A DNA stretch of 64,000 bases from Candidatus Babeliales bacterium (lineage in GTDB: Bacteria > Babelota > Babeliae > Babelales > JANWKD01): NCBI GenBank assembly GCA_963722075.1, contig CAVRJM010000001.1, positions 768,001 to 832,000 of the forward strand, read 5' to 3'. Under the pieces are notes generated by a model. That model ran no database searches. It had not been told where the DNA came from and worked only from the letters and a program-made list of their open reading frames with translations. Position 1 is the stretch's first letter. The number at the start of each line of letters is the position of its first letter. The position numbers and the translations under genes were made by a program. This document shows, piece after piece, positions 1 to 64,000 of the stretch.

Positions 1-19
1 AATATATTGCATATCTTGT

Positions 20-997
<978 letters not shown>

Positions 998-1023
998 TTA
1001 TAAAATCTAAAAAGGAGTAATGA

Positions 1024-1863
1024 ATGCAATTATTATTTTCCTCATTTTATCACTATTTTATTTTTTTTGGCTGGCGTGATTGCCTAGAAATTATATTTTT
1101 TTCATCAATATTTTACTTTTTTTCACGGTGGTTATTCTCCGATACACAAAAAAACTTATTATTCTCTTTTTACAACTATTGGCTTATTGCATTTGCATCC
1201 TATTTTTTACAACTCACCAGTATTACTTTCTTTCTTTTTGCTTTTGCGCCAGTAATTTGCGTAATATTTATAGTAATACATCAAAAAACATTACAGAAAA
1301 ATTTTATCAGCTATACCAACAAAACTTCTATTGCAAAAGATACAGATCATTGGCTTGATACCTTGGTACGTTTATGTTTACAAACTGCTCATAAAGATAA
1401 ACAACTTTTTTTTATTATCGAGCGTTACTCTTCTTTGCAAGATTTTTTAAACATACCATTCAAGATACATACAGATTTCAATAATGCATTACTTTCCATG
1501 CTTATAGATGCCCCTTCATTTGAGCAAAGTAAATTTATTTTAATGAATCACGAAGGATATTTATTAGGTATAAATGTAAGCAGTAAAATAACTATTGATA
1601 AAGAATGGATCGACACAACATTACTTAATAGCCAAACGTACAAAGATCATAGCTACTTATTAACGCATCAAACTGACGCACTCATTGTAGGTGTTACTCC
1701 TCAACTAAAACCATTTACGGTAATTTTCGATGGTACGTTTTATGAGCAGTTAACAACAGAAGCTGCAATGCGCTTACTTAAAAGATTCATACTTACTCAA
1801 AATCAAAAGGATTTTAAAAATGGTTACCTTAAAAAAACTAGTCACCACCAGCTCAGTCGTTAA
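1024..1863 (+). CDS. CdaA/DacA-like membrane protein with a degenerate diadenylate cyclase (DisA_N) domain
   Basis: Three N-terminal TM segments; IIERxxxLQDF and TDALIVGV resemble CdaA; first gene of a cdaA-cdaR-glmM arrangement; DGA and RHR motifs absent. Confidence 0.7.
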   Translation: MQLLFSSFYHYFIFFGWRDCLEIIFFSSIFYFFSRWLFSDTQKNLLFSFYNYWLIAFASYFLQLTSITFFLFAFAPVICVIFIVIHQKTLQKNFISYTNKTSIAKDTDHWLDTLVRLCLQTAHKDKQLFFIIERYSSLQDFLNIPFKIHTDFNNALLSMLIDAPSFEQSKFILMNHEGYLLGINVSSKITIDKEWIDTTLLNSQTYKDHSYLLTHQTDALIVGVTPQLKPFTVIFDGTFYEQLTTEAAMRLLKRFILTQNQKDFKNGYLKKTSHHQLSR

Positions 1864-2203
1864 AATAACTTCATGTATCATTGGATTTTGTTTTTGGTTT
1901 ATTTTAAGTGACTTTCGTGCCATAGAAATAACATATACCGTTCCAATTTCTTTTTACAATGACGAGCACTATAGTATTGAAGCACCAGAAACTATTACCG
2001 TTCAATTAAAGGGACATAAAACAGATTTTTATGCAGCAGACCTCACATCATTAACAGCGATAGTCGATCTTAAACAATTACATGAAGGAACAAATCATAT
2101 TATTTTAACCGAAGAAAATTTATTTTTACCTCCTGAAATTAAATTGGTACACTATACTCCATTAAATATAGTAGTAATGGTAAAAAATAAAAATCTGGTA
2201 TAA
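1820..2203 (+). CDS. CdaR/YbbR-like protein (single YbbR domain)
   Basis: N-terminal TM (KITSCIIGFCFWF), PETITVQLKG, AIVDLxxLxEG and LPPEIKLV pattern; lies between the cdaA-like gene and glmM. Confidence 0.75.
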   Translation: MVTLKKLVTTSSVVKITSCIIGFCFWFILSDFRAIEITYTVPISFYNDEHYSIEAPETITVQLKGHKTDFYAADLTSLTAIVDLKQLHEGTNHIILTEENLFLPPEIKLVHYTPLNIVVMVKNKNLV

Positions 2204-2207
2204 GTCA

Positions 2208-3527
2208 ATGATTGATAATATTTTTGGTACCGATGGTATCCGGGCAACAATGGGCACTGCTACGCTTACCCCCCTCCTGCTCCAGCAACTGGGTAAAGCA
2301 ATTGCTCAATGGTCAATTAATAAATATAATAAAAATCCTAAAATCCTTTTAGGGCATGATACGCGCATTTCATGTGATCTGGTTAAATCGGCACTGAAAT
2401 CAGGGTTATTATTATATCCGATCCAAATATTTGATGGCCATATCTTAACATCCCCTGCAGTGTGTCAACTTATTGCTTTTCAAGAACATTTTGATTGTGG
2501 CATTATTATTTCGGCATCCCATAATCCGTATCATGATAATGGTATTAAGATTATTGATAAAACAGGTAAATTATCTTTAGATGATGAATTAATGATCTCT
2601 GCACTTTTTCAAGAACAAAATACTCATCATAATTACCTGCATTTAGGATCTGAAATCTTCTGGTCTCAAGCTGAACAGTCTTATATAAATACACTCAGTA
2701 GTTTTTTTACTAAGAATTTCTTAATTGGTAAAAAAATTATTTTAGATTGCGCACATGGCGCATCTTTTCGATTAGCCCCACAAATTTTTAATCAATTTGG
2801 CGCAACAACTATTATTTTGCATAATCAACCCGATGGCTGTAATATAAATCATAATTGTGGTGCTTTACATCCACTTTCACTACAAAAAGCCGTTATTGAA
2901 CATCAAGCTGACGCGGGTTTTGCCTTTGATGGGGACGCTGACCGTGTAATTGTCGTCAATAAAAATGGTCAGATTAAAGATGGCGATGATATTTTAGCCC
3001 TCTTACTAAATCACCCCCACTATAAACATACCACACAGGTAGTTGGAACCATTATGAGCAATCAAGGATTTGAGTTTTTCCTCAACAACCAAAGTAAAAC
3101 GTTAATTAGAACAGCAGTAGGCGATAAATATGTCTGTGCTAGTTTAGTAGAAAAAGGCCTTATTTTAGGCGGTGAACCATCAGGGCATATAATAGTCCGC
3201 GATTATCTTAATACCGGTGATGGTATCTTTATAGCATTACGTGTGCTAGAATCTCTTATTATTAATGATAATTGGAAAATGGAAACATTCGAAAAATTCC
3301 CTCAAGTGCTTCTTAATGTTCCCGTTTTACAAAGAAAGGATCTAGCTTCAAATCCATACGAACAAATTATTACTCGCTGGCGTAATGAATTACAGAGTGG
3401 CCGTATAATTATACGGTACTCAGGAACGGAAAATCTTTTACGAATTATGATCGAAGATAATGATTACCATCATGCTCATGCTATTGGAGATCGATTAGTC
3501 CAACAATTATTGGAAGTTTTAAATTAA
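2208..3527 (+). CDS. glmM: Phosphoglucosamine mutase
   Basis: FGTDGIR, ISASHNP, FDGDADR, GGEPSGH and RYSGTE motifs. Confidence 0.95.
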   Translation: MIDNIFGTDGIRATMGTATLTPLLLQQLGKAIAQWSINKYNKNPKILLGHDTRISCDLVKSALKSGLLLYPIQIFDGHILTSPAVCQLIAFQEHFDCGIIISASHNPYHDNGIKIIDKTGKLSLDDELMISALFQEQNTHHNYLHLGSEIFWSQAEQSYINTLSSFFTKNFLIGKKIILDCAHGASFRLAPQIFNQFGATTIILHNQPDGCNINHNCGALHPLSLQKAVIEHQADAGFAFDGDADRVIVVNKNGQIKDGDDILALLLNHPHYKHTTQVVGTIMSNQGFEFFLNNQSKTLIRTAVGDKYVCASLVEKGLILGGEPSGHIIVRDYLNTGDGIFIALRVLESLIINDNWKMETFEKFPQVLLNVPVLQRKDLASNPYEQIITRWRNELQSGRIIIRYSGTENLLRIMIEDNDYHHAHAIGDRLVQQLLEVLN

Positions 3528-3531
3528 CGTT

Positions 3532-4158
3532 ATGTTTAAAGAAAAAATTATTATTTTGTTAAATCACATTCGCTCGATTTTTTTAAATGGTCTTTTTACC
3601 ATTTTACCCTTTACCTTAACTATCGCTCTTTTTAGATTAAGTTATCGCGTAATTAATAATTGGTTACAACCAATTTATGATTTAGAGCCTCCTTACTTAC
3701 AAACAATTCCAGGTTCGCATATTATTGTCGTTTTACTGGTAATTTTTCTGGTTGGGCTTCTCATTAAACTTTTCTTTCTAGAACCACTTATCCATCTTTT
3801 GGAATCAGTTTTTGCTAAAATACCCCTCTTAAAACAAGTATATGGTGGCACTAAACAATTGGTACAAGCATTTAATATTCAAGATGAATTGGCATTTAAA
3901 AAAATTGTTATGGTACCATTTCCAACACCCTCTAGTTTTTGCATTGGTTTTTTAACTAGTGAATTCCCTCCTCAAGTAGTCAATTTCAGCACTGAGCGTT
4001 TTTTCAATATCTTTATCCCCACCACCCCTAATCCCACCAGCGGTTTTTTAATTCAGGTTGCAGAAAAAGATATTATAGTTATTAATTTAACACGCCAAGA
4101 AGCGATGTCATTAATTATTTCGGGCGGCATTATTCAACCTGAGCGATTTAAAAAATAG
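3532..4158 (+). CDS. DUF502 family membrane protein
   Basis: FIPTTPNPTSGF and IISGG signature with TM segments. Confidence 0.85.
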   Translation: MFKEKIIILLNHIRSIFLNGLFTILPFTLTIALFRLSYRVINNWLQPIYDLEPPYLQTIPGSHIIVVLLVIFLVGLLIKLFFLEPLIHLLESVFAKIPLLKQVYGGTKQLVQAFNIQDELAFKKIVMVPFPTPSSFCIGFLTSEFPPQVVNFSTERFFNIFIPTTPNPTSGFLIQVAEKDIIVINLTRQEAMSLIISGGIIQPERFKK

Positions 4159-4173
4159 ATCGATTGTTAGTTA

Positions 4174-4530
4174 TTATTTAGGATGACCCTTTGTACTTAT
4201 GCCCCATTGTTGATTTTTTTCATTTTGCCAAATCCATAATTCTGCGTCTCTTTTAGGAACAAAACCTCCACTAATAGGTATATTGCCAAAATTTTCATTT
4301 TTAATGAAAATCGATGCACTACCAAAGTCAGAATTTAGAGGGAAATTATGAGAACTTTCTCCCACCGGTACATATATACCCGTCACAAAAACCCCACTAT
4401 GTAAACTTAATGTTACATCTTTTTTACTTAAATTATGTATAGTTACTTGTTTCTCTGCTGTATATAGTGCCGTGTATATTACTGAGCAGCTCAAACAAAG
4501 TATAAATACCATATTTTTTTTATTTATCAT
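4174..4530 (-). CDS. Hypothetical exported protein
   Basis: 118-aa ORF with signal peptide and AAAGG RBS. Confidence 0.6.
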   Translation of the reverse strand: MINKKNMVFILCLSCSVIYTALYTAEKQVTIHNLSKKDVTLSLHSGVFVTGIYVPVGESSHNFPLNSDFGSASIFIKNENFGNIPISGGFVPKRDAELWIWQNEKNQQWGISTKGHPK

Positions 4531-4564
4531 ATCTACCTTTCTTTTTTTTGTTTTTTACAAATGA

Positions 4565-4900
4565 CTATAATAACGGCTTGGTATCTTTGGTAGTACCTAT
4601 CGGCTTATCTTCAGAAGTGCCGCGATGGTAATTATAAGAACCATATCTTTTTCTGGTAGCTCGCTGTAATTGCCATAATCTTATTCTTCTATTACGTTCT
4701 TGCGCTATTGCCATATCAGTAGCAGCTGCACGCGATAAGTCTATTTTTTTCTTCTTTTTTAATTCAGGTGCCACTTCTGGAACATATAACATTCTTCCAC
4801 TTAACCCGCTATATAAATTGGGCCTTTTACTTTCCATAATAGGATATAATTTGAGCGGTATTAGACCTACAAAAATGTAATAATATAATCGATTTTTCAT
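4565..4900 (-). CDS. Hypothetical exported basic protein (signal + xME)
   Basis: Signal-like N-terminus ending PIME; KKKKK stretch; GAGGGG RBS. Confidence 0.6.
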   Translation of the reverse strand: MKNRLYYYIFVGLIPLKLYPIMESKRPNLYSGLSGRMLYVPEVAPELKKKKKIDLSRAAATDMAIAQERNRRIRLWQLQRATRKRYGSYNYHRGTSEDKPIGTTKDTKPLL

Positions 4901-5095
4901 ACAATTAATTCCCCTCTTCTAGTTATTAATATACTGCTATTTTCAACAATAAAACAATAAATAGCCGTTTCTGAGTGAATACGTGGCCCCATAAATTGAT
5001 GGTTTTTAATTTTAAAAATTATTGCTATTAGAATAATATATGGTGTAATATAAGAAGTAGAATAGGAGCAAAATAGTAAAAAAGGAGAATAACGT

Positions 5096-5248
5096 ATGGC
5101 TAAAGACTTAAATCCACCAAAAAAAGGTAATCACCACCCAAAACCTGATAACTATACAGCTCCTCATGTTGGGCAACGTAAAGAAGGCTCAAGCAAAACT
5201 GATGAACGTGAAACTCAAAAACAAAAAGTTAATAAAGATGTTTGTTAA
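5096..5248 (+). CDS. Small basic hydrophilic protein, 50 aa (MAKDLNPPKKGNHHPK...NKDVC); not in ORF track
   Basis: Translated by hand; AAGGAG RBS upstream of ATG 5096; TAA ends at 5248. Confidence 0.7.
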   Translation: MAKDLNPPKKGNHHPKPDNYTAPHVGQRKEGSSKTDERETQKQKVNKDVC

Positions 5249-5316
5249 TTAGTTAAAAAATAATGTAGTGTTTGTAATTATTTTTTTTATTTATTTATTT
5301 TTAAAAGGAGTCAATC

Positions 5317-5517
5317 ATGGCTAAACATGAAAAAAAAGAAGCAGGACATCAAGGTAAAGAAGCAACGCATCACGGTGATACTGCAAAACATGGTCAAGCT
5401 AAACATACCGGTTCACACCAAACACCTCATGCAGGATCTGCAAAACATGGCCACACGAATTCAAAATGGGAAAATACTTCAAAAACTGGTAAGTTAGGTA
5501 AAGAAGAAAAGAAGTAA
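5317..5517 (+). CDS. Small His/Lys-rich protein, 66 aa
   Basis: AAGGAG RBS; repeated AKHG motif. Confidence 0.75.
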   Translation: MAKHEKKEAGHQGKEATHHGDTAKHGQAKHTGSHQTPHAGSAKHGHTNSKWENTSKTGKLGKEEKK

Positions 5518-5596
5518 GAAGAAGCTGCTGCTGGGCAGAAAATTCTAACTTTTACTCATATCTTGAGTATATTATATTTATAATTAGGAGGTTATC

Positions 5597-5728
5597 ATGG
5601 CATACCATAAAGCACATAAATCACATCACAAAAAGGCAAGTTCAACGCATCATCATAAAAAATTCAACTCAAAAGCTCATCCACGAAATAAGCTTGGCCA
5701 ATTTGTGAAGAAAAGCAAATCACGATAA
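5597..5728 (+). CDS. Small His/Lys-rich protein, 43 aa (MAYHKAHKSHHKK...HPRNKLGQFVKKSKSR); not in ORF track
   Basis: AGGAGG RBS; translated by hand; no acidic residues. Confidence 0.75.
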   Translation: MAYHKAHKSHHKKASSTHHHKKFNSKAHPRNKLGQFVKKSKSR

Positions 5729-5746
5729 ATAATCACGTCATTTTAT

Positions 5747-5778
5747 AAGTAAGAACGGATAACAATCCGTTCTTACTT
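5747..5778. terminator. Perfect 14-bp hairpin (terminator or mRNA-stabilising stem)
   Basis: AAGTAAGAACGGAT-AACA-ATCCGTTCTTACTT. Confidence 0.6.
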
Positions 5779-5797
5779 TACTTTTAAGGAGGTTACA

Positions 5798-5974
5798 ATG
5801 GCACATAAAAATGGTAATAAAAATCTTATAGAAAAATCGTGGGAAACAATTAGTTCATGGTTTTCTAAACCTACCCGTAAAGAAGCCCATAAAAATCATC
5901 ATAAAACCTATGAGGATATTCAAAAACATATAAGAAATGAGCAAAAAACACCTAAAAACCATACGAAATTGTGA
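5798..5974 (+). CDS. Small His/Lys-rich protein, 58 aa (MAHKNGNKNLIEKSW...KNHTKL); not in ORF track
   Basis: TAAGGAGG RBS; translated by hand. Confidence 0.75.
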   Translation: MAHKNGNKNLIEKSWETISSWFSKPTRKEAHKNHHKTYEDIQKHIRNEQKTPKNHTKL

Positions 5975-5982
5975 GAGAAAAC

Positions 5983-6156
5983 ATGGTATATAGATATAAA
6001 ATAAGGGCAGAAGAGTCTAAAAAGAATAAAAAAAAAGTAAAAAAGGCCGATCAAAGTAAAGCTACTGATGAAAATAACCGCTATGGACAATCAGTCCCTA
6101 TATTAGAAGAAGAACGTGTAAATCCCCATATTATTGATGAACATGGGGAATATTAA
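5983..6156 (+). CDS. Small protein with basic N-terminal half and acidic C-terminal half
   Basis: ORF 5971..6156; ATG at 5983 more likely than the GTG start. Confidence 0.6.
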   Translation: MVYRYKIRAEESKKNKKKVKKADQSKATDENNRYGQSVPILEEERVNPHIIDEHGEY

Positions 6157-6158
6157 AA

Positions 6159-7154
6159 TTATTTCGTTTCTTCAAATACCTTTTTGATTGAAGCTAAGCT
6201 TCCCATTAATGAACTTGCTTCATAAGGGATCAACATCAATTTACCTTCTTTATCTTTAGTAATTTCAGGCAACGTTTTTATATATTGCATAGCAATTAAA
6301 TAGGGCAAAGGATCACCATTAGGTATTGCATGCTGAATCATAGTAATCGCTTGTGCCTCTGCTTGTGTAATTTTCAATCGCGCTTCTGCTTGTCCTTCAG
6401 CCTCAATAATATTCCCTTGAGCAGTTCCTTGCGCTTTCAAAATATCAGCTTCTCTAACCCCTTCTGCTTCTAAAATAGCAGCTCTTTTTTTACCTTCAGA
6501 TTCTAAGATAACTGCACGACGATCCCGTTCTGCTCTCATTTGCTTTTCCATAGCGATACGAATATCATGCGGTGGATTAACTTCTTGCAGTTCAACGCGG
6601 TTAACTTTTACACCCCACTTATCCGTCGCTTCATCTAAAATAATGCGCAATTTATTATTAATGGCATCTCTAGAAACAAGCGTTTCATCTAAATCCATAG
6701 CGCCAATTACGTTTCGTAAGGTGGTTTGCGTCAATTTTTCGATTGCTTCTGAAAGATTGGCAACCTCATATACCGCTGCCTTGGGATCAGTTATTTGATA
6801 ATATAATAAGGCGTTAATTTCCATCATTACGTTATCTCGAGTAATTACATTTTGCTTAGGAAAATCATAGACCGATTCACGCAAATCAAGGCGATTTGCT
6901 ATTTTAGTAAAACGATGATATCGCTTACCTTCTCCTTCTATCACTAAATATGACCATTGTACCGAGCGTGGTTTTTCAACAAACGGCACAATTACATGTA
7001 ATCCTGCATGCAATGTTTTACTATAACGACCAAATCGCTCAATAACCATAGCTTCAGCTTGTTGAATTAAGTAAACAGTCTTTAGCAAAAAAATAATACT
7101 AAAAATAATTAATGTACTTAAAAAAATTAATCCAATGGGAATAAAATATAACAT
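6159..7154 (-). CDS. SPFH/band 7 (stomatin-like, QmcA type) protein
   Basis: ERFGRY, RNVIGAMDLDETL, KWGVKVNRVE, MEKQMRAERDRRA. Confidence 0.92.
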   Translation of the reverse strand: MLYFIPIGLIFLSTLIIFSIIFLLKTVYLIQQAEAMVIERFGRYSKTLHAGLHVIVPFVEKPRSVQWSYLVIEGEGKRYHRFTKIANRLDLRESVYDFPKQNVITRDNVMMEINALLYYQITDPKAAVYEVANLSEAIEKLTQTTLRNVIGAMDLDETLVSRDAINNKLRIILDEATDKWGVKVNRVELQEVNPPHDIRIAMEKQMRAERDRRAVILESEGKKRAAILEAEGVREADILKAQGTAQGNIIEAEGQAEARLKITQAEAQAITMIQHAIPNGDPLPYLIAMQYIKTLPEITKDKEGKLMLIPYEASSLMGSLASIKKVFEETK

Positions 7155-7163
7155 GATACAACC

Positions 7164-7610
7164 TTAATTAGAAATTTGAACTCTTTTTACCATACAATGA
7201 CAACCGCTAATGGTAATAACTTCAACCACCGAACCTATCGGACAATGTTCTGCTGATTGGGCTAACCAAATCTGATTATCAACCACTATGTATCCCTTTT
7301 GTAAAGGGGTAATTTCATGGGTTACCACCCCATGGGCCCCTTGAAGGGCGAATGTATTAGTTTTTAAGCTTTTAGGAATAGTTTTTTTCTCTATTTTTTG
7401 CAACCATAAGGTTAAGGCAATGAAAATAACCAAAAAACTTCCAAAAAAAATATATATTTGTTCTTGAAACGAAAAACCAAATAGGCTACTAACAACTCCT
7501 GCCAAAGAAGCTAAGGAAATTGAAAGGAAAAGGAAAAGCCCCGGGTTAATCACTTCTAGTATTAAAAATATAAGTCCAATGATAAGCCAATAATATAATA
7601 AATTTGTCAT
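7164..7610 (-). CDS. NfeD-like (YbbJ) membrane protein
   Basis: TM helices plus C-terminal OB-like GYIVVDNQIWLA; directly upstream of the SPFH gene. Confidence 0.85.
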   Translation of the reverse strand: MTNLLYYWLIIGLIFLILEVINPGLFLFLSISLASLAGVVSSLFGFSFQEQIYIFFGSFLVIFIALTLWLQKIEKKTIPKSLKTNTFALQGAHGVVTHEITPLQKGYIVVDNQIWLAQSAEHCPIGSVVEVITISGCHCMVKRVQISN

Positions 7611-7876
7611 AATATCGTTATTTGTTATTTTTTATATTTAGTATATCAACAATTGGTAATTTTTCAATCCAGATGAAATAAAATACAAATATAACAATTT
7701 GTAAAAATAATTTATTTAATAATTTTCTAAGTATTGCTTTTTATGTAATTAATTGCTTATCATAATAATGTAACAACATGAATTCGATCTAAAAAAACTT
7801 AAATTAAATGTTTATGGAATATTAAGCATATGCCTAAAAATCCAGTTATAAAAATATAAAGACTTTTATTTATTCA

Positions 7877-7951
7877 CTGGATCCCCACGCTAACGCTCGG
7901 GATGACAAGGTGAAACAACAAATTGTCATTGCGAGCTTGCGTGGCAATCCA
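7877..7951. repeat. REP/RPE-like palindromic element, copy A
   Basis: CTGGATCCCCACG..TCGGGATGAC facing GTCATTGCGAG..CGTGGCAATCCA; GC-rich island in AT-rich intergenic DNA. Confidence 0.75.
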
Positions 7952-7973
7952 TTTATAAAATTAAAGGGACTGT

Positions 7974-8192
7974 ATGAAAAAAATTATTTTTACTTACCTC
8001 TGCTCACAATCATTAATAATTAATGCAGCAATCGATTTTACTCAAGATCGTCCACTTACTACTGATATAAACCCGGTTCTCAACCAATTATATGTTGAGC
8101 CTGAAAATCCTACCCGCCGTTGTGGCTGCAACCACCGAAAAAATAGATGGGCACGCTGTAATAAGCGTTCATTAAAGGTTAAAAATAAATAA
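7974..8192 (+). CDS. Small exported protein with a basic Cys-containing tail
   Basis: MKKII signal peptide; AAGGGA RBS. Confidence 0.55.
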   Translation: MKKIIFTYLCSQSLIINAAIDFTQDRPLTTDINPVLNQLYVEPENPTRRCGCNHRKNRWARCNKRSLKVKNK

Positions 8193-8271
8193 TTTTTCTA
8201 ATGATTGCATAACTAATCGTATTCTTTTACAGTTAAAATAAATAATTTTATTTTATATCTGTTATTATGCG

Positions 8272-9177
8272 ATGAATAATACAAAATATATATTGAGCCT
8301 ATTTTTGTTAATGGTGATAACTGGCTGCAAAAAAATAGCAGATCCTTCTCATTTAAATTATGCTTCGGTTTCTTGTACAAAGCCATCTAATATCTCTAGC
8401 GTTAGCCAACAACCTAAAGCTATAACCATATGGATTCATGGGACCCGCGTTTTTTTTTCAAAATTCATATTGCCCAATTTTTTCTATACTCGCATTGGTC
8501 TCCATAATGCCCTAGAATTTGATAAGAAATATCATATCCGTGAAATTGCAGATATTTTATGCCAGTATCAGCCTTCCAGATATGATATCCGTGATTTTTA
8601 CTTTTATGGATGGTCCGGAAAGTTAAGTTTTAAAGCTCGTTATAAAGCTGCTCACAAATTATTTAAATTATTGATTAATATAATCAACGAGTATGAGCAA
8701 AAATATGGACATAGGCCAAAAATACGTATAATAACCCATAGCCATGGCGGCAATGTAGCCCTTAATTTAGCTCATTTTAATATAGATTTAGCACTTATTA
8801 TTGATGAATTAATATTACTTGCCTGTCCGGTACAAAATAGAACTTGTCATTTAAGCAAACATGAGATGTTTAAAAAAATTTATTCATTATACTCTCGTTT
8901 TGATTCATTCCAGATTATTGATCCTCAACGGGTTTATTATTGGCTCAAAAAGGATACTTTTGGTTCTTCATATGAAAAACCTGATTCCTTTTTTTCAAGA
9001 CGCCGTTTTGATCCGCATAGTACCATTAAACAAGTTCCTTTAAAATTTAATAATCGCGGTATCATGCATATTGAATTTATTACTAACAAATTTGTAACTG
9101 CTTTGCCAGCGATTTTGGATGAAATAGACTCATGGGATGAAACGACCAAAGATTTTATTTGCATAAAATCTAAATAA
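8272..9177 (+). CDS. Alpha/beta-hydrolase-fold lipoprotein (lipase/esterase-like)
   Basis: Lipobox-like ITGC; IHGT, WSG and THSHGGN nucleophile elbow; late His (MHIEF). Confidence 0.7.
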   Translation: MNNTKYILSLFLLMVITGCKKIADPSHLNYASVSCTKPSNISSVSQQPKAITIWIHGTRVFFSKFILPNFFYTRIGLHNALEFDKKYHIREIADILCQYQPSRYDIRDFYFYGWSGKLSFKARYKAAHKLFKLLINIINEYEQKYGHRPKIRIITHSHGGNVALNLAHFNIDLALIIDELILLACPVQNRTCHLSKHEMFKKIYSLYSRFDSFQIIDPQRVYYWLKKDTFGSSYEKPDSFFSRRRFDPHSTIKQVPLKFNNRGIMHIEFITNKFVTALPAILDEIDSWDETTKDFICIKSK

Positions 9178-9183
9178 AAAACT

Positions 9184-10950
9184 TCATTCAATAGATTCTA
9201 TTTGTTTTTTTATTTCTTCTAATTCTGAAAAAAGTAACCTTCTATCAATAGAAATAGATTCACTGTTTATATCATCACTATAAACCTGAGGTTCTAATAG
9301 GGTACATAGTTCAATATTTTTGAGAGCATCCTTAATTAAGCCCCATGGCTTTTCTATGTAATTTGATCCACAATAAAACGATTCGTTATCTTTTACAACG
9401 GCAAGGAACTGCTGACAACTATATAGTATCCTTTGCAATAACTCATTAGGAAATACTCGTAATATTGGCATGCCATCATTTTGATTTCCTTCAAAAAATG
9501 CATATTTTTTACCAATAACAATTTGACTCCACTCCATAACCGTTTTTAAATCTGAGAATGACCCATTTTTATCTATAATGACCTTCTTTATTACATTCTG
9601 TGGCAGTTCAAGAAGGTCTTTAAGCTTGGCGGTTAATTGCCATGCGCACTTCCTAGAAAGAGAATCCATTATTATATATTTTATCTTATTATTTTTGTAC
9701 TTCTTTACTTCAACGGCAATCCAATGCCCACCTTCTTCTTGTTCCATTTCGTAATCCCTTCTGCCATCCATAGTCCCTAATATGAAAATATGGCTATAAG
9801 GCGCCGAACCGACAACATATTCTCTAATCTTTTCTTGAATCGTTGCTATTCTTTTAATAGTTTTTTGCAATTTACCAGTAGTAGTTTCTTTATTTAAGTA
9901 TAGATTAATATCGCCAATAATAGTTATGTGCTTTTTTAACTCTCTGCGCAGATTATTCTCAAATATGTCCTCGGAGAGTTTATTGGGTGCTGGTTTTTTT
10001 AATAAGACTTTCAACTCATCATTTTCAAGCCACTCGGCATCATTTTTTTCTTTGCGTACGCTTTTTAATACTTTGGCTCTTAACGTATTTAAAGTAATAG
10101 TATAGCCGGCACTTTGTAATGCGTTCCAAAAAGCATGAAGACCACACTCTGCCCCATCTTGTTGCTGCACTTGCTTATGTTTAATGCAAGAATCAAAAGG
10201 AAGAGATTCTTTATGAATAACCATGGCATTATAATGCTTTATATGTGCATTGATATCTTTCTTTTTGGGTGGATCACACAATTCATGTATATGTTTTTCT
10301 ACTAATTTAAATTCCTTCAATGCTTTAATGCGGGCTTTTTCTAATGCGCAAGATCGTAACAAGAAAGGTAATTCTTTATATAATTGGTAAAATATATTGA
10401 TAACATTTGTTAATGGATTGGGTTTAAGCTGTATTAAGATTTTTTTCGCTTTTTGGTATCGCTCACGCATCTCTTTTTCTTGTTTTGATAATTGTACTAG
10501 GGAAATATAATTATCGGTTTTTAACTTAATAAGATAATGCATCATGGTATGAAATAATTGTCGGTCATCTGCACTTGCCAAAGATGCGATTTTTGCATTT
10601 AACATCCACGATCTTTTATTATCTAAAAAATGAAAAAATGGTAGCTGTTTTTCGTTGGGGTAATAATAATAAGCGAATGATAATTTTTGATTAGAGTGTG
10701 GATCAGGTAATTTTCTATTGACCGCAAGAGTACGGACTAATTTATTAAATTCTGTATTATTTTGCTTACCATAAGATAATTTTTCTTTACCACATAATTT
10801 TTCTGCGATTTTATTATATACCGTTGATAAATCATGATTCAGCAAACGATCTGATTGCCATGGAACCAGAGATTCTTTACGTGCTTGAATATAAGGGCAA
10901 ATGAAAAGCAAAAATAGATATAAATACAGAAATCGGTTTATAGTATACAC
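9184..10950 (-). CDS. Exported protein with a papain-fold, Josephin-like cysteine protease domain
   Basis: Signal peptide; QQQDGAECGLHAFWNALQ ... GHWIAV ... YIIMDS. Confidence 0.6.
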   Translation of the reverse strand: MYTINRFLYLYLFLLFICPYIQARKESLVPWQSDRLLNHDLSTVYNKIAEKLCGKEKLSYGKQNNTEFNKLVRTLAVNRKLPDPHSNQKLSFAYYYYPNEKQLPFFHFLDNKRSWMLNAKIASLASADDRQLFHTMMHYLIKLKTDNYISLVQLSKQEKEMRERYQKAKKILIQLKPNPLTNVINIFYQLYKELPFLLRSCALEKARIKALKEFKLVEKHIHELCDPPKKKDINAHIKHYNAMVIHKESLPFDSCIKHKQVQQQDGAECGLHAFWNALQSAGYTITLNTLRAKVLKSVRKEKNDAEWLENDELKVLLKKPAPNKLSEDIFENNLRRELKKHITIIGDINLYLNKETTTGKLQKTIKRIATIQEKIREYVVGSAPYSHIFILGTMDGRRDYEMEQEEGGHWIAVEVKKYKNNKIKYIIMDSLSRKCAWQLTAKLKDLLELPQNVIKKVIIDKNGSFSDLKTVMEWSQIVIGKKYAFFEGNQNDGMPILRVFPNELLQRILYSCQQFLAVVKDNESFYCGSNYIEKPWGLIKDALKNIELCTLLEPQVYSDDINSESISIDRRLLFSELEEIKKQIESIE

Positions 10951-11040
10951 TTTTTATAACCTCCTCCATTATTTATATACTTTAACCTATATGATACTAT
11001 TTGTCAATTTGCCATAAATACTAGTAGTAATTGAACAAAT

Positions 11041-13386
11041 TTATAAAAATGAAATACTGCTCTTCCATAATGGAGTGGATGCTGCTTGATTTGCCATTAA
11101 ATTATTTATTATATGTAATTGAAACCTATTCTCAGGTTTTACTTCAAAAGCAGCTATTTCTGGATGTCCACAAAGCTCTTTATACGTCATATATCCAATA
11201 TTTTCATTTAAAACATTATTATTATTTTCAATAGTTGTTATTTGCTGTAATAATTGTTGCCCTTGTTTATTAAAAGAATAGTTAATATATTTCCGCTTAA
11301 AGAATGTATATATAGAATTTGAAAGATAATACAAAGGACTAATTGCTACCAACAGATACCATGGTTTTTGTTTGAGTAAACCCAATTTATTATTTCTTTG
11401 TTCAGCAAGATTATGTAAGGCCTCATTCAGTCTTCTATGCTCTTTATTATTATTTTCTTCTTTTTGAATATAAGAACCATTTTGTTCTCTCATTTTATAA
11501 TATACCCATCCGTAAAATAGCTGCGGCGTTGTTTTATGGTAGGTGCTTTGGTAATCATGCAAAAGCTGTGATAATGAAGCAGGTGCTATAAATTCATCAT
11601 TATTTTTTTTAACTGGATACGGATCTTTGCTGCTTGAAGCTTCATCATTATTGAGCCGTCTCCCCTTAGAGGATAATCTTTTAGGTGAAGTTTCCGAAAA
11701 TAATATTTCATATTGCTTAATCATCTCAGATGACTCTAAATAAGCTTTCAAATCATTATCACCATCTTCAAGTTCTTTTTTTCCTTCTAATAACTTTAGT
11801 TCAATTATTTTCAGTTTTCGCTTTACTACTTCGAGCTCTTCCTTTATCTCCAGGCGCCTGTTAAAAAGCTTACAATGTTCTCTAAATGGCATTATCGCTC
11901 GTTTTTTTTCTTTTAATTCAATATTATAACCGCGCCCTTCTAATATTCGATCGTCAAACCCAATACAACTTTTTAATTTCTGCTTCAAATCTTTTATTTC
12001 TAGCTTAATAGCACCATAGTTGGCAATTGCTTCGTAATCTATTTTGCTATCTATATTTGTATCTTCTAATAAAAGATTTTTCTGTAAACGCGTATATTCA
12101 TCTTTCAACTTACTTAAACTCATTATTGAATGTTGATCAAACTCCGATTCCTGTTTTTTATTCGGGGTATCTGATAATTTAAATAATCCACTATATATAC
12201 AGTAATAAGGAATATTCCTTTTATATCTTTGGGCTAATTGAGTGAAGAAGGTTTTAAAACTTTCTTCAACTGTACGTTCGGTAGTATTTTGCTTGGCGGC
12301 CGAAAGCTTAAGATTAGTAACCGTTCTTTTTGCCGGCTCTAAACATTTATTTATAAGCCAAATAGTTGGATTAAATATGACAGCTCCGTAATTACTTAAA
12401 AAACCCAGTAACATCGGCTTAGTTTGGGGAGATACTGTTCTTTTTAAATCACCCATGATGCTGGTTAAAGGCTTACCATTTTTTTGGGCTTTTTCGATCT
12501 GACCAATTTTAGCCGGCATAAATTTTCTCGCCACCCATCTCACCCAGGCGTGATCTTCTATAAATTTCAATATGGGTTTTTTAATACCAGGATTTAAAAA
12601 TAAACTGAGAACCCCAGCTAAATCACTTTGATTTGCTGCCTCATCAATACCCTCTGATACCACATTTGCTTTTTCAATCCATGGACTTATTGCTTTCAAT
12701 ATCTGTTTTTCCCCCCTCGAATTCTTTATAGAATTTTCATGACGATAGTATAAAACATTCCAAAGGGTTGCTAAATGCTCGATATAAGGATCATCTTGTG
12801 AGGTCTCAAATTCATAACGTATATCATCCCAATGGCGCGTAGGGTTTGATAATATTACAAAAAAGAAGTCTAATTTTTTTAATAGCTGTAAAACCTCTCT
12901 CGTGTATTTTTTTATAGTATGATTAGCAATTTGATTCACGGTGTATGTTGTATGTAACCTAATCAAATCAAGGGACCCGATCGTATTTAATTGTATAATA
13001 CAATGATCAATCAGCTGTACCATTTTTTCAGCAACTTCACAGTATCCAAATTGATTTAACCATTGATTTGAAAAGAATATCCCCTCCTGTAATGGTTTTT
13101 CTGAATTCTCAATTATTTCTGGATTAAAACCGTGCGATACCACAGCCTTCTTTAAATTTAATAACGCATTTTGTAAAGTGAAACAGTCCTTTTCAACTTG
13201 CACTAAATTATCTTTTTTAACCTGATTATCATGAGTTAAAGAAATAGTAGTTACTCGTTGAAAAATTGCCTCCATGGATTTTACCAAAGGATAAATCAAT
13301 TTATAGCTATCATCAGTATTTTCCATACATACAACAGAGAAAATATGAGCAACTATTACTACCAAATAAAATTTGCGTATATTCAT
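11041..13386 (-). CDS. Large exported coiled-coil hypothetical protein (signal + CME)
   Basis: 781-aa ORF; signal peptide; E/K heptad regions; late hydrophobic segment. Confidence 0.7.
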   Translation of the reverse strand: MNIRKFYLVVIVAHIFSVVCMENTDDSYKLIYPLVKSMEAIFQRVTTISLTHDNQVKKDNLVQVEKDCFTLQNALLNLKKAVVSHGFNPEIIENSEKPLQEGIFFSNQWLNQFGYCEVAEKMVQLIDHCIIQLNTIGSLDLIRLHTTYTVNQIANHTIKKYTREVLQLLKKLDFFFVILSNPTRHWDDIRYEFETSQDDPYIEHLATLWNVLYYRHENSIKNSRGEKQILKAISPWIEKANVVSEGIDEAANQSDLAGVLSLFLNPGIKKPILKFIEDHAWVRWVARKFMPAKIGQIEKAQKNGKPLTSIMGDLKRTVSPQTKPMLLGFLSNYGAVIFNPTIWLINKCLEPAKRTVTNLKLSAAKQNTTERTVEESFKTFFTQLAQRYKRNIPYYCIYSGLFKLSDTPNKKQESEFDQHSIMSLSKLKDEYTRLQKNLLLEDTNIDSKIDYEAIANYGAIKLEIKDLKQKLKSCIGFDDRILEGRGYNIELKEKKRAIMPFREHCKLFNRRLEIKEELEVVKRKLKIIELKLLEGKKELEDGDNDLKAYLESSEMIKQYEILFSETSPKRLSSKGRRLNNDEASSSKDPYPVKKNNDEFIAPASLSQLLHDYQSTYHKTTPQLFYGWVYYKMREQNGSYIQKEENNNKEHRRLNEALHNLAEQRNNKLGLLKQKPWYLLVAISPLYYLSNSIYTFFKRKYINYSFNKQGQQLLQQITTIENNNNVLNENIGYMTYKELCGHPEIAAFEVKPENRFQLHIINNLMANQAASTPLWKSSISFL

Positions 13387-13455
13387 ATATTCAATTCACT
13401 AAAATAAGTTTTTTCATTATCGATTTTAATGTAACTGAATTCTAGCAAAAAGTAT

Positions 13456-15315
13456 TTATTCTATCGCATCTTTAACGGCATTAATGATTGCTCTTCCATT
13501 TATTTCTTCATAATTTAATAATTCTTCTGGAGATCCCGAACGGGGTAATTTCGTAACGGCTAAATTATATAAGGTAATACCGGTATTTTTAAGCGCATCA
13601 TCAACTGCTTCACCAATGCCCCCCGCTTTATAATGATCTTCTACCGTTATTATAATATTTCCCGCTGCACGTGCTGCTTTTAAAAGCGTAGCGGCATCAA
13701 GCGGTTTAATTGAATACAAATCAATAACCGTAACAAAAATATTTTCTTTTATTAATGCTTCATACGCTTTTAATGCTTCAAATAAGGTTATGCCAGCTGC
13801 AACAATACAAGCAACATCGCCTTCTTGTTGTTTTACAATTTTGCAGCCGCCAATAACAAATTCTTCTTTACTATCATAAAGAATTGGCGTTGCTGCGCGG
13901 GTGGTTCTTAAATAACTGATACTGGTGTCATGGTTCGCCATCATAGCTACTAATTTATAGGCGCTTACGGCATCACTGGGATATAAAATAACTGAATCAA
14001 CAAGCGTTCTCATCATGGCAATATCTTCAAGCCCCATTTGCGAAGGGCCGTCTTGCCCAATAGAAACTCCCGCATGAGACCCTACTAAACGTAGGGGTGC
14101 TTTACCAATAGCGGCCATACGAATCTGATCAAAGGCACGAGAAAAAAACACTGCAAACGTTGATACAAATGGAATCTTATGACGCGCCGCAAATCCAACT
14201 GCCATGCCAACCATGTTTTGCTCAGCAACAAAACATTGAACAAAACGACTAGGAAAACTTTTTTCAAAAATATCTGCGTAGGTTGAATTTTTCACTTCAG
14301 CGTCAAGCGCTATAACATCTTCTGACTGCTCACCAATTGCTTTCAATGCAATTCCATATGCTTGACGCGTTGCCATTTCTTTCGATTCAAAAACAGGATC
14401 CGCTATTTTTATAACATCAGGAGCTGTTTTCTTTTTTACCATCATTTCAGGAATGTGTGGTTGCCAATGATAATCAGGGGCTTTTACGTATTTATTAAAT
14501 CGATTTTTAAGCTCTTCTAAAATTTTAGGCAGTTCATCTGGCTTAAATACTTTCCCATGAAATCCATTTTTATTTTCGACGTCATGTACGCCGTATCCTT
14601 TTATTGTTTTGGCAATAATCATTACGGGACGATCGTTACTTTTTTGTGCTTGTTCAAAAACAGCAACAATTTCTTTCATATCATGACCGTTAATAATTAA
14701 CGGCTGCCACCCAAATGCACTAAAACGCTGCGCAAATTCATCAACATTATATCCTTCCATTGTTTGAGTACTTTGGCCTAACCGATTACAATCAAGAATA
14801 CCAATAAGGTTTCCTAATTTGTTAAACGATGCCAGTTCCGCTGCTTCCCAAACTGATCCTTCAGCACATTCGCTATCTCCTAATAATACATAGGTTCGGT
14901 AACTTAAACCGCTCATTTTGGCATTAAGCGCCATACCAACACCAATAGAGAGACCTTGTCCTAAAGAACCAGTAGCTGCTTCAAAACGAGAAAAACGCGA
15001 TGTAGGATGCCCTTCTAATACCGAAGTAAAATGACGGTAGGTCATTAACTCTTGTTCGGTAAGCACTCCCAATTCTTTCCAAATTGCATATAATACCGGC
15101 GAAGCATGTCCTTTTGATAAAATAAAGCGATCATTATTAGGATTATAAGGATCTTGCGGGTCAAAATGCATAGTATTGAAAAATAACCCAGCAACAATAT
15201 CTGCGGCTGATAATGCTGAGGTGGGATGCCCTGAACCTGCTTGCGTAGTCATTTTTAAAATTGATACACGCAGATTGTACGCGATATGATTAAGAAAGTT
15301 GTATGAATTATTCAT
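13456..15315 (-). CDS. tkt: Transketolase (short, about 620-aa type)
   Basis: SGHPTS, LSKGHA, LEGHP, GSLGQG, GDSE TPP motif, GQDGPSQ. Confidence 0.95.
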   Translation of the reverse strand: MNNSYNFLNHIAYNLRVSILKMTTQAGSGHPTSALSAADIVAGLFFNTMHFDPQDPYNPNNDRFILSKGHASPVLYAIWKELGVLTEQELMTYRHFTSVLEGHPTSRFSRFEAATGSLGQGLSIGVGMALNAKMSGLSYRTYVLLGDSECAEGSVWEAAELASFNKLGNLIGILDCNRLGQSTQTMEGYNVDEFAQRFSAFGWQPLIINGHDMKEIVAVFEQAQKSNDRPVMIIAKTIKGYGVHDVENKNGFHGKVFKPDELPKILEELKNRFNKYVKAPDYHWQPHIPEMMVKKKTAPDVIKIADPVFESKEMATRQAYGIALKAIGEQSEDVIALDAEVKNSTYADIFEKSFPSRFVQCFVAEQNMVGMAVGFAARHKIPFVSTFAVFFSRAFDQIRMAAIGKAPLRLVGSHAGVSIGQDGPSQMGLEDIAMMRTLVDSVILYPSDAVSAYKLVAMMANHDTSISYLRTTRAATPILYDSKEEFVIGGCKIVKQQEGDVACIVAAGITLFEALKAYEALIKENIFVTVIDLYSIKPLDAATLLKAARAAGNIIITVEDHYKAGGIGEAVDDALKNTGITLYNLAVTKLPRSGSPEELLNYEEINGRAIINAVKDAIE

Positions 15316-15325
15316 CTTTTTACTT

Positions 15326-15700
15326 TCAATCTTCTTTTTTTTGTTTATTATTTTTTGGCCAATTATTTAATTTAGCAGCTATAATTTTGGTGACATAAGG
15401 CGACCATTGTTTATTAAATTTCTCAGCATTAACCCTTTTTAGACTGTCACGTGATTTTGCCCATTCACAGAATTCTATTTTAACGGAATCATTAAACATA
15501 AACTTTTCATTATTATCAAGATAAAAGATTTTATTGCTATCACATGTTACTATTTTTAAAATCATCCTAAGATTTTCGTTAATTAACTCTAATGATGCAT
15601 ATTCTTCAGATTGAGTAGAATTTTGATTCTGGAGCTTCATAGGAGAAGAGTCTTGGATTATAAAAAAAATAAAAACGTAAATAATATTTTTCATCTTCAT
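15326..15700 (-). CDS. Hypothetical exported protein
   Basis: Signal peptide then PMK. Confidence 0.6.
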   Translation of the reverse strand: MKMKNIIYVFIFFIIQDSSPMKLQNQNSTQSEEYASLELINENLRMILKIVTCDSNKIFYLDNNEKFMFNDSVKIEFCEWAKSRDSLKRVNAEKFNKQWSPYVTKIIAAKLNNWPKNNKQKKED

Positions 15701-15764
15701 TAATTAAGTACTTTGTATTGTGCAATATTCTTAGGTAGTATACTCAATAATTCAGGCATAACCT

Positions 15765-15797
15765 AAAAAAAAGAGCCCTTGAAGATCAAGAGCTCTT
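15765..15797 (-). terminator. Intrinsic terminator
   Basis: Minus strand AAGAGCTCTTGA-TCT-TCAAGGGCTCTT followed by a T run. Confidence 0.65.
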
Positions 15798-15826
15798 ACA
15801 GTACTAATATTAATCATTAATAATTA

Positions 15827-16516
15827 TTAATGAGCAATAACTTCACTTAACTTATGAGATTTAAACACAATACAACGATGCATTGCTCTCAAAAATTCAT
15901 TTAATAATGTTCTTTGCAAAACAGGTCTCAACATATACGTTAACATCTCTGCATCTGCAATATTGCAGTTACGCAACACTGAGTACAGCAGTTCGTCACC
16001 ATGCTCAGTCATATATTGTTGAGCAACTCCTGTAAGCATTTTTTCTGCTTGTTCTGGATCATTTGCATATCGTATCAGTAATGAATCCATCTTTTGTGGA
16101 TCATCTCTGTAGACATCGACATCCAGTACGATCATTCTTCTTTTAAAATCAACATCAACCAATACTACCATCGAGCTGATTAAATCAGCTATATCTTCTG
16201 CAGCCATTTGATCAGGTTTTTGAAGCGCCGTAAATTCTTGATTATCAGTTTCAACTGGATAATCATTTAAGCTGGATTTGGTACACATTTTTTCTTGCAT
16301 CTGATTTTCAGTATATTCAGGTTGATCACACTCAACTGCTGATCTAACCAATTGCTCTGACGGTGTTGCATTTTCATGCGTATTATTACACTCTTGCGTA
16401 TCAGAATTACAGAGCTCATTTTTATTTTTGCGCTCTTTCAATGCCGTTCCCATCAATGTAGGAAAAGCCATCAAACTGACCACGCTTAAGGTAATTAAGC
16501 GTATATATTTTTGCAT
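15827..16516 (-). CDS. Hypothetical exported protein, probable paralog of 16680..17165
   Basis: Signal peptide; C-terminal helical region alignable by eye to the neighbour. Confidence 0.7.
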   Translation of the reverse strand: MQKYIRLITLSVVSLMAFPTLMGTALKERKNKNELCNSDTQECNNTHENATPSEQLVRSAVECDQPEYTENQMQEKMCTKSSLNDYPVETDNQEFTALQKPDQMAAEDIADLISSMVVLVDVDFKRRMIVLDVDVYRDDPQKMDSLLIRYANDPEQAEKMLTGVAQQYMTEHGDELLYSVLRNCNIADAEMLTYMLRPVLQRTLLNEFLRAMHRCIVFKSHKLSEVIAH

Positions 16517-16600
16517 TTTACTTCCTTATGAATTGGGTAAATTATAACAACTAAACTCTTCTTGCCGTATACTACATTCTCCTTTCTTATAAAAAAAAAC

Positions 16601-16640
16601 AAAAAAAATGGGGAACAAACCTTTCCCTGTTTGTTCCCCA
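16601..16640 (-). terminator. Intrinsic terminator
   Basis: TGGGGAACAAAC / GTTTGTTCCCCA 12-bp stem plus T8 on the minus strand. Confidence 0.75.
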
Positions 16641-16679
16641 CACATACTTGATTATAAATCTTTCAAAAATCTTGTATAG

Positions 16680-17165
16680 TTAAATTTTTATGCCACTCAT
16701 TGCAGCAATATGGATCCATGTAATAACTTCTTGAATAAGAATTTCTTCAAAGAGCGGTTTCAATTGACGAATCATTGCAACAGTTTCTTCATCAGCGCCC
16801 ATCTCAGCTAAAATTGAAGTGGTAACTTGATCATATTGTTCTGCGATATATTTTTGGACATTAGCAACTACTTTTTGTTCTACCAAAGAACCATTTTTAG
16901 TGTAGGCATTCACGCAAGAAGATACAAAGTTTTTGACTTTAGTAAATAAGTCAATTTGTAACATTACTCTAAAAGCGTTAATGAACTGTTGTGTTTCTTT
17001 CATTTGCTCCATTTGATCTGCCGACATTACATTTGCATCAGCAGCCAAACGTTGCTGCTTTTCTTTAGGAGATTCAGTGTACGCTTTTTTTACCGCAGAC
17101 GGCGCACCATGTACATATGAAGCACCATTCAACGCAGCAACTATTAATAATAACTTTTTGACCAT
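16680..17165 (-). CDS. Hypothetical exported protein
   Basis: MVKKLLLIVAAL signal peptide. Confidence 0.7.
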   Translation of the reverse strand: MVKKLLLIVAALNGASYVHGAPSAVKKAYTESPKEKQQRLAADANVMSADQMEQMKETQQFINAFRVMLQIDLFTKVKNFVSSCVNAYTKNGSLVEQKVVANVQKYIAEQYDQVTTSILAEMGADEETVAMIRQLKPLFEEILIQEVITWIHIAAMSGIKI

Positions 17166-17322
17166 ATCAAGGGTACCTTTCGCATAAAATAACTAGTAAT
17201 TTATGTTGTTAGTATACCATAATTAAAAATTTATGCATGAAAATTCGGGCAGGTAAAAAGAATTATATACGGGAACCATTGATAAAAAATAAAGATGAGA
17301 AAATAAAATTGGTTTAGAAAAT

Positions 17323-17355
17323 AAAAAAGCGACATTGATTAATCAATGTCGCTTT
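17323..17355 (-). terminator. rRNA operon terminator
   Basis: AAAGCGACATTGATT/AATCAATGTCGCTTT palindrome with T run, just 3' of 5S. Confidence 0.8.
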
Positions 17356-17361
17356 AATTTA

Positions 17362-17477
17362 ATCTGGCAGTACCTACTTTTCCAGTCCGTCTCCAGACAA
17401 GTATCATCGGCGTTGTAGACTTAACTTCCGTATTCGGGATGGGAACGGGTATTTCCCTACAACTATACCCACCAGAA
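17362..17477 (-). rRNA. rrf: 5S rRNA
   Basis: Reverse complement contains CCCGTTCCCATCCCGAATACGGAAGTTAAG and GCCGATGATACT; ends approximate. Confidence 0.93.
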
Positions 17478-17583
17478 ATTTTTTAGTTCTGATTTGAACA
17501 AACTTTTCAAATTTTTTCTTGTTTCTTGTGAGATATTTGTAACTTAAACTTACTTATGATTACATTACCATAGAAATTTGTAG

Positions 17584-20602
<3,019 letters not shown>

Positions 20603-20754
20603 AAATTTTTATGACTAATCTAATCAATAAGTAACTACAAAATAAATTTGTAGATAATTTAAGTTACAAATATTTCAAAGATCACAAGAAAATTTTTTAA
20701 CATCTTTTAATTTGAGAAAATTTAATTAAATATATTTGAGTTCGTTTTGCAATT

Positions 20755-20830
20755 TGGTGGAGATGAGCGGAATCGAACCGCTGACCTTCCGCGTGCAAAA
20801 CGGACGCTCTACCAGCTGAGCTACATCCCC
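20755..20830 (-). tRNA. tRNA-Ala(TGC)
   Basis: GGGGATGTAGCTCAGCTGGTAGAGCG..TTTGCAC..GGTTCGATTCC..CCACCA; in rRNA spacer. Confidence 0.96.
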
Positions 20831-20901
20831 AAGCATATTAAGCGATACAAGCACTCTTAAACCACTAAAAACAGTTCAATCATTTAAGTGCCCACAGTTT
20901 A

Positions 20902-20978
20902 TGGTGGGCCTAAGTCGACTTGAACGACTGACCTCCCCGTTATCAGCGGGGTGCTCTAACCACCTGAGCTATAGGCCC
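20902..20978 (-). tRNA. tRNA-Ile(GAT)
   Basis: GGGCCTATAGCTCAGGTGGTTAGAGC..CTGATAA..GTTCAAGTC..CCACCA; in rRNA spacer. Confidence 0.96.
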
Positions 20979-21108
20979 GCATTTCAAACTAAAGAGTAAA
21001 CTCATATTTAAATTAAAAATTATACGCTTATGAATCTTATAAAGGAATCTTTCTATCAATAACACCTTAAAACAAGAGCAAGAAACTCTTGCAGTATATT
21101 ACTCCCTC

Positions 21109-22652
<1,544 letters not shown>

Positions 22653-22812
22653 AAATTTATATGAAAGAGTTTATTATAAGACTCATAAGCGAATTTTAGG
22701 ATTTTCTCAAATATTTCAAAGAAAATAAATTTTTTATAAAAACTGAAAACTGTTTAGCTTTTCAGGACTTTTTCGTCGTTTGCTTTGTTTTCAATCGTTA
22801 AATACAAAATAA

Positions 22813-22840
22813 ATTATATAGGTATTATTGCCTAAGTCAA
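22813..22840 (-). promoter_or_regulatory. Sigma70-type rRNA promoter
   Basis: TTGACT-16 nt-TATAAT with upstream A-tracts (UP-element-like). Confidence 0.7.
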
Positions 22841-22920
22841 CACTTTTTTTAAATTTTTAAAAAATTTTTTTTAGATTATAAAAATTATCACTATTTCAGG
22901 AGTAAATACCCTTTTTTTAC

Positions 22921-23499
22921 CTATGCTGATTTTGCATATTTAATAACAATGGCTACAAGCTCAGAAAGCGCTTTTTGGGGATCGTCATTTAGAATCGAAT
23001 AGTTAAAAATTGAGAGCTTTTTTTGCTTTTTTAATTCTTGTTGAGCAAGTAATAATCTTTTTTTAATTTCTTTATTATTTTCAGTTTTTCGTTGCAATAA
23101 CCGCTTTTTTAGCTGTGCCAATGTATCAGTATATATCCATATTAATACTGCCTGTTCAACAAGCTGTTTTATTGCCTGCGCTCCTTCAAGATCAGTTATT
23201 ATTATTAATGATTTACCTAAGGCAATATCAGTAATAATAGAATGAGGAGATCCATAGTAATTGCCGTACTGGTTACTCCATTCTAAAAAAAAGCCGTTTT
23301 TAGCACGTATTTCAAACTCTTCAACTGATAAAAAATGATAATCTATACCATTTTGCTCGGTCATACGAGGTGCTTTAGTAGTATAAGTAATTACCCGACT
23401 AATCGGATAGCTTATGCTCAACTCCTTAATTGCACGGGTCACTAAGGTCGTTTTGCCTGCTCCTGAGCATGCTGATACCACAAATAATGTTCCTGCCAT
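22921..23499 (-). CDS. gmk: Guanylate kinase
   Basis: SACSGAGKTT P-loop; TTKAPR..EQNGIDYHF; FLEW..YGNYYG. Confidence 0.92.
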   Translation of the reverse strand: MAGTLFVVSACSGAGKTTLVTRAIKELSISYPISRVITYTTKAPRMTEQNGIDYHFLSVEEFEIRAKNGFFLEWSNQYGNYYGSPHSIITDIALGKSLIIITDLEGAQAIKQLVEQAVLIWIYTDTLAQLKKRLLQRKTENNKEIKKRLLLAQQELKKQKKLSIFNYSILNDDPQKALSELVAIVIKYAKSA

Positions 23500-23671
23500 A
23501 TACTAATGCCTATATCAAAATAAAGGGTAATAATTGTATAATACCCCCAATCTTTCTATTTGTCAATTAAATAATTATATATTTTTTCAATAAATCCATT
23601 TTCTATATATACATTATATAATAGTATACTCAATTTTCCAGCATTAATTATTATGCAGCCTATTATGGCTT

Positions 23672-25657
23672 TTATTCATGCTCCTTTTCCTTCTCCTTTT
23701 CTTTTACTGGTGGTATTTCCTCTGGGATTTCTGCTATCGCTTGCCTACTTTTTTTTCTCTGTAGGCGCTCGCGCCCGCTTGCACCCAAAGACTTTTGCTC
23801 GCCAAGCGGTATTATACGCTTGCGCTTTGAAGGGCGCTTTGCCTGCAATTCTTCTTGAGGAATAGTAAACCCGATAACTCCATGCTCTTCGTTTCTTTCA
23901 AAAAAATAATTCAGTAATGCCAGCGGAATTTGCTGAAAATATTCATATTCCAGATCTGAACGTAAGATAGGTTTATTTTTTGCATCATCTTTAATAGCAC
24001 ACCATAATAACAATAGTGATGGTAAAGGTAATTGTTTAAATACGTTACGCGAATATAGCTCAAATTCAACAACGGTTAAGTAATACCCCTGTCCTTGCCG
24101 TAACGTTATATAAGAAATATGTTTATTGTCTGGAAGTATATATAATGCCGAAATACTAACATCATTAGTTTGAATTTCCTGCAACAACTTACCGCTTTTT
24201 AGATCCCACACCTGTATAGATCGAGGCTTTCCTATCAATTTACTTTTATATTCTTCTGTAATACCCAAATAAAATGATGAAATTAGATACTTATTATCTT
24301 TACTAAAGAAAATTGTTGGTTTGATTAAATAAGGATCCTCATTTGTATAAAAATGTTCAGCTAGAAATCGGTACATTTTTCTTCCGCTAGTAACATCAAA
24401 TATATAAATACTTTTATTAAAATCGACCACTGCAAGTAATGATCCTTCTGAAGAAAATTGCATTAATTCAATTGCTGCTTCAGTCTCATAACCAAACAGT
24501 TCATCATGGTTTTTAATTGTAATCCTATTATGAATATATCTAGCAACTACATCTTCATCTACGGGGCTAACTGCCCCTTTAAACCCCTTTAAAGGGATTG
24601 TTTTTTCAATTATTAGATTGCCTTTTAAAAGATTTTCTATAGTAATTAAGTGAAATCCATCTTTATCTGAAATATATATTTTTTGCCCATATGCAGTTGC
24701 ATAAATCCCATCCGGATTATTCCATCGCACGTGCTGTGGCGGTTCATCAAAATTATTGGTATTAAAAAGCACGATCTCATTAAATAAAAGTATTAGTAAT
24801 AACCGTTTTGATTCAATAAAAAGCGGTTTTTCCAAGCGATAATCAATAATAGACTTTACGTAAGATAATTGCTGCTGCTCAAATTTAAATAAATCAACAA
24901 CACGTCCATTCATTAATGTTAAAAAAACACTATTATCAATATACGCGCAACTTATTTTAGAAAGGTAATATGAACCTGACGCATTTTCTAACCGAAATGA
25001 CACCATGCGCCCTGGTCGCCGCCTTTGAAGATCATGCGTAATCTTAATAAACTGATCTTCATGATGCCATAATTCTTTAGTAACTAACTTACCTAATATA
25101 CTTTTTATATCTGCTGATTTTATTCTATCAATAAAAGCTAATAATTCTGCCTTTTTACCATATGCAACCATATCCTTAATATAATTAAATAAAAGCGGTG
25201 CAATGCTGGTAATAAGCTCCTTATTGCCAAAAAAGTCTGCAGTATTGGCCATATCAAGAATATCATCAATAGGCGCATTGCCTAAAAGCTGTACCACTGC
25301 ATTTTTTAAACTAGAGCCCTGTTTGATTAGTTTGAATATCACTTTCAAATATAAAAGGGACACTTGCGGTACATCATCAACAAATAAAGGGATAGTAGGA
25401 ATTTCTTCAATGCTATCCTCAATAATATCGCGCAAAACCGGGCTACTGTGCTCAATAAAGTTGCGTGGAACAACAATACTTAATAAAAAAACATCTTGAT
25501 CGCCATCTCTTTTAAACAGTTCTAATATTACTTCCTGTTCATTAGTGGGTAATTCTTGAAACTTTTCTTCTACGGGCGGTTCCATTGCTTGTAATACCGT
25601 AATAAAAAAGCACAATAACCACTTTTTATTTTTCATACTATTAATAAAAAACTCCAT
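23672..25657 (-). CDS. Exported Skp1/BTB-like + WD40 beta-propeller protein, paralog 1
   Basis: Signal + AME; SPVLRDIIED..IPL..ANTADFFG; FSSEGSLLAV and IQVWDLKSG; basic/acidic tail. Confidence 0.75.
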   Translation of the reverse strand: MEFFINSMKNKKWLLCFFITVLQAMEPPVEEKFQELPTNEQEVILELFKRDGDQDVFLLSIVVPRNFIEHSSPVLRDIIEDSIEEIPTIPLFVDDVPQVSLLYLKVIFKLIKQGSSLKNAVVQLLGNAPIDDILDMANTADFFGNKELITSIAPLLFNYIKDMVAYGKKAELLAFIDRIKSADIKSILGKLVTKELWHHEDQFIKITHDLQRRRPGRMVSFRLENASGSYYLSKISCAYIDNSVFLTLMNGRVVDLFKFEQQQLSYVKSIIDYRLEKPLFIESKRLLLILLFNEIVLFNTNNFDEPPQHVRWNNPDGIYATAYGQKIYISDKDGFHLITIENLLKGNLIIEKTIPLKGFKGAVSPVDEDVVARYIHNRITIKNHDELFGYETEAAIELMQFSSEGSLLAVVDFNKSIYIFDVTSGRKMYRFLAEHFYTNEDPYLIKPTIFFSKDNKYLISSFYLGITEEYKSKLIGKPRSIQVWDLKSGKLLQEIQTNDVSISALYILPDNKHISYITLRQGQGYYLTVVEFELYSRNVFKQLPLPSLLLLWCAIKDDAKNKPILRSDLEYEYFQQIPLALLNYFFERNEEHGVIGFTIPQEELQAKRPSKRKRIIPLGEQKSLGASGRERLQRKKSRQAIAEIPEEIPPVKEKEKEKEHE

Positions 25658-25725
25658 ACATTCCCTCCTATTCTCTTTCTTCTCGCTCTTTTTCTTTCTC
25701 TTTTGCTGGTGGCATCTCTTCTTCT
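25580..25725. repeat. Direct repeat copy 1, spanning the junction between WD40 paralogs
   Basis: Highly similar to 27585..27730, e.g. AAAAAGCACAATAACCACTTTTTATTTTT and CTTCTCGCTCTTTTTCTTTCTCTTTTG. Confidence 0.75.
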
Positions 25726-27674
25726 GGAACTTCTTCTTCCTCTTCTTCTCTTTCTCTTTCCTTTACCTTTTCTCTTCTTTTTGGTTTTTTTTCAGGTCTA
25801 CCAGAAGGTATTTCTCGTTCCAGTTGCATAGTCTTCCGTTTCCATTTCTGTATAAGAGCTTTTGCTTCTATCGGATTAGGTGATTTAAATCCTATAACTC
25901 CCCGCTCCTCATTTTTTTTAAAAAAATAATTCAATAATTCAGGGGGGAGACGTTCAAAATCTTCAAGATAATCAGGAAAAATATTCACCGGAAGCTTTTT
26001 TTCATCTGATTTAATGGCAAACCATAATAACATTAACGATATGAATGGTATCTTTTTAAATGTTTTACGTGAATATACCTCAAATGGGACTCCCTTAATA
26101 GCATAATAACCCTGTGGATGCCGTGTTACATATGCCATATAGTTACTATTAGGGGAAATAGATAAGGAGTAAATCCTTTTATCTTCAGTTTTAATTTCTT
26201 GGATAAGTGTCTCATTTTCCAAATCCCATATTTCTATAGAGCTATTTGGTATTTCGTCAAGTATATTTAAATTATTAACATCTAAAGAAAATGCTGAAAT
26301 TAGGTAGTTATTATCAGCGCTAAAACAAATGGATCTTAAATTAGTACTACTTATAAACCAAGGCAATCTTAAATTTAGCATGTCGTTTTTGCCAACAAAT
26401 TGTGCAACGATTTCTTCTCGTTTAATATCAAAAATATAAATATTATTATTTGAATTAACCACTGCTAATTTTGTCCCATCAGGAGAAAATCGTATTATTT
26501 CCACAGATCCTTCAATAGGATAACTAAATTGATGTCTATTATCAGGTGCAAAATTTTCAACAATAATATTTCCTTGTTTATAGTAGGCAATTACATCTTC
26601 ATCCACGGGACTTACATCCACTTTGGGCATTCTTAATGGTATTATTTTTTCTGCCGTATCGTTTCCTTCTATAAGATCTTTCACCCTCATTAAATGCAAG
26701 CCTTGGGAATCTGCTATATATATTTTTTTTCCAAATGCAGTTGAATAAAGAGCAGAAACACCACCCCATATGATCTTTTTTCTTAGTGAAAAATCGGTTC
26801 CATCAAAAACGCATATATATATAATAAAATTACTTCTTATGATGATTGCATTTTCTGATTCAATAAAAAGAACTTGCGAAACTTCCTGAGCAATTTTCAT
26901 AGCAAAATTTTGAACTAATTGCGGTCTGGCTTCTTTAAATTGATAAATCTTCATATCTTTAACTGATTTTATAGCTAAAAATAGCGAATTATTAAGATAT
27001 CCAAAATAAGAACTCATTACGTTAGGAATATTATAAGTTGCTATATTTGATACGCCCTGCAGCGCACTCCGCATAATACCAATAAAATGAGTTTCATGAG
27101 TCCACAATTCCTTAGTAACCAATTTGCTTAATTTTTTTTTTACTATTTCCCCTCTTATATTTCTAATGAGTTTGAAGAGCGTACCCCATTGATTGCGAGC
27201 CACCAAATCTTTAATACTGGCATATAATAATAACGTTATTTTATTAATAAGTGATCTATTGCCTAAATAATCTGCAGTGTTAGCCATATCCACGATAACG
27301 TCAGGAGCTGCTTTACCTAGTTTACTCATTACCGCATCTTCTAAAGAGATTCCTTGATTCATTAACGTAAAAACTTTATCAAGATATTGCATTGAAGCCA
27401 AAGAAACATTATTGGTGGATAATGGAATAGATGTTTCACCCAAATCTATATACCCTTTTAAAATATCTGATGAATGCTCAATAAAATCTAAGGGCACCGC
27501 AACGGTCAATATCAACGATTGATTACCGCTCGAATCATCATATAATTCCATTTTCATCTGGCTTGGTAATACCTTTTTAGGAGGCTCCATTGCCTGTAAT
27601 GTACATATGAAAAAGCACAATAACCACTTTTTATTTTTTATACTATTAATAAGAAGCTCCATATATTCCCTCAT
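25668..27674 (-). CDS. Exported Skp1/BTB-like + WD40 protein, paralog 2
   Basis: Signal + AME; ANTADYLG; FSPDGTKLAV and IEIWDL; KEKEKEREERE tail. Confidence 0.75.
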   Translation of the reverse strand: MREYMELLINSIKNKKWLLCFFICTLQAMEPPKKVLPSQMKMELYDDSSGNQSLILTVAVPLDFIEHSSDILKGYIDLGETSIPLSTNNVSLASMQYLDKVFTLMNQGISLEDAVMSKLGKAAPDVIVDMANTADYLGNRSLINKITLLLYASIKDLVARNQWGTLFKLIRNIRGEIVKKKLSKLVTKELWTHETHFIGIMRSALQGVSNIATYNIPNVMSSYFGYLNNSLFLAIKSVKDMKIYQFKEARPQLVQNFAMKIAQEVSQVLFIESENAIIIRSNFIIYICVFDGTDFSLRKKIIWGGVSALYSTAFGKKIYIADSQGLHLMRVKDLIEGNDTAEKIIPLRMPKVDVSPVDEDVIAYYKQGNIIVENFAPDNRHQFSYPIEGSVEIIRFSPDGTKLAVVNSNNNIYIFDIKREEIVAQFVGKNDMLNLRLPWFISSTNLRSICFSADNNYLISAFSLDVNNLNILDEIPNSSIEIWDLENETLIQEIKTEDKRIYSLSISPNSNYMAYVTRHPQGYYAIKGVPFEVYSRKTFKKIPFISLMLLWFAIKSDEKKLPVNIFPDYLEDFERLPPELLNYFFKKNEERGVIGFKSPNPIEAKALIQKWKRKTMQLEREIPSGRPEKKPKRREKVKEREREEEEEEVPEEEMPPAKEKEKEREERE

Positions 27675-27730
27675 TCCCTTTCTTCTCGCTCTTTTTCTTT
27701 CTCTTTTGTTTTTGGCATCTCTTCTTCTTC
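27585..27730. repeat. Direct repeat copy 2, spanning the junction between WD40 paralogs
   Basis: Highly similar to 25580..25725. Confidence 0.75.
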
Positions 27731-29722
27731 TTCCTCTTCTTCTTCTATTTTCTTTCGTTTTTTTACAGGTTCAGTAATAATTTTTGTTTTTTCTGGTTGC
27801 CATTCTCTTTTTTGACTGATACCAGTTCTTGAAGATTCCCCTTCTAGCGAGGCGAGCATTTTGAATCCTTCAACTCCTCGTTGCTTATTTCTATTATAAA
27901 AATATTTCTGCAATTCATCTGGCAAAAAATAAAAATAATGTAACTGTTCTTCACTCAAATATAGCGGCATATTTCTTGCATCTGTTTTAATGGCAAATAC
28001 CAATAACAATATTGATTTAAGATGCAATTTCCTAAATTTATTACGCCAATTTAGCCATGGTACAGATTGAATATGAAGTTCAAGAAATGAAGTGAGATTT
28101 TCTGCATTAGTTACATATGCGATTTTTTCATCACCAGGGAAAATAGTTAGACCAAAAATATTAGATCTCTTAGTATCAATTTTTTTTACAAAACTACCTT
28201 GTATTAAATCCCATATTTCAATAAAACGGCTTTGATCTTTTGGCGCTTTCTTCTGATTAGGATCTATCAACGCTGAAACAAGATAATTTTCCTTTTTTGT
28301 AAAAGAAACCGCTGCCTGCTTTGGAGCTATTTGAGTAATATTTTCTTCATATTCGCTTTCAAGAGCAAAAGTATCATATATCTTTCCTGTAAAATTATTG
28401 ATAGTAGTCATGTTTTTTCTATTATCAACTGATACCAATAATTCACCCTTAGGAGAAAACTGCAATTCGGTTACTTGGGAAGGCGATTCAATAGTAAACA
28501 TTTCTTCACGATTAATAAGATATATGATATTACTGTCTGTTTTACGAACATTGGCTATGTTATTTTCATACACCGGATTCACTGCAACTTTTGCATTTTT
28601 AGAAATTTCAATTCTACTTTCAATCATTCGACCTTCTAAAAAATCTTTAACTGCAATAAAATGAAGCCCTTTGCCATCCAATATTGCCACCTTTTCACCC
28701 TGCATCGCGGAGAAAACCCCTTCGATTTCAGAATACCATTGTATTTCATGTAGTAATTTCAATTTTTCTTGTGGTGGATAACTTTCTTTTTTTTTATAAG
28801 GAGCTAACATCATTTGTGAACGATCACCTTCAATTGCATACACTCTAATAATGTTTATATGAAAAACCATTATTAGATTTTCTTTCTCAATAAAAGCAAC
28901 ACCAATTTTACTTGATATCTTATCAGATACTGATGAAGGAATTTTCGTCGTAATCAAAGTAGGATTTTTATTTTCATTCACCTTCAATAATTCCAATAAG
29001 TCATCTTGATACACGCCAACCAACAGAGTATCTTTAGCATGTACAAAAGTTATTAATAGATTACTTGATGAAAATTGTGAAGGAATCGTTATTATAAACG
29101 GTTTTTCCCAACTAGAAAGGGGCAGAGCGCCTAAAATAATATTTAAATGAACTTCATCTTTCCAAATTTTTTTAATGACTAATTTAGCCACTTTTTTAGA
29201 AAACGATTCCACTTTTCTAATCATAGCACTTACTATTGGAAAGTAATTATTTTCAGCAGCTTTATGATAAAGAATATCAACAAATAAAGAAATAGCATCA
29301 TTGCTCAATTCTCTATTTTTTATATAATCACCGGCAATTGCCATATTTAAAACCGGGGTGGGATTATTATACGATTGTTCAGTATTTAATATTTCATGAA
29401 AAGCAGTAAAAAAAGGCTTCCCTTGGTCTTGCAAATTAAAAATTTCATTAAGAGACCCTAATGTTTCTGGCGTAATATATTTGGTATATAGGCGAGCAGT
29501 CTCCCCTTCAATTAATGATGGATTTTTAATAAAACCCAGTGGCGCTCTAATTGTTTTTTCAGGCTGTTTATCAGAAGCATTTTGAAATAGCTCCCAAGTC
29601 ATCTGCCTAGAAAATTCACTACCCATTTCATTTGATGAAGGTTTGGAACCTCCTTGATCTGGATGTTCCATTGCTGGTAATGAGTATATCAAAAACAATA
29701 TTATATATGGTATGTATTTCAT
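27671..29722 (-). CDS. Exported Skp1/BTB-like + WD40 protein, paralog 3
   Basis: Signal + AME; AIAGDYI; FSPKGELLV and IEIWDL; PVKKRKK and KEKEKEREERE tail. Confidence 0.72.
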   Translation of the reverse strand: MKYIPYIILFLIYSLPAMEHPDQGGSKPSSNEMGSEFSRQMTWELFQNASDKQPEKTIRAPLGFIKNPSLIEGETARLYTKYITPETLGSLNEIFNLQDQGKPFFTAFHEILNTEQSYNNPTPVLNMAIAGDYIKNRELSNDAISLFVDILYHKAAENNYFPIVSAMIRKVESFSKKVAKLVIKKIWKDEVHLNIILGALPLSSWEKPFIITIPSQFSSSNLLITFVHAKDTLLVGVYQDDLLELLKVNENKNPTLITTKIPSSVSDKISSKIGVAFIEKENLIMVFHINIIRVYAIEGDRSQMMLAPYKKKESYPPQEKLKLLHEIQWYSEIEGVFSAMQGEKVAILDGKGLHFIAVKDFLEGRMIESRIEISKNAKVAVNPVYENNIANVRKTDSNIIYLINREEMFTIESPSQVTELQFSPKGELLVSVDNRKNMTTINNFTGKIYDTFALESEYEENITQIAPKQAAVSFTKKENYLVSALIDPNQKKAPKDQSRFIEIWDLIQGSFVKKIDTKRSNIFGLTIFPGDEKIAYVTNAENLTSFLELHIQSVPWLNWRNKFRKLHLKSILLLVFAIKTDARNMPLYLSEEQLHYFYFLPDELQKYFYNRNKQRGVEGFKMLASLEGESSRTGISQKREWQPEKTKIITEPVKKRKKIEEEEEEEEEMPKTKEKEKEREERE

Positions 29723-29832
29723 TAAGTCCCTTCTGAATTATTCTCGTTTTTCTCCCCTTGAGCGCAAACTTAGTCAATCAGCTTAAAATATGCTATAATG
29801 AACATGATACTATTTATAAGAAAGATTACACA

Positions 29833-30924
29833 ATGCTTGTAGATGATTTAAAAGAAAAATTGAAATCTGCTGAACCCGATTTATCTATTATTCGAGAATA
29901 TTGGGCTAACGCTGGTTATGAACCATTATATGAGCAACTAACTCAAACAAGCAATCAAGAGAATTTTTGGCAACACCCTCAGCAAACAGAAATTTTAAAA
30001 CAATTACAGCAAATCAAAGTCCAACGAGATCAATACAAGTATGTCACCCAAACTCATACTGATATATACCAACTTATTGAGCTTTTTAGCCAAGACGAAC
30101 AAGAACTCCAAAAAATAAGCCCAGAAGTATATGATTTATGCCGTGCCATTAAGAAGTTTAAAATAGATTTATTAATGCAAGACCCTCAAGATAATTCAAA
30201 TTGCTTTTTAACCATAAATTCAGGCGCTGGTGGCACCGAATCACAAGATTGGGCAGAATTCTTATTACGGATGTATGTACGCTTTTGTGAACGTGAACGA
30301 CTCAATGCGCAAGTACTTGATTATCAAACTGGTGAAGGAGCCGGCATTAAATCTGCTACTATTTTTGTAAAAGGACGCAACGCTTACGGGCTTCTTAAAG
30401 GCGAACAAGGGGTTCATCGCTTAGTACGCATATCCCCTTTTGATGCTGCAAAACGGCGCCATACTTCTTTTGCTGCGGTTGCACTGACGCCCGAAGTTCC
30501 AGATGTTTCTATCACTATTGATCCTAATGATTTACGTATTGATACCTACCGGGCCGGCGGAGCAGGCGGACAGCATGTTAATAAAACGGAATCTGCAGTT
30601 CGAATTACTCACCTACCAAGCGGTATTGTAGTGCAATGCCAAAACGAACGCTCGCAACTGCAAAATAAAGAAACTTGCATGAAGATGCTTATGGCAAAAT
30701 TAGTACAAAAACAAAAAGAGGAAGAACTGGCTAAAGCAACTTCTGTTCAAAAGCAAAAAATTGAATGGGGTTCTCAAATTAGATCATATGTGCTACATCC
30801 TTATAAAATGGTAAAGGATCACCGCACTGATGTGGAATCTCCACAACCTGATTTAGTACTCGATGGCGAATTAATGCCTTTTATAGAGGCATACTTAATT
30901 CAACAAGGCGCCAAAGAACAGTAA
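29833..30924 (+). CDS. prfB: Peptide chain release factor 2 (no internal frameshift)
   Basis: GAGGTESQDW, RISPFD (SPF) and GAGGQHVN (GGQ); likely ATG at 29833. Confidence 0.95.
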   Translation: MLVDDLKEKLKSAEPDLSIIREYWANAGYEPLYEQLTQTSNQENFWQHPQQTEILKQLQQIKVQRDQYKYVTQTHTDIYQLIELFSQDEQELQKISPEVYDLCRAIKKFKIDLLMQDPQDNSNCFLTINSGAGGTESQDWAEFLLRMYVRFCERERLNAQVLDYQTGEGAGIKSATIFVKGRNAYGLLKGEQGVHRLVRISPFDAAKRRHTSFAAVALTPEVPDVSITIDPNDLRIDTYRAGGAGGQHVNKTESAVRITHLPSGIVVQCQNERSQLQNKETCMKMLMAKLVQKQKEEELAKATSVQKQKIEWGSQIRSYVLHPYKMVKDHRTDVESPQPDLVLDGELMPFIEAYLIQQGAKEQ

Positions 30925-30925
30925 T

Positions 30926-32974
30926 TCATTCTTTTTCTTCAGTCTCTTTTTCTTTTCTTTTTGATCTCTTTGGTTCAGCTTTTTTTGGTGGCGCTGGCTG
31001 TTTTCTTTTTGAAACTACAGGTGCTCCTACCAGCAAGCTTTTCACATTCCTTACACCACTTTTTTTCTTAAAATATCCTTGTAATTCTTTGGGTAATGCA
31101 AAGAAATAAGGCTCTAGGGTACGATCAAAACGGATTGGTTTATTTTGCGCATCAGTAGCTAAACAAAACCACAGCAACATAATTGAGCGTAATGTCAATT
31201 GACGCAAATTTTGTGCTAACCCAATGACTGAAAATTGCTGAACAATGAGTTGAGACCGCAAACCGTGCCCCGCATAGTGAGGAGGCAGTTGAATAATATA
31301 TGCAATATTTTTATTATCAGAAGAAACGCTTAATCCTTGAATACCATTAATATACGTTTTAGCAGTAGGATTAACATTTATGGTAGTAAGTAAATTTCCC
31401 GATGCTACCTCCCAAATTTTTATTTCTCGACTTTTCGCCACTTTTTTTGAATTAAGTATATCTCCATCAGAAAAACCTGATATAAGCCATTTATTATCAG
31501 AAGAAAAGCACAGTAATGCTTGAATAGAACTAAGAATACCCACACCTAATTCTGCTAATCGCGCACAGTTCTCTATATCCCCATTTAAGGTGCATAATTC
31601 TTTACCCAGTACCATATCCCATACTTTTATAATACCATTATTTGCTACTGATGCCAGTTTGGTCCCATCAGGTGAAAATTGTAAAGCGATAATTTTAGAA
31701 TTATAATTACCAATAGGAGTTATTGTGTGTTTACCAAGTTTAGTTCGTACATTTTTATCTATGTCGTACAACATAATATCACTGTTGTCTATACCATCTG
31801 TATATGCCACTACATTATTGGAAGGTGAAATAACAAAATGTTCTCCGCGCATGCTAAAATTGCGAATTACAAAAAAAGGTTTTTCTGCTTTTATATTAAT
31901 AAATACTAAATCAGGAGGCATGCTAATCAAAAGTAATTTCCCATCAGATGAGCATATAAATTGTTCAACAACCTTTTCTAAATGTAAGCCAGTTTTTAAA
32001 TCGACTCCTTTGGGTTCCGGCAACGTTAAGCCTACCGGAGTAGTTATTAATTCCTGTAAATTATAGAATTTGAAAGTATTATGGTACCAATCTCCACTAA
32101 CTTTATCTATTGCTGCCAATATAGAATTACCTAAAGCAATAAATCCAATATTAGGACTTTTTCTTTTAATAATCTCTATAATCTTATTTTCTTCTAAGGT
32201 AAAGAGTTGTAACGTTTTATCAAATTCAGTTACTATATGCGACAACGTGGCACATCGCCAATTTGTTGAAGCATTAAAAACTACATTTTTCAAATCTAAT
32301 ATTATTGTCGAAGTTTTCTTCACTTTCAATGAAGGATAAATAGCTCTTAAATAGGAAGATTCCAAACATAGGTAATCTACTAACAAATTAACTAGGGGAA
32401 CTACAATTCCGGGCTTATCTTGAACCTGAATGAATAGAGTATTCATTTTTTCCCACTCATTATTCTGCGCCAATTGTATAAGCCGTTCCTTAAAAGCAGT
32501 TATTAAGCTTTCTAGCCATTCCTTATTATCCAGGTAATCAAGTCCAAATAAAACATTAGCAATATGCTCTAATGGTGCTTGGTTAACATATGCCGATAGT
32601 AATAATGTAAAATCCGCTCCCAGTGCCATTTTTTGATATATTTGTTTTATAATACTGATTGTTTCTTTAGGAACATTATCGGTGTAAAGCGTAATAGTAG
32701 AAATACCTTCAGCGCCTTCTTCAAGCCCATAAAATGTTGAAAATCCTTGTAATATCGGAGACGCCTTTATAAAAGACCACGGTACTATCACTTCATCGAC
32801 CAATATTTCATTATCATCTTCACCAACTTCCTTTAATTGAAGTAACGCTTTTTTTGATTCTTCTTCATAAAGTGAAGTCGGTCCCGGTTCTATTGGTAAC
32901 TGTTCAGTTTCTTTTTGCTCCATTCCTCTCAATGTGGAAGTCAGCAGTAATAATATTACGATAAATCGCTTCAT
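30926..32974 (-). CDS. Exported Skp1/BTB-like + WD40 protein, paralog 4
   Basis: Signal + GME; SPILQG..GLDYLDN; FSPDGTKLASVANNGIIKVWD; basic tail. Confidence 0.78.
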   Translation of the reverse strand: MKRFIVILLLLTSTLRGMEQKETEQLPIEPGPTSLYEEESKKALLQLKEVGEDDNEILVDEVIVPWSFIKASPILQGFSTFYGLEEGAEGISTITLYTDNVPKETISIIKQIYQKMALGADFTLLLSAYVNQAPLEHIANVLFGLDYLDNKEWLESLITAFKERLIQLAQNNEWEKMNTLFIQVQDKPGIVVPLVNLLVDYLCLESSYLRAIYPSLKVKKTSTIILDLKNVVFNASTNWRCATLSHIVTEFDKTLQLFTLEENKIIEIIKRKSPNIGFIALGNSILAAIDKVSGDWYHNTFKFYNLQELITTPVGLTLPEPKGVDLKTGLHLEKVVEQFICSSDGKLLLISMPPDLVFINIKAEKPFFVIRNFSMRGEHFVISPSNNVVAYTDGIDNSDIMLYDIDKNVRTKLGKHTITPIGNYNSKIIALQFSPDGTKLASVANNGIIKVWDMVLGKELCTLNGDIENCARLAELGVGILSSIQALLCFSSDNKWLISGFSDGDILNSKKVAKSREIKIWEVASGNLLTTINVNPTAKTYINGIQGLSVSSDNKNIAYIIQLPPHYAGHGLRSQLIVQQFSVIGLAQNLRQLTLRSIMLLWFCLATDAQNKPIRFDRTLEPYFFALPKELQGYFKKKSGVRNVKSLLVGAPVVSKRKQPAPPKKAEPKRSKRKEKETEEKE

Positions 32975-33173
32975 CTTTTTCCTTAATCAAAAAGGGTGCC
33001 ACTCATTTTAACGCATAGAATACTGTATCACCTTTATAAAAATCAACGCTTATTAATGGTACCATTTGCATAGATTTACTTATCTATTATTATAAAAATG
33101 TTAGTATAGGATGATAATTTATTTTATTAATTATTCCTAATTGGATAATTAAGCATGATTAGTAAAGGAATGT

Positions 33174-34889
33174 ATGAAAAAAATTGCATTTTTATTTGTT
33201 ATATACTATTTATTTGGTAATAGTGGATTTTTATTATCAGAAACTTTCCTTGAAAACCAAGAAACATATCATTTACATACCGTTTTTTCTTCACCCCAAT
33301 TACAAAAAACATTTGGCTCTTTTTTGAGTCATGTACTCAAGCAAAACTCCCCAGAAGATTGCTATGCAATAATTAATCAGCTCATAGATAAACAGCACCC
33401 ACACCATGATCGCTCTTTGTATAATGCGTTATTGCAAAAAAGAAAGGATTTAAGACCACTTTTCTCTTTTTATACCCAATTAAAGACACTTTTTGAGCAA
33501 AAAGAACTATTAAGCAATCAAGCATCTACTCTTTTAGAATCATATAGTACGTTAGAAGGATGCGTAGAAATTGGAACACCGGGCACCTATGCAAGCGCTT
33601 TACAGAAAATTAAACCCTTTAAAGGACCTTTGTATGTAGTGAATGATAAAAAAAGCTGGCAAGATCCGTTACAGGCATTTTCCTATAATCTTTTTAAAGG
33701 GTGTACCGCATATGATTATTTTGTACCGCTTATTAATTATGAACCTCTTTGTGGTGAAATTCCTGATTCAAGCGTAGATATAGTGATATGTTTTATAGGG
33801 TTACATCATATCCCTTCAGAAAAAATAATTCCCTTCATTACTTCTATTCATCGCGTATTACGGCCAGGGGGCATATTGCTTCTACGGGAACATGATTGCT
33901 ACGATCAAACAATGGAGTCTATAATTTTCACCGCCCATAGCATGTATAACATTCTCATAAGCAATACTTCTTTAGAAGATGAACAGGCAGAAATTAGAAA
34001 TTTTCATCCATTAGATTATTGGATCTCATTACTTAAATCGCAGGGATTTAAGGCATCTTCAGAACGTTTAGTACAAGAAAATGATCCTACGGTAAATACC
34101 ATGGTTATATTTGTTAAAGAGACACAAACAGAAGATGAACAGTTACAAGCTATTTCCCGCCAGTTAAAAGATGATCCAAGTTACCAAATAGATGCGACGC
34201 AAACATATCTTACCTCACCTGAATGGGTTAACGTTGATGCTTCTCAAGAATATGCTTCCTTCATTGAACATACGCCATTTTATAAGTTTCCTTATCTAAA
34301 ACAAATAGATACTTATTGGCAAGTTTTTAAACATTCATGGAAAACGGCACGAAAAAAACAAAGCGCCTTTAAATTAGCAACCTCTTCTTATACCCTGATG
34401 AATCTTTTTGTTGGTATTTTTATGAGTATAGAATATGGGGCAAAAGCATTAATTTCATGGCCTATTGGCAATTTGTATCAGGATGGCAAACCAACTCCTA
34501 TCAAATTATTAGTAAAAGATCCGCGCAATCAGCTTGGCAATGTAGACTCTCGAATCACTATTGTTAAAGAATATCCTGAAAGCTCCTTTGTATTAATTGC
34601 GATGCCACGCAATAAAGAATTTCTGGCAATTATAGAAAAACTCAATAGTACTGATATCACCCTAGAAGAAATTGCTGGTCAAAAAGAAATTCAAATTAAA
34701 GTAAAGGGAACGCCTCAAGACATTTTATTTATAGATCAATCCGGATGTACAGTAGAATATAGTTGGCAGATTCCTACGGATCCAGCGTTTATGTATGCAG
34801 CACTTACCATAGAAATCCACCATCTTAAAGAAATCTTTAAGCAATTAGCAGCTCAAAATATTGCTATAGTTCATATTCATGATTTCTAA
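33174..34889 (+). CDS. Exported class I SAM-dependent methyltransferase-like domain fused to an uncharacterised C-terminal domain
   Basis: VEIGTPG, SVDIVICFIGLHH, RVLRPGG; signal peptide. Confidence 0.7.
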   Translation: MKKIAFLFVIYYLFGNSGFLLSETFLENQETYHLHTVFSSPQLQKTFGSFLSHVLKQNSPEDCYAIINQLIDKQHPHHDRSLYNALLQKRKDLRPLFSFYTQLKTLFEQKELLSNQASTLLESYSTLEGCVEIGTPGTYASALQKIKPFKGPLYVVNDKKSWQDPLQAFSYNLFKGCTAYDYFVPLINYEPLCGEIPDSSVDIVICFIGLHHIPSEKIIPFITSIHRVLRPGGILLLREHDCYDQTMESIIFTAHSMYNILISNTSLEDEQAEIRNFHPLDYWISLLKSQGFKASSERLVQENDPTVNTMVIFVKETQTEDEQLQAISRQLKDDPSYQIDATQTYLTSPEWVNVDASQEYASFIEHTPFYKFPYLKQIDTYWQVFKHSWKTARKKQSAFKLATSSYTLMNLFVGIFMSIEYGAKALISWPIGNLYQDGKPTPIKLLVKDPRNQLGNVDSRITIVKEYPESSFVLIAMPRNKEFLAIIEKLNSTDITLEEIAGQKEIQIKVKGTPQDILFIDQSGCTVEYSWQIPTDPAFMYAALTIEIHHLKEIFKQLAAQNIAIVHIHDF

Positions 34890-34909
34890 GCTGTTTTTTG
34901 TAATTAATT

Positions 34910-35470
34910 TCATTCAGGAAGTTCAAAATGCCACCATGAGCTTCCTTCAGGTTGTACAAAACCTGATTTAGTCATCGCCTCATATAATATGTTTCGATGC
35001 TGTTGTGCTGCTGCAGAAATATCAGTACATGATGCAAGTGATTTTATGGTAATACAATCAAAAGCTGTTGGCATTTCTACTTCTTGTAAGGTAGCATTGT
35101 CTACTAACGTAACATCAACAGCCATGCCACGGGTATGCGCATCTCCCCTATGGGGATCGGTAATATAACGAGCATCTGAAAGTAACCGCCAAATTTTTTC
35201 TAATTGTTCACGCGGTTGAAACGCATCCCATATTTTTAAACCAAAACCTTGCAATTGTAATTGATGCTGTGCTTTTTTTAATGCTTCTATCATGCGTGTA
35301 TCAGCACAGCAAACAAAATCAGCATCATAAATTGGTTCCTGAACAATATTATTTTTAGTGGCATATTGTAAATCAATTATAAGCGAGGGGATTGCTTGTG
35401 AAAGCGGTACCAGCTGAGCAGATAGTGAAGCGACTAATACGAAGGGGATAATTTTAATTAAGTAATTCAT
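34910..35470 (-). CDS. M15D (VanX/DdpX) D-Ala-D-Ala dipeptidase-like protein with degenerate catalytic residues
   Basis: DLQYATKNN, GLKIWDA, HTRGMAVDVTL, MPTAFD, WWHF. Confidence 0.8.
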   Translation of the reverse strand: MNYLIKIIPFVLVASLSAQLVPLSQAIPSLIIDLQYATKNNIVQEPIYDADFVCCADTRMIEALKKAQHQLQLQGFGLKIWDAFQPREQLEKIWRLLSDARYITDPHRGDAHTRGMAVDVTLVDNATLQEVEMPTAFDCITIKSLASCTDISAAAQQHRNILYEAMTKSGFVQPEGSSWWHFELPE

Positions 35471-35770
35471 TTATTCTTCCTTTTTTAATTGTTGATTATA
35501 TTCCATTTCAAGTTTATGCCAAAGCTGTTCTGCATTTCCGCCATTTAAAACCGTATATTCCAAAAAGTCATCATCGAGCGATGTTGCAACAAATTCTTCT
35601 GCCTTAAATTCAAAAATACCGTTAACATTTTTTTTACCCGCTTTATGAAATGCATTTTCAATAGTATCAAATCCATCCTCATCGCTGTAACGACTAATAA
35701 GCAATAAATTTTCCATTGCCGACGTATATAAGGTGGAAAAAAGAATTATAAAAAGAAAAAGATACTTCAT
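35471..35770 (-). CDS. Small exported acidic protein (signal + AME)
   Basis: MKYLFLF start with AGGAG RBS. Confidence 0.65.
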   Translation of the reverse strand: MKYLFLFIILFSTLYTSAMENLLLISRYSDEDGFDTIENAFHKAGKKNVNGIFEFKAEEFVATSLDDDFLEYTVLNGGNAEQLWHKLEMEYNQQLKKEE

Positions 35771-35888
35771 TGGGCAACTCCTTTTATAGAACAATTATGG
35801 TTACATAATGTAACTATAAAAAATGCATTACACAATGAATTAGATAAAAAGGTATGATTATTTTATTAGAATATTCTTTTATTTAAAA

Positions 35889-36242
35889 TTACCAACGCAT
35901 GTTTCGATAATAATAACCATCTTGAATCACGCTGCGAAAATAATTACGGTGACGATTAGTGAATGAACTGTAGGTAGGATGTATCGTTCTTTGAGTTGGT
36001 TGATATCCATAGGGAACAACTTGTTCATTATCAGGTATTTCTGAATAGCGTTCATATAAAAATGGTATATTGTATACATCTCTATTTTCCGTATCTATGC
36101 GAAGAGCACTTTTTCGCCATGCTGGATTATTATAATCTACAAAAGGATCTCCATCATGCCATTCATTGTCAACGGCATACATTGATGATAATGAGTGACT
36201 TAAGCATATTATGAGAATAAATATAGATATTTTTTTGAACAT
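35889..36242 (-). CDS. Small exported hypothetical protein
   Basis: MFKKIS start with GAGG RBS; signal peptide. Confidence 0.65.
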   Translation of the reverse strand: MFKKISIFILIICLSHSLSSMYAVDNEWHDGDPFVDYNNPAWRKSALRIDTENRDVYNIPFLYERYSEIPDNEQVVPYGYQPTQRTIHPTYSSFTNRHRNYFRSVIQDGYYYRNMRW

Positions 36243-36400
36243 TATAACCTCAATTATCAGAAATTTATGTAATGATCTCCAGGAGAAAATCATTCATTAT
36301 TATATATAATAGTAGCAAAAACAAGCTTTAAAACGCAATAGATTTGATTGGCAGGGCAAATGCATTTAAAATATCGAATTCAAAAGAGTTCAATAAAATG

Positions 36401-36616
36401 CTGGATTGCTTCGATCCGTCTTCGTTAAAACTACGCCGGACAGGCGTGCTATTCTTGACGGAATCCGGCGAAGCCCTGGCGAAGTCGGACGCACTCGCAA
36501 CGACGTTTTTTGCTTTAGGCTATCGTCGTCCCGATCCAGCCTTCGCCTATAGGCTTCGGCGGGACAAGGCGTCGTGGGGACCTGGGCGTCAAAGCTTTTA
36601 GCGTAGTCGCCTCCAG
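36401..36616. repeat. Composite (nested) palindromic element, copy B
   Basis: Both REP-like arms carry a second GC-rich hairpin motif inserted in their loops. Confidence 0.7.
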
Positions 36617-36815
36617 GCTAAATTAATATGATTTAATTTTTTTTAGCTTAAATACTTATCATTTGATGCATTTGCCCTGTAGGTAGGACAAAGTACACCA
36701 ATTATTTACACTGTAGCTATTTTTGATGCTTTTGAAAACTTTGTAAAATTTATACTCGAAGTCTAAAACATAATAGTATATGAAGTGATCCAGACCTTTT
36801 AAATTCTGAAATATA

Positions 36816-37493
36816 TTAATCCTCAAATGCCAAATGGATGCCGAATTTAATCCATATAACCTTCCATGCTTCATTACCAAATTTTGTAATAAAATTTTTA
36901 AATTCGTCAGTCTCATTTAATGTTTCATAAATTTTTGAAATTACATTTGTATTTTTAAAAGTACTCAATATAGAATAGAGTTCATCTGCAATTTCATCCT
37001 GATCATCTTCAGTTAACGGAGCCGCTCTTTTCATGTTTTCAACTAATATTTCTTTAATTTGTTCTACCAAGGAAGGAACAATAATCTTATCTATTAACTG
37101 TTGTACATCATTATTAGCTTTCAATTTATCTGAAAGCTTATATTGATCTTCTACTGGTAATGTTGCCATACTTTCGATTATTTGATTCCAATCGTGTTGA
37201 TATTTTTTTGCTACTTCTTCTTTACTTTTTCCTTCTGAATAAACCTTGAGCAGTTCTCTTACCAAGTTTATAGCCTTATTATAAACTGCATCAACAGCTA
37301 ATTTTTTTTGCTGCGTTGAAGGGGGAAAAGGCCCCGGTCTTTTTACTTCTGAAGGTTTTTTTGGGCCTGTCAATTGAATATGCAATTGTTCAATTTTTCC
37401 TTTTAATGATTGTAAATCAGTAAATAGCTCAGCTTCAATAAAAGAGCTCATAAGTAGTACGGTAATTAAAATTTCATACTTCATCAATTTCAC
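36816..37493 (-). CDS. Exported helical hypothetical protein, paralog of 37778..38656
   Basis: Signal + leucine heptad; shared C-terminal E[FY]KNFxxKF..IW. Confidence 0.7.
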   Translation of the reverse strand: MKLMKYEILITVLLMSSFIEAELFTDLQSLKGKIEQLHIQLTGPKKPSEVKRPGPFPPSTQQKKLAVDAVYNKAINLVRELLKVYSEGKSKEEVAKKYQHDWNQIIESMATLPVEDQYKLSDKLKANNDVQQLIDKIIVPSLVEQIKEILVENMKRAAPLTEDDQDEIADELYSILSTFKNTNVISKIYETLNETDEFKNFITKFGNEAWKVIWIKFGIHLAFED

Positions 37494-37628
37494 CTTTCAA
37501 AATCTTTTCAAGCAAATTATTTTTATCGTAGTTATTTTACCTTATCCCGGTCAATAAATTTAGGTTTTGTTGAGTTTTATATCTTTAATTGCTTACTAAA
37601 TACTCAATTGATGTAAATTATTAAGGGA

Positions 37629-37710
37629 CGTCGTTGCGAGCTTGTCGAAGCAATCCAGGTTTTCTTGAAAATTTTAGCCTGGATCACCACGCCTTCGGCT
37701 CGTGACGACG
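37629..37710. repeat. REP/RPE-like palindromic element, copy C
   Basis: CGTCGTTGCGAG..CGAAGCAATCCAGG / CCTGGATCACCACG..CTCGTGACGACG. Confidence 0.8.
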
Positions 37711-37777
37711 GCTTTTTCCCAATATAATCATTTTTCAAAAGCACAACGGACCCTAGACTTCTCTAATTCTATTGAGC

Positions 37778-38656
37778 TTAATATAAACTTTTAACGGTTG
37801 CCCAGATTCTTTGCGCTTGCTCTCTAAACTTATACATAAAATTCTTATACTCTCTCGTATGTTCTATCGCCCTCATTATTTCATAAACAAGCTTAGTATC
37901 ATTCTTAGGCAGCTTTCCTTTTATTATGCTAATTATATTGTTAATCTGCACTTCACTAATAGGATATGCCACCTTTTGCAGAGAATTTAAATATTTTTTC
38001 AGGTCATTATAGGAATTAATCAGCTTATCAAATTTTTGCAGTTCTTTATTGGTACTACTTTTTTCACCAAACCGTTGCGTAAATTGTTGCATATCTTCTG
38101 CTGTAAATTGCCTCATTTTTGGTTTATAAGAATTTGTTATTTGTAAAGCGTCCTGCTTACTTATAACCTTAATTTCATCAAGGGTTAATTCATGGCTCCT
38201 AAATTGCGTCACTAAGCTTTTTGCAACTTCAGCCAATTCATTTACCATAGCATCAGCTATTTTTTCAATTGGTCCTTGCTGCTCTTCAAACGCTTTGGTT
38301 ACTAACGCAACTATTTTTTTTTGATCATTTTTATTAAAATGCATTTTAACGTAATTGGAATATCGGCGGTCCATTTCTTGTAACGCCTTGCTATATGCTT
38401 CTAAATCGATTGCAGCATGTGCATATTTTTCCTTTAATTTCTCAACTTTTTTTATCATTTTTTGAGAAATCATATCAGCAACCTGTTGAACTTCTATAAC
38501 ACTTTTATTGGGCAATCCTGATTTTGATACTGATATAAGTTTAGTTTCTAAATCCCGTAATGATTCCTTAAGCGATTCTAAATGAGCGCCTATATCAGCA
38601 TGGATTGAAAAAATAGTACCTAAAATTAAAATACCGTAGAGAAAATAAGACTTCAT
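37778..38656 (-). CDS. Exported helical hypothetical protein
   Basis: Signal + LESLKESLRDLETKL; paralog of the neighbour. Confidence 0.7.
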   Translation of the reverse strand: MKSYFLYGILILGTIFSIHADIGAHLESLKESLRDLETKLISVSKSGLPNKSVIEVQQVADMISQKMIKKVEKLKEKYAHAAIDLEAYSKALQEMDRRYSNYVKMHFNKNDQKKIVALVTKAFEEQQGPIEKIADAMVNELAEVAKSLVTQFRSHELTLDEIKVISKQDALQITNSYKPKMRQFTAEDMQQFTQRFGEKSSTNKELQKFDKLINSYNDLKKYLNSLQKVAYPISEVQINNIISIIKGKLPKNDTKLVYEIMRAIEHTREYKNFMYKFREQAQRIWATVKSLY

Positions 38657-38715
38657 ACATATCCCCTTTATATATAATGTTATATTACCGGGATATTATC
38701 TTGTTAGTAAAGTGT

Positions 38716-39741
38716 TTAATAACGTAGCTGCTCTAAAAGAGCTGCACCTTGCGCTGCTAAGTGCGAATCATGAGAAAGATTGTATTTTTGGTAAAAGGCA
38801 TGAACTATTACTTTATAAAGATGCGTGTCATGAATGTCATCTTTTAAATATGCTGAATGGCCTGAATTTTCTAAGGGCAATAAATATAAGTCACGTAGCC
38901 CGTTTTTCTTCAAGACATCACACAATTCACGCGTACGATCGATAGGAACTAATAAATCGCGGGAAGAACCGACAAAAAGAATTGGTATGTTATAGATGTT
39001 ACACATTGCTACAAATGCTTTGGCCACCGCTGGATGTAAGGGAGAAATGCCATTATATTTATAGAGCGTTCCTAACGAAATTAAAAAACTAAAATGAGTT
39101 AATTGATCAAGCGATCCATAACATCCCTCAAGCACTAGTGCTCTTACTTTTTTACAGCTTTTTTTAACATATTCTAACGCCATAAAGTTAATAAGTGTTA
39201 CCGCGCCGCGAGAGGTGCCAAATAATACTATATCTTCGGCATCCTCGTGATAATCGCAATATCGATCATATAGACTTGAAAAACGAACAACATCAGGTAA
39301 TTGACCAAAATTCATCTTAAATATATTTAATAGATACGGATCTAAAGTTAAGCCATTTTTTGGCTCGCCTTCAATTGAAATTTGATAGCGGTTATTACTT
39401 GTTGTGAGAATTGAATGGGCCGTTTTATAGATCTGATTTAATAGAAGTGCATACGGCATCCAAGATTTTTGTACATACAATAGCAATGCTAATTTTACTA
39501 ATGAAATTTCAGCAAAATTACACCCATGAGTATATGGCCCATTGATGAGTTCATTACCATGCTGAGTAACAATCTTTTGCCCGGTTGAAGCAGTATATTC
39601 TAAGCAGTATTTGCCTGCTTGATGCTCTGAAGAAATAATCCCTGGAGCAAAAAGATAGGTATTATATGGTTGTGTCCATTGGTTGGCAATCACCCCATTA
39701 TTCATTACTAGCAATCCCAACATTATTACAATGTTTAGCAA
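38716..39741 (-). CDS. Exported alpha/beta hydrolase
   Basis: GTSRGA nucleophile elbow, DLLVP acid and SGHS His. Confidence 0.75.
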   Translation of the reverse strand: MLNIVIMLGLLVMNNGVIANQWTQPYNTYLFAPGIISSEHQAGKYCLEYTASTGQKIVTQHGNELINGPYTHGCNFAEISLVKLALLLYVQKSWMPYALLLNQIYKTAHSILTTSNNRYQISIEGEPKNGLTLDPYLLNIFKMNFGQLPDVVRFSSLYDRYCDYHEDAEDIVLFGTSRGAVTLINFMALEYVKKSCKKVRALVLEGCYGSLDQLTHFSFLISLGTLYKYNGISPLHPAVAKAFVAMCNIYNIPILFVGSSRDLLVPIDRTRELCDVLKKNGLRDLYLLPLENSGHSAYLKDDIHDTHLYKVIVHAFYQKYNLSHDSHLAAQGAALLEQLRY

Positions 39742-40352
39742 TTTTTAAATTTTCCCCAGAGACGTGTATAAATTCTCTCTGCTTTTTCCTTAAGTTCCGT
39801 TTTTTTATTCCATTTGTTATTACCAGTATTCCTAAAAGTATAGAAATCTGTTACTAAATTTATCAATTGCTGATCTTTAGTAAAGTATATTGTTTGACAT
39901 TTGTTGGCATGCTCCAGCGCGGCATCTTTACTATTTTGATCCTTTTTCTTAAGATCATCTTTAATTATATTATTAATTTTTCGACGTTCTTCACTCTGTG
40001 TATTCCACCAACATTTAAAATTTTTATTTAAGTAATAACCGCCAAAGAAGGCACCAATTAAAGCTGCTGCAGACCACCCTTGGCCATTATAAATCGCTTT
40101 ACCCATTTTACCTAACCCACTTATTGGTTTGATAGTAAATGTCACTTTATCATCAAGCCATTGCATCCAACCCATTCCTTGGGTATTAGTGTTAAAAGTT
40201 AACGAACTAAGCGGTACCGTTATTTTAGCCACTACGGAAGCACTAGTTGGTGACGGTAACGAATCAAACCAGGACATCCATACTGATGCCTGTAATGATA
40301 AACCACTCGTGCAAAATAATAAAAGAAAAGAAAGAGATTTGATAAATTTCAT
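39735..40352 (-). CDS. Exported/membrane hypothetical protein
   Basis: MKFIKS start after GGAGG; signal peptide and an internal TM segment. Confidence 0.65.
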   Translation of the reverse strand: MKFIKSLSFLLLFCTSGLSLQASVWMSWFDSLPSPTSASVVAKITVPLSSLTFNTNTQGMGWMQWLDDKVTFTIKPISGLGKMGKAIYNGQGWSAAALIGAFFGGYYLNKNFKCWWNTQSEERRKINNIIKDDLKKKDQNSKDAALEHANKCQTIYFTKDQQLINLVTDFYTFRNTGNNKWNKKTELKEKAERIYTRLWGKFKNC

Positions 40353-40587
40353 GAAATCCTCCATTTAACGCGTAAGAACGCATATTCCATATATATTTTA
40401 TATTAAAATGTCTCAAGAAATTGTCAATCAATTTTACAGGTTTAATTCTATTAATTATTTTGAAAGAGATATACTAAATATATATTGCAAAATGAATTAA
40501 TTGCTTCCCCGAGCACATAATAGTGGGGAATATGCATAGGACGCCATAAACAGTAAAAAAATAACTATTTTTTCTTATAGTATTTAT

Positions 40588-40616
40588 TTGACAAAAGTTA
40601 CAATTTGTCTTATCTT
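40588..40616 (+). promoter_or_regulatory. Sigma70-type promoter of the DEAD-box helicase gene
   Basis: TTGACA-17 nt-TATCTT. Confidence 0.6.
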
Positions 40617-40622
40617 AGTAGT

Positions 40623-40806
40623 AAATCCTATGAAGGCGCACAGACGGTATGCCCTTCGGGGTATACAGTAAAAAGCGTTAAAAAACACCTTATGGACTTC
40701 TTTCAAGCTATCCGCCGTCACAGCGTGCATTTAGTTGGCAACATTCAATCTAAAAGCCTTGCTTTTAAGCTCGAAAACCATAAGCCTATTATAGGATATA
40801 TTTCTT
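40623..40806 (+). promoter_or_regulatory. Long structured 5' leader (candidate cis-regulatory RNA)
   Basis: cUUCGg hairpin at 40647..40666; 5' ATCCTAT complementary to SD-containing ATAGGAT at 40791..40797. Confidence 0.45.
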
Positions 40807-42510
40807 ATGACATTCAGAAATCTTTCTTTAGCACCTAATATTGCTAAAGCCTTGGAAACCTTAGGTTTTGAAAAACCCACAGAAATTCAAAGCAAAGCCA
40901 TTCCTTTATTATTAACCGGTAAAAAGGTTGATTTTCATGGTCAGGCTCAAACAGGCACCGGTAAAACCTTAGCCTTTGGTATTCCTTTAATACAAACTAT
41001 TGATGAAACTAATAAAACAACCCAAGCGTTGATTGTGGCGCCTACCCGTGAACTTGTAGTACAGATTTGCCAAAGCCTAAAGAGCGTTGCCCAATTTACT
41101 TCTATTTCTATAGAAGCTATTTATGGTGGCGTTTCTATGGACGAACAAATTAGAAACCTTAGAAAAGGTGTTCATATTGTAGTTGGTACACCAGGTCGCC
41201 TTAATGATCATTTACGCCGTAAAACCTTAAATTTGAGCGGATTAAAAACGCTTGTGCTTGATGAAGCAGATATTATGCTTGATATGGGCTTTAAAGAAGA
41301 AGTGGATGAAATTTTAAAATTCGCTTCTAACGATCGCCAAATCTGGCTTTTCTCTGCAACGGTAAAAGCTGGTATTCATGATATTATGCACCAGCATATG
41401 AAGAATCCCATTTCAGTACGCGTAAGCCAACAAAATGTAGGAACATCAAATACTAAACAATTTTTCGCGGTAGTTCCTATGAAAGACCGCGTTGCTGGTT
41501 TAAGTAGATTTATTGACAGCGTACCAGAATTCTATGGTTTTATTTTCTGCCAAACAAAACTTTTAACGGCAGAAGTTGCTGAACATTTAATGCGACGCGG
41601 CTATAAAGCTAATGCATTGCATGGTGATATGAGCCAAGTACAGCGAAATCGCGTTATTAAGCGCTTCAAGCAAAAAGAGTTTACCATTTTAGTAGCAACT
41701 GACGTGGCAGCGCGTGGTATTGACGTTGCCGATTTAACCCACGTTATCAACTATTCATTACCTGATGATCAAGAAAGCTATGTACACCGTATTGGTAGAA
41801 CAGGCAGAGCAGGTAAGGAAGGGGTGGCAATTACTTTTGTAAACCAAAGTGAAGTGCGTCACGTTGCATCATTACAACGTAAATTTAAAGTTACCATTAA
41901 CCCGCTTGAAGTACCTACTGCTGAAACTATTGCGCACGTACGAATTACCCAAGCATCAGATTTTTTAAAGACAGCAATTAACCCTGAGCATAAATCTTCT
42001 TATTACGCACAGCTTATTGATCTGGTACAGAAGTACTCACATCATGAACTGGCCAACGCTATAACTTCTTTTTTAGATGAGAAGTTCCTCAAATACTTAC
42101 ATAATGATAATGAGATTGCTTTTAGCTCTGCTGCACAGGCTTTACAACGAAATAATAATAATTCCGATGTACAGGAAATTTATTTAAATGTAGGAACTGA
42201 TGATGGCCTTGAGAAACAAGATATTATTGCCTTCTTAACCAAGCAAGGTGGTATTCAAGAGAATCAATGTGAAAAAATCAAGGTTATTAAAAGACGTACC
42301 TTTATTGTGGTACCCGCTGAAATGGTCTATTCAATCAAATCTGCTTTAAATGGCCAATCATTGGGTGGAAGAAAAGTGCGCGTTGATATCGCTCATGATG
42401 ATTCATTTAATGGTGGTTCAAAAAAACGTGATTCATTTAGCAGAGGCAGACGCGATAGAAGATCTCGTGGTGGAAGATCCACACATAAAAAAGAATATTC
42501 ATACGCATAA
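40807..42510 (+). CDS. deaD: DEAD-box RNA helicase (DeaD/CshA type, DbpA-like RNA-binding domain)
   Basis: Q motif, AQTGTGKT, PTREL, TPGR, DEAD, SAT, ARGID, HRIGRTGR; RG-rich tail. Confidence 0.9.
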   Translation: MTFRNLSLAPNIAKALETLGFEKPTEIQSKAIPLLLTGKKVDFHGQAQTGTGKTLAFGIPLIQTIDETNKTTQALIVAPTRELVVQICQSLKSVAQFTSISIEAIYGGVSMDEQIRNLRKGVHIVVGTPGRLNDHLRRKTLNLSGLKTLVLDEADIMLDMGFKEEVDEILKFASNDRQIWLFSATVKAGIHDIMHQHMKNPISVRVSQQNVGTSNTKQFFAVVPMKDRVAGLSRFIDSVPEFYGFIFCQTKLLTAEVAEHLMRRGYKANALHGDMSQVQRNRVIKRFKQKEFTILVATDVAARGIDVADLTHVINYSLPDDQESYVHRIGRTGRAGKEGVAITFVNQSEVRHVASLQRKFKVTINPLEVPTAETIAHVRITQASDFLKTAINPEHKSSYYAQLIDLVQKYSHHELANAITSFLDEKFLKYLHNDNEIAFSSAAQALQRNNNNSDVQEIYLNVGTDDGLEKQDIIAFLTKQGGIQENQCEKIKVIKRRTFIVVPAEMVYSIKSALNGQSLGGRKVRVDIAHDDSFNGGSKKRDSFSRGRRDRRSRGGRSTHKKEYSYA

Positions 42511-42539
42511 TTTGGTTACAATCTAAATGGGAGGATGAT

Positions 42540-43091
42540 ATGAGAAAGTTATCTTTATTATTATTGATGGGAATCTTTGCCAGTAATGTTACTGCGATGC
42601 AAACTCATCGGAATAAATCATGGGTACATTCCATACTGTCCTTGCCTATTTTTTATCCTGCTGCTTTTTCATTAGCAGGCATTGGGTACTGTTTATATAA
42701 GCCGGAAAGCGTTAAAGCGAGTTGGCATTATATAAAGGAAATTCCTTTTCCTATTACATGTGCTTTATTAACAGCTACAAGCTGCTTATTAATTGATCGA
42801 TTACTCCATAAAAAAAATTATGAAGTAGATATAAAAAGAATTAATGCTGAGTTTCAAAATCATAAAGATAAAAGAAAAATTGTCAGCAGACGAACAGAAG
42901 TAATTATTACTGAATTCGCAAATCAACTGGCACGCATGGAATCGCGGTTAAATAGACTTGATAAAACGGTGAGCGAACTTGACCAACTAAATAATCTCTA
43001 TAAAGATACTGCAAAAGCACACCCAGGACTCTTTGAAAACAATATGCAGCCAGGCTGGCAAGAAGCATTACAGACAATCACTCAAAATTAG
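42540..43091 (+). CDS. Exported/membrane protein with two hydrophobic segments and a coiled coil (signal + AMQ)
   Basis: GGAGG RBS; hydropathy pattern. Confidence 0.7.
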   Translation: MRKLSLLLLMGIFASNVTAMQTHRNKSWVHSILSLPIFYPAAFSLAGIGYCLYKPESVKASWHYIKEIPFPITCALLTATSCLLIDRLLHKKNYEVDIKRINAEFQNHKDKRKIVSRRTEVIITEFANQLARMESRLNRLDKTVSELDQLNNLYKDTAKAHPGLFENNMQPGWQEALQTITQN

Positions 43092-43115
43092 TAATAAGAT
43101 ATTTGATTCACTAAA

Positions 43116-43196
43116 CTGGATCACCACGTCGCTTCGCTCCTCGTGACGACGTGTGTCGAGAAAAAGCTGTCGTTGCGAGCTTGCGAAGCAATCCAG
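43116..43196. repeat. REP/RPE-like palindromic element, copy D
   Basis: CTGGATCACCACG..CTCGTGACGAC / GTCGTTGCGAG..CGAAGCAATCCAG. Confidence 0.8.
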
Positions 43197-43254
43197 TAAT
43201 TAAAATATACTTACAAATATTATAGCCACTCACAATAACGATGGTAGTCACATA

Positions 43255-44520
43255 TCATACCTTTACCACCAATAATGAATCCCAATTAGTAGTATAAGCG
43301 CGCGAACGGTACACCCCTTCTTTTGTACCACGTTCATAACAACCTTGCGATGCGGGGCGCACCATATGATTGCCCCACGTACTATTTAATTCATCCATTA
43401 CCTGCATCACCCGAGAAAATCGTTTATTCTTTTCATTATCAGCAAACAAATCTTGTTGTACCTCAGCGGTGTCAATTAAACCTGAGAGTATCACTCCTGC
43501 CCGTTTATAATTATAGCCCTGCACATAGATCGCTTTTAAAAGTTGATCCATATAGTGCAATAATAAGGGTGTAGAATCAGTTGCGTAGGGAAGCTTTATT
43601 TCTCGATAAGGAGCGTAATACGTTTGCTCATCAAAGCGACCAGTAGCAATAAAAATAGTTACATAATAAGCACATGATTGCTGTTCACGTAATTTTTGTG
43701 CTGCACGCCCTACAAAAAGCGCTAACAATTGCTGCAGCAATTGTTTACTAGTCACGGGCGTTTTAAAGCTTCTGGTGCAGGCTATTGATTGTTTAGGTGG
43801 CGCATATTCTTGTAAATCAATACAAGGAATACCGCGCAATTCCCATACCGTTTTCAAAAATAAGGTATTATTTATTAATGATTTAATACGTTTATCATCA
43901 GCACGCGTAAGATCCAACGCTGTTTTAAAAGCGTATCGTTCTAAAGTACGCGCATAGCGATATCCAATCCCCCACACATCGTTAATGGGAACTTTAAGCA
44001 AGTCATCTGGATTAGCTAATTGTGTACTATCAAAAATGCCATTGTACTGTTGGTTTTTTTTTGCTTGTTTATTAGCGAGCTTAGCACGCGTTTTAGTAGT
44101 AGCAATACCAATTGAAACGGGAATGCCTACCCATTGGTAAATACGTTCTTTCAACATAACGGCAACTTCGTATGCGTTGGCACACACATCAAATTCTATA
44201 AATGCTTCATCAATGGAATAGATCTCAGTACTATATCCCAACCCTTTTATGACACTCATAATGCGATCAGAAATATCAGCATATAAGGTAAAATTAGCAG
44301 AGCAAGCAACACCATTTACTCGTTTAATGAGCGGTTCATACTGAAAATAGGGTGCTCCCATAGGAATACCAACTGCTTTTGCTTCTTGAGAACGCGCTAC
44401 TACACAGCCATCGTTATTTGAAAGCACCACAACCGGGCGCTTTTTGAGCACGGGATTAAAAAGCCGCTCGCACGATACATAAAAATTATTACAGTCAACA
44501 AGCGCAATCAGTTTATTCAT
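43255..44520 (-). CDS. umuC: Y-family DNA polymerase V catalytic subunit
   Basis: LVDCNNFYVSCE, VVLSNNDGC, YSIDEAF, DVWGIG; C-terminal SRAYTTNW. Confidence 0.92.
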   Translation of the reverse strand: MNKLIALVDCNNFYVSCERLFNPVLKKRPVVVLSNNDGCVVARSQEAKAVGIPMGAPYFQYEPLIKRVNGVACSANFTLYADISDRIMSVIKGLGYSTEIYSIDEAFIEFDVCANAYEVAVMLKERIYQWVGIPVSIGIATTKTRAKLANKQAKKNQQYNGIFDSTQLANPDDLLKVPINDVWGIGYRYARTLERYAFKTALDLTRADDKRIKSLINNTLFLKTVWELRGIPCIDLQEYAPPKQSIACTRSFKTPVTSKQLLQQLLALFVGRAAQKLREQQSCAYYVTIFIATGRFDEQTYYAPYREIKLPYATDSTPLLLHYMDQLLKAIYVQGYNYKRAGVILSGLIDTAEVQQDLFADNEKNKRFSRVMQVMDELNSTWGNHMVRPASQGCYERGTKEGVYRSRAYTTNWDSLLVVKV

Positions 44521-44522
44521 AG

Positions 44523-45062
44523 TTAATTTAATAAGCATCCTTCACTAGGATTTTTATCATAATAAATTGCTTTTTCTGTACTCACCTTTTGCAACTCGTT
44601 CACTTGTTCCACCTTGTTCCTCACCATGGTTAATAAACCCAAACAATATATATGGTTAACCCAATTTTCTTCGGCCATTTTTTTAGCAGAAATATAACCG
44701 GCAAATTCATCACCAATGGTACACATTTTTTTCATAAATGCTTCAATATTATATACGCCTATTTTGCCCTCAGTATTAGGGGTTATTTGTATCCACGGAT
44801 ATTCTTTTTTGCCAGTAGAAATGCTAAGTACTGTTTCAAACTCTATTATTTGCCGATTAACAAATTTTTTTTCTTCTTCATTTAGTTGAGATGACTCAAC
44901 TATCTTTTTATTATTATCAATCACATCAGAAACAATTTGATCTATTTGCGGTACTAATTTCTCTATAAATGGATTAGAGGAAGTTATTCGTTTTTCTTCT
45001 TGCTGCATAGCAACACATGAAATATGAATACATATAAGTGCTATATAAATACGTAGCTTCAT
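44523..45062 (-). CDS. Exported hypothetical protein (signal + AMQ) ending in CaaX-like CLLN
   Basis: Paralog of 45094..45534 (EEKxFxN, STGKK, GxYxI). Confidence 0.7.
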   Translation of the reverse strand: MKLRIYIALICIHISCVAMQQEEKRITSSNPFIEKLVPQIDQIVSDVIDNNKKIVESSQLNEEEKKFVNRQIIEFETVLSISTGKKEYPWIQITPNTEGKIGVYNIEAFMKKMCTIGDEFAGYISAKKMAEENWVNHIYCLGLLTMVRNKVEQVNELQKVSTEKAIYYDKNPSEGCLLN

Positions 45063-45093
45063 CGGGGTCTATTCCTTTTTCTAACCGTTAAAA

Positions 45094-45534
45094 TTACTCT
45101 TCTGACGCTAATTCATCAATTCTCTTTTTTAAGTCAACTAATACATCCATTGCTTCTTTGTGCTTCTTTAAGTAGCACCTATCAATAGTCCCACATTTTA
45201 CAAAAAAAACTAGCTTCGCTTCTATCTCAGTTGCCAGCTTCACAATAGTATCAATATCGTATATTCCAGCATTTCCACGGTTTGATAGCTCATCACCATT
45301 AAGCTTATGTTTTTTGCCCGTCGACCGGTTTAATACAAATTTGAATTGAGCTGCTTTCCAGTTGAAAAAATCTTTTTCCTCTTTAAATAAATTAGGTAAC
45401 TTAGCGATCAATGCAGTGTTACTCGCCATTTTTTGTATAATATCATCTATCGAATGTTCTTTCTTGGCAGTCATCCCCATGCTTTCTACCCCTATTGCAA
45501 CTACCAAAAATAACAACACTCTATAGAATCTCAT
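45094..45534 (-). CDS. Exported hypothetical protein
   Basis: Signal peptide; paralog of 44523..45062. Confidence 0.7.
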   Translation of the reverse strand: MRFYRVLLFLVVAIGVESMGMTAKKEHSIDDIIQKMASNTALIAKLPNLFKEEKDFFNWKAAQFKFVLNRSTGKKHKLNGDELSNRGNAGIYDIDTIVKLATEIEAKLVFFVKCGTIDRCYLKKHKEAMDVLVDLKKRIDELASEE

Positions 45535-45554
45535 GCATTACCCTTTTAAAAATA

Positions 45555-46007
45555 TTAAATCACTTTATGAATAACATAAGAAACTACGCCCCAAATTTCA
45601 ATATCCATATCAGGAGTTACTAATAGTGGCTTATATTTTGTATTTGCAGGCACTAAATAAAGACAATCGCCTTGCTGCTCGATACGTTTAACCGTAAATT
45701 CCCCTTGTATTTGCACCACCACTACAGATCCATTAACCACCGGTAATGCTCGATCTACAATTAACATATCGCCTGATTGTATACCAGCTTCTACCATAGA
45801 ATTGCCTTCTACTCGTACAAAAAAAGTAGCTGCAGGATGCTGTATCAAATAGGTATTAAGATCGAGCTTTTGCTCTACGTAATCATCTGCCGGCGAAGGA
45901 AAGCCAGCGGCAATATAGGTTGATAATAAAGGAATAGGAATTTTTATTGACCGATCATCAACATAATATATTTCTACGTTATTTATTTTTTTTATTTTCT
46001 GTTCCAT
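45555..46007 (-). CDS. umuD: DNA polymerase V subunit UmuD (S24 peptidase)
   Basis: AAGFPSPADDY, RVEGNSM, FTVKR. Confidence 0.92.
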   Translation of the reverse strand: MEQKIKKINNVEIYYVDDRSIKIPIPLLSTYIAAGFPSPADDYVEQKLDLNTYLIQHPAATFFVRVEGNSMVEAGIQSGDMLIVDRALPVVNGSVVVVQIQGEFTVKRIEQQGDCLYLVPANTKYKPLLVTPDMDIEIWGVVSYVIHKVI

Positions 46008-46104
46008 ATGAAATATAATAACAAATATTCACATCTCATCAATCTTTAATAAATTGCTTTTACTTACTTGTTTATTAGTATAATTTTTACCAAAGGAGAA
46101 TCTT

Positions 46105-46521
46105 ATGAATAGAATGAAAAAAATTTCTTTATTATTTCCAATCTTATGCAGTTTAAACTATGCTACTGCAATGGAAAAAAGCAAAAGAGAAAAACAGCAA
46201 TCAATACAATTGGATCAATCATGGAAAGGCCAGCAAGAGGCAGTAGTAAAATGTATGACTCAATCTGAAATTCGTAAACAAACTTACAAATTTTATGAGC
46301 ATGGAATATTAAAAGCAACTTTTAATGCCCAAAAAAAGTATGTAATAATTTATCCTACTGGCCAAAAAACAAAGAATAGTGATGAAAAAGAAAAATTAAA
46401 GATAAAATATAAATTCTTTCTCCAAATTATTACTGATATGGCATTAAGCAATGATGATAAAAAATGCCTTGAGGATCTTACTCAACTAAATGAAAAACGC
46501 CATTCTTGTTTAGTAAGTTGA
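46105..46521 (+). CDS. Exported WxGK-family protein (signal + AME) ending in CaaX CLVS
   Basis: AAGGAG RBS; WKGQQ..C..FNA shared with the genes at 56316..58230. Confidence 0.72.
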   Translation: MNRMKKISLLFPILCSLNYATAMEKSKREKQQSIQLDQSWKGQQEAVVKCMTQSEIRKQTYKFYEHGILKATFNAQKKYVIIYPTGQKTKNSDEKEKLKIKYKFFLQIITDMALSNDDKKCLEDLTQLNEKRHSCLVS

Positions 46522-46596
46522 ATTTAATTAAACCCTGTTATTCAACTTGAAATCTTCGAATGCAAAAAAAGTCTTGCTTAATTTATGTAAGTTTAC

Positions 46597-46839
46597 AAAA
46601 GCCGTCGTTGCGAGTTTACGAAGCAATCCAGGCTCAGTTATAAGTTTTTCGTTATACATAAATTTATTAATGTTCACAACCCAATTCCAATACAGATTTA
46701 TATAAATCTGATAAAATCATTAACTTTCTTATTCATCTATTGTTGAGCGATAAAACTTGTAACTGTTGTTTCTATAACCGTATATAATTTCATTTATTTT
46801 AACCTGGATTGCTTCGGCAAGCTCGCAACGACGGCTTTT
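46597..46839. repeat. REP-like inverted pair (about 36 bp arms) enclosing a structured 170-bp spacer, copy E
   Basis: AAAAGCCGTCGTTGCGAG..CGAAGCAATCCAGG (46597..46632) inverted at 46803..46839. Confidence 0.8.
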
Positions 46840-46893
46840 TTAATGCATAATTTTTTAGGCTTTGAATATTAATTCATCGCGCTTTATAAAAAT

Positions 46894-49335
<2,442 letters not shown>

Positions 49336-49357
49336 AAAATTTTCACTAAAAATGTTA

Positions 49358-50314
49358 TTATTTTGCTTCGTGATTATAATATAATTTGTGTCCACCTTGA
49401 GCACAGCATGGTGCCAATGCGTATCGATTATTAGCTAATTCTTTAAAGCGCGGCAACAGACCTTGTACATATGTATAAAAACTGCCCATCGACATTCCTT
49501 CTGCCTCACGTTCTGCTTCTAATTCAATCCTACTTATCAAACAAAGACCCGAAGAATGTCGTTCAATGCTGCAGATTGCATTGGTAGTCTCATGAAGCAT
49601 CTGCACTGCTTTTTTATTTTTGGCTAGAATAGCAATTTCCATAGTATTGAAAGTAGAATCAGCAGGAATATTAGGGCAACATGCTCTATCACGCTGGATC
49701 CCTACTTTATAGCATTCCATCAATACAAACATTAGCTCAGTTGCCCCACTTGGCTTAGTGATTTGAGCAAGAATATGCAATAACGTTTCCCCTTTATTGC
49801 CTTGTTTATTTACGTCACTGATAAAGCCATGTTCAATAACATATTTTAATTTATGAAAATTACGTAAAGCGCATTTATTATTTTCACGAACGGTTTTTTG
49901 TATCGTTTGTATTCGTTCTCGATTAGAATCATTTTCCAGTTTATTGTGCTCAATATCTTCTAGTAAACCTTGGTCATGCTCATTTATAGCTGATTGCCGC
50001 GCGAAGATATGGGTGAGCGTATCTTTATCAGCATAGCAGTTACTTACCACTTCTTGTGCAACTGCTAAAGGAAGTTCGCTTAGAAAAGTAACTGGAATTC
50101 TATCTTCAAGTAACCAAAAACGTATGGTACCTACATTACCCGGCAGTCCTATTGTGCCATTTTCTATTGCAGCGCGAAGCGCTTTTAATTTGGCCTGCTC
50201 AGAAACTTCATGCATACCATATTCATCTACGGTATATTTTGCAGTAAAATCTGATTCCATAGTATAGAGAATACTGCTACTAAGAAATAAGATGCATAAT
50301 GAAAACAAATACAT
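49358..50314 (-). CDS. Exported protein with degenerate ankyrin repeat(s) (signal + TME)
   Basis: DVNKQGNKGETLLHILA. Confidence 0.65.
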   Translation of the reverse strand: MYLFSLCILFLSSSILYTMESDFTAKYTVDEYGMHEVSEQAKLKALRAAIENGTIGLPGNVGTIRFWLLEDRIPVTFLSELPLAVAQEVVSNCYADKDTLTHIFARQSAINEHDQGLLEDIEHNKLENDSNRERIQTIQKTVRENNKCALRNFHKLKYVIEHGFISDVNKQGNKGETLLHILAQITKPSGATELMFVLMECYKVGIQRDRACCPNIPADSTFNTMEIAILAKNKKAVQMLHETTNAICSIERHSSGLCLISRIELEAEREAEGMSMGSFYTYVQGLLPRFKELANNRYALAPCCAQGGHKLYYNHEAK

Positions 50315-50329
50315 AGTAACCCTTTTTAA

Positions 50330-51352
50330 TTAAATAATACCCACTAATTCTACCCAATTATGAATATCTTCGCTAATTCCATATTGAATGTCAGTAAGCA
50401 ATGTAAATAGCTTCTGAGTAAAAGGACCGGTCTGATTATTATTTACCGTGTACGTAGTGCCTTTATATCGTAAACTTCCTACTGGTGTTATAACCGCAGC
50501 CGTACCTGAGCCAAATATCTCAGTAACTGAGCCATTTTTAATACCCTCAACAACTTCATGAATAGTTATTCGCCGTTCTTGGCAGGCAATGCCATTGGCT
50601 TTACACAATTCAAGAACAGATAAGCGGGTAATACCGGGCAAAATTGAATCGGTTAATGAAGGAGTCACCACCACACCATCTATTACAAAGAAAATATTCA
50701 TGGCCCCGACTTCTTCAATATAGTTTCTCTCAATAGGATCGAGCCATAATACTTGCGCACAGCCAACAGCTTGCGCTTCTTTTTGTGCCCGCATACTAGC
50801 AGCATAATTACCACCAGCTTTTGCTTGCCCAACGCCACCTGCTGAAGCACGTGTATAATGTTCGCTCACTAAAATAGAAACCGGATTAAATCCTTGCTCA
50901 TATAACGCACCAACGGGCGATAGAATAATAAAAAATATAAAATCGGTAGAAGGCTTTAGATTAAGTGTTTTTTGAGTAGCAATCATCGTTGGTCGAATAT
51001 ACAGCGAAGTTCCCCTCTCAGTAGGCACCCATTGCTTATCCAGTTCAACAAGCTTTTTAAGCCATGAAAGAACTTCCTCAACATCAATTTCAGGCATACA
51101 CATAATACGCGCAGAATTATTCATACGTGTTAAGTTGTTACGCGGCCTAAATAGCACTATTCGATCATTAGTAGCAGCAAATGCTTTCATACCTTCAAAG
51201 ATTTCTTGCCCGTAATGCAAGCTTGCAACGGCAGGATCCAATTGAAAAGATTGATAAGGTTGAATACGCTTATTATACCACCCTTGCTCAGTATTCCATT
51301 CCATAACAAACATGTGATCAGTAAATTGCGATCCAAATGGTTTATTTTTCAT
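50330..51352 (-). CDS. ilvE: Branched-chain amino acid aminotransferase
   Basis: LHYGQEIFEGMKA, LYIRP, AKAGGNYAAS, EEVGAMN, ILPGITR, GSGTAAVITP. Confidence 0.95.
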   Translation of the reverse strand: MKNKPFGSQFTDHMFVMEWNTEQGWYNKRIQPYQSFQLDPAVASLHYGQEIFEGMKAFAATNDRIVLFRPRNNLTRMNNSARIMCMPEIDVEEVLSWLKKLVELDKQWVPTERGTSLYIRPTMIATQKTLNLKPSTDFIFFIILSPVGALYEQGFNPVSILVSEHYTRASAGGVGQAKAGGNYAASMRAQKEAQAVGCAQVLWLDPIERNYIEEVGAMNIFFVIDGVVVTPSLTDSILPGITRLSVLELCKANGIACQERRITIHEVVEGIKNGSVTEIFGSGTAAVITPVGSLRYKGTTYTVNNNQTGPFTQKLFTLLTDIQYGISEDIHNWVELVGII

Positions 51353-51728
51353 GATAATTGCCCTTTATATTCCTTAGTTTGCACATACATTTGCCAATCA
51401 TACATACAATATTTTTACGAGTCGGAATACTTAAAACAGTAAAAACAGCTTGGTTAAAAATATTAGAAAAAATAAAAATGCCCATAAAAATGCGGCGAAT
51501 ATATAAAGGCCAATGAGCACGGCGTGCACTGCTGGTCATAAAAAACCCAAAGCCACCAATTATGATAAAAACCCCAATTACTATCTTAAGAAGATCCATC
51601 GTATATAGACCGAGTTCATATTCTATTTCACAAAGATCTTGCTCAATGCCCGCTTTTAATAATAAAGGGACAACGAGGCTGGCAATAATTAATAAGAGAC
51701 CTACCATTATCTGATTATTTTTTTTCAT
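51342..51728 (-). CDS. Membrane hypothetical protein
   Basis: Three hydrophobic segments; likely start MKKNNQ after AAGGA. Confidence 0.55.
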   Translation of the reverse strand: MKKNNQIMVGLLLIIASLVVPLLLKAGIEQDLCEIEYELGLYTMDLLKIVIGVFIIIGGFGFFMTSSARRAHWPLYIRRIFMGIFIFSNIFNQAVFTVLSIPTRKNIVCMIGKCMCKLRNIKGNYHEK

Positions 51729-52085
51729 ATAAATCCTTTGTAATTTATAATGAAGATTGCTCATTATTGAACAACCTTCATTATAACTTGTTGTTTACGC
51801 TTTATTAACCATTTTGCCAATAAAAGCAACCCGTTGCAGATAACGATCAACCTGTGCAATTGCTGGCAATTGTCCAACTGCGTTAAATGAATTAAAAATA
51901 ACGATAATAAAAAGAGGTAAAATAATAATAAGAATAAAAAAGATTAGCAGTAGAAGAAAGAAGAATGAGTTATAAGGTTAAAATTCTAATTAATAGTAAT
52001 AATAGCACAAAAAATGACTTTTTGTCAAAAAAAGCAAATTGCAGAACACTGGCCTAATCTTGATAGGTATAAGGCTTGATCTGGG

Positions 52086-52313
52086 CTATATACATTCAAA
52101 AGTTTTATCGTCAGCCTCAGACGCCCATTCACTTAATGTTTGATTTAATGCTTGCATATAAGCTTTATCAAAATTTTTAGTTTTCTTTATAACAATGTTA
52201 TTGTTATCCAGTATTTGAAAAGCAATCGAATCACCTGACTTTAGATCTAAAAAATCACGTATTTCTTTAGGTATGGTCGCTTGAAATTTTGTACTTAATT
52301 TTGAAAATTTCAT
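52086..52313 (-). CDS. AbrB/MazE/SpoVT-family antitoxin-like protein, no adjacent toxin
   Basis: SKLSTKFQATIPKEIRDFLDLKSGD; C-terminal LSEWASEADD. Confidence 0.85.
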   Translation of the reverse strand: MKFSKLSTKFQATIPKEIRDFLDLKSGDSIAFQILDNNNIVIKKTKNFDKAYMQALNQTLSEWASEADDKTFECI

Positions 52314-52360
52314 ATGTTTTACCTTCTATATTAGATAGTATTTAAGTTTATTATATTAAA

Positions 52361-52387
52361 AGTAATAGCAATAATACAGGTATTACT
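52361..52387. promoter_or_regulatory. Inverted repeat upstream of the antitoxin (possible autoregulatory operator)
   Basis: AGTAATA-13 nt-TATTACT. Confidence 0.35.
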
Positions 52388-52601
52388 ATCCATCAAACGC
52401 CTACTAGGCTCTTTATTGTAGCTATTTTATTAAAAAAACTTTTGTAGCAATCCACTTTCATAATTTCTTACAAAAAGCATTTATATATGCTATTTTTTTA
52501 TGGGATTTATTAACATCTAGAAATAGCACAATATATAAAAAATAATCAAACTATTGCTATGCTAGAAGAAAAACTACGTAATAAAGAAAATAAAAAATCT
52601 C

Positions 52602-53423
52602 ATGATGCAACCAATAAGTAATAAATCGTCTTTCATTTATTTATTAGCAACCTGTGTATCAATTCTGCCCACGCTCTTTTCAATGGATAATATAAAACGA
52701 AAGCCTCGTTCTATATCAATGAGTGGATCAGTACTAGATCTTTTTGGCGCACTAGAAATAGATGATAGCCATGAATGTATAACTAAGATGCAAAGAACTA
52801 TACAACCGGATACTGACTTAAATTACCAATCTTCGCAAGGAACTCCCTTAGAGCGAGCTATTGATCTAGAAAAAATTGAAGCAGTTGATTTTCTAATAAG
52901 TAAGGGTAGTAACGCAAACCTTAAAAGCAATTGGTTTAAAGAAACACCACTTCATCGTGCGGCGCGAGCAGGAAATGTTGCGATTATTCAAAAACTTCTT
53001 TGCAAAGTAACAGATCTACAACCCCTTAATAGCGTAGATCAAACACCCCTTCATTTGGCCGTTATATGCTGCCATATAGATGCAGCACGTGAATTTATAA
53101 ATCAAGGGTTGAATGTAAATGCTACTACGAAAAACCTTATGACCCCATTGCATTATGCGTGCATGTTTTCACAAAAACATGCTGAAAGGCACCGGCTCAT
53201 TAATCTATTATTACAAAAGGGAGCATCACTAACTAGTCGTGAAGCACATTATTTTACCCCCTTTGATTTAGCAATCAATGCCGAAAATGTAGAAACAGTA
53301 ACATTTCTTCTGACTAAAATAACCGATCAATCCGTTTTAACAGATTCTTTAAAAATAGCTCAGCAAAAAGGCAACCAAGCCATAATACGCTTATTGCAAG
53401 AAGCTCTCAATAATAAATATTAA
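52602..53423 (+). CDS. Exported ankyrin-repeat protein (signal + SMD)
   Basis: TPLERA, TPLHRA, TPLHLA, TPLHYA and TPFDLA repeats. Confidence 0.9.
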   Translation: MMQPISNKSSFIYLLATCVSILPTLFSMDNIKRKPRSISMSGSVLDLFGALEIDDSHECITKMQRTIQPDTDLNYQSSQGTPLERAIDLEKIEAVDFLISKGSNANLKSNWFKETPLHRAARAGNVAIIQKLLCKVTDLQPLNSVDQTPLHLAVICCHIDAAREFINQGLNVNATTKNLMTPLHYACMFSQKHAERHRLINLLLQKGASLTSREAHYFTPFDLAINAENVETVTFLLTKITDQSVLTDSLKIAQQKGNQAIIRLLQEALNNKY

Positions 53424-53673
53424 TTTTTGCGTTTTAATAATGGGTAAAACATTGTTTTAGAATAAAGCTTATACAGATATATTTTATTATATATATACTT
53501 TAATACCATCTTCATAATAAGCCCTCCTCTACTGTAATGTTTTCATTTCTTTAATTTAATAAAATTATAATTAAAAAATCTATGGCCTGTTCATTATTTC
53601 AAAGTGCTTAACTGTATACTTTTTTTACCAGTTCATGTTATCCCTAAATAATAATGGTTAAAAAGGAGAAAAA

Positions 53674-54054
53674 ATGGCTAAATTACTTGTTATTAATGCA
53701 TTACCAAAAAATTATTACGATGATTGCCATATTGTAGGATCAATTAGTGTTCCACTTGATAAGTTGGAAGCTTATGCACATACTTTAGATAAAAAAACAC
53801 CTATTGTTGTTTATTGCGCTTCATATAGTTGTCCTATTAGCCAAAAAGCATGGCGCATTTTTAATGCCTTAGGATTTACTTCCGTATGGGCTTATGAAGG
53901 GGGAATGGCGGAATGGAGCCAAAAAGATTTCCCCTGTGCCGGTGTATGCCAACAAGAATCTCTTAATCGGCAAGAAAAGCCTCAAAAGCGCGATACACAA
54001 ACCATCAGCGCAGAAGAGTTGCGCAAAAAAATGGAAAATGAGGGCCTTCTATAA
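53674..54054 (+). CDS. Rhodanese-like domain protein
   Basis: HIVGSISVP, IVVYCA, YEGGMAEW. Confidence 0.85.
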   Translation: MAKLLVINALPKNYYDDCHIVGSISVPLDKLEAYAHTLDKKTPIVVYCASYSCPISQKAWRIFNALGFTSVWAYEGGMAEWSQKDFPCAGVCQQESLNRQEKPQKRDTQTISAEELRKKMENEGLL

Positions 54055-54150
54055 ACCACCCCCTCCTAAATGCCGTTGCACTTTATTTATAAAAAAAGCA
54101 GACTGATAGAATAAAAAACATAAAAGTAGAATTATAAGGATAGAAGAGCA

Positions 54151-54780
54151 ATGCAAATACAAAAACAAACTCCCATACTACAAAAAGAGCATGACGAATC
54201 AATTTTAGTAGTTAATAGAACTGAATTTTTTAAGCATGAATCAGCATGGACTGGCCTTAAACAAGTTGATTTTGATGCGTACTTAACGTTAATTCAAGAA
54301 AAAAAAGAGTTCTTACCGCGCCCAACAATGGAAACGGATACTAATTACAAACAAATTATTCCTTATTTAGTTTTTTCTCATGATGATCGTTACTTTTTAA
54401 TGCAACGAACTAACCAGCAAACTGAAAGCCGCTTAAGAAACAAATATTCATTGGGTATTGGCGGCCATATACGCAAAGAAGATTTAACCGATAATTCTAT
54501 TTTTTCATGGGCACAACGAGAATTTCATGAAGAAGTTAATTATAAAGACCATTTTACTATCACCCCGCTTGGTATTTTAAATGATGATTCTAATGCCGTA
54601 GGCCAGGTGCATGTTGGCTTTATATTTTTATTACAAGGAACCACTTCAGACATTTCTATAAAATCTGAGCTTAAAAGCGGGCAACTCGTTTCATTAGATG
54701 AATGCTCGTTCCATTTTAATGATATGGAAAGCTGGAGCCAAATTGTATACGAATTTTTAATGCAGCAAAAAAATCGTTAA
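54151..54780 (+). CDS. NUDIX-family hydrolase (YmaB-like predicted phosphoesterase)
   Basis: YKQIIPY, SLGIGGH, REFHEEV, VGQVH. Confidence 0.85.
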   Translation: MQIQKQTPILQKEHDESILVVNRTEFFKHESAWTGLKQVDFDAYLTLIQEKKEFLPRPTMETDTNYKQIIPYLVFSHDDRYFLMQRTNQQTESRLRNKYSLGIGGHIRKEDLTDNSIFSWAQREFHEEVNYKDHFTITPLGILNDDSNAVGQVHVGFIFLLQGTTSDISIKSELKSGQLVSLDECSFHFNDMESWSQIVYEFLMQQKNR

Positions 54781-54794
54781 AAAAATTCTAAGCA

Positions 54795-55013
54795 ATGTTT
54801 ATTATTATCGTTGGATCAAAGCAACGCAAGATCTTTAAAAAAGCTCTTGTTGATCGATTTTGCCCGATATGTAACCATCAAGGATTACTATTGTATTCTA
54901 TACAGCAATGGGCGACTTTATTTTTAGTTCCTATTTTCCCGGTGAGTAGAAAAAAATTGTATATCAAATGTCCTCATTGCAATAATGGCTATATTGCTTA
55001 CGATACACCGTAA
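54795..55013 (+). CDS. Small zinc-ribbon protein
   Basis: CPIC..WATLFLVPIFP..CPHC. Confidence 0.75.
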   Translation: MFIIIVGSKQRKIFKKALVDRFCPICNHQGLLLYSIQQWATLFLVPIFPVSRKKLYIKCPHCNNGYIAYDTP

Positions 55014-56331
55014 CTTTTTAAAAAAGCGTACAGATTTTTAAATATAAAATAATCAATTGCTTCTTTAACTGTCTGCGCGCCATATTTTTTCTCTAACAAA
55101 TCTCGGTGCTTTAAAAACTCATTCACGATAGTAGGGCATGGCGTTTTTGGCCATTGTACTTTAGGTGGCTGCCCATGGGATTCCACCATATTTGAGACAA
55201 GATGCTCGCCAACTTTTTGTAGATCTTTAGCTGCTTTATTTATTTTTGCTATTTCTTGTTTACAATAATTAACAACATCTGTTTTCCCAGCTTTTTGCGC
55301 AGCTTTTGCTAACTTAGCAAATTCATCGGATGTTTTTCTTAGATGATCATATTTATTGGCGACTGTTTGGAAAAATTTATGATGCAGTACCATATCAATC
55401 GCACCATCAAGTAATACTTCAAGCATCTGTGGCCCCGTCAATTTAAAAAAATCGCCAAAATGCATAGAAATGCCAGCCAATGCAACGAGTGTCAATCCTT
55501 TATTAGCTATTTGAAAAAGCGGCATATTTTTGCAAGCAATACTCGCCATAAAACAAATAGCGGACATCATTTCTGGGCTATAGAGCTCGCTTAAATCAAC
55601 GCCATCGTCCAGTAACTCCTGCATCTTTTGCATGCGGAATTCAGGTTCTGTCGGTATTATTTCTTCCATGGTTAATTGCTCCCATGGCAGTCTAAAATTT
55701 CCTGCGGTTACGATGGAATTAAGTCTATTAACACCATCAATCAATAAGTGCGTATTATGTGCCAATGACTTTGCTGCAAATGAAAGGAAATGATCAGAAT
55801 ATATAAGCGCATTATTAAACTGTTCGTAAATATTTTGTGCTCTTCTATGAACTACATTACCTGCTGCTTGGGCATACTTTAAGAGCTCTCTTCCAAATTC
55901 AATATATTGCGATACAATCGTATTATCATTCTGTTGGGCATGGTTATAGGCAATTTCGCCATATAAGAATGCTGTGGCAGCCAATTCACGTGCTGCAGTT
56001 GTTTGGGCATCAGACCATTGCTCAAGCGCATCCGCACAGAAAGATTTAATAGCGCGGGTGTTTTCGTCACCATCATCAATTAATTGCTCATCAGCAGTTG
56101 ATTATAATGCAGTTCTAAATCAGCAATATGTACAATTGCACTTAAATTGGCAGATAGTGGAGATGCCTCTATCGAAAGAACAGCTGACAAGGAAGTAAGT
56201 TTTGCATGTAATTGGTTTAAAGAGTTTTCAAGTGCTTGGTTTGGATATACAAATTGGTTACATACCATTAAGAAGCTGATCATGTACCCTCTCATATTCA
56301 TATCCTTTTTGTTAATTAAAATAATATACAA
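54998..56331 (-). pseudogene. Hypothetical exported protein apparently split by one frameshift near 56100 (ORFs 56080..56331 and 54998..55984)
   Basis: Frame of the 328-aa ORF stays open upstream of its TTG to about 56102, overlapping the end of the signal-peptide ORF. Confidence 0.5.
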
Positions 56332-56681
56332 TTACTTCTAACGGTTTTTACACCCTTATGATAAAATAAGAGGGCATTAATATTGCATTTCATAATAGTT
56401 TCAAAGCATTCATAACTTAGTTCAATTGAACTTTTATTTTTAAAGAAAGTAGTAACGGTACGATGGGGATAATCAAATAAGGCGATTAATTCTGCATCAA
56501 TGGTCATAAAAGGTACCGCATCTGGAGAAACTTGTGCTGTTTTCATTAATCGATCAATAAATTGTTCTCTTTGTGCCCACCGTTTTTTTACTTTTTTTAT
56601 TTGTGATGAAGTAAGCGGTTCCATTGAATATGAAAAATTACCGTATATTATTAGAAATATAAAAATAGAAAATGATTTCAT
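56316..56681 (-). CDS. Exported WxGK-family-like protein (signal + SME) ending in CaaX CILF
   Basis: Divergent member (WAQRE..LIALFD). Confidence 0.7.
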   Translation of the reverse strand: MKSFSIFIFLIIYGNFSYSMEPLTSSQIKKVKKRWAQREQFIDRLMKTAQVSPDAVPFMTIDAELIALFDYPHRTVTTFFKNKSSIELSYECFETIMKCNINALLFYHKGVKTVRSNCILF

Positions 56682-56752
56682 TAAAATCCCCCTTTCTAAT
56701 GCTTATATAATACCCAATAATAACCATAAGACACAAGAAAACGGAAAAGCCC

Positions 56753-57196
56753 TTAATTAATAATGCATTCTGTTGCTTTGTCCTCATTTCTCACGCTAAC
56801 GTTGTATCTAATGCCTTTTGAATCAGGCAAAGATCGCATGCTTTCGTGGGTAAGAAGCGCTAATTCTTCTTGAGCGAGCGGTGAAGGAGAAATGGCTTTT
56901 AGAAAAATATCAAATTCTATCTCTCTAAAACTTGTTAATTCAGATCCAAAATAAAATATTACCTTGTTTTGAGATGCGTTAAAACATACCTCTAATTGCT
57001 CATTCTTATAATAAACTGGTAGCTTGGCTCGCTGAGCAGATTCCATACATTCCTTGGCAAGCTCCTGCTTACCATTCCAAAGTGCTAATTGATTCAAAAA
57101 AGATTTATCAATTTCTTCGGCATTCATTGAACGTAACGGTAAAAAACCCGTAAGAATCCCCAATAAGATAATAGTTTTAATATTCGTTGCTTGCAT
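56753..57196 (-). CDS. Exported WxGK-family protein (signal + SMN) ending in CaaX-like CIIN
   Basis: WNGKQ..C..FNA; likely start MQATN after AAGGA. Confidence 0.72.
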   Translation of the reverse strand: MQATNIKTIILLGILTGFLPLRSMNAEEIDKSFLNQLALWNGKQELAKECMESAQRAKLPVYYKNEQLEVCFNASQNKVIFYFGSELTSFREIEFDIFLKAISPSPLAQEELALLTHESMRSLPDSKGIRYNVSVRNEDKATECIIN

Positions 57197-57232
57197 ATAC
57201 TTTTTCCTTTCTTTTTTTAGCTTACACAAAAG

Positions 57233-57808
57233 TTAGCTAATGAGACACGTTGCTGCTGCCATTACTGCACTTCCATCATTATATAACTTTTCTTTTGGAT
57301 GAGTATCTCCATTCATTAGATTATTAATTTTAGCTGCACAATCTATTTCAAATAATGCTTGATCTACATCTAACTTTAATGATGCAATCGAATTTATAAT
57401 ATCATCTGTTTCATTTGAAATAACATTTAAGAAAGTATTAAATGGTATTTTGTGATAATCTTCTTGATTATGAAGCGAAATAACATTTTCTTCCGCATTA
57501 AAACTAGCCACTAATTCGTTTGAATTATAGGTAAATGGTTCTCCAGTAGCGCGCGCAAAATCCATACAAAGAATAGCAAGTTTAGTTTTACCATTCCATA
57601 CAATTAACTGCTTTAATAAATATGTATCATGCATTATTGGTAAATCACCCATAGCCACAGCCGTTAATGCTGACGTATCCTCATCAGCCGTAACCATCAA
57701 TGATAACATATTCTCGTCTTTTTTTTCTTCCTGCTCCATAGAAAACAAATAGGAATAATTGAATGTACCACACAACACAATAACCATTCTAATCTTTTTA
57801 GCTGCCAT
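57233..57808 (-). CDS. Exported WxGK-family protein (signal + SME) ending in CaaX CLIS
   Basis: WNGKT..C..FNA; start uncertain. Confidence 0.72.
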   Translation of the reverse strand: MAAKKIRMVIVLCGTFNYSYLFSMEQEEKKDENMLSLMVTADEDTSALTAVAMGDLPIMHDTYLLKQLIVWNGKTKLAILCMDFARATGEPFTYNSNELVASFNAEENVISLHNQEDYHKIPFNTFLNVISNETDDIINSIASLKLDVDQALFEIDCAAKINNLMNGDTHPKEKLYNDGSAVMAAATCLIS

Positions 57809-57834
57809 GCTAGTTCTTTTGCTATTCAAAGAAA

Positions 57835-58230
57835 TTAATATAAATTACAATTCCATCCGGTTCGTGCAGGCGCTTCAGATTTTTCTTCTTTTTTAGCTTC
57901 TTTCTTTCCAGAAATATCATCGAGAAATTTTAATAAAGACTCATAGCTCATTGTTTCATCACCTAAAGATGAATTTAATCTCACGCTATCTTTATCAAAA
58001 ATAGTTGTAAATTTTTCTTGTTGAAACTCAATGCGTTTACCTGTTTCAATAACCTGGTTGCGATAATCGAGAATAATATCTTGTTTACCTTTCCATGAAT
58101 CGAGTAAAAAAACTAATCGCAATGCCTCAAAATCTACTTGACTCGTACGCCCTTGCTCCTGTTCCATACCAAACATGGAAGCCACGAATAATATTCCCAA
58201 TAGATTTCCTAAAAATAATTTCTTTATCAT
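57835..58230 (-). CDS. Exported WxGK-family protein (signal + GME) ending in CNLY
   Basis: WKGKQ; AAGGAG RBS. Confidence 0.72.
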   Translation of the reverse strand: MIKKLFLGNLLGILFVASMFGMEQEQGRTSQVDFEALRLVFLLDSWKGKQDIILDYRNQVIETGKRIEFQQEKFTTIFDKDSVRLNSSLGDETMSYESLLKFLDDISGKKEAKKEEKSEAPARTGWNCNLY

Positions 58231-58245
58231 ACAAACTCCTTTGTA

Positions 58246-59340
58246 TTATTGTATATATTTAATACGCCAACCGGCTTCCATATAGTTCTTAACTTCAGTA
58301 AATTTTTCTTTAAATGCGGCATCTAATTCAGTTAATCTAAATGTTCCCTGCGCCGTTCTAATCCACGGATCAATGCCACGGAATTTATTTTTAGCGAGCA
58401 TATCATAATCAGCAGAATCAACACAGTTAATCAATTCTTTAATATGTAATGCTTTTTGTAGATTTTTTTGCAAGAGTTCATCATCTGAATTAATTAATTT
58501 TTCCCATACCATTTCATCAACTGAAAAATGAATCTCATCGCTAGTGATTAAACCAATTGCCAATGCTTGTTTTAAAACAGCTGCCATAATCTCATTGGCA
58601 ACAAAACTATTATAATTATTCCATCCATTTTCATTTTGCATAAAATAGAATGGAATTAAAGCAAATTTTCGCGCATATTCAATGTCAGTAAATATCCACG
58701 CACCTTGTTCTACAATCAAATGATCCAATATATTCTTAATATCTTCTTCAGTAAGCAACTGCTCTACCAAGGCACCTTGCAAATTATATTCTAAACGATC
58801 GGCGCATAATTCAGGCAATTTTTGCTCTAACAATATAAACCCGTCATTCTTATGTAAAATATCATTCACCTTAATATCGTGTTTTTTTAGTAACGCAGGG
58901 ATCGAAGTATTATTAATAAAATGTAAATGATTATGATCTTGATAAGAATCACCCATTTGAGAAACATTAAATAAAAAATCGCCACCATGAGAAAATACCG
59001 TATGAGAAACATCATGTAATAAACCAGCGATTTGTTCATGTAACGAGGCACCGTATTTGCGCAACAACACAAAAACGCCTATTGAATGGTCAAAACGATT
59101 GTAATCTATTTTTTTAATAGTGTAATAATTGGTACCATATTGGCGTATTTTTTTAAGCCGTTGTACATAGGAATCGTTAATCAACTCAATTAATACCGGC
59201 TCATTAATTAAAAAATCACCGTAAATAGTTTCTAGTAATAACGATGGCTTTTGTTCATGTTCGTACGAAGCTTTTATTAAAATACCCATCACAAAAAATA
59301 AACCCATTATGAATAGTATTCGTGAACTTTTTCTTATCAT
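58246..59340 (-). CDS. HD-domain phosphohydrolase (dNTP triphosphohydrolase-like) with N-terminal signal/anchor
   Basis: QRLKKIRQ, RFDHSIGV, LLHDVSH, ADRLEY; likely start MIRKSS. Confidence 0.82.
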   Translation of the reverse strand: MIRKSSRILFIMGLFFVMGILIKASYEHEQKPSLLLETIYGDFLINEPVLIELINDSYVQRLKKIRQYGTNYYTIKKIDYNRFDHSIGVFVLLRKYGASLHEQIAGLLHDVSHTVFSHGGDFLFNVSQMGDSYQDHNHLHFINNTSIPALLKKHDIKVNDILHKNDGFILLEQKLPELCADRLEYNLQGALVEQLLTEEDIKNILDHLIVEQGAWIFTDIEYARKFALIPFYFMQNENGWNNYNSFVANEIMAAVLKQALAIGLITSDEIHFSVDEMVWEKLINSDDELLQKNLQKALHIKELINCVDSADYDMLAKNKFRGIDPWIRTAQGTFRLTELDAAFKEKFTEVKNYMEAGWRIKYIQ

Positions 59341-59503
59341 AGCTGTTTCCTTTACGATAATATGATTTATTTCTATTAAAAATGAATAGTATAATAAACA
59401 AAAGCGATTCATACAAATTTCTTGTATTATTGCATAAAACTATTTTTATTATGGTATATATAAGAAATATAGTTACCATCTTTATTTTAGTAGAGAAATT
59501 ATT

Positions 59504-60157
59504 ATGAAACTATTTTTAGATACGGCAGATATTGAACAGATTAAACAGTGGGATTATTTGATCGATGGAATAACTACCAATCCTTCTCATTTAACAAAAG
59601 CAGCAAAAAACCCCACGGATCAAATTAAGAAAATAATTGCGCTTCTACCCGATAAAGATATCAGTGTAGAAATAACCAAAAAAAATCCCGCTGATGTTTA
59701 TAAGCAAGCGCACGAAATTGCAGCACTTGCTGAAAATATTGTGGTGAAAATTCCCTGTTATCGTGATTACTATCCAATTATAAACAAACTGGTCCAAGAA
59801 AAAATCAACATTAATATCACCCTTGTTTTTACCTTGGTGCAATCATTACTTATGTGCAAAATGGGCGTGCGTTACATTTCTCCTTTTGTTGGCCGTTGGG
59901 ATGATATTGATGTTGAAGGCGCTGATGTATTATATGAAATACGAGAAATGGTCGATCGCTATGGTTTTGAAACTCAGATTTTAGCCGCTTCATTGCGTCA
60001 TGTTCGCCATGTACATCAGGCTATTGAAGCAGGTGCTGATGTTGCAACGGTACCCCCAAAGGTACTAGAACAAATGTCGGAACATATTTTAACTGATAAG
60101 GGAATGGCAATTTTTGACGCGGATTGGAAAAAGTTATCTATTAACACTTTTCCGTAA
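59504..60157 (+). CDS. tal: Transaldolase / fructose-6-phosphate aldolase (small TalC/Fsa type)
   Basis: FLDTAD, GITTNPS, VVKIP, YISPFVGR, ILAASLR. Confidence 0.9.
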   Translation: MKLFLDTADIEQIKQWDYLIDGITTNPSHLTKAAKNPTDQIKKIIALLPDKDISVEITKKNPADVYKQAHEIAALAENIVVKIPCYRDYYPIINKLVQEKININITLVFTLVQSLLMCKMGVRYISPFVGRWDDIDVEGADVLYEIREMVDRYGFETQILAASLRHVRHVHQAIEAGADVATVPPKVLEQMSEHILTDKGMAIFDADWKKLSINTFP

Positions 60158-60160
60158 TCT

Positions 60161-61307
60161 ATGAATTTCAAAAAACTATCCATCGTTTTTGTGACTAATA
60201 ATTATACGCCGTACCAAGGAGGTGTTGTAAGCTCCATTAAACAGCATATACAAGCGCTGCAAGAATTAGGACATACCGTTCATCTTATTACTCTTGATTT
60301 TGTACCTAATATGCAAGATGAACCCCACGTCACTCGTCTTTTTTGTCCTATTCGATTTAACTATAAAACAAATCCCATGGCGGTCCCCTTGCTCCCTAAT
60401 TATTCCGTGCAGAAAATAATTGAACAAATCAATCCTGATATTATTCATGCCCATCATCCTTTTTTACTGGGTAGCGCGGCATTGAAAGCAGCAAAAAAAT
60501 CTACTATTCCTATTGTATTTACGTACCATACGCTCTACCATCATTACCTTCACTATATTCCGCTGCCTCAACCACTCAGTAAAACGTTAGTAGAAAAACA
60601 TGTTGCCTTTTTTTGCAAACAAGTAAATGGCATTATAGCACCCAGCAATGCGGTCAAACAATTAATACAAAAAAAATGTACAACGCCCATACAAGTAATT
60701 CCCAGCGCTATTGCACCATTATTCTTCAATAAAAAAGTTGCCTCAGGTTTAGAAAAATCCTATCAATTTATTAACAGTCAGCAGATTTACCAAAGAAAAA
60801 AATCTTTATTTTTTACTTGATGTTATTGCCCTGCTTAAATCACAACAATTTGTTTTAACATTAGTCGGCTATGGCGCAGAGTATGCTGCTTTAAAAGAAT
60901 ATGCTTATGGGGTAAAAAAACTAAATCCAAACACAGTACGTTTTATTGAACGTCCTTCCACGCATGCATTAGCACAGGCTTATCAACAAGCGGATCTGTT
61001 TCTTTTTTCTTCAACTACTGACACCCAAGGCATTGTTCTTGGTGAGGCAATGGCTTCTGGAACTCCCGTCATTGCACTGGATGGCCCCGGGCAACGCGAT
61101 ATCATTCTTGATGGTATTAATGGTTTTTTAGTTACTAATAAAGAAGAAATGGTGGAAAAAATTAACTCTATAAGCGCTAACCCCTCCTTATTTGGCCAGT
61201 TACAACACCATGCGCATATAACAGCTCAACAATTTCTACCTGAATCTATTATAAATCAGCTCTGTTGCTTCTATCAAAATACGTTAGAAAAAATACCCAT
61301 CCATTGA
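60161..61307 (+). pseudogene. GT4 glycosyltransferase with one frameshift near 60730..60757
   Basis: NYTPYQGGV, IHAHHPF and FTYHT, then in a shifted frame LLTVSRFTKEKN and TDTQGIVLGEAMASGTPV. Confidence 0.8.
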
Positions 61308-61331
61308 CAATTTGCAATTTTTACTTAAACT
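61304..61331 (+). promoter_or_regulatory. Sigma70-type promoter overlapping the upstream stop codon
   Basis: TTGACA-16 nt-TAAACT. Confidence 0.45.
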
Positions 61332-61365
61332 ATACTAATATAATCAGAAAAAAAATGAGGTATTT

Positions 61366-63126
61366 ATGTTTTTCTATAGAAAAGTAAGTTTATGCTTATT
61401 ATCAATTATGGTAATTGGTACTTCCTTCCCTATGATGGAAGGAATAAAAAGTTTTAATCCTATTCAATTATTACAAGACAATAAAACTGCTGCATTACTC
61501 ACCGGATTAGGGGTATTGGGTACTAGTATATTTGGCTATACTACGTATAAATTATGGCAACAAAATAAGCAATTAAATCATACTCTTGCGATCAATAATC
61601 AAAGAGCTCAAGCTTTTACCTTTAATTCAAACTTTGTAACCCACAGCAATGAAATGCGCCAACTAAATAGGCAACGTAATCAAGAAATTAACTACTATCA
61701 ACAATTATTACAAAACGGAAACGAAGAAAAGCGAAAGCTAATGGAAGAGATAGAACGTTTACGAATACTCCAGGCGAATCCATTAACCACATCACCTCAA
61801 CCATCTCCTAAAGCTAAGGGAAAGAAAGATAAGGGGAAAGAAAAAGTTGATGACTCAGCGGATGATGCCCTACCAATCATTGATGATGAACCAACAAGCA
61901 ATATTCCTTTTAGCCATTACATTGAACGTGAAAAAGATAAATTAGAACAAGAATTCGTAGAACTTGATGGCGATTATACCGTAAAACAAGAAAACAATAA
62001 TGCAGTTTCGAGTTCAAATAACGTAGATATGTCCGCTTCTTTAAATATAGAATCCTTACTACCCCAGAAAGCTCAAACAAATTATTTTAAAAATTATGAA
62101 TTATCGGGTACAAAAATAATAAATAATCGCATTAATACAGATAAAACAATTGCATTAATTATCATCCATGGAACATTTGTAAACTCTGATGAATATGGCA
62201 AAATAGAAGACTTTGCAATTTCGCAATCATTATTAGAATTTGCTAAAAAATTGGCCCGTGATCAAGAATGCCATGTTGCTTTTACTACATTTAATTGGTC
62301 AGGAGAGCTTAATAGTGCCCACCGTAAAGACGCCGGTTCAGTATTAGCTCAATTTATTAGAGATCATGGTAGTAAAGATCAAGATATTTGGACTATCGAA
62401 CACAGCCATGGTGCAAACGTATTATATCACACATCTGAAGAATTGAGATCATGGGGACCTATTAAATACGCCATTAATATTGCTTCGCCCTTAATTGATT
62501 GCGCAGAGTCTTCTGACCCGATAAAAACAACCCCACGAACTGTTAAAAATGCAGCTAACACGTTGAATATTGAAAATCTCATAAATATATATTCTACCGG
62601 TGACTTAACACAACTTATTGCCTCATGTCAAACCGCATTATTTAAAGGTTCTTATAGCAGTGAACGGCGTGCCCCTTTTATTATGAACACAAATCGTAAA
62701 GTGTGGAATATTCGGTTGCAAGATAATGGCCATGAACTCAATCATCTTTCTATAATAATACCTGCTATCAGGGTATTACCCAAATTATTACCGGTTATTA
62801 AAAGACAATTTGCCCATATCCATGATTTAGATGTAAATAATGATCATCAGCGGCAAGAGCCACAGGTAGTAATTAGGAATCTTATTAGATCTGAAGGCTG
62901 CACCCATGAAGAAATTATTAAAAGTTTAGAATATAGCGATGAAAGCGCACTACAATTTGAAGAAACATATAACAGAAATATTCGTGATAAAGTACAATAC
63001 ACCGTCGTCAAAGTTGTATCGGAAACCAAGGATGCCCTAGCATGTTTAACAGGAAAATTCTGCAGATTGCCATCGGTTAAAGCACTTCTTAGCTATTTCT
63101 CAGAAGAGACTCAGGTGAATAGTTGA
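61366..63126 (+). CDS. Exported protein: TM segment + coiled coil + alpha/beta-hydrolase domain
   Basis: IHGT, WSG and EHSHGAN as in 8272..9177; N-terminal module shared with 63190..63780. Confidence 0.72.
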   Translation: MFFYRKVSLCLLSIMVIGTSFPMMEGIKSFNPIQLLQDNKTAALLTGLGVLGTSIFGYTTYKLWQQNKQLNHTLAINNQRAQAFTFNSNFVTHSNEMRQLNRQRNQEINYYQQLLQNGNEEKRKLMEEIERLRILQANPLTTSPQPSPKAKGKKDKGKEKVDDSADDALPIIDDEPTSNIPFSHYIEREKDKLEQEFVELDGDYTVKQENNNAVSSSNNVDMSASLNIESLLPQKAQTNYFKNYELSGTKIINNRINTDKTIALIIIHGTFVNSDEYGKIEDFAISQSLLEFAKKLARDQECHVAFTTFNWSGELNSAHRKDAGSVLAQFIRDHGSKDQDIWTIEHSHGANVLYHTSEELRSWGPIKYAINIASPLIDCAESSDPIKTTPRTVKNAANTLNIENLINIYSTGDLTQLIASCQTALFKGSYSSERRAPFIMNTNRKVWNIRLQDNGHELNHLSIIIPAIRVLPKLLPVIKRQFAHIHDLDVNNDHQRQEPQVVIRNLIRSEGCTHEEIIKSLEYSDESALQFEETYNRNIRDKVQYTVVKVVSETKDALACLTGKFCRLPSVKALLSYFSEETQVNS

Positions 63127-63150
63127 CAAATAGTCCTTATATGATAAAAT
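63123..63150 (+). promoter_or_regulatory. Sigma70-type promoter overlapping the upstream stop codon
   Basis: TTGACA-16 nt-TAAAAT with TG extension. Confidence 0.5.
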
Positions 63151-63189
63151 AATTTATATTTGAATTATAGAAGTATATGGGGGTTATAA

Positions 63190-63780
63190 ATGAACAGTCT
63201 TTTTAAAAAATCATTAATTCTTCTGAGCCTTATTGGTGCTATCAGCAACCTTCAGGCCCATTGGTTTAGTACGATAACTGACACTATTAGAGAAAATAAG
63301 CTTGCTACCTTAATGACAGTTTCTACGGTAGTTTTTGGCATAACAGCTCTTAAATTATGGCAAAATAATAAAAAGTTAAATTGCACTTGGTTACGACAAG
63401 AAAATAATCGCTTACAGAACAATTTGCATCGAATCTCTAGTCTTAATAAAAAACAAGAATCACTTATAAAAGTGCAAGATGCCCTTATAAAAGAAAAAGA
63501 TGCCTCATTGCAAGATTATAAAATTTTTTACAATGAACAAGAAAGAATAATTAAACAGAAAAAATTAAGAATTAAAGCAGAACGAGAGAAAGTTTTTTCG
63601 ATTATTAATGATATTATGCACAATGAAGGGGATCGCCGTCGAAGATTTATTCAAGCAATGACTGGCCAAGAAGCCTCTGTTGATATTATGTCTGATGAAT
63701 TAATGCCTAATATCCCCAAATCAAAATATCATAATGTAATTGGCAGCAAACGCCTACAAAACCTTTTCAATAAACATTAA
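63190..63780 (+). CDS. Exported/membrane coiled-coil protein
   Basis: Signal, TM segment, [10 protein letters not shown] shared with the upstream gene. Confidence 0.7.
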
Positions 63781-63783
63781 TAT

Positions 63784-63806
63784 AACCCTCCTCACGGAGG
63801 GTTTTT
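63784..63806 (+). terminator. Intrinsic terminator
   Basis: AACCCTCC-TCAC-GGAGGGTT followed by Ts. Confidence 0.75.
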
Positions 63807-63832
63807 ATCCTTTTATATGGTATATTATGAGT

Positions 63833-64000
63833 ATGATGAAGAATAATAAAAATAAGATTTTTAAATTACATACGCCATTTGAACCTGCTGGTAGTCAGCC
63901 AGCAGCTATTGAGCAATTAACCAAAGGAAGGCCGGGAAAATCGACTTTAGTGGGCGTTACTGGATCGGGTAAGACCTTTACCCTAGCAAATGTAATTGCT
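63833..64000 (+). CDS. uvrB: Excinuclease ABC subunit B, 5' partial; not in ORF track
   Basis: Hand translation [38 protein letters not shown]. Confidence 0.92.

Follow-up and report, generated by a model that had tools for sequence, protein, structure and literature searches.

In Plasmodium, proteins bound for the host cytosol carry the PEXEL element, in which a cut at RxL leaves an N-terminus of the type xE/Q/D. Ordinary Sec/signal peptidase I peptides consist of n-, h- and c-regions with small residues at -3 and -1. A lineage-specific fixed +1 residue exposed by signal peptidase I, for which N-terminus protection has been proposed, is known from the Q-rule of Bacteroidetes; a glutaminyl cyclase of the bacterium itself cyclises this Gln, and proteins of all compartments follow the rule (PMC5837995). 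In eukaryotes, NatB acts on starts with Met followed by Asp, Asn, Glu or Gln and is described as co-translational, acting on ribosome-bound chains (PMC11735805, PMC11441550). The SAP54/phyllogen proteins of phytoplasmas, which are Sec-exported and host-cytosolic, have, where the signal peptide ends, a small residue followed by Met-Asp or Met-Asn; within the supplement sections covered this holds for one family only, since 24 SAP11 homologues begin with Ala, Ser or Thr, mostly followed by Pro, and methionine is not mentioned in the searched text (PMC8026896).

The pattern considered here comes from Candidatus Babeliales bacterium (Dependentiae; GCA_963722075.1), a bacterium parasitic on protists, and was followed up from a 64,000-nt stretch, the window, of contig CAVRJM010000001.1 (positions 768,001 to 832,000, forward strand). 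It shares with PEXEL a cleavage-made N-terminus, E/Q/D at +2 and host-cytosol cargo, but has no RxL, plasmepsin V or PTEX: the site is of the bacterial AxA type with +1 fixed as Met, Arg is not enriched at -4 to -1, and -3 is L, I or S in the Met class. Unlike the Q-rule, the residue is Met, a +2 rule exists and only host-facing cargo is concerned; unlike the chains served by NatB, the predicted ends arise by periplasmic proteolysis; and unlike here, +1 Met is rare in the ordinary signal peptides of our controls. No paper on this Met rule was found in the literature.

Methionine behind the predicted signal-peptide cut

Signal peptides were called by a heuristic of ours that overlooks some carriers and lets in false positives, of which 18 calls were removed as known cytoplasmic families. 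Cuts were placed by two blind rules. The first is a matrix derived from 193 signal peptides without Met, which scores upstream positions alone and leaves out +1; the second, a single AxA-type site, gave 131 sites among 498 proteins. The analysis confirmed that the Met-first pattern is real and genome-wide. About one third of the predicted exported proteins would carry Met and then Glu, Gln, Asp or Asn right past the predicted cut. Under the matrix, Met occupies +1 at 84 of 381 scored sites and -1 at none, against a downstream Met background of 1.7%; under the AxA-type rule it occupies +1 at 31 of 131 sites (30/128 in relatives), while Gln, the residue of the Q-rule, reaches 10/131. M-[EDQN] was counted 205 times at residues 13-41, with a peak at 19-23, versus 45 times at residues 46-74, and 145 of the 196 predicted Met termini are the NatB-type Met-Asp, -Glu, -Asn or -Gln. 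By the heuristic caller, Met-class leaders have the basic n-region, hydrophobic h-region and own translation start expected of Sec/signal peptidase I substrates, with A/S/G at -1 before Met in 137/205 cases of the unfiltered set and small or aliphatic residues at -3.

An earlier note on this DNA had listed 17 main and three weaker motifs in the window, and all 20 were found in frame behind a hydrophobic leader in the named ORFs (Table 1), which we denote by their low ends. Two are imperfect: the junction at 61366 reads P-M-M-E, and at 4565 Met is preceded by Y-P-I, so that Met would stand at +2 if the cut came after Pro. Both blind rules predict cuts directly before Met, as the note had supposed. 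Its WD40 (four proteins) and ankyrin (one) labels agree with Pfam and CaaX ends occur on six window proteins; the hydrolase label of 49358 did not hold, as this ORF has no Pfam family and no homologue among 1130 candidates. The suggestion that the motif is more than paralogy was borne out by the 164 strict carriers, which form 140 BLAST families, so that paralogy is excluded.

Table 1. Proteins of the window with Met behind the leader; coordinates of the Met codon in brackets.
Span	Strand	Protein	Residues after leader	Further features	Domain support
4565..4900	-	111-aa orphan	Met-Glu (4835-4837)	imperfect -3/-1
11041..13386	-	781-aa orphan	Met-Glu (13324-13326)
15326..15700	-	124-aa orphan	Met-Lys (15638-15640)	Pro at -1
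23672..25657	-	WD40-type protein	Met-Glu (25583-25585)		Pfam
25668..27674	-	WD40 protein	Met-Glu (27588-27590)		Pfam
27671..29722	-	WD40-type protein	Met-Glu (29669-29671)		Pfam
30926..32974	-	WD40 protein	Met-Glu (32921-32923)		Pfam
35471..35770	-	small orphan	Met-Glu (35714-35716)
35889..36242	-	small orphan	Met-Tyr (36180-36182)	weak case
42540..43091	+	183-aa orphan	Met-Gln (42597-42599)
44523..45062	-	179-aa orphan	Met-Gln (45006-45008)	C-terminal CaaX
45094..45534	-	146-aa orphan	Met-Gly (45478-45480)	weak case
46105..46521	+	138-aa orphan	Met-Glu (46171-46173)	C-terminal CaaX; near-identical copy on contig C3
49358..50314	-	318-aa orphan	Met-Glu (50258-50260)
52602..53423	+	ankyrin-repeat protein	Met-Asp (52683-52685)		Pfam
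56316..56681	-	121-aa orphan	Met-Glu (56622-56624)	C-terminal CaaX
56753..57196	-	147-aa orphan	Met-Asn (57125-57127)	C-terminal CaaX
57233..57808	-	191-aa orphan	Met-Glu (57737-57739)	C-terminal CaaX
57835..58230	-	131-aa orphan	Met-Glu (58165-58167)	C-terminal CaaX-like end
61366..63126	+	586-aa orphan	Pro-Met-Met-Glu (second Met 61435-61437)

The residue at +2 separates the Met class from other exported proteins. At the blind AxA-type sites, E/D/Q/N follow Met in 27/31 cases versus 28/100 at other sites (p=6e-9; relatives 24/30 vs 33/98), while small residues (2/31 vs 34/100) and bulky hydrophobic ones (1/31 vs 26/100) are scarce; the depletion of basic residues (1/31 vs 12/100; relatives 5/30 vs 9/98) is not significant in these sets. 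The +2 residues above background are exactly E, Q, N and D, with K at background, and Glu takes 80/196. The +2 preference is specific to the Met class, and a general liking of the peptidase for acidic +2 residues is excluded by the 28/100 of the non-Met sites. Met-class tails are also more polar (0.66 vs 0.57), which is what an exposed degron would show. A basic stretch resembling a nuclear localization signal (NLS) stands at the start of four carriers, and NLS-like words occur in 32/159 Met-class proteins versus 31/272 others. Cys parity does not differ between the two classes, and an ESM Atlas search with one leader gave no match. The genome also has four GNAT proteins that carry leaders.

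Cargo and distribution of the Met class

The Met class is sorted by cargo: it holds mainly proteins with host-like domains, almost all CaaX proteins and no envelope proteins. A strict Met site was found in 29 of 39 proteins with eukaryote-like domains and in 0 of 34 envelope proteins (Fisher p=4e-12), unlike the compartment independence of the Q-rule; under a loose definition the counts are 30/39 and 4/34 (p=2e-8). Thus +1 Met is not equally common in ordinary periplasmic proteins, which the earlier note had named as a finding that would speak against the motif. CaaX ends, which are substrates of host prenyltransferases, occur in 9/224 Met-class versus 1/360 other exported proteins (p=0.001; relatives 3/169 vs 0/438). 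Met is missing from the host-directed-looking enzymes UCH, SET, DOT1, MavL-like and Macro, several of which are predicted to begin with degron residues; other enzymes have the site in 4/56 cases, and 9 of the 24 ankyrin proteins of this genome lack a strict one.

Across the order the rule is common but patchy, and it is absent from the controls (+1 Met in 0/12 E. coli and 0/29 outgroup loci). It was found in three major subclades of a tree built by a quick method from transketolase alone, while strict sites number 0 in 9 of 17 sampled relatives, an absence that refers to 40-80 kb of each genome; several Met-poor relatives export ankyrins with other +1 residues. Convergence in Holosporales/Rickettsiales-like DNA had been expected but was not seen: among 56 small loci related to a Paracaedibacter transporter the count was 1/50, a Paracaedibacter plasmid held no signal-peptide protein, and a translocase search of 401 genomes aimed at Holosporales/Rickettsiales-like genomes gave no match.

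Proposed host camouflage and competing explanations

Met-E/Q/D/N follows the translated signal peptide without a gap, and the predicted cut by signal peptidase I would make it the new N-terminus. Our preferred reading, to which we assign a probability of roughly 0.55, is that this end serves as host camouflage and would spare secreted effectors degradation in the protist cytosol. Translation starts at the leader ATG, as the Shine-Dalgarno pattern shows, and Sec export would be followed by a predicted cut after [L/I/S]-x-[A/G/S]. The proteins would probably leave by type II secretion, no other secretion machine having been found, and their arrival in the host cytosol is suggested by CaaX boxes and by ankyrin, WD40, Skp1-POZ, C2H2 and J domains. 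There, by established pathway rules, most +1 residues would act as N-degrons, host MetAP would remove Met ahead of small residues, and UBR ligases would read unacetylated Met-hydrophobic or Met-basic starts, so that Met-E/D/Q/N would be the remaining safe start for a protein lacking ribosome-coupled acetylation. These rules, drawn from PMC11441550, PMC11735805 and PMC8037982, stem from yeast, animals and plants and may not hold for the host of this genome. Camouflage is the best reading because MetAP leaves such starts and the known N-degron ligases ignore them when unacetylated. For the same reason the caveat of the earlier note that NatB is co-translational is largely lifted; post-translational acetylation by NatB might be added and would not be necessary.

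Camouflage, which the earlier note had proposed beside an export tag, is partly supported: it draws strength from the way cargo is sorted, from the association with CaaX ends and from the residues preferred at +2. Against it count the Met-less host-directed-looking enzymes, several with predicted degron starts, the nine ankyrin proteins lacking a strict site, the non-significant depletion of basic +2 residues, the missing convergence in the loci covered, the strong Glu excess, which exceeds what degron avoidance alone needs, and the relatives without strict sites in the sample, which face eukaryotic hosts too. In a wider form, whose chances we regard as about even, hundreds of unrelated effectors would receive a second, eukaryote-style Met-Glu and would be host-like at both ends after export, with an N-degron-proof, possibly NatB-acetylated start and a host-prenylated CaaX end.

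The main rival, which we consider rather unlikely, is that machinery of the bacterium itself, such as type II secretion, a periplasmic chaperone, vesicle loading or vacuole crossing, reads the new end as a tag for a second sorting step, comparable to the cleaved PEXEL end; the cargo sorting described above fits this too. The type II gene set is complete with two GspD secretins (GspC and secretins by Pfam, platform and pseudopilin genes by eye), and searches for type III, VirB4 and VipB markers found none; that the third secretin of some relatives belongs to a type III system was rejected, FHIPEP being present in 0/31 genomes. The strong preference for Glu over the other three residues, like the common Pro/Ser at +4, would fit a binding pocket, and the genome holds a second shared post-signal module, so that several tags may coexist. 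Yet at least two secretin matches occur in 31/31 genomes, including sampled Met-less ones whose ankyrins begin otherwise, and some ankyrins as well as host-directed enzymes of this genome do without the tag, which weakens the export-tag proposal of the earlier note and speaks indirectly against an obligatory part of the motif in export. Moreover, the residues enriched at +2 are those of the retained-Met class of eukaryotes, an agreement that a bacterial receptor would give no grounds to expect, and no candidate receptor was found.

That Met is a neutral relic, left when signal peptides were added before existing genes or when one leader-plus-Met cassette spread by recombination, appears improbable. 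PEBP and LigD_N carriers have Met at what we take to be the start of the free-standing family, and tandem paralogues share the leader and first residues while the remainder has diverged; however, cytoplasmic genes here begin mostly with M-K, M-N, M-I, M-A or M-S and with M-E in 5%, not 41-51%, and drift would erode a pattern that recurs in three major subclades. Met is kept although the leaders before it show no kinship (147 clusters of 159; median DNA identity 46%), which excludes a mobile cassette as the main cause. Very improbable is a preference of signal peptidase, perhaps of one of two paralogues, for Met at P1', by which the motif would only tune cleavage: the genome has two S26 peptidase genes and the Met class admits Gly, Cys and Pro at -1, but the two classes have similar -3/-1 profiles and the cargo sorting would be left unexplained. 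Three genomes (G014, G008, G009) combine one peptidase match with sites, whereas three others (G005, G007, G021) have two and none was seen, and a dedicated second signal peptidase is rejected because copy number does not follow the rule. Finally, the ATG followed by G, with an Ala codon ahead, recalls a Kozak context, but we give hardly any credence to Met being an alternative or true start of cytoplasmic isoforms, or a Kozak-like nucleotide signal. Shine-Dalgarno-like words precede the leader ATG in 86/158 cases and Met in 3/158, equal to the 3/272 of non-Met sites, which also answers the concern of the earlier note that Met might be the start codon; there is no clear GTG excess (3/15 Val codons; TTG 8/45 Leu codons), and Ser codon choice at -1 is unbiased (13/28 vs 21/61). 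These Shine-Dalgarno and codon counts rule out an internal start codon and a Kozak signal.

Meaning for Dependentiae

With a rule of two residues that tells host-facing cargo apart from envelope proteins, this genome yields a list of about 160 candidate effectors, of which 114 have no Pfam match. The rule addresses how Dependentiae with only Sec and type II secretion deliver and protect many ankyrin and orphan proteins. If the wider form of camouflage is true, the host N-degron code would for the first time be seen to have selected a bacterial effector signal, and effectors could be predicted in a simple way for a phylum that is almost uncultured. Whether an intracellular bacterium shapes its secreted N-termini to the N-degron code of its host is now a directly testable question.

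Methionine at the predicted signal-peptide cut

All 20 post-signal motifs listed in the earlier note were found in frame behind a hydrophobic leader. Gene calling over the genome (1.47 Mb in 4 contigs) yielded 1228 genes; 584 have a signal-peptide-like start, and 497 of these lack further membrane helices. The caller, a heuristic rather than SignalP, overlooks leaders that have no Lys/Arg and gives false positives, 18 of which were taken out later. Cleavage sites were scored with a matrix built from 193 leaders free of Met, which used upstream positions only and was thus blind to +1. Of 381 sites scored, 84 had Met at +1 and none had it at -1, against a Met frequency of 1.7% downstream of the site; many of the misses were cuts called 1-4 residues short of a Met, on its upstream side. 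Under a second blind rule, Met stood at +1 in 31/131 sites. Both predictors place cuts just before the Met, as had been supposed. The strict class (Met followed by E, D, Q, N or K) comprises 164 members in 140 BLAST families; when 159 of the leaders are clustered at 70% DNA identity, they fall into 147 groups. Pro lies at -1 in about 5% of Met sites (e.g., window 15326 and 61366, and L012:6020 and L016:5298, given as locus:position), a residue unusual there for signal peptidase I.

The possibility raised earlier that the Met is the true start codon was rejected, since the leader ATG has a Shine-Dalgarno-like word in front of it in 86/158 cases and the Met codon in only 3/158, on a par with non-Met sites (3/272). 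No nucleotide signal was seen in codon choice around the site; cytoplasmic genes here begin chiefly with M-K, M-N, M-I, M-A and M-S.

At the 196 loose sites, taken without a +2 filter, the second residue was E in 80, Q in 29, N in 19, D in 17 and K in 13; E/D/Q/N amounted to 145 (background 23%), small residues to 14 (35%) and bulky hydrophobic ones to 19 (25%). At blind sites, E/D/Q/N followed Met in 27/31 cases and other +1 residues in 28/100 (relatives, 24/30 and 33/98), with no significant difference for basic +2 residues in genome and relatives.

Cargo and C-termini of the carriers

The Met classes were set before the genome-wide Pfam scan (448 proteins, first 420 residues, E<=1e-6; window proteins scanned separately, 22 proteins left out), and because the strict +2 filter was added post hoc, counts are given under both definitions for functional groups of our own assignment. 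Proteins with eukaryote-like domains (ankyrin, WD40, Skp1-POZ, C2H2 zinc finger, DnaJ) had a Met site in 29/39 cases (strict; 30/39 loose) and envelope proteins (BamD, DegP, OmpH, TolB, PBPs, secretins, binding proteins and others) in 0/34 (4/34 loose), which bears out the expected difference from ordinary periplasmic proteins. Strict sites were present in 4/56 other enzymes and 114/328 proteins without Pfam match. In two Skp1-POZ/WD40 and two ankyrin proteins (L050:2308, L050:4474, L022:112, L022:2368), the Met directly precedes an NLS-like basic stretch. Secreted enzymes and domain proteins that are candidates for further effectors were also found (see table).

CaaX ends, called by our own pattern, occurred in 9/224 Met-class (two being near-identical copies), 1/360 other exported and 3/644 remaining proteins, one of these three being window 57233, a Met carrier missed by the caller; in relatives the counts were 3/169, 0/438 and 1/908. 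Host prenyltransferases recognise CaaX boxes, Legionella effectors being an example. The review PMC12960579 holds no passage on this. Judged from their ends, the six small CaaX orphans of the window are candidate host-prenylated effectors. Genome-wide, Glu is the final residue of 18% of Met-class proteins as against 15/272 others (p=5e-5), and the Met class is also more charged over its last 10 positions; the four WD40 proteins of the window close with runs of Glu/Lys/Arg.

A second post-signal module, an amphipathic helix of 22 residues resembling a leucine zipper, is shared by 19 proteins genome-wide, often with a Pro-rich linker next. Its carriers (EEP nuclease, MavL-like and orphan proteins) are unrelated and mostly lack the Met; a Macro protein has one copy at its C-terminus, and sampled relatives gave no match. 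The helix is possibly a second tag or an oligomerisation module.

Features and their positions (window coordinates, locus:position or genome handles)
Feature	Position	Remark
Leucine-zipper-like helix module	window 37778-38656	by eye also 36816-37493, 56080-56331
Secreted ubiquitin hydrolase, SET, DOT1, MavL-like, C2H2 zinc-finger and J-domain proteins	L059:1197, L066:14660, L024:64, L047:11111, L012:6020, L012:10209, L017:91-5330	
Small secreted orphans with C-terminal CaaX	window 44523, 46105, 56316, 56753, 57233, 57835	four in tandem
Third secretin	G005, G007, G008, G010, G015, G017, G018, G021, G023, G025, G027, G028, G030	

Distribution among relatives

Relatives of the genome's transketolase bear the names Ca. 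Babeliales or Ca. Dependentiae; a quick-method tree places the genome as sister of a Ca. Babeliales record (support 99) within a 35-row clade (support 98) that takes in all rows of both names. The rule is present in three of its four main subclades. Strict sites per exported proteins, in small samples of 40-100 kb from relatives that are not independent, were 7/14 (G001), 7/22 (G003), 13/33 (G004), 3/22 (G014), 11/39 (G020), 5/33 (G022), 2/17 (G008) and 2/21 (G009), and 0/103 in G005, G006, G007, G010, G016, G018, G021, G024 and G027 together, despite Met sites near ankyrin genes in G018. Among named-collection loci, 56/237 proteins in 41 Babeliales-like loci (our grouping; two lie outside the clade, neither with a site) had strict sites, as against 0/29 in 18 outgroup loci. 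The E. coli control gave 0/12. The +1/+2 rule on host-facing secreted proteins is real and selected, common but patchy across the order.

The window also carries an rRNA operon with two tRNAs (17362-22652). What we take from motifs to be a leucyl-tRNA-synthetase-like gene (46894-49331) and a glycosyltransferase-like gene (60161-61307) appear split over several ORFs, probably by assembly indels. Another contig of the genome (L075, L076) repeats window genes 46105, 52602 and 53674, nearly or partly, as duplication or strain variant.

Export route and possible function

The members of this lineage known so far live as parasites inside the cells of protists (passages of PMC12172432). Pfam found GspC and two secretins in the genome, with neighbours resembling platform and pseudopilin genes; at least two secretin matches occur in 31/31 genomes, and VirB4 and VipB were not found in this genome. 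This gene set agrees with passages reporting type II as the sole system and signal peptides on 79/126 ankyrin proteins in Babela (PMC4378268), two gspD copies (PMC4776705), and signal peptides on 44% of proteins in the cytoplasm-replicating Chromulinavorax (PMC6561590). Type II substrates can pass from vacuole to host cytosol (abstract of PMC5478897). A third, shorter secretin, present in 13/31 genomes and lacking in most Met-rich ones, is ruled out as a type III system by the marker FHIPEP (0/31 genomes).

Passages of PMC11441550 list as Arg/N-degrons R, K, H, L, F, Y, W, I, D, E, N, Q and Met before bulky hydrophobic residues, assign G, A, S, T, C and Pro to other branches, and let MetAP strip Met before residues up to Val in size (MetAP and Met-hydrophobic rules likewise in part of PMC8037982). 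Within PMC11735805, UBR ligases read unacetylated Met-hydrophobic and Met-basic starts, NatB acts on Met-D/N/E/Q co-translationally (so also a passage of PMC8874572), and unacetylated NatB-type ends have no physical ligase interaction identified so far, with cited cases where UBR1/UBR4 may read them. Since most other +1 residues and Met starts are degrons or lose Met, Met-E/D/Q/N would by elimination be the safest start for proteins entering the cytosol ready-made. Evasion of host N-degrons is the likely mechanism, inferred from degron rules that come from yeast, animals and plants; it matches +1, +2 and cargo, with NatB dispensable. Against it count host-directed enzymes and 9/24 ankyrin proteins without strict site, some relatives without the rule, and the lack of convergence at loci related to a Paracaedibacter transporter (1/50). 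That the Met-Glu/Gln end is instead an export tag read by the bacterium's own machinery would explain cargo sorting equally well, but untagged ankyrins must then be accepted and the secretin pair is conserved in Met-poor genomes too; we consider this main rival the less likely of the two.

Plasmodium PEXEL, whose cut exposes xE/Q/D, is one point of comparison. The closest known system, the Bacteroidetes Q-rule, is another post-signal N-terminal rule, but differs in residue and chemistry and is compartment-independent (passages of PMC5837995). Phytoplasma phyllogens resemble the Met rule in having Met-Asp/Asn at the signal-peptide end, whereas SAP11 homologues do not, among the sequences covered from supplementary file 5 of PMC8026896. 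No description of the Met rule was found in openly accessible literature on Dependentiae/Babeliales secretion, signal peptides, CaaX, N-degrons or NatB; PMC10669590 and PMC5379588 held nothing relevant, and 'methionine' is absent from the main texts of PMC4378268 and PMC4776705. The Met rule would add to the known post-signal N-terminal rules one confined to host-facing secreted proteins.

What the first reader, a model, noticed from the sequence alone, without database searches (positions are those of the whole stretch)
5096..6156. Tandem cluster of five tiny basic peptides, three missed by the ORF track
Seen: five co-oriented ORFs of 50, 66, 43, 58 and 57 aa. The first four have strong SD sequences (AAGGAG/AGGAGG), start with MA and contain His/Lys-rich stretches. 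None has a signal peptide and all look disordered. A perfect hairpin splits the cluster. Inference: highly expressed nucleoid-condensing or stress-protective peptides for the extracellular infectious stage, analogous to chlamydial Hc1/Hc2 or spore SASPs. His richness could give pH- or metal-dependent binding.
Basis: partly seen in the sequence, partly recalled or inferred. Interest (0 to 1): 0.7.

Follow-up and report, generated by a model that had tools for sequence, protein, structure and literature searches.

The report
Tiny disordered stress-protein gene cluster
A bacterium that likely lives as a parasite of protists carries a tight cluster of five tiny genes for extremely water-loving proteins, four of them kept in relatives, which likely protect its dormant form by shielding proteins and binding metals, while its best candidate for a chlamydia-style DNA-packing protein lies elsewhere in the genome.

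Summary
The five ORFs are real. Four have strong ribosome-binding sites (4 seen; null mean 0.004), and four of the five have relatives. The host is a Babeliales/Dependentiae-like bacterium. O2 (66 aa) holds the same position in all 4 family relatives. It keeps a Gly/His/Gln-rich hydrophilin composition but only a weak net charge (+0.03 to +0.10 per residue). O4 and O5 are syntenic in the sister genome, and O5 and O1 have metagenomic homologues with conserved motifs. Only O3 (43 aa, +0.31, no acidic residue) is a true polycation, and no relative was found for it. None of the five has Hc2 pentamers or Hc1/SASP matches. A real Hc2-like gene sits elsewhere, downstream of thrS, and is conserved in 10 of 30 relatives' loci. 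In a sister genus the slot beside O2 holds a Cys-rich, metallothionein-like peptide. Analogous basic-plus-hydrophilin pairs lie beside the stress gene DUF1328 in 5 other Babeliales. Best reading: an abundant stress/dormancy kit of disordered shield and metal-binding peptides, with O3 a possible accessory DNA binder. Expression and binding are untested.

The parts
4958..4971 (+). Loosely palindromic upstream motif (core A-[ACT]-AGC-Y-R), 141 nt before O1; candidate operator or promoter element inherited from the family's O2 promoter region
   Evidence: The core lies 107-144 nt before the first peptide gene in 5 of 5 family genomes and in 14 of 449 control upstream regions in that band. Leave-one-out null fractions are 0.007-0.27. 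Found post hoc; function untested.
5082..5087 (+). Shine-Dalgarno AAGGAG of O1
   Evidence: the 16S 3' end carries the anti-SD
5096..5248 (+). O1, 50 aa, disordered, pI 9.5, conserved central motif and C-terminal Cys
   Evidence: Homologue P0002 is 66% identical over the full length, E 1.5e-11; not found in 250 other order genomes
5305..5310 (+). Shine-Dalgarno AAGGAG of O2
   Evidence: also present in the G001-G004 orthologues
5317..5517 (+). O2, 66 aa, Gly/His/Lys-rich hydrophilin-type peptide (Gly 14%, His 15%, GRAVY -1.83); the conserved core gene of the cluster
   Evidence: Syntenic counterpart in 4 of 4 family relatives; the profile hits only those 5 genomes of 251; alignment to the G001 copy p 0.0003-0.0007 against shuffles; composition
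5551..5578 (+). Sigma-70-like promoter match before O3
   Evidence: 9 of 12 matches; the number of such matches in the region is at chance level, so weak
5586..5591 (+). Shine-Dalgarno AGGAGG of O3
5597..5728 (+). O3, 43 aa, His/Lys polycation (pI 11.4, +0.31 per residue, no Asp/Glu, His 19%); the only member with DNA-condenser-like charge; no relative found
   Evidence: no homologue; absent from the G001 locus
5747..5778 (.). Perfect 14-bp hairpin, T-rich tail on + strand and weaker T tail on - strand; likely bidirectional intrinsic terminator ending O1-O3 and possibly the convergent SPFH transcript
   Evidence: G001 has its strong hairpin after O5 instead
5786..5792 (+). Shine-Dalgarno AAGGAGG of O4, 8 nt after the hairpin
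5798..5974 (+). O4, 58 aa, His/Lys-rich with a short Trp-containing predicted helix near the N-terminus
   Evidence: Syntenic 55-aa counterpart in G001, global alignment p 0.005, local p 0.023; helices predicted at low confidence
5983..6156 (+). O5, 57 aa (61 aa from GTG 5971), near-neutral; ends in the family-invariant N-x-H-x-x-x-EHGEY motif but has lost the family's N-terminal His motif and strong SD
   Evidence: Family of 7 proteins; among 251 order genomes only G000 and G001
6159..7154 (-). Convergent SPFH/Band 7 gene (NfeD gene upstream at 7164-7610); synteny anchor, not part of the cluster
   Evidence: Pfam PF01145 E 1e-40, PF01957; present in 34 of 41 genomes searched, but small hydrophilic SD-bearing ORFs were found beside it in only 5 of the 30 loci returned, all in this family

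Best explanation
The cluster is a family-specific set of five tiny, very hydrophilic, mostly disordered proteins with strong ribosome-binding sites that likely act together as a stress and dormancy kit, with O2 predicted to shield proteins and membranes as a hydrophilin and its histidines likely binding transition metals, and with O3 possibly coating nucleic acid beside a separate Hc2-like protein. Steps: (1) Shown: the genes exist, have strong SD sites, and four of five are conserved as proteins. (2) Shown: what selection keeps in O2 is extreme hydrophilicity, 8-14% Gly and length 65-72 aa, not net positive charge. (3) Inferred: one upstream promoter region drives O1-O2(-O3), and the hairpin lowers read-through to O4-O5. 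(4) Inferred: the products are abundant in the non-growing, host-free form. (5) Inferred from dehydrin, hydrophilin and Hpn biochemistry: they prevent aggregation, buffer Cu/Zn/Ni/Fe and limit radical damage, and His protonation near pH 6 roughly doubles the charge of O2 (+6 to +14) and could switch on membrane or nucleic-acid binding. (6) Inferred: O1 and O5 also use short conserved motifs to bind specific partners.
For: SD enrichment and codon use: 4 observed against a null maximum of 1; CAI of O1, O2 and O4 is above the 95th percentile of long ORFs (weak, composition-dependent). O2 is syntenic in 4 of 4 family relatives, and all five copies have Gly above 6% and GRAVY -1.8 to -2.7 while net charge per residue is only +0.03 to +0.10. 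Identical residues often use different codons in G001 (O2 11 of 26, O4 6 of 15, O5 7 of 16). In genus g3 (2 of 2 genomes) the slot between O2 and SPFH holds a 34-37 aa peptide with 8-9 Cys in CxC/CC/CxxC motifs. In 5 of 60 DUF1328-bearing genomes of the order, a basic peptide plus a hydrophilin lie beside DUF1328; its Salmonella/E. coli member ytjA is listed among small ORFs tightly controlled by sigma-S (PMC5437024 passages). His-rich dehydrin segments bind metals, tune membrane binding by pH and bind DNA/RNA with Zn (PMC4215689 passages). A cultured member of the phylum has a long-lived free form (PMC6561590 passages). The ESM Atlas top hit for O2 is named 'putative stress-induced protein' (score 0.80, a lead only).
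Against: There is no expression, stage or binding data. His content is not conserved in O2 (6% in G002, 25% in G001), and O1 and O5 are not His-rich. G000 itself lacks DUF1328 and the Cys-rich peptide. The DUF1328 link is patchy: both peptide classes occur in only 3 of 60 loci examined, plus two genomes found by a pattern chosen from the window's own starts. Cross-family alignments are not significant after 132 comparisons (best p 0.003), so those clusters are analogues only. Only O2 passes the Gly criterion in the window (O1 is at exactly 6%). The genome has one sigma-70-family factor and no sigma-54, so there is no stress sigma factor to explain stage control. Ferritin/Dps-family, HU and HPF-family genes already exist.
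Confidence: 0.45

Rival explanations
1. The cluster is the nucleoid-condensing machinery of the infectious form, functionally equal to chlamydial Hc1/Hc2, spore SASPs or Coxiella ScvA.
For: All five have a basic pI. O3 is +0.31 per residue with no acidic residues. Analogous +0.31 to +0.43 peptides occur in the clusters of families f11 and f14. The phylum has a condensed nucleoid in free particles (PMC6561590 passages). [quoted passage not shown]
Against: O1, O2, O4 and O5 carry 6-12 Asp/Glu, and O2 orthologues drop to +0.03 per residue. The five have 0 Hc2 pentamers and no 5-residue charge periodicity, against 8 pentamers and p<0.001 for the thrS-linked gene. That gene matches Pfam HC2 (E 3e-5, below cut-off) and recurs in 10 of 30 thrS loci, including all 4 family loci returned. 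No SASP or Hc1 match in 5 family genomes. O3 is missing from the sister genome's locus.
Confidence: 0.15
2. The locus is primarily a metal store or detoxification module (Hpn-like or metallothionein-like): His-rich peptides in one genus and a Cys-rich peptide in another fill the same job.
For: His 10-25% in O2, O3, O4 and G001 O2, with HxxH spacing in G001 O2. The O5 family has invariant His/Glu at the C-terminus. A Cys-rich neighbour is found in g3. Hpn/Hpn-2 are 60-66 aa His-rich nickel binders (PMC4671568 passages).
Against: His is as low as 6% in G002 O2. There are no long His runs (longest is 3, in O3). No metal transporter or metal regulator gene was seen in the flanks listed. The Cys-rich peptide has no Pfam metallothionein match.
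Confidence: 0.18
3. These are unrelated microproteins that each bind a specific partner (ribosome, RNA polymerase, or the neighbouring SPFH/NfeD membrane complex) through short motifs, gathered behind one strong promoter.
For: O5 has an invariant C-terminal motif in 7 of 7 proteins. O1 has a conserved core. O4 has a conserved W-containing segment. O2 is fixed next to SPFH in the family.
Against: O2, the only family-wide member, conserves composition rather than a motif (3 invariant columns). The cluster is convergent to SPFH, not co-transcribed, and is missing from 25 of 30 SPFH loci. The A5 profile has no match in solved structures. An HPF-family gene is already present.
Confidence: 0.15
4. 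Part of the cluster (O3, perhaps the window's eroding O5) is young or decaying sequence with little function.
For: O3 has no relative in any search and an average CAI (0.684). O5 here has lost the strong SD and the N-terminal motif of its family.
Against: O3 has a perfect AGGAGG at canonical spacing, a promoter-like site before it and a terminator after it. Searches with low-complexity queries have little power: O2 alone missed its 4 known orthologues, and the O2 profile found 0 proteins in 1.84 billion, not even its own members.
Confidence: 0.07

Closest known systems
Bacterial hydrophilins (YciG/YmdF KGG-repeat proteins of the sigma-S regulon) and plant LEA/dehydrins, especially His-rich dehydrins
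   Same: Small, Gly-rich, extremely hydrophilic, predicted disordered; His and Lys rich; composition conserved more than sequence (O2 family).
   Different: No KGG, dehydrin or LEA Pfam match. O2 has a Trp near the C-terminus in 4 of 5 copies, whereas most hydrophilins lack Trp (PMC3691520 passage). There is no sigma-S in this genome. Stress induction is untested.
Chlamydial Hc2 (HctB) and Hc1 (HctA); Burkholderia/Bordetella H1-like proteins
   Same: O3 is a Lys-rich, acid-free polycation in an organism of a phylum with a condensed free form.
   Different: The five peptides are 43-66 aa against 165-237 aa for Hc2. They have no Ala-rich pentamers and no family match, and four contain many acidic residues. 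The real Hc2-like gene is at G000 C1:338837-339148.
Coxiella ScvA/Hq1 (small basic DNA-binding proteins enriched in the small cell variant)
   Same: Very small, basic, lineage-specific; a plausible functional analogue for O3 (PMC4766238 passages).
   Different: No sequence comparison was possible with the sequences held here; O3 is His-rich; stage expression is unknown.
Helicobacter Hpn/Hpn-2 and metallothioneins
   Same: About 60-70 aa, His-rich (and Gln-rich in some O2 copies); a Cys-rich metallothionein-like peptide is adjacent in a sister genus.
   Different: His is 6-25% and dispersed among Lys, Gly and Glu rather than clustered in runs; no Cys pairs in O2-O5; no metal data.
Spore alpha/beta-type SASPs
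   Same: Small size, strong SD, proposed dormancy role.
   Different: No PF00269 match in 5 family genomes, while the B. subtilis control is positive; composition is far more hydrophilic and His-rich.

Membership tests
Hc2/HctB | Consecutive pentamers of two basic plus three small (Ala/Val/Thr/Pro) residues giving evenly spaced charge (PMC2848022 passages) | tested here: not met
   0 pentamers and no lag-5 charge periodicity in O1-O5 (p 0.22-0.94); the thrS-linked gene has 8 pentamers, p<0.001
Hc2/HctB | Pfam HC2 (PF07382) match | tested here: not met
   No hit for O1-O5 at E up to 1; the thrS-linked protein hits at E 2.8e-5, below the curated cut-off
Hc1/HctA | Conserved N-terminal dimerisation domain plus acid-free Lys-rich tail (Pfam PF07432) | tested here: not met
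   0 of 5 family genomes match; only O3 is acid-free
Hc1/Hc2/ScvA (functional) | Binds and condenses DNA; expressed late in development | not testable with these tools
   No assay; no RNA holder was listed
alpha/beta SASP | PF00269 motifs | tested here: not met
Hydrophilins | High Gly and high hydrophilicity (definition in PMC5437024 passage; thresholds Gly >6% and index >1 are recalled) | tested here: met
   Met by O2 and all 4 of its orthologues; not met by O1 (exactly 6%), O3, O4 or O5
Hydrophilins | Intrinsically disordered | tested here: inconclusive
   Charge-hydropathy predicts disorder for all five; low AlphaFold confidence for O4 and O5; O2 was not folded; no measurement
Hydrophilins | Induced by water deficit or stationary phase; protects enzymes in vitro | not testable with these tools
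   No expression data or assay
Dehydrins | At least one K-segment (PMC4215689 abstract and passages) | tested here: not met
   No Pfam Dehydrin hit; O2 has no window with 4 or more hydrophobic residues in 11
YciG/KGG stress proteins | KGG repeat (Pfam) | tested here: not met
   No hit
Hpn/Hpn-2 | Very high His content clustered in stretches, with Cys pairs or a Gln-rich tail (PMC4671568 passages) | tested here: not met
   His 3-19% in O1-O5, mostly dispersed, longest run 3; no Cys pairs
Hpn/Hpn-2 | Binds Ni(II) | not testable with these tools
   No assay
Metallothionein (neighbour peptide in G003/G004, not in the window) | Small, more than 20% Cys in CxC/CC/CxxC motifs (criterion recalled) | tested here: met
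   9 of 34 and 8 of 37 Cys with these motifs; no Pfam or NCBIfam match; metal binding untested

The most novel reading that the evidence does not exclude
Babeliales build their long-lived free form with an undescribed modular kit of microproteins. A conserved Hc2-like protein next to thrS packs the chromosome. A fast-evolving cassette pairs a hydrophilin with swappable metal- or pH-sensing partners (His-rich polycations in one genus, a metallothionein-like peptide in another). Protonation or metal release on entry into the host's acidic vacuole would then switch them off and wake the cell.
Probability: 0.12. Interest if true: 0.75.

Novelty: new member of a known kind. Interest (0 to 1): 0.42.

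Why it matters
How Babelota/Dependentiae condense their nucleoid and survive for years outside a host, with one sigma factor and a small genome, is not explained in the papers found. This work gives named, cheaply synthesised candidates: the O2 hydrophilin family, the O1 and O5 motif families, the O3 polycation and, separately, a conserved Hc2-like gene. Short peptides can be assayed without culturing the organism. Two of the five (O2, O3) are not in the 15-billion-protein collection as exact sequences, which suggests such genes get missed by annotation.

Tried and rejected
Family libraries: no Pfam family at cut-off, NCBIfam or PHROGs match for O1-O5; no Rfam match in 4000-8400 (7). O4+O5 as one frameshifted or misassembled gene: rejected, because G001 has separate O4 and O5 counterparts and a contig spans the junction unchanged. 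Paralogous origin of the five from each other: only O3/O4 reach p 0.015 among many pairs; no second copy in the genome. DUF1328 as a general marker of such clusters: rejected, since both peptide classes occur in 3 of 60 loci. Homology of the f11/f14 clusters to this one: not shown. Single-sequence searches with low-complexity queries lack power: O2 missed its orthologues (23), the Hc2-like protein missed its syntenic orthologues (48 against 58), and the O2 profile returned 0 proteins from 1.84 billion (91). The negatives for O3 (11, 25, 80, 123) are therefore weak. Four hits at E 0.04-0.09 were treated as noise and not inspected. Viral collections gave nothing for O5 (93) or O1 (124); annotated phages gave nothing for O3; PDB sequences gave nothing for the O5 profile. 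No RNA holder was listed, which is no evidence either way. A partial match of run X4 to the O1 start lay on the opposite strand from its other match and was set aside. A sigma-28-type promoter was considered and dropped, because no second sigma-70-family factor was found. The metagenome scan with the SPFH gene gave no locus with a similar cluster among the 8 of 80 inspected. The genome scan with DUF502 found nothing. The DNA context of P0002 and P0007-P0011 could not be obtained. No complex prediction was run.

Full report
Setting. The window is G000:C1:768001-832000 of a 1.47 Mb, 99% complete, 35% GC genome. The best named matches of the neighbouring SPFH protein are Ca. Dependentiae (68%) and Ca. 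Babeliales (63%) records, so the organism is most likely a Babeliales/Dependentiae protist parasite; earlier scan notes on this genome say the same. The cluster lies between DUF502 plus two unknown minus-strand ORFs on the left and a convergent SPFH-NfeD pair on the right.

Observation. The five ORFs, the four SD sites, the MA starts and the hairpin are as described. Four ATG ORFs of 40 aa or more with a strong SD in 1.26 kb were never reached in 5000 simulated sequences (mean 0.0044, maximum 1), and only 64 of 859 long ORFs have such an SD. Of 32 small strong-SD ORFs outside long ORFs in the genome, O2, O3 and O4 are the three richest in His. His enrichment is significant for O2-O4 only. All five lack a hydrophobic stretch and are predicted disordered. 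AlphaFold gives no confident fold for O5 or O4, though O4 has predicted helices. The hairpin folds at about -20 kcal/mol on both strands and is one of 23 perfect stems of 14 bp or more on C1.

Conservation. Among 30 SPFH loci of relatives, small hydrophilic SD-bearing ORFs occur in 5, all in the window's family. O2 has a counterpart in the same place in G001-G004. A profile of these five finds only these five genomes among 251 (they built the profile). The same-genus genome G001 has O2, a 55-aa O4 counterpart without SD, a 59-aa O5 counterpart with a strong SD, and then a terminator. Alignment p-values against shuffles are 0.0007 (O2), 0.005 (O4) and 0.0003 (O5), global mode, and 40-44% of identical residues use different codons. 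O5 belongs to a family of 7 proteins with an N-terminal His motif and an invariant C-terminal N-x-H-x-x-x-EHGEY; the window's copy keeps only the latter. It was found in 2 of 251 order genomes, both of this genus. O1 has one full-length homologue at 66% identity and was not found in 250 other order genomes. O3 has no relative, but such searches have little power. So O2 is the old core, O4 and O5 are genus-level, and O1 and O3 are patchy additions. A shared upstream motif in 5 of 5 family genomes suggests O1 was inserted between the ancestral promoter region and O2 (inference).

What is conserved in O2. The five copies keep length (65-72 aa), Gly (8-14%) and GRAVY (-1.8 to -2.7). Net charge at pH 7 is only +0.03 to +0.10 per residue, His ranges from 6 to 25% and Gln+Asn from 6 to 34%. 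This is the pattern of a hydrophilin, not of a DNA condenser. Hydrophilins are defined by high Gly and hydrophilicity and include sigma-S-controlled YciG (PMC5437024, passages). They protect enzymes on drying and freezing, and most lack Trp and Cys (PMC3691520, passages); the numerical thresholds I applied are recalled. His-rich dehydrin segments bind Cu, Zn, Ni, Co and Fe, tune membrane binding by pH, and bind DNA/RNA with Zn (PMC4215689, passages). The computed charge of O2 rises from +6 at pH 7 to +14 at pH 5.5.

Test of the Hc1/Hc2/SASP idea. Hc2 is built of pentamers with two basic and three small residues (PMC2848022, passages). O1-O5 have none and show no 5-residue charge periodicity. 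No Hc1 or SASP match exists in 5 family genomes. The genome does have a 103-aa protein with 41% Lys+Arg, no acidic residue and 8 pentamers just downstream of thrS. It matches Pfam HC2 at E 2.8e-5 and a Burkholderia H1-like model at E 0.0013, both below cut-off. A protein of this kind lies in 10 of 30 thrS loci of the order (my count from the listing; Lys+Arg 38-53%), including G000, G001, G003 and G004. That gene is the better candidate for the condensed nucleoid reported in free Chromulinavorax cells (PMC6561590, passages). Within the cluster only O3 (+0.31 per residue, acid-free) has comparable charge. It may play a part like Coxiella's small basic ScvA/Hq1 (PMC4766238, passages), but it is absent from the sister genome's locus.

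Context clues to function. First, in both g3 genomes the gene between O2 and SPFH is a 34-37 aa peptide with 8-9 Cys in CxC/CC/CxxC motifs. It was not found in G000-G002. It is metallothionein-like by composition and has no family match. Second, a pattern search built from the cluster's own SD and start codons matched 56 of 201 genomes. Of the 30 loci returned, one was the window itself and three (G014, G048, G064) were small basic His/Lys peptides next to a Gln/Asn/Gly-rich hydrophilin and DUF1328. DUF1328 is in 60 of 201 genomes but not G000. Both peptide classes lay beside it in 1 of 30 and 2 of 30 loci examined (G064, G061, G083), which with G014 and G048 gives 5 of 60 genomes. thrS and SPFH control loci had both classes in 0 of 30 and 1 of 30 (the window). 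ytjA (DUF1328) is in the table of small ORFs tightly controlled by sigma-S. These clusters are analogues; homology was not shown. Third, the genome has HU, ferritin/Dps-family, HPF-family and DUF6496 genes, one sigma-70-family factor and no sigma-54, so any stage control would need a DNA-binding regulator or a post-transcriptional route (inference).

Mechanism. Shown: five genes, strong translation signals on four, protein-level conservation of four, and hydrophilin composition of the core gene. Inferred: abundant synthesis late in infection or under stress, molecular-shield and metal-buffering action by O2 (with O3 and O4 adding His), pH-tunable binding, nucleic-acid coating by O3, and partner binding through the O1 and O5 motifs. 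Confidence is 0.45. Rivals: metal store (0.18; Hpn comparison from PMC4671568 passages), whole-cluster nucleoid condensation (0.15), specific regulatory microproteins (0.15), and partly non-functional ORFs (0.07).

Novelty. The individual families have no Pfam, NCBIfam, PHROGs or PDB match (PDB tested for O5 only). Literature searches listed no paper on small basic or hydrophilin proteins of this phylum. The library lacks most subscription journals, and I read passages only, no supplements. The kinds of protein involved (hydrophilins, small basic dormancy proteins, His/Cys metal binders) are well known, so I rate this a new member of a known kind, with interest 0.42: solid, testable and relevant to an open question about an obscure phylum, but not mechanistically surprising on present evidence.

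Noticed in passing
G000 C1:338837-339148 (minus; L202 2838-3149), outside the window: Hc2/H1-like gene (103 aa, 41% Lys+Arg, pentamer repeats) just downstream of thrS; similar genes in 10 of 30 thrS loci across Babeliales (36-239 aa). Likely the real nucleoid-condensing protein of the order; no paper on it was listed in my searches.
   Followed up: partly
L038 7265-7369 (G003) and L037 5395-5508 minus (G004): 34-37 aa Cys-rich, metallothionein-like peptides directly after the O2 orthologue; no Pfam or NCBIfam match.
   Followed up: partly
L253, L254, L309, L319, L330 (G048, G014, G061, G083, G064): Clusters of a very basic Lys/Arg peptide with a short central hydrophobic segment plus a Gln/Asn/Gly-rich hydrophilin beside DUF1328 (and a Bax-inhibitor-1 family gene in G014 and G048).
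   Followed up: partly
window 4958-4971: Loosely palindromic AGC-centred motif 107-144 nt upstream of the first peptide gene in all five family genomes; candidate operator in a genome with a single sigma factor.
   Followed up: partly
window 5566-5582 region (between O2 and O3): Short inverted repeat TACTCA-N5-TGAGTA at about 5554-5570, overlapping the promoter-like site before O3; possible operator or weak hairpin (seen).
   Followed up: no
window 5779-6158: O4 and O5 lie between the hairpin and the convergent SPFH stop with no terminator in between (O5 ends 2 nt from the SPFH stop), so SPFH mRNA may run antisense over O5 and O4. In G001 the hairpin lies after O5 instead.
   Followed up: no
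window 4565-4900 (minus): 111-aa unknown ORF divergent from the cluster, with a syntenic 124-aa counterpart in G001 (L036 6180-6554) sharing a basic ERNRR-containing segment; no family match.
   Followed up: no
G000 C1:379351-379557 and C1:1212324-1212596: Two more small basic hydrophilic genes with strong SD: a DUF6496 protein (in 4 of 5 family genomes) and a 90-aa Lys-rich unknown.
   Followed up: partly
window 1024-3527: Two membrane-protein ORFs (the second with a weak YbbR match) followed by a phosphohexomutase gene; the order recalls cdaA-cdaR-glmM (recalled), but the first ORF had no diadenylate cyclase Pfam match.
   Followed up: no
G000, whole genome: Only one sigma-70-family factor and no sigma-54 were found; the same in G001, G004 and G014, while G003 shows two adjacent partial matches.
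   Followed up: no

Follow-up and report, generated by a model that had tools for sequence, protein, structure and literature searches.

A probable exported cysteine protease of a Babeliales bacterium, best read as a circularly permuted form of the Ulp1/CE-clan fold

The open reading frame P0001, which encodes 588 amino acids at positions 9184-10950 on the minus strand of the window (the whole stretch of 64,000 nucleotides that was analysed, from a source genome of 1.47 Mb), probably encodes an exported, permuted cysteine protease of the Ulp1/CE-clan type that would remove ubiquitin, NEDD8 or SUMO from host proteins after Gly-Gly. Sequence comparisons and predicted structures both point to this reading, and the arrangement of a Cys module first and a His-Asp module second is best read as a circular permutation of the CE fold.

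The frame, as taken from the sequence and the ORF list, opens with a GTG codon, and a Shine-Dalgarno-like GGAGGAGG can be read from the sequence at 10967-10960 (minus), 9 nt upstream of this start. Residues 1-23 (10882..10950, minus) form a predicted Sec signal peptide, called from the tripartite pattern by eye together with hydropathy. No other 12-mer of the protein is as hydrophobic as residues 7-18 (KD 2.65), which stand between R6 and P-Y-I-Q-A23, and hydropathy revealed no later transmembrane-like segment (best 19-mer 0.79). The N-terminus is similar in P0003, a full-length homologue of P0001 with 34% identity over 602 columns. An initial annotation of this DNA had described a signal-peptide protein that is probably exported, and the signal-like stretch agrees with that description. 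Many proteins of this phylum have a Sec signal, which is reported for 44% of the CDS of Chromulinavorax (PMC6561590), and a crude test for a hydrophobic N-terminus picked out 80 of 87 members of the family, and 735 of the 1134 ORFs of the source genome as well.

Four further parts can be delimited downstream of the signal peptide, all on the minus strand. Residues 24-252 (10195..10881) make up an N-terminal region without a known family that is shared with P0003. The Cys module, residues 253-301 (10048..10194), is composed of a strand, a loop containing Q263/Q264, the catalytic helix with C269 and then another helix, and has the C-terminal end of SENP8 (155-207) as its counterpart. The His module, residues 302-454 (9589..10047), contains a W-L helix, a sheet, H409, the gatekeeper W410, D429 and a closing helix; its counterpart in the CE fold is the N-terminal two thirds (SENP8 21-143). 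The C-terminal extension, residues 455-588 (9187..9588), has no Pfam family and is kept in the closest homologues (42% in P0003 and 27% in P0011). A Pfam scan of the 588-residue protein named no family.

The catalytic residues lie exactly where the initial annotation had placed them. The Cys codon of Q-x4-C-G-L-H-A-F-W-N-A-L-Q is at 10146-10144 (C269), the His codon of GHWIAV is at 9726-9724 (H409) and the Asp codon of YIIMDS is at 9666-9664 (D429), and both the triad and the Cys-His-Asp order proposed at that time are borne out. The canonical C48 order, His-Asp-Cys, is not found in P0001, and none of 101 family members has Q-x3,6-CG in the 120 residues that follow the Asp. The ordered pattern Q-x4,5-CG-x-[HY]-[AS]-x2-N...H[WYF]...[DN]S occurs in 1 of the 1134 ORFs of the genome, P0001 itself, and in none of 22,680 shuffled ORFs, a control that tests chance only because the pattern was derived from the permuted family. 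Plain similarity search yielded 30 loci, 28 of which keep C, H and D/N; the remaining two (L022 and L028) are unrelated proteins and not family members. Conservation was then read from an alignment, A2, of 62 domains with a Cys-His spacing of up to 175, out of 94 motif rows; members with long inserts and three rows that had been parsed wrongly were excluded, and 19 of 131 profile matches had no regex match. The Cys and His columns of A2 are invariant by construction because members were picked by their Cys and His motifs, and the other positions are also well kept: Q264 in 57 members, G270 in 56 and N276 in 57, with an aromatic residue (W/Y/F) at 410, D/N at 429 and S/T at 430 in all 62. A [WN]-L-x3-[ED]-[ILV] helix is conserved at 307-313, position 307 being W in 27 of the 62 and N in 17, and W occurs at both 307 and 410 in 23.

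When the A2 profile was searched against 177,635 PDB sequences it gave 24 matches, the best of which were the CidB DUB 7fiu (E 2e-8), SENP8 (5e-7 and 1e-6) and RickCE (9e-5), followed by Ulp1-like, XopD, pS273R, Ulp1 and NopD. The match falls into two blocks whose order is swapped: profile positions 10-62 (the Cys block) align to SENP8 156-208, its C-terminal end, and positions 71-187 (the His block) align to SENP8 26-142, from the W-L-N-D helix on. When each half was searched separately against PDB sequences, the 12 best of 18 rows for the His half were CE enzymes; for the Cys half, the first 4 of 10 rows were SENP8, a Ulp1-like protease and Ulp2, with E-values that are modest (0.01-0.07). 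The CE clan is described as carrying a semi-conserved Trp where its core begins and a conserved Trp after the catalytic His (PMC4961225), and this marker pair is present in P0001 as W307 and W410; W307 (10030..10032, minus), in the W-L-x3-E helix, falls by alignment offset on the di-Gly clamp Trp of the clan. Every core element and marker residue has a one-to-one equivalent in the CE-clan Ub/Ubl proteases (SENP8/NEDP1, Ulp1/SENP1, CidB, RickCE, XopD, NopD and OtDUB). P0001 differs from the canonical clan in having the order Cys-His-Asp rather than His-Asp-Cys and in scoring only 16 bits against C48 (PF02902), below the gathering cut-off of 20.7, and it differs from the bacterial effectors of the clan, which are delivered by type III/IV systems, in its Sec-type N-terminus. 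Among the individual A2 members, Pfam at E<=1 returned C48 for 16 of 62. Direct comparison of A2 with a four-sequence canonical CE alignment by hhalign gave a probability of 19% only, and a column-rotation test with four canonical CE ORFs raised single-domain scores by only about 1.5-8 bits, across a wide span of cut positions.

Predicted structures were examined for the whole domain and for its second half. The AlphaFold model of residues 253-454 (pLDDT 82, pTM 0.82) was compared by an order-respecting alignment, in which BpJOS ranked first (Z 6.7, 125 residues, 3.6 A), followed by PaJOS (6.3), the C39-like peptidase 3erv (6.1) and NopD (5.9, 114 residues, 3.3 A), these four being tied within 1 Z; JOSD2, PcJOS and ATXN3L scored 5.0-5.2. 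All structural Z values are below 8, the guide value of the tool, and no Foldseek E-value reaches 0.001. NopD aligns only to residues 45-196 of the model, past the Cys helix, and CE chains align only from about model residue 38-53 onward, which is what a permutation predicts. Because the whole-domain alignment carries an order penalty, the His half was folded alone (AF2, pLDDT 83), which removes it. With this model, 21 of the 50 listed VIA rows were CE-type, and among the matches listed these were led by NopD (Z 6.2, 114 residues, 3.3 A), LupA, XopD, SENP8, OtDUB, SdeA and SENP1; StoD, an unrelated E3 domain, was at rank 2 (Z 5.7). The best eight Foldseek rows were RavZ, SENP8 and OtDUB, and neither a Josephin nor any other Cys-first papain was present among the 50 rows or the Foldseek rows listed. 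The His-half alignments begin at NopD 831, SENP8 21, SENP1 460 and Ulp1 443, and W307 would fall on NopD W836 and SENP8 W26 if the alignment is ungapped over these six residues. The corresponding residues of SENP1 and Ulp1 are W465 and W448, which we take to have corresponding roles. In NopD, W836 is described as a di-Gly clamp (PMC11130253).

The natural ends of the family and the positions of its inserts also fit the proposed cut point. Of 97 members whose C-terminus is closed, 35 end within 35 residues past the Asp, at the closing helix. In the 68 of 88 rows that could be parsed, the distance from the Cys to the W-L motif ranges from 38 to 258 residues (sd 66), with P0001 at 38, and that from W-L to the His from 51 to 170 (sd 17). 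Members with large inserts carry them between the Cys and W-L helices, and the place equivalent to this junction is the variable region 1 of CE enzymes (PMC4961225).

The initial annotation had assigned P0001 to the Josephins, with a possible clipping activity, and had set Ulp/CE proteases aside by their His-before-Cys order. That last argument fails for a family that appears to be a circular permutation of the very fold concerned, and we consider a Josephin-family DUB or ubiquitin clippase to be very unlikely. The catalytic order and the His-aromatic motif are indeed shared with Josephins, as is a His at C+3 (38 of 62 members), and BpJOS, PaJOS and PcJOS resemble P0001 in overall topology as well as in a probable role in host ubiquitin signalling (bioRxiv 10.1101/2024.07.24.604956); we found no sequence similarity between these bacterial Josephins and P0001, which has instead the CE marker Trp and a Q-x5-C loop. 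The strongest point for a Josephin is the rank of BpJOS and PaJOS on the whole-domain model, but this lead is shared with a C39-like peptidase and NopD. In an atlas feature search a viral Josephin cluster was listed at 0.81-0.82, although scores below 0.9 are leads only by the tool's own scale. Two distant family members gave weak, partial PF02099 matches over the His region (E 5e-5 and 2e-4 per genome), both under the cut-off; PF02099 was over its cut-off in 0 of 261 phylum genomes, had no match in the source genome, and did not match P0001 at E<=1. Both whole and half profiles retrieve CE enzymes, with no Josephin among the 24, 18 and 10 PDB sequence matches of the whole profile, His half and Cys half. 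The His-Asp spacing is 19-20 in 54 of the 62 A2 members and 20 in P0001, as compared with 20 in NopD (PMC11130253) and 16 in PcJOS and BpJOS (bioRxiv 10.1101/2024.07.24.604956), and the same domain has been published as a Ulp1 homologue (PMC4378268). Nothing points to clipping. Sorting bacterial DUBs by catalytic order can therefore misfile them, P0001 having the order of a Josephin and, by our reading, an Ulp1/CE ancestry.

Two other explanations accept some or all of the CE relationship and differ in function. It is unlikely, in our view, that the permuted CE domain acts as an acetyltransferase (like YopJ, LegCE or lpg1949, or with dual activity like ChlaDUB1) or as a RavZ-like ATG8 deconjugase. 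Pfam does give a weak match to the YopJ acetyltransferases on the His region of P0001 (E 0.007; 3 of 62 A2 members), RavZ is the top Foldseek match for both the whole-domain and the His-half models, and lpg1949 acetylates despite having the aromatic motif (PMC7391069). The best sequence matches, however, are Ub/Ubl proteases, and in VIA-align RavZ and the acetyltransferases stand below NopD, XopD and SENP8; the YopJ family is described as being without the conserved Trp residues (PMC4961225), both of which P0001 keeps, and RavZ as lacking the aromatic motif (PMC7391069). We also think it quite improbable that P0001 is a papain-fold peptidase, secreted or periplasmic, whose substrate is something other than ubiquitin, for example a C39-like enzyme acting on bacterial or host proteins, and whose CE ancestry no longer reflects its function. 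Such a peptidase would be in keeping with the tie of 3erv in the whole-domain search, with a C39-like peptidase in the atlas feature search (0.81-0.84), with viral CE members that process polyproteins (PMC10318531) and with the great divergence of the family (16-31% identity). C39 rows were absent from Pfam and from the whole-profile and half-profile sequence searches, however, the aromatic gatekeeper is kept in every aligned member, and the phylum is host-dependent and described as rich in ubiquitin-system effectors (PMC4378268).

If P0001 is a permuted CE-type protease, a mechanism can be proposed. The protein would be exported by Sec and then released into the protist host by a type II system or by vesicles; matches to secretins (2) and T2SSF (4) occur in the source genome, Babela has no reported secretion system other than type II (PMC4378268), and the described members of the phylum (Babeliales/Dependentiae/Babelota) are intracellular parasites of protists (PMC6561590, PMC4378268). 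C269 would attack the isopeptide bond in the manner of papain, with H409 and D429 as its partners and Q263 or Q264 forming the oxyanion hole. W307 and W410 could clamp the di-Gly as in SENP/NopD, restricting the enzyme to Gly-Gly substrates. An aromatic residue after the His is reported to mark Gly-Gly-directed proteases (PMC7391069), and W410 thereby lends support to the ubiquitin- or Ubl-directed role that had been claimed for P0001. The linker joining the old C-terminus to the old N-terminus would occupy the site of variable region 1 and would therefore likely help to choose the modifier. By analogy with the closest sequence matches, CidB, RickCE and SENP8, the substrate is most likely ubiquitin chains and/or NEDD8, and SUMO is possible; bacterial CE enzymes are said to cut typically ubiquitin, some of them also SUMO or NEDD8, and some acetylate (PMC13720258). 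A likely purpose would be to leave the bacterium or its vacuole without degradation marks. As to the unrooted direction of the permutation, descent of the permuted form from a CE enzyme would be the simpler assumption, because the range seen for the permuted domain is narrow.

A more far-reaching interpretation, which we put forward tentatively and would not expect to hold in full, is that of a phylum-wide class of Ub/Ubl proteases that arose by re-permuting the CE fold into a Josephin-like order and forms a living bridge between the CE and the Cys-first DUB topologies. The length range of the junction loop (38-258 residues) at the variable-region-1 site would then account for a diversification of its members into linkage-specific, cross-Ubl or clipping enzymes; in Josephin clippases, helices that follow the Cys are reported to set the ubiquitin register (bioRxiv 10.1101/2024.07.24.604956).

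The permuted domain itself is already known by prediction. In 2015 a circularly permuted Ulp1-like (C48) peptidase fused to an AAA ATPase was predicted in Babela massiliensis by Pagnier et al. (PMC4378268), who called the permuted form "unique" to that species and proposed deSUMOylation as a prediction. The Ulp1-AAA protein shown there (Additional file 13) has Q..CGYHA.YN followed by W[LV]...E, HW and DS, the same motifs in the same order as in P0001, and these proteins likewise have a predicted signal peptide. A2, which has no row from the genome G007, matches all five complete-domain AAA-fused proteins of G007 (E 1e-18 to 1e-27); the AAA-fused proteins of this genome that carry the published motif strings lie at L139-L142. 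All 5 of these G007 proteins have an AAA domain, as compared with 0 of 71 other members scanned; P0001 is also without one, unlike the fusions of B. massiliensis. The Babela-type fusions further differ in their flanking regions and in a Cys-to-W-L linker of more than 200 residues, as opposed to 38 in P0001. What is new is the AAA-free form of the permuted Ulp1/CE domain, matched across about half of the phylum genomes and without a Pfam family. In the open-access literature searched, we found no report of this form, of its wide spread or of a biochemical test of the permuted domain. The word "Babel" is absent from the available text of a 2026 review of bacterial ubiquitin effectors (PMC13720258), and we found no mention of the permuted domain in the accessible parts of the Josephin preprint (bioRxiv 10.1101/2024.07.24.604956) or of a TM6 genomics paper. 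A domain predicted once, in one species, as an ATPase fusion is thus seen to be mostly stand-alone. Its members provide a large number of expressible candidates for Ub/NEDD8/SUMO proteases with which to study how protist ubiquitin defences are handled and what the permutation does to substrate choice.

Within the phylum Babelota, the single domain of P0001 as query had matches in 28 of 261 genomes, and a 19-member profile had matches in 140 of the 261, including 100 of 189 high-quality genomes and 90 of 145 genera. This profile gave 305 matches, of which about 100 distinct members were inspected, and there are weak ones near E 1e-3 among the remainder. As a single-sequence query, P0001 matched only itself among 859 candidates and gave no useful match in the PDB. 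A representative protein library contained 20 matches to P0001; one of these, the repeat protein P0009, is evidently spurious. A genome scan for relatives returned four records; three belong to Babeliales/Dependentiae/Babelota, and the fourth, from Desulfovibrio, was not a relative on inspection. No relative outside the phylum was confirmed, and viral contigs, plasmids and phages gave nothing with one short pattern or one sequence as query; because such scans are insensitive, a restriction of the family to the phylum is left unsupported. Two uncharacterised proteins from BFVD, A0A3G4ZWX5 of Edafosvirus (E 6e-3, probability 0.92) and A0A1V0SFN0 of Hokovirus (E 0.02), head the viral fold matches over the whole domain and are possible giant-virus relatives.

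The source genome has a second copy of the family, with its domain at C1:960478-961002 in an ORF of 524 aa (G000:C1:959527-961098; L061:550-2121:+) that has the C, H-W and D-S motifs. Elsewhere in the family, tandem protease domains occur in L106 and L141, a MutS_V-like fusion in L068 and an ankyrin repeat fusion in L008, while P0004 has a precomputed Pfam label, PF27636, that a scan with the local library did not return. Canonical C48 (PF02902) gave eight matches in 7 of the 261 phylum genomes. Three of these (L126, L129 and L130) belong to the permuted family, and a fourth (L128) is interrupted by a stop. Another three (L124, L125 and L131) are canonical domains within retroelement-like ORFs and probably represent eukaryotic host contamination. 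The CE domain of L127:1405-3354:- in genome G010 is in the canonical order, and the family profile matches its His block (E 2e-4); it is possibly a relative of the ancestral form of the permuted domain.

Upstream of P0001 and in the same orientation is an ORF of 781 aa (11041..13386, minus), a possible partner of the protease. By BLASTP its residues 197-361 match a region that P0011, P0015 and P0017 carry as an N-terminal fusion to the same protease domain (E 8e-21; E 4e-18 to 3e-13), and a joint role of the two proteins is suggested because three homologues carry this region, of about 160 residues, fused to the protease. The window is rich in short-signal ORFs and in WD40 and ankyrin proteins. 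Four WD40 proteins of 661-683 aa with signal-like N-termini are encoded at 23672-32974 (minus). These had been annotated as Skp1-WD40 proteins; the WD40 part stands, but neither the Skp1 part nor a link of these proteins to the protease was confirmed, since Skp1, BTB or F-box domains were found in the first 300 or so residues of none of the four. A scan for promoters and terminators was at chance level, with 17 found and 24.6 expected. The window also contains a complete rRNA operon with two spacer tRNAs at 17362-22652 (minus), and umuD-like (S24) and umuC-like (IMS) genes at 43255-46007 (minus) with two small signal-like ORFs between them. A leucyl-tRNA-synthetase-like gene at 47058-49328 (minus) is split into at least three ORF pieces, by either frameshifts or assembly errors.

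What the first reader, a model, noticed from the sequence alone, without database searches (positions are those of the whole stretch)
23672..32974. Four Skp1/BTB-like + WD40 + NLS-like proteins: candidate one-piece cullin-ligase adaptors
Seen: each has signal + xME, a region of about 120 aa resembling Skp1/POZ (S-x-[VI]-L, IPL..V, A-x-[TA]-[AG]-D-[YF]-[LFI]; weakest in paralog 3), a diverged WD40 propeller and a conserved helical cap (L..L.L.S..LL.F...D....P). The tails hold basic clusters (KRPSKRKR, KKPKRR, PVKKRKK, KRSKRK) and E/K runs. Established: in SCF ligases Skp1 binds Cul1 and an F-box-WD40 protein supplies the substrate. Inference: fusing a Skp1-like domain to a propeller would bypass host Skp1 and F-box proteins and redirect ubiquitination, possibly in the nucleus. 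Divergent propellers suggest different targets.
Basis: partly seen in the sequence, partly recalled or inferred. Interest (0 to 1): 0.76.

Follow-up and report, generated by a model that had tools for sequence, protein, structure and literature searches.

The report
Bacterial Skp1-mimic WD40 effector family
A bacterium of the order Babeliales (known as parasites of protists) carries four related genes that join a strongly diverged Skp1-type domain, the adaptor eukaryotes use in their SCF ubiquitin ligase, to a WD40 propeller; they belong to a family found across the order that is predicted to be secreted and likely stands in for the host's own Skp1 and F-box proteins to choose which host proteins are destroyed.

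Summary
Confirmed, and wider than first read. Four minus-strand paralogs (prfB lies between the third and fourth) each encode signal + xME, a Skp1/BTB-fold core, helical linker, seven-bladed WD40 propeller, helical cap and K/R/E-rich tail. Pfam misses the core, but profile links and a fold search of the weakest copy place it in the Skp1/BTB fold. The four are a diverged, genus-level branch of a Babeliales family of signal-peptide Skp1-core fusions (74 of 261 genomes) with WD40, LRR or ankyrin ends; in 29 of 29 read, Skp1 likeness stops before the F-box-binding helices. Best reading (0.55): one-chain cullin adaptors, the Cul1 counterpart of BTB-Kelch proteins. Against: all four lack Skp1's Cul1-contact PxPN motif; a modelled complex with a stand-in CUL1 gave only weak support (0.57, best control 0.01). 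Basic tails are specific to this branch, but NLS-like motifs follow from composition. Host, delivery and substrates are untested. No paper on Skp1-core fusions in this phylum was found in ten searches; three look-ups of this scan's notes showed no earlier report of it.

The parts
23672..25657 (-). win1 gene, 661 aa: signal + AME, Skp1-like core, linker, WD40, cap, basic tail
25163..25540 (-). win1 Skp1/BTB-like core (about residues 40-165): three strands and helices in Skp1 order; IPLFVDDV where Skp1 has PxPN; ANTADFFG
   Evidence: model; profile E 1.3e-6; 30.1 bits
25013..25162 (-). win1 helical linker (residues 166-215), in the place of Skp1 helices 7-8 and the F-box / 3-box
   Evidence: no Pfam F-box hit
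24053..25012 (-). win1 seven-bladed WD40 propeller (residues 216-535)
23885..24052 (-). win1 helical cap (residues 536-591), most conserved region of the four
23675..23884 (-). win1 disordered K/R/E-rich tail with KRPSKRKR (23816-23839)
   Evidence: pLDDT under 50
25668..27674 (-). win2 gene, 668 aa (start may be Met5, which has the same ribosome-binding-like sequence as win1); core about 27195-27563, cap 25911-26063, tail with KKPKRR
   Evidence: (E 8.5e-8)
27671..29722 (-). win3 gene, 683 aa; most diverged core (about 29255-29608), cap 27887-28039, tail with PVKKRKK
29758..30924 (+). prfB (release factor 2), housekeeping gene between win3 and win4; marks the syntenic site in G108
   Evidence: name from recalled motifs (GGQ, SPF)
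30926..32974 (-). win4 gene, 682 aa; core about 32465-32848, cap 31058-31210, tail with KRSKRK; earliest-branching copy, in the position of the G108 pair
22921..23499 (-). guanylate kinase-like gene flanking the cluster; also upstream of prfB in G108 and G110
   Evidence: name from recalled motifs

Best explanation
The four genes encode paralogs that join a diverged Skp1-type BTB/POZ core lacking Skp1's F-box-binding helices to a seven-bladed WD40 propeller, and they are likely exported into a protist host, where the core would dock on a host cullin (most likely Cul1 by descent) while the propeller would hold a host protein for ubiquitination. Shown: architecture, fold, descent from Skp1 through intermediates, truncation before the F-box-binding helices, family spread. 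Inferred: (1) Sec export, then passage through a secretin/type II-like system or vesicles; (2) entry into the host cytosol; (3) cullin binding by the core with the following helices acting like a 3-box; (4) linker and cap fix the propeller's position; (5) each copy picks a different substrate through its top-face loops; (6) the basic tail directs this branch to the host nucleus. Because the chain replaces both Skp1 and the F-box protein, it would also compete with the host's SCF complexes for cullin.
For: Fold: win3 domain modelled from six close homologues only, pLDDT 86; Foldseek ranks 1-9 are Skp1-length chains of Skp1 complexes, though at E 0.25-0.51; VIA: KLHL22 BTB/3-box Z 7.7 (rmsd 3.5, 118 aligned), Skp1 of 1ldk Z 6.9 (3.7, 109); 21 of the top 30 rows are BTB/Skp1/ElonginC. 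Descent: profile of the six against 19 Skp1-like domains 96.2%, E 2.2e-9; the six-row profile alone finds Pfam Skp1_POZ-positive loci in a search of 261 genomes (E 1e-8, 4e-8); the 19-row profile matches solved Skp1 at 6e-29 to 1e-13, ElonginC at 1e-5 to 2e-12 and no other BTB at E 0.01. Truncation: likeness to a 154-position full Skp1 profile ends at or before position 127 in 29 of 29 relatives; these last helices bind the F-box (PMC1257465, passages). Modularity: of 28 relatives scanned, 10 WD40, 4 LRR, 2 ankyrin, 1 M48 peptidase, 11 nothing further at E 1e-8; 27 of 29 with a signal-like start. No cullin found in 261 genomes (no positive control rang), so a partner would be the host's. Complex of the win2 core with a protist-type CUL1 (residues 1-270): weak support, score 0.57, best control 0.01, runs agree in at least 88% of contacts, partner pLDDT at least 78; the mark was reached by 116 of 157 solved and 2 of 215 mismatched pairs, but at 0.60 or under by only 18 of the 157 and by both mismatches; Skp1-Cul1 is solved, so the pass may show likeness only. 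Precedent: single-chain BTB adaptors (PMC3597819, passages); chlamydial BTB-LRR families (PMC4209131, passages). Genome has two secretins and two T2SSE-type ATPases, no FHIPEP. Tails: loose NLS rule met by 4 of 4, 5 of 79 other signal+xME proteins, 0 of 10 other Skp1-like proteins of the genome, 1 of 29 relatives; both G108 orthologues also end in basic tails.
Against: The PxPN motif that contacts Cul1 (PMC1257465) is absent in 4 of 4 and in both G108 orthologues; it is in 20 of 30 eukaryote-type Skp1s and, as IPLP[NT], in 8 of 28 relatives (16 of 28 loosely). The four score at most 5 bits on a eukaryotic Skp1 profile, win3 and win4 within shuffle range. The core is no more conserved among the four (0.28) than blades 4-7 (0.30), unlike a constrained docking module. 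All VIA Z values are under 8, where the tool warns of common arrangements. The complex job used a stand-in cullin and an alignment holding PxPN-bearing relatives, and tested only win2. Signal + xME is on about 177 ORFs of this genome by a loose rule, so it does not single these out; how Sec substrates reach the host cytosol is unknown. Tail motifs are reached by 29-61% (loose) or 7-22% (strict) of composition shuffles.
Confidence: 0.55

Rival explanations
1. Repurposed core: in this branch the Skp1-derived domain no longer binds a cullin and serves as a spacer, oligomerisation or other-partner module; the propeller and basic tail act on a nuclear target without ubiquitination.
For: PxPN lost in 6 of 6; long branches; core not preferentially conserved; at most 5 bits against eukaryotic Skp1; BTB folds have many non-cullin uses (PMC1257465, passages).
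Against: The helix-5 D-[YF]-[LFI] / N-F-I motif and the fold are kept in 6 of 6; weak pass with CUL1, 0.57 against 0.01 (with its caveats).
Confidence: 0.22
2. Cullin decoy: the proteins bind host cullin and block assembly of the host's SCF ligases (stabilising host proteins) rather than sending new substrates for destruction.
For: Same binding evidence as the best reading; a core without F-box-binding helices would be dominant-negative (inference); some relatives carry two or three cores in tandem, which suits avid binding.
Against: A decoy needs no diversified propellers, LRRs or ankyrins; the family repeatedly pairs the core with typical substrate-receptor repeats, and top-face loops vary most.
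Confidence: 0.15
3. Not host-delivered: Sec-exported proteins that stay in the periplasm, on the surface or in the vacuole lumen.
For: Only a signal-like start is seen; no type III export gate; no expression or localisation data.
Against: Skp1 and K/R-rich NLS-like tails make sense only in a eukaryotic cytosol or nucleus (established knowledge); ankyrin effectors of this phylum use the same signal route (PMC6561590, PMC4378268, passages; also a prediction there).
Confidence: 0.08

Closest known systems
Skp1 (Pfam PF03931 + PF01466) with F-box/WD40 receptors (Cdc4/Fbw7, beta-TrCP) in SCF
   Same: Core descends from Skp1; seven-bladed WD40 propeller behind a helical linker
   Different: One chain instead of two; F-box-binding helices absent (PF01466 0 of 261, no positive control); no Pfam F-box; PxPN lost in these four; bacterial, with signal peptide
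BTB-BACK-Kelch / BTB-3-box Cul3 adaptors (KLHL11, KLHL22, KEAP1, SPOP; vaccinia A55)
   Same: Single-chain BTB fold + helical extension + beta-propeller; best VIA rows cover core and following helices (PMC3597819 passages)
   Different: Sequence leads to Skp1, not to Cul3-type BTB; no N-terminal dimerisation extension in the models; WD40 rather than Kelch
Protochlamydia PEX1 BTB-LRR and Neochlamydia F-box families (Domman 2014, PMC4209131, passages)
   Same: Expanded, tandemly duplicated cullin-adaptor-like genes in bacteria living in protists
   Different: Those are BTB (Cul3-type) or F-box proteins linked to type III secretion; that paper found BTB only in Chlamydiae among bacteria. Here a Skp1-derived core, Sec-type signal, another phylum
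Giant-virus Skp1 and SKP1/BTB/POZ-domain proteins (Pithovirus, Orpheovirus, Bodo saltans virus; names); mimivirus BTB-WD-repeat proteins (recalled)
   Same: Skp1/BTB folds carried by parasites of protists; some Orpheovirus entries (272-287 aa) are longer than Skp1
   Different: Viral, weak matches only (E 0.1 or worse); their domain order and function were not examined here
Bacterial F-box effectors (Legionella AnkB, Agrobacterium VirF, Ralstonia GALA; recalled, in part seen in search listings)
   Same: Predicted hijack of host SCF
   Different: They bind host Skp1; this family would replace it

Membership tests
BTB/POZ fold superfamily | Three-strand sheet plus five-helix core in BTB order | tested here: met
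   Models; 21 of top 30 VIA rows BTB/Skp1/ElonginC, best Z 7.7, rmsd 3.5, 118 aligned; profile links. Z is under 8, so the profile links carry much of the weight
Skp1 family | Skp1_POZ core (PF03931) over cut-off | tested here: not met
   0 of 4; met by four genes elsewhere in the genome and 45 of 261 genomes; the four link by intermediate profiles only
Skp1 family | C-terminal helices 7-8 that bind the F-box | tested here: not met
   Likeness ends at or before position 127 of 154 in 29 of 29 relatives; PF01466 0 in own genome
Skp1 family | PxPN motif in strand B3 (Cul1 contact) | tested here: not met
   0 of 4 and 0 of 2 orthologues; IPLP[NT] in 8 of 28 relatives
Skp1 family | Binds Cul1 | tested here: inconclusive
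   Weak support for win2 only: 0.57, best control 0.01, stand-in cullin
Cul3-type BTB adaptors | 3-box helices after the BTB core | tested here: inconclusive
   Helices follow the core and align with KLHL22 49-178 and SPOP 199-338 at rmsd 3.5-4.0; no sequence support
Cul3-type BTB adaptors | BTB homodimer and Cul3 binding | not tested
   The one complex job went to CUL1
F-box/WD40 proteins | F-box motif (PF00646/PF12937) | tested here: not met
   No hit on 2 window linkers, 2 caps or 7 relatives' linkers at E 10; an LPx[ED] motif follows the core in 7 of 29 relatives
WD40 propeller proteins | Seven four-stranded blades | tested here: met
   (modelled for win1; others by alignment)
Secreted effectors of Babeliales | Cleavable signal peptide and delivery into the host | tested here: inconclusive
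   Signal-like start by heuristic in 4 of 4; delivery not testable with these tools
Classical NLS proteins | Importin-alpha-dependent import by the basic cluster | not testable with these tools
   Motifs present and enriched against other proteins, but explained by composition

The most novel reading that the evidence does not exclude
Babeliales took Skp1 from a eukaryote, cut off its F-box-binding helices and turned it into a portable plug that makes Cul1 work with one-chain adaptors, as Cul3 does with BTB proteins. Hundreds of such effectors (about 300 matches in 74 of 261 genomes) would form a bacterial Skp1-replacement toolkit, and this four-gene branch would be a nuclear-targeted set that docks on cullin without the PxPN motif.
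Probability: 0.4. Interest if true: 0.8.

Novelty: new variant of a known kind. Interest (0 to 1): 0.68.

Why it matters
Known bacterial hijackers of SCF carry an F-box and borrow host Skp1. A secreted Skp1-core fusion would skip that step and give a natural single-chain Cul1 adaptor. It offers a concrete, testable mechanism for how a widespread, barely cultured phylum with many unexplained secreted proteins remodels its protist hosts, including the nuclear decay described for Chromulinavorax (PMC6561590, passages; that link is speculation). It also gives a large natural set of variants for asking which surface of the Skp1/BTB fold sets cullin choice.

Tried and rejected
Direct Pfam scans of the four N-termini: no Skp1/BTB. 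Their own profile against PDB sequences: nothing real. Word-based homologue search with the four-row alignment: only the protein itself and generic WD40 proteins; with a Skp1-core region: 1 hit. ESM Atlas for win2 36-200: BTB/Skp1 clusters at 0.84-0.86, under 0.9, a lead only. Foldseek of the win3 domain: no match at E 0.001 in PDB or BFVD. Whole-protein fold searches are filled by the propeller and do not test linker or cap. Linker or cap as an F-box or SOCS box: no Pfam hit; the cap profile of six finds no other protein of the genome or of the 29 relatives, though similar caps are visible by eye; not accepted as a box motif. Skp1-core query found nothing in viral contigs or plasmids. No RNA holder listed; no evidence either way. 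Cullin and PF01466 scans of 261 genomes were blank without a positive control. Recent transfer: GC3 0.21-0.26 like neighbours gmk 0.25 and prfB 0.27; rejected. Names or taxa for ten signal-bearing hits of the representative search: none usable, so spread outside Babeliales is open. A recalled Skp1 mutant (N108K) could not be found in the library and is not used. The tree lacks eukaryotic Skp1 rows, so no donor is claimed.
Full report
Setting. The window is G000:C1:768001-832000 of a 1.47 Mb, 34.7% GC genome, 99% complete. All 260 other genomes of its phylum are in the same order, and two loci from such genomes carry the title 'Candidatus Babeliales bacterium', so the organism is placed in Babeliales (Babelota/Dependentiae). 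Described isolates are intracellular parasites of protists with many signal-peptide proteins (PMC6561590, PMC4378268, PMC4776705; passages). The host of this organism is unknown.

Observation. Four intact minus-strand ORFs of 661-683 aa flank prfB. They are paralogs at 24-41% identity, each with a hydrophobic start ending in AME or GME. The win1 model (four-row alignment, mean pLDDT 71) shows a three-strand, multi-helix domain at 42-165, helices at 169-212, a propeller at 218-531, a helical cap at 537-591 and a disordered tail. The propeller has 28 strands, seven blades, and matches WD40 structures at Z 25.

Is the N-terminal domain Skp1-like? Pfam and a PDB sequence search say nothing for the four. 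The link comes through relatives. The same genome has a second cluster (C1:973370-982682) of four WD40 proteins with two or three tandem cores, one per gene over the Skp1_POZ cut-off. A profile of these nine cores hits win2 at E 8.5e-8 and win1 at 5e-4, not win3 or win4. A profile of 28 cores from other genomes hits win1 1.3e-6, win2 4e-3, win4 6e-3 among 1794 ORFs, not win3; on the N-terminal pieces 0 of 300 shuffles reach any of the four, win3 narrowly, and of 79 other signal proteins only three known core carriers score above 8 bits. Profile against profile gives 96.2%, E 2.2e-9. In reverse, the profile of the four plus two orthologues finds Skp1_POZ-positive loci in a search of 261 genomes, 12 of 261 with a match. 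The weakest copy, win3, folded from those six rows only, reaches pLDDT 86; Foldseek ranks Skp1-complex chains 1-9 at non-significant E values, and VIA gives 21 BTB/Skp1/ElonginC rows in the top 30, best Z 7.7, none at 8 or more. The family profile matches solved Skp1 best (6v88, E 6e-29; that this is the Dictyostelium protein is recalled), ElonginC next, no other BTB. Against a profile of 30 full eukaryote-type Skp1s the G108 orthologues score 10 and 21 bits, the four at most 5. Conclusion: a Skp1-derived core, very diverged in this branch.

The family. Skp1_POZ matches 46 of 261 genomes and 0 of 14 controls; the family's own profile 74 of 261, 51 of 189 good-quality ones, about 298 places. 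From the 30 loci returned, 29 ORFs outside G000 were read: 27 of 29 start with a signal-like stretch; 28 were scanned (a 154 aa ORF left out): 10 WD40, 4 LRR, 2 ankyrin, 1 M48 peptidase, 11 with nothing further at E 1e-8. In 29 of 29 the Skp1 likeness ends at or before position 127 of 154, before the helices that bind F-boxes (PMC1257465, passages). An LPx[ED] motif reminiscent of the first F-box helix follows in 7 of 29 without Pfam support. G000 holds 13 core carriers, plus one doubtful hit. The best 150 of 8850 hits among 1.84 billion representatives fall by rough rules into Skp1-like proteins with the C-terminal helices and long signal-bearing fusions without them (32 of 62 long hits); their taxa could not be read.

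History of the locus. G108 (same genus, prfB 79% identical) has two homologues right after prfB with the same build and basic tails; G109 and G110 lack them there (G110's contig ends 3 kb past prfB). In a 13-row tree the four form a clade (100/99) sister to the G108 pair (98/98), order win4, win3, win1+win2: separate tandem expansions from one gene beside prfB. Nucleotide repeats at about 2 kb spacing agree.

Function. The build is that of single-chain cullin adaptors (PMC3597819, passages). No cullin was found in the phylum (no positive control). The Cul1-contact PxPN motif is kept in part of the family (8 of 28 strict) but lost in all six of this branch, and the core is not better conserved than the propeller. 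One complex prediction, win2 core with a protist-type 'cullin 1' (bait: a giant-virus cullin), gave weak support: 0.57, best control 0.01, at least 88% contact agreement, partner pLDDT at least 78; such a pass was reached by 18 of 157 solved pairs at this level and by both passing mismatches of 215, and may reflect likeness to solved Skp1-Cul1. Top-face loops are less alike (0.16) than bottom loops and strands (0.30) and carry the long insertions, which fits different targets but is common in WD40 proteins. Basic tails mark this branch (4 of 4 against 5 of 79, 0 of 10 and 1 of 29), yet shuffles of the same letters often give the motif, so nuclear import is plausible and unshown. Two secretins and two T2SSE-type ATPases offer a route out, with no type III gate.

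Prior knowledge. Ten full-text searches (listings and abstract starts) showed no paper on Skp1-core fusions in Babelota or other bacteria. In the main texts searched by term, Pagnier 2015 names F-box, RING and deubiquitinases with no BTB and Skp1 only in a reference, Yeoh 2016 has neither; Deeg 2019 was not searched for these two terms, but searches did not list it. Domman 2014 describes BTB-LRR families in Protochlamydia and states that Chlamydiae appeared to be the only bacteria with BTB. No supplements were read; they, subscription papers and database annotations may already name these domains. Three look-ups of this scan's notes gave nothing on this family.

Verdict. New variant of a known kind. 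Cullin adaptor 0.55, repurposed core 0.22, decoy 0.15, not delivered 0.08. Interest 0.68.

Noticed in passing
G000:C1:973370-982682 (L001): Second cluster of four signal-peptide WD40 genes with two or three tandem Skp1-like cores each; the last core keeps IxLPN and AADYL, so these are better candidates for Cul1 binding than the window's four. Two begin with a basic stretch (MKRKAS) after the signal.
   Followed up: partly
G000:C1:123574, 550130, 1354254, 1356721, 1358880; weaker 260087 and 866848: Further Skp1-core carriers, mostly with propellers; the last two look like core plus LRR.
   Followed up: partly
G000:C1:289431, 293189, 1303545, 201542: Proteins with a PSLxxL[CA] motif like an ElonginC-binding BC-box (consensus recalled), three before propellers; no Pfam support for the one piece tested.
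   Followed up: partly
G000:C1:86231, 536477, 681263: Signal-peptide proteins with an F-box-like LxxLPxEL start: the genome may use F-box, BC-box and Skp1 mimics side by side.
   Followed up: no
L030:334-1692 (G184): Skp1-like core fused to an M48 peptidase-like domain.
   Followed up: no
window 47058-49328 (-): Leucyl-tRNA synthetase-like sequence (motifs recalled) is split over several ORFs; neighbouring ORFs (46105-46521, 49358-50314) recur on contig C3, suggesting a duplicated or misassembled stretch.
   Followed up: no
window 17362-22652 (-): Complete rRNA operon with two tRNAs, 270 bases from gmk and about 1 kb from the cluster.
   Followed up: no
window 43255-46007 (-): umuC-like and umuD-like genes (motifs recalled) separated by two small ORFs.
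   Followed up: no
L053:4576-9464 (G108): Between gmk and prfB, where G000 has win1-win3, G108 has an ADP-ribosylglycohydrolase-like gene, an S9 peptidase-like gene and a transposase (names from recalled motifs): a variable insertion site.
   Followed up: no
L060-L064: Five giant-virus metagenome contigs encode full-length cullins, two close to plant/protist-type CUL1.
   Followed up: partly
G000:C1:1152861-1160265: Two secretin genes with adjacent PilM/GspL-like and other membrane-protein genes: candidate export system for the many signal + xME proteins.
   Followed up: partly

Follow-up and report, generated by a model that had tools for sequence, protein, structure and literature searches.

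A 64,000-nucleotide stretch of a Candidatus Babeliales genome (the window) encodes six putatively exported proteins that end in a CaaX-like box, with a cysteine at the fourth position from the C-terminus (Cys(-4)), and raises the question of whether these boxes have been selected for prenylation by a eukaryotic host or merely resemble boxes that have been.

Six CaaX-like ends and the proteins that carry them

All six Cys(-4) C-termini are present in the open reading frames (Table 1), and each protein opens with a hydrophobic stretch that leads into AMQ, AME, SME, SMN, SME or GME, as an earlier note on this DNA had described; one position in that note, 46105, was given as a C-terminus and is actually the start of the CLVS gene. 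The CLVS gene is convergent with leuS, and its protein has a second copy, 94% identical, on contig C3. In run X1, which may be the source sample, the short-read contigs of records 5-7 agree with the CILF, CIIN and CNLY ends with 0 differences. The CLIS end shows 0 differences in a short-read contig from another study (X5 record 26) and a single differing letter, outside the box, in X2 record 15; among the matches listed, no short-read contig lies over the CLLN end. The neighbouring HD-domain gene matches L002:2495-3016 at 38%, and the same neighbour is found in the relative G004.

Table 1. Box-bearing genes of the window and their neighbours
Feature	Position	Strand	Basis
Signal+AMQ protein, 179 aa, ends SEGCLLN, orphan	44523..45062	-	ORF; outside W-G-K family
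CLLN-protein paralog, 146 aa, boxless, ends ASEE	45094..45534	-	ORF and blastp, 33% over 73 aa
Signal+AME W-G-K family protein, 138 aa, ends RHSCLVS	46105..46521	+	ORF, family alignment
Signal+SME W-G-K family protein, 121 aa, ends RSNCILF	56316..56681	-	ORF, family alignment
Signal+SMN W-G-K family protein, ends ATECIIN, likely start ATG 57196 (147 aa)	56753..57229	-	
Signal+SME W-G-K family protein, ends AATCLIS, likely start 57808 (191 aa)	57233..57829	-	
Signal+GME W-G-K family protein, 131 aa, ends GWNCNLY	57835..58230	-	ORF, family alignment
HD-domain gene directly upstream of four-gene array	58246..59412	-	Context, outside the signal

The six had been offered as separate cases, but five of them (all but CLLN) align as one divergent paralog family, here called W-G-K, with a W, an F and the terminal C common to all. 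These five score 66-84 bits with a self-seeded HMM of the core only, and blastp connects only CLVS, CIIN and CLIS among them. The CLLN protein does stand apart as an orphan and, as claimed, belongs to a separate family whose other member lacks the box: comparison with the W-G-K family by hhalign gave 1.5%, and homologue searches returned only the protein itself and its paralog.

The predicted architecture is a signal-like N-terminus, a compact alpha/beta domain of ~80 residues, a variable unstructured tail and the box. In the model of the CILF protein (pLDDT 86.5) the tail is disordered, with pLDDT <50 at residues 91-100 of 102, and in that of the CIIN protein residues 118-143 of 147 are below 50, which would place the box on an accessible, unstructured tail. 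None of the six window proteins reached the cut-off for any Pfam family, and no Pfam family was common to more than 1/73 W-G-K members; a PDB sequence search with the domain gave 0 matches, and Foldseek gave none at E<=0.001 in the PDB (first model) or among viral structures (second model). The best VIA-align matches, YkuJ (Z 5.7) and the T7SS chaperone SIR_0168 (Z 6.4, rmsd 3.3, 74 aligned), were both taken to reflect a common arrangement, the latter falling below the common-arrangement line. Matches in the ESM Atlas (best 0.88, pilotin-like 0.79) are leads only. Searches of this kind do not make the fold new; by sequence and model, the W-G-K family, with 78 cluster representatives in the full HMM search, is an expanded orphan.

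Distribution of the box among protein classes and relatives

A strict box was defined as C-[ILV]-[ILV]-X-stop, and the exported (xME) class as signal plus xM[EQNDHK] (n=241), with signal classes assigned by an in-house hydropathy rule rather than SignalP. Strict boxes were found in 8/241 xME proteins of the source genome (0.17 expected, P=2e-11), 1/423 other signal-bearing, 0/151 membrane and 0/568 cytosolic proteins, and the enrichment is thus confined to the exported class. Collapsing the xME cases to 4 independent groups gives P=3e-5, and the 2 independent groups outside the window alone give P=0.013. The test that the earlier note had proposed, which counts Cys(-4) regardless of the residues around it, was borderline against cytosolic proteins (10/241 vs 11/568, p=0.089) and clearer against the larger set (17/1142, p=0.017); Cys at -10 is equally frequent in the xME class (10/241).

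Besides the source genome, which was covered whole, relatives were sampled as 400-kb slices of seven genomes (three of the same family, four of other families). In the same-family slices, C-x-[ILVM]-X ends occurred in 10/190 xME proteins (0.93 expected) and 3/572 non-exported proteins (2.42 expected), and once W-G-K members and duplicates were removed 6 independent boxed groups remained (P=4e-4). Enrichment of the xME class was not significant in the slices of the four other families (2/211 vs 0.92 expected), where non-exported proteins were above expectation (8/851 vs 2.65); of these 8, ribosomal S8 proteins with C[ST]VW ends account for 4 and a single further orthologue for 2. Boxes are also carried by single members of unrelated ankyrin and WD40 families, among them a CLLS WD40 protein whose three tandem paralogs are without Cys(-4), and the box is best explained as a portable tail.

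Another account would be chance and paralogy, in which one ancestral, functionless tail was spread by duplication. A single tandem array supplied the five paralogs among the six, the plain Cys(-4) comparison with cytosolic proteins is borderline, and the CLLN tail, in a protein with no homologue found beyond its paralog, runs into the upstream start region of umuC. Against this account stand the recurrence of boxes on unrelated families in relatives and the behaviour of the tails within the W-G-K family. The earlier observation that tails differ while the Cys position is constant extends to the whole family: tails range from 19 to 93 aa and identity over the 20 residues preceding the box is 9%, yet the box persists, in 41 distinct versions among 51 boxed members, with a1 and X changing among permitted residues. 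Chance and paralogy are therefore largely refuted for the W-G-K family, CLLN alone excepted, and we regard them as extremely unlikely to explain the boxes.

Conservation and composition of the box in the W-G-K family

When the five-member alignment was used for a word-index search of proteins, all matches came from the source genome. The homologues found with the first profile all end in Cys(-4) (4/4; CIIS, CILN, CCMQ and CSIQ), having matched that profile only to position 113 of 136, that is, without the box, and profile matches in three relatives carried Cys(-4) in 9/11 cases. In the full search Cys(-4) was kept in 43/69 non-seed representatives and missing from 26/69, a ratio biased upward by the inclusion of the tail in the search profile, while some of the 26 Cys-less matches may be partial or weak; at a core-only HMM score of at least 20 bits, Cys(-4) was present in 29/50. 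Three weak matches in other taxonomic families were dropped, as only the signal peptide matched. L097, also from another taxonomic family, is a weak match (E 8e-5) and ends CNLM.

In the boxed members (n=51), a2 is L, I or V in 46 and X is Q in 17 and S in 15 (Q/S 32/51); A, M, S or Q at X directs farnesylation according to PMC9141697. The experimental yeast positives (PMC9231725 S1, by hand tally) comprise 489 of 8000 sequences, or 6% of CXXX space. Of the family boxes, 27/51 are among these positives and none is in the negative column; a further 4 are CIIS, the box of yeast Ras2. Of the non-xME Cys(-4) ends of the source genome, 0/17 are positive. Four of the six window boxes are in the positive set, CLLN and CNLY being outside it, and PrePS passes CILF, CLIS and CLVS and is negative for CIIN, CLLN and CNLY. 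The assignment of enzymes from X in the earlier note fits CILF, which points to geranylgeranylation, but CILF is alone in this and the family has mostly X=Q/S. Its description of CNLY as non-canonical accords with the yeast and PrePS results but overstates the case within the family, as CNLY has L at a2 and X=Y occurs in 7/51 boxes. X=Y/N/W is frequent in these boxes and is not textbook.

Cysteines in these tails may instead be sites of host S-acylation (palmitoylation), disulfides or metal binding, the resemblance to CaaX being incidental. Extra cysteines occur in 20/51 boxed members, some members finish in CCCCFSCW or CCSCFFFCCH and have no Cys(-4), and the CVLW proteins are located in CPCxxC clusters. 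However, cysteines in the family peak sharply at -4 (43, vs 6 at -3, 15 at -5 and 18 at -6), a2 and X are constrained, and the window proteins have one tail Cys, at -4 (6/6). Since palmitoylation is a known second signal after prenylation, it is more likely additive, and the proteins would be in the host cytosol either way; we consider the incidental reading improbable. A second signal, polybasic or extra Cys, accompanies the box in 33/51 boxed members vs 50/231 in the background. Ahead of their boxes the six window proteins carry 0-2 K/R and no further Cys. They lack a second membrane signal, and if they are prenylated their membrane hold may be weaker or reversible.

It is also conceivable that the bacterium itself handles the terminal Cys, sorting or lipidating the proteins with Rce1-like CPBP proteases and anchoring them on its own surface. 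Two Rce1-like (CPBP) proteins are encoded in the source genome, the boxed proteins transit the periplasm, and Rce1-like myxosortases act on Cys-containing C-terminal signals in bacteria, as bioRxiv 2023.06.07.544157 reports. MYXO-CTERM likewise places a Cys signal at the C-terminus of exported bacterial proteins and goes with Rce1-like proteases, but it comprises a motif, a transmembrane helix and an Arg cluster, whereas the Babelota Cys lies four residues from the end with neither helix nor cluster after it; a hydrophobic 19-residue window within the last 40 aa was found in 0/51 boxed members. Rce1-like genes are moreover common (11/14 control genomes), and the constant position of the Cys at -4, the FTase-type usage at a2/X and the basic patch upstream speak against this route. 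A lipobox pattern occurs in 1/78 family members, which does not mark the family as bacterial lipoproteins. Prenyltransferase subunits (PF01239 and PF00432, alpha/beta) had no match in the source genome, with weak controls for PF01239 and silent ones for PF00432 in all control genomes, so that the latter search does not demonstrate absence. Handling by the bacterium is, on balance, very unlikely.

The central proposal of the earlier note, that CaaX boxes on exported proteins are selected for host prenylation, is thus supported: class-specific enrichment and conservation on unrelated tails argue for it, and FTase-type a2/X usage, overlap with the yeast set and the prenyltransferase search are consistent with it.

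A putative route to host membranes

Babelota isolates are protist-dwelling, and the source bacterium, Dependentiae-like by one named match and by its gene content, probably is too. B. massiliensis multiplies inside a vacuole, and type II is the sole secretion system reported for it; given this vacuolar life, proteins secreted by type II and no other means would end up in the vacuole lumen. The source genome has two secretins, and FHIPEP, VirB4 and VipB (type III, VirB-type IV and type VI) were not found in this 99%-complete genome with positive controls, Dot/Icm genes being outside the search.

Signal peptides and a CaaX box conserved across an orphan family make it quite likely that these proteins reach the protist cytosol, where predicted host lipidation would tether them to host membranes. 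The signal peptides suggest the Sec route, with signal peptidase probably cutting between x and Met in xM[EQND]. The outer membrane would then be crossed, most likely via type II, and any vacuole membrane by an unspecified route. Host prenylation, predicted to be mostly by farnesyltransferase and for CILF by geranylgeranyltransferase I, would be followed by host Rce1 trimming and methylation, leaving the proteins on the cytosolic face of host membranes, where many relatives would gain extra hold from palmitoylatable Cys or from a basic patch like that of K-Ras. The weakest step is the last: as the domain shows no conserved catalytic set, it would most likely be a protein-binding adaptor on the bacterial vacuole or nearby host membranes.

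The proposal that xME is itself a translocation tag is conjectural. Boxes concentrate in the xME class and not in other signal-bearing proteins (9/241 vs 3/423, 1.4 expected), and this restriction suggests that xME marks a distinct destination class; on the other side, xM resembles a signal-peptidase cut site, with A, S or G before the Met in 180/247. If xME is only such a site, proteins with genuine boxes could reach the host through outer-membrane vesicles or bacterial lysis instead of a dedicated route. C. destructans shows apparent outer-membrane vesicle shedding and is located in the host cytoplasm, and Babeliales outer membranes are degenerate. This entry, which we hold to be possible but doubtful, is compatible with host prenylation and differs only in how the outer membrane and vacuole are crossed. 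Eukaryotic NatB acetylates and protects Met-Glu/Gln/Asn/Asp N-termini. Tentatively, Babeliales may send hundreds of Sec-exported proteins to the protist cytosol needle-free, both ends being fitted to the host: signal cleavage would expose a NatB-type N-terminus, and a portable CaaX tail would draw in host prenylation.

SifA and GtgE of Salmonella are type III-injected. Host prenylation, plus S-acylation for SifA, places these effectors on host membranes (GtgE, PMC13423502); they are single proteins of an animal pathogen, whereas Babelota has a protein family. The Legionella pneumophila CaaX effectors AnkB (PMC2916131), LseA (PMC7542358) and PelC/PelE (PMC13081727) are Dot/Icm type IV-injected, while the Babelota proteins have N-terminal signal peptides, their main carrier is an expanded orphan family and their prenylation, unlike that in Legionella, is predicted from sequence alone. 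Babelota relatives share the two-signal layout of Ras-type tails, e.g. HKKSKKKRCIIS and RKRKRKCCCILN (PMC9141697), but unlike in Ras the box sits on a bacterial signal-peptide protein without a GTPase domain, and the window six are without the second signal. In the openly accessible main-text literature on Babelota, neither CaaX boxes nor the xM motif turned up as a subject, and the main texts of PMC6561590 and PMC4378268 do not mention prenyl or CAAX.

In Babelota, a large genome share consists of signal-peptide orphans whose destination is assumed, and a selected motif readable only by eukaryotic cytosolic enzymes is sequence-level evidence of arrival in the host cytosol. The box spectrum (Q, S, Y and N at X) may mirror the specificity of the host prenyltransferase, and prenylation would report translocation without bacterial genetics. 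Such prenylation would also show that host lipidation of effectors is not confined to type III/IV injectors but includes a Sec-dependent route in a further phylum, and the W-G-K domain would found a new family of effector domains; if the needle-free route exists, CaaX proteins would carry a built-in reporter, active only in the host, for an undescribed Sec/type II-to-cytosol effector route in use throughout an intracellular phylum.

Six CaaX-like ends and their locus

Reading of the ORFs confirmed the six C-termini reported in the earlier note (CLLN, CLVS, CILF, CIIN, CLIS and CNLY, by which the proteins are named here), and each protein carries the claimed hydrophobic N-terminus followed by the xM[EQN] motif (xME proteins). 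The 21.5 kb contig C3, probably a second strain or haplotype, is an alternative version of window 46048-56090 (83-96% identical) with extra genes. Four of the six ends match short-read contigs and the CLVS end is also present on C3, an agreement that matters because the adjoining leuS has assembly-type frameshifts. The leuS breaks are themselves likely assembly errors, since the C3 copy is intact and short-read contigs reveal single inserted letters.

As stated earlier, the CLLN protein is unrelated to the other five and has a paralog without the box; protein searches found this paralog as its sole homologue. The other five form one divergent family, termed W-G-K (16-28% identity to the first member by alignment), with a W, an F and the terminal C in common. 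In the window, four members follow an HD-domain gene and the CLVS gene faces leuS, while in the relative G004 three members lie between an HD-domain gene and a convergent leuS. These gene orders suggest that a single ancestral array was likely split by inversion.

Features of the window, of other contigs of its genome (C1, C3, C4) and of relatives' DNA (L033, L162)
Feature	Location	Remark
rRNA operon, complete	window 17362-22652	two spacer tRNAs
Short repeats, ~35-48 bp	window 37629-37661, 43161-43207, 46593-46632, 46795-46843	both orientations; two lie between CLVS gene and leuS; like pieces in unrelated contigs
umuC	window 43255-44538	normally paired with umuD
umuD	window 45555-46007	normally paired with umuC
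Split umu pair	window 43255-46007	CLLN gene and paralog between umuD and umuC
leuS, several pieces	window 46894-49328	intact 838-aa copy on C3
Inserted letters, leuS region	window 47136, 48524	short-read contigs versus window
Genes with leader-Met bias	window 42540, 44523, 46105, 49358, 52602, 56316-58230	
328-aa ORF	window 54998-55984	matches tail of 1193-aa C3 protein
1193-aa xME protein with the genes after it	C3:674-6368	then small genes and alternative C-terminal pieces; layout resembling a polymorphic cassette array
~80-aa conserved coiled xME protein	C4:15299-15535, L033:10248-10487, L162:14039-14293	ends CPCxxCVLW; may be box or metal site
Ribosomal protein S8	C1:658677	ends C[ST]VW
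1123-aa membrane protein	C1:732227-735598	Rce1-like (CPBP) domain

Distribution of the box

The genome (1.47 Mb, 34.7% GC, 99% complete), in which ankyrin proteins and signal-peptide orphans are numerous, was represented by the 1383 genes that a simple hexamer model called at a minimum length of 70 aa; proteins were classed by a hydropathy rule rather than SignalP, with some starts misplaced. The enrichment of Cys four residues from the end, Cys(-4), anticipated for xME proteins held against all others (10/241 versus 17/1142, p=0.017) and was borderline against cytosolic proteins (11/568, p=0.089), and Cys(-10) was as frequent as Cys(-4) in the xME class. The strict box C-[ILV]-[ILV]-X, the textbook form but chosen after the list of ends had been seen, ended 8 of 241 xME proteins (0.17 expected), compared with 1/423 other signal-bearing, 0/151 membrane and 0/568 cytosolic proteins, and at no other offset did it turn up more than once among xME proteins. 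Its enrichment persisted after collapse to four independent groups (P=3e-5) and outside the window alone (P=0.013).

The breadth of the trait was sampled in seven relatives of 1.2-1.9 Mb (400 kb each as 20 separate 20-kb pieces, with end-spanning genes lost). A looser box, C-x-[ILVM]-X, set after four relatives had been seen and before the last three, ended 10/190 xME proteins of the same taxonomic family (0.93 expected), including 4/82 (0.62 expected) in the fresh slice G004, versus 3/572 non-exported proteins (2.42 expected). In other taxonomic families the counts were 2/211 xME (0.92 expected, both in one genome, G180), 4/375 other signal-bearing (1.18 expected) and 8/851 non-exported (2.65 expected), four of the last being ribosomal protein S8 and two a single other orthologue. 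Cytosolic counts are inflated because S8, in this genome and four relatives, ends in a housekeeping CaaX look-alike. The trait is therefore strong in its own taxonomic family; among the other relatives sampled it is sporadic at best. Among 12 boxed proteins scanned outside the W-G-K family were three ankyrin and two WD40 proteins, and CLLS ends one of four tandem WD40-type paralogs in the window's genome; in this distribution the box resembles a portable tail.

The W-G-K family and predicted prenylation

A five-member profile matched 2 of 40 relatives, both of the same taxonomic family; the four matches ended short of the box, yet all four genes finish in Cys(-4) (KKSKKKRCIIS, RKRKRKCCCILN, EKKKCCMQ and KVLKKKCSIQ). 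A ten-member profile gave strong matches in 3/4 same-family genomes and weak ones in 4/196 others, with Cys(-4) in 9 of the 11 matches from the three strongly matching relatives (one of the rest ends CCCCFSCW, one lacks a box). When 1.84 billion representatives were searched by HMM, 78 family proteins were returned, with Cys(-4) in 43/69 non-seed members. Because that profile included the tail, members were rescored with a core-only HMM, and 29 of the 50 scoring at least 20 bits have Cys(-4). Some box-less proteins carry four to five tandem W-G-K domains, and the domain is also found in fusion with a MYND finger (P0008, P0012, P0039). In structure models of the domain built on 10 and on 73 sequences (mean pLDDT 71.0 and 86.5), two helices are followed by a sheet of four strands, a helix closes the fold, and the tail is of low confidence; no sequence or fold match passed in Pfam, PDB sequences, Foldseek (PDB and viral) or VIA-align. 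The conserved positions (W, G, A, F, D, V, Y) are hydrophobic or small, a weak hint that the domain serves binding and not catalysis.

Among 51 boxed members, a1 is unconstrained (I 15, S 10, L 7), 46 have L, I or V at a2, and the commonest residues at X are Q (17) and S (15), then Y (7) and N (3); the tails (19-93 residues, 9% identical) contain no transmembrane stretch. X = A/M/S/Q directs farnesylation and L/I/F geranylgeranylation (PMC9141697; for GGTase-I also PMC11304957). Membrane binding is stabilised by a basic patch or palmitoylation (PMC9141697); three or more K/R, or an additional Cys, lie just before the box in 33/51 boxed members versus 50/231 box-less xME proteins, and in none of the six window proteins.

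Yeast screens found 489 of 8000 CXXX sequences prenylated, with 508 negatives (PMC9231725). By hand tally against this set, which reflects yeast enzymes and not the host's, 27 of the 51 boxes are positive and none negative (a binomial figure exaggerates this, related members not being independent), and four more are CIIS, the box of yeast Ras2. Of the genome's Cys(-4) ends, 6/10 xME versus 0/17 others are positives; CLVS, CILF, CIIN and CLIS are among the positives, and CLLN and CNLY are absent from the lists. The SVM of PMC9231725 passes all six window boxes at a background pass rate of 33%, and PrePS, applied in an H-Ras context, passes three of them (CILF, CLIS and CLVS). No match to prenyltransferase alpha or beta was found in the genome, with controls weak or silent; it encodes two Rce1-like proteins, a type that 11 of 14 control genomes also have. 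On these sequence comparisons, host prenylation of the boxed proteins is predicted with good confidence, higher for the W-G-K family and lower for CLLN.

Possible export route and comparison with known effectors

No match to FHIPEP, VirB4 or VipB (type III, VirB-type IV and type VI secretion) was found in the genome, while the controls gave matches. It has two secretin genes, the number of gspD copies reported for TM6 (PMC4776705). A housekeeping protein of the window has, among 80 pattern hits, one confirmed relative of 53% identity, from a Candidatus Dependentiae; the Babelota assignment draws on this relative, the secretin genes and the abundant ankyrin proteins and signal-peptide orphans. 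Every Babelota member in culture infects protists (PMC12172432); B. massiliensis grows in a vacuole, with type II as its sole reported secretion system (PMC4378268), and C. destructans resides in the host cytoplasm, where it appears to release vesicles (PMC6561590). In 247 proteins of the genome a Met stands behind a hydrophobic leader; A/S/G comes before this Met in 180 of them, and E/Q/N/D comes after it in 173 (70%, versus 23% after internal Met, under a filter that favours hydrophilic residues); the latter bias recurs in G001, G003, G022 and G037, with E or D leading. This pattern fits a signal-peptidase cut before Met. That the exposed motif could be a NatB substrate (Met-D/N/E/Q) is a lead only, because NatB acts co-translationally (PMC11735805).

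Host prenylation of a bacterial effector is established for Legionella AnkB (PMC2916131) and for others, every one described in an injecting pathogen. We found no published account of CaaX boxes on these Babelota proteins, though supplements and subscription papers could contain one. The proteins resemble AnkB-type effectors at the level of sequence and are candidate members of that class; those belong to injecting pathogens, whereas the boxed proteins would take a signal-peptide route. Compared with known prenylated effectors, the novelty would lie in the phylum, in the use of a signal peptide for export and in the expansion of an orphan family apparently built around the tag.
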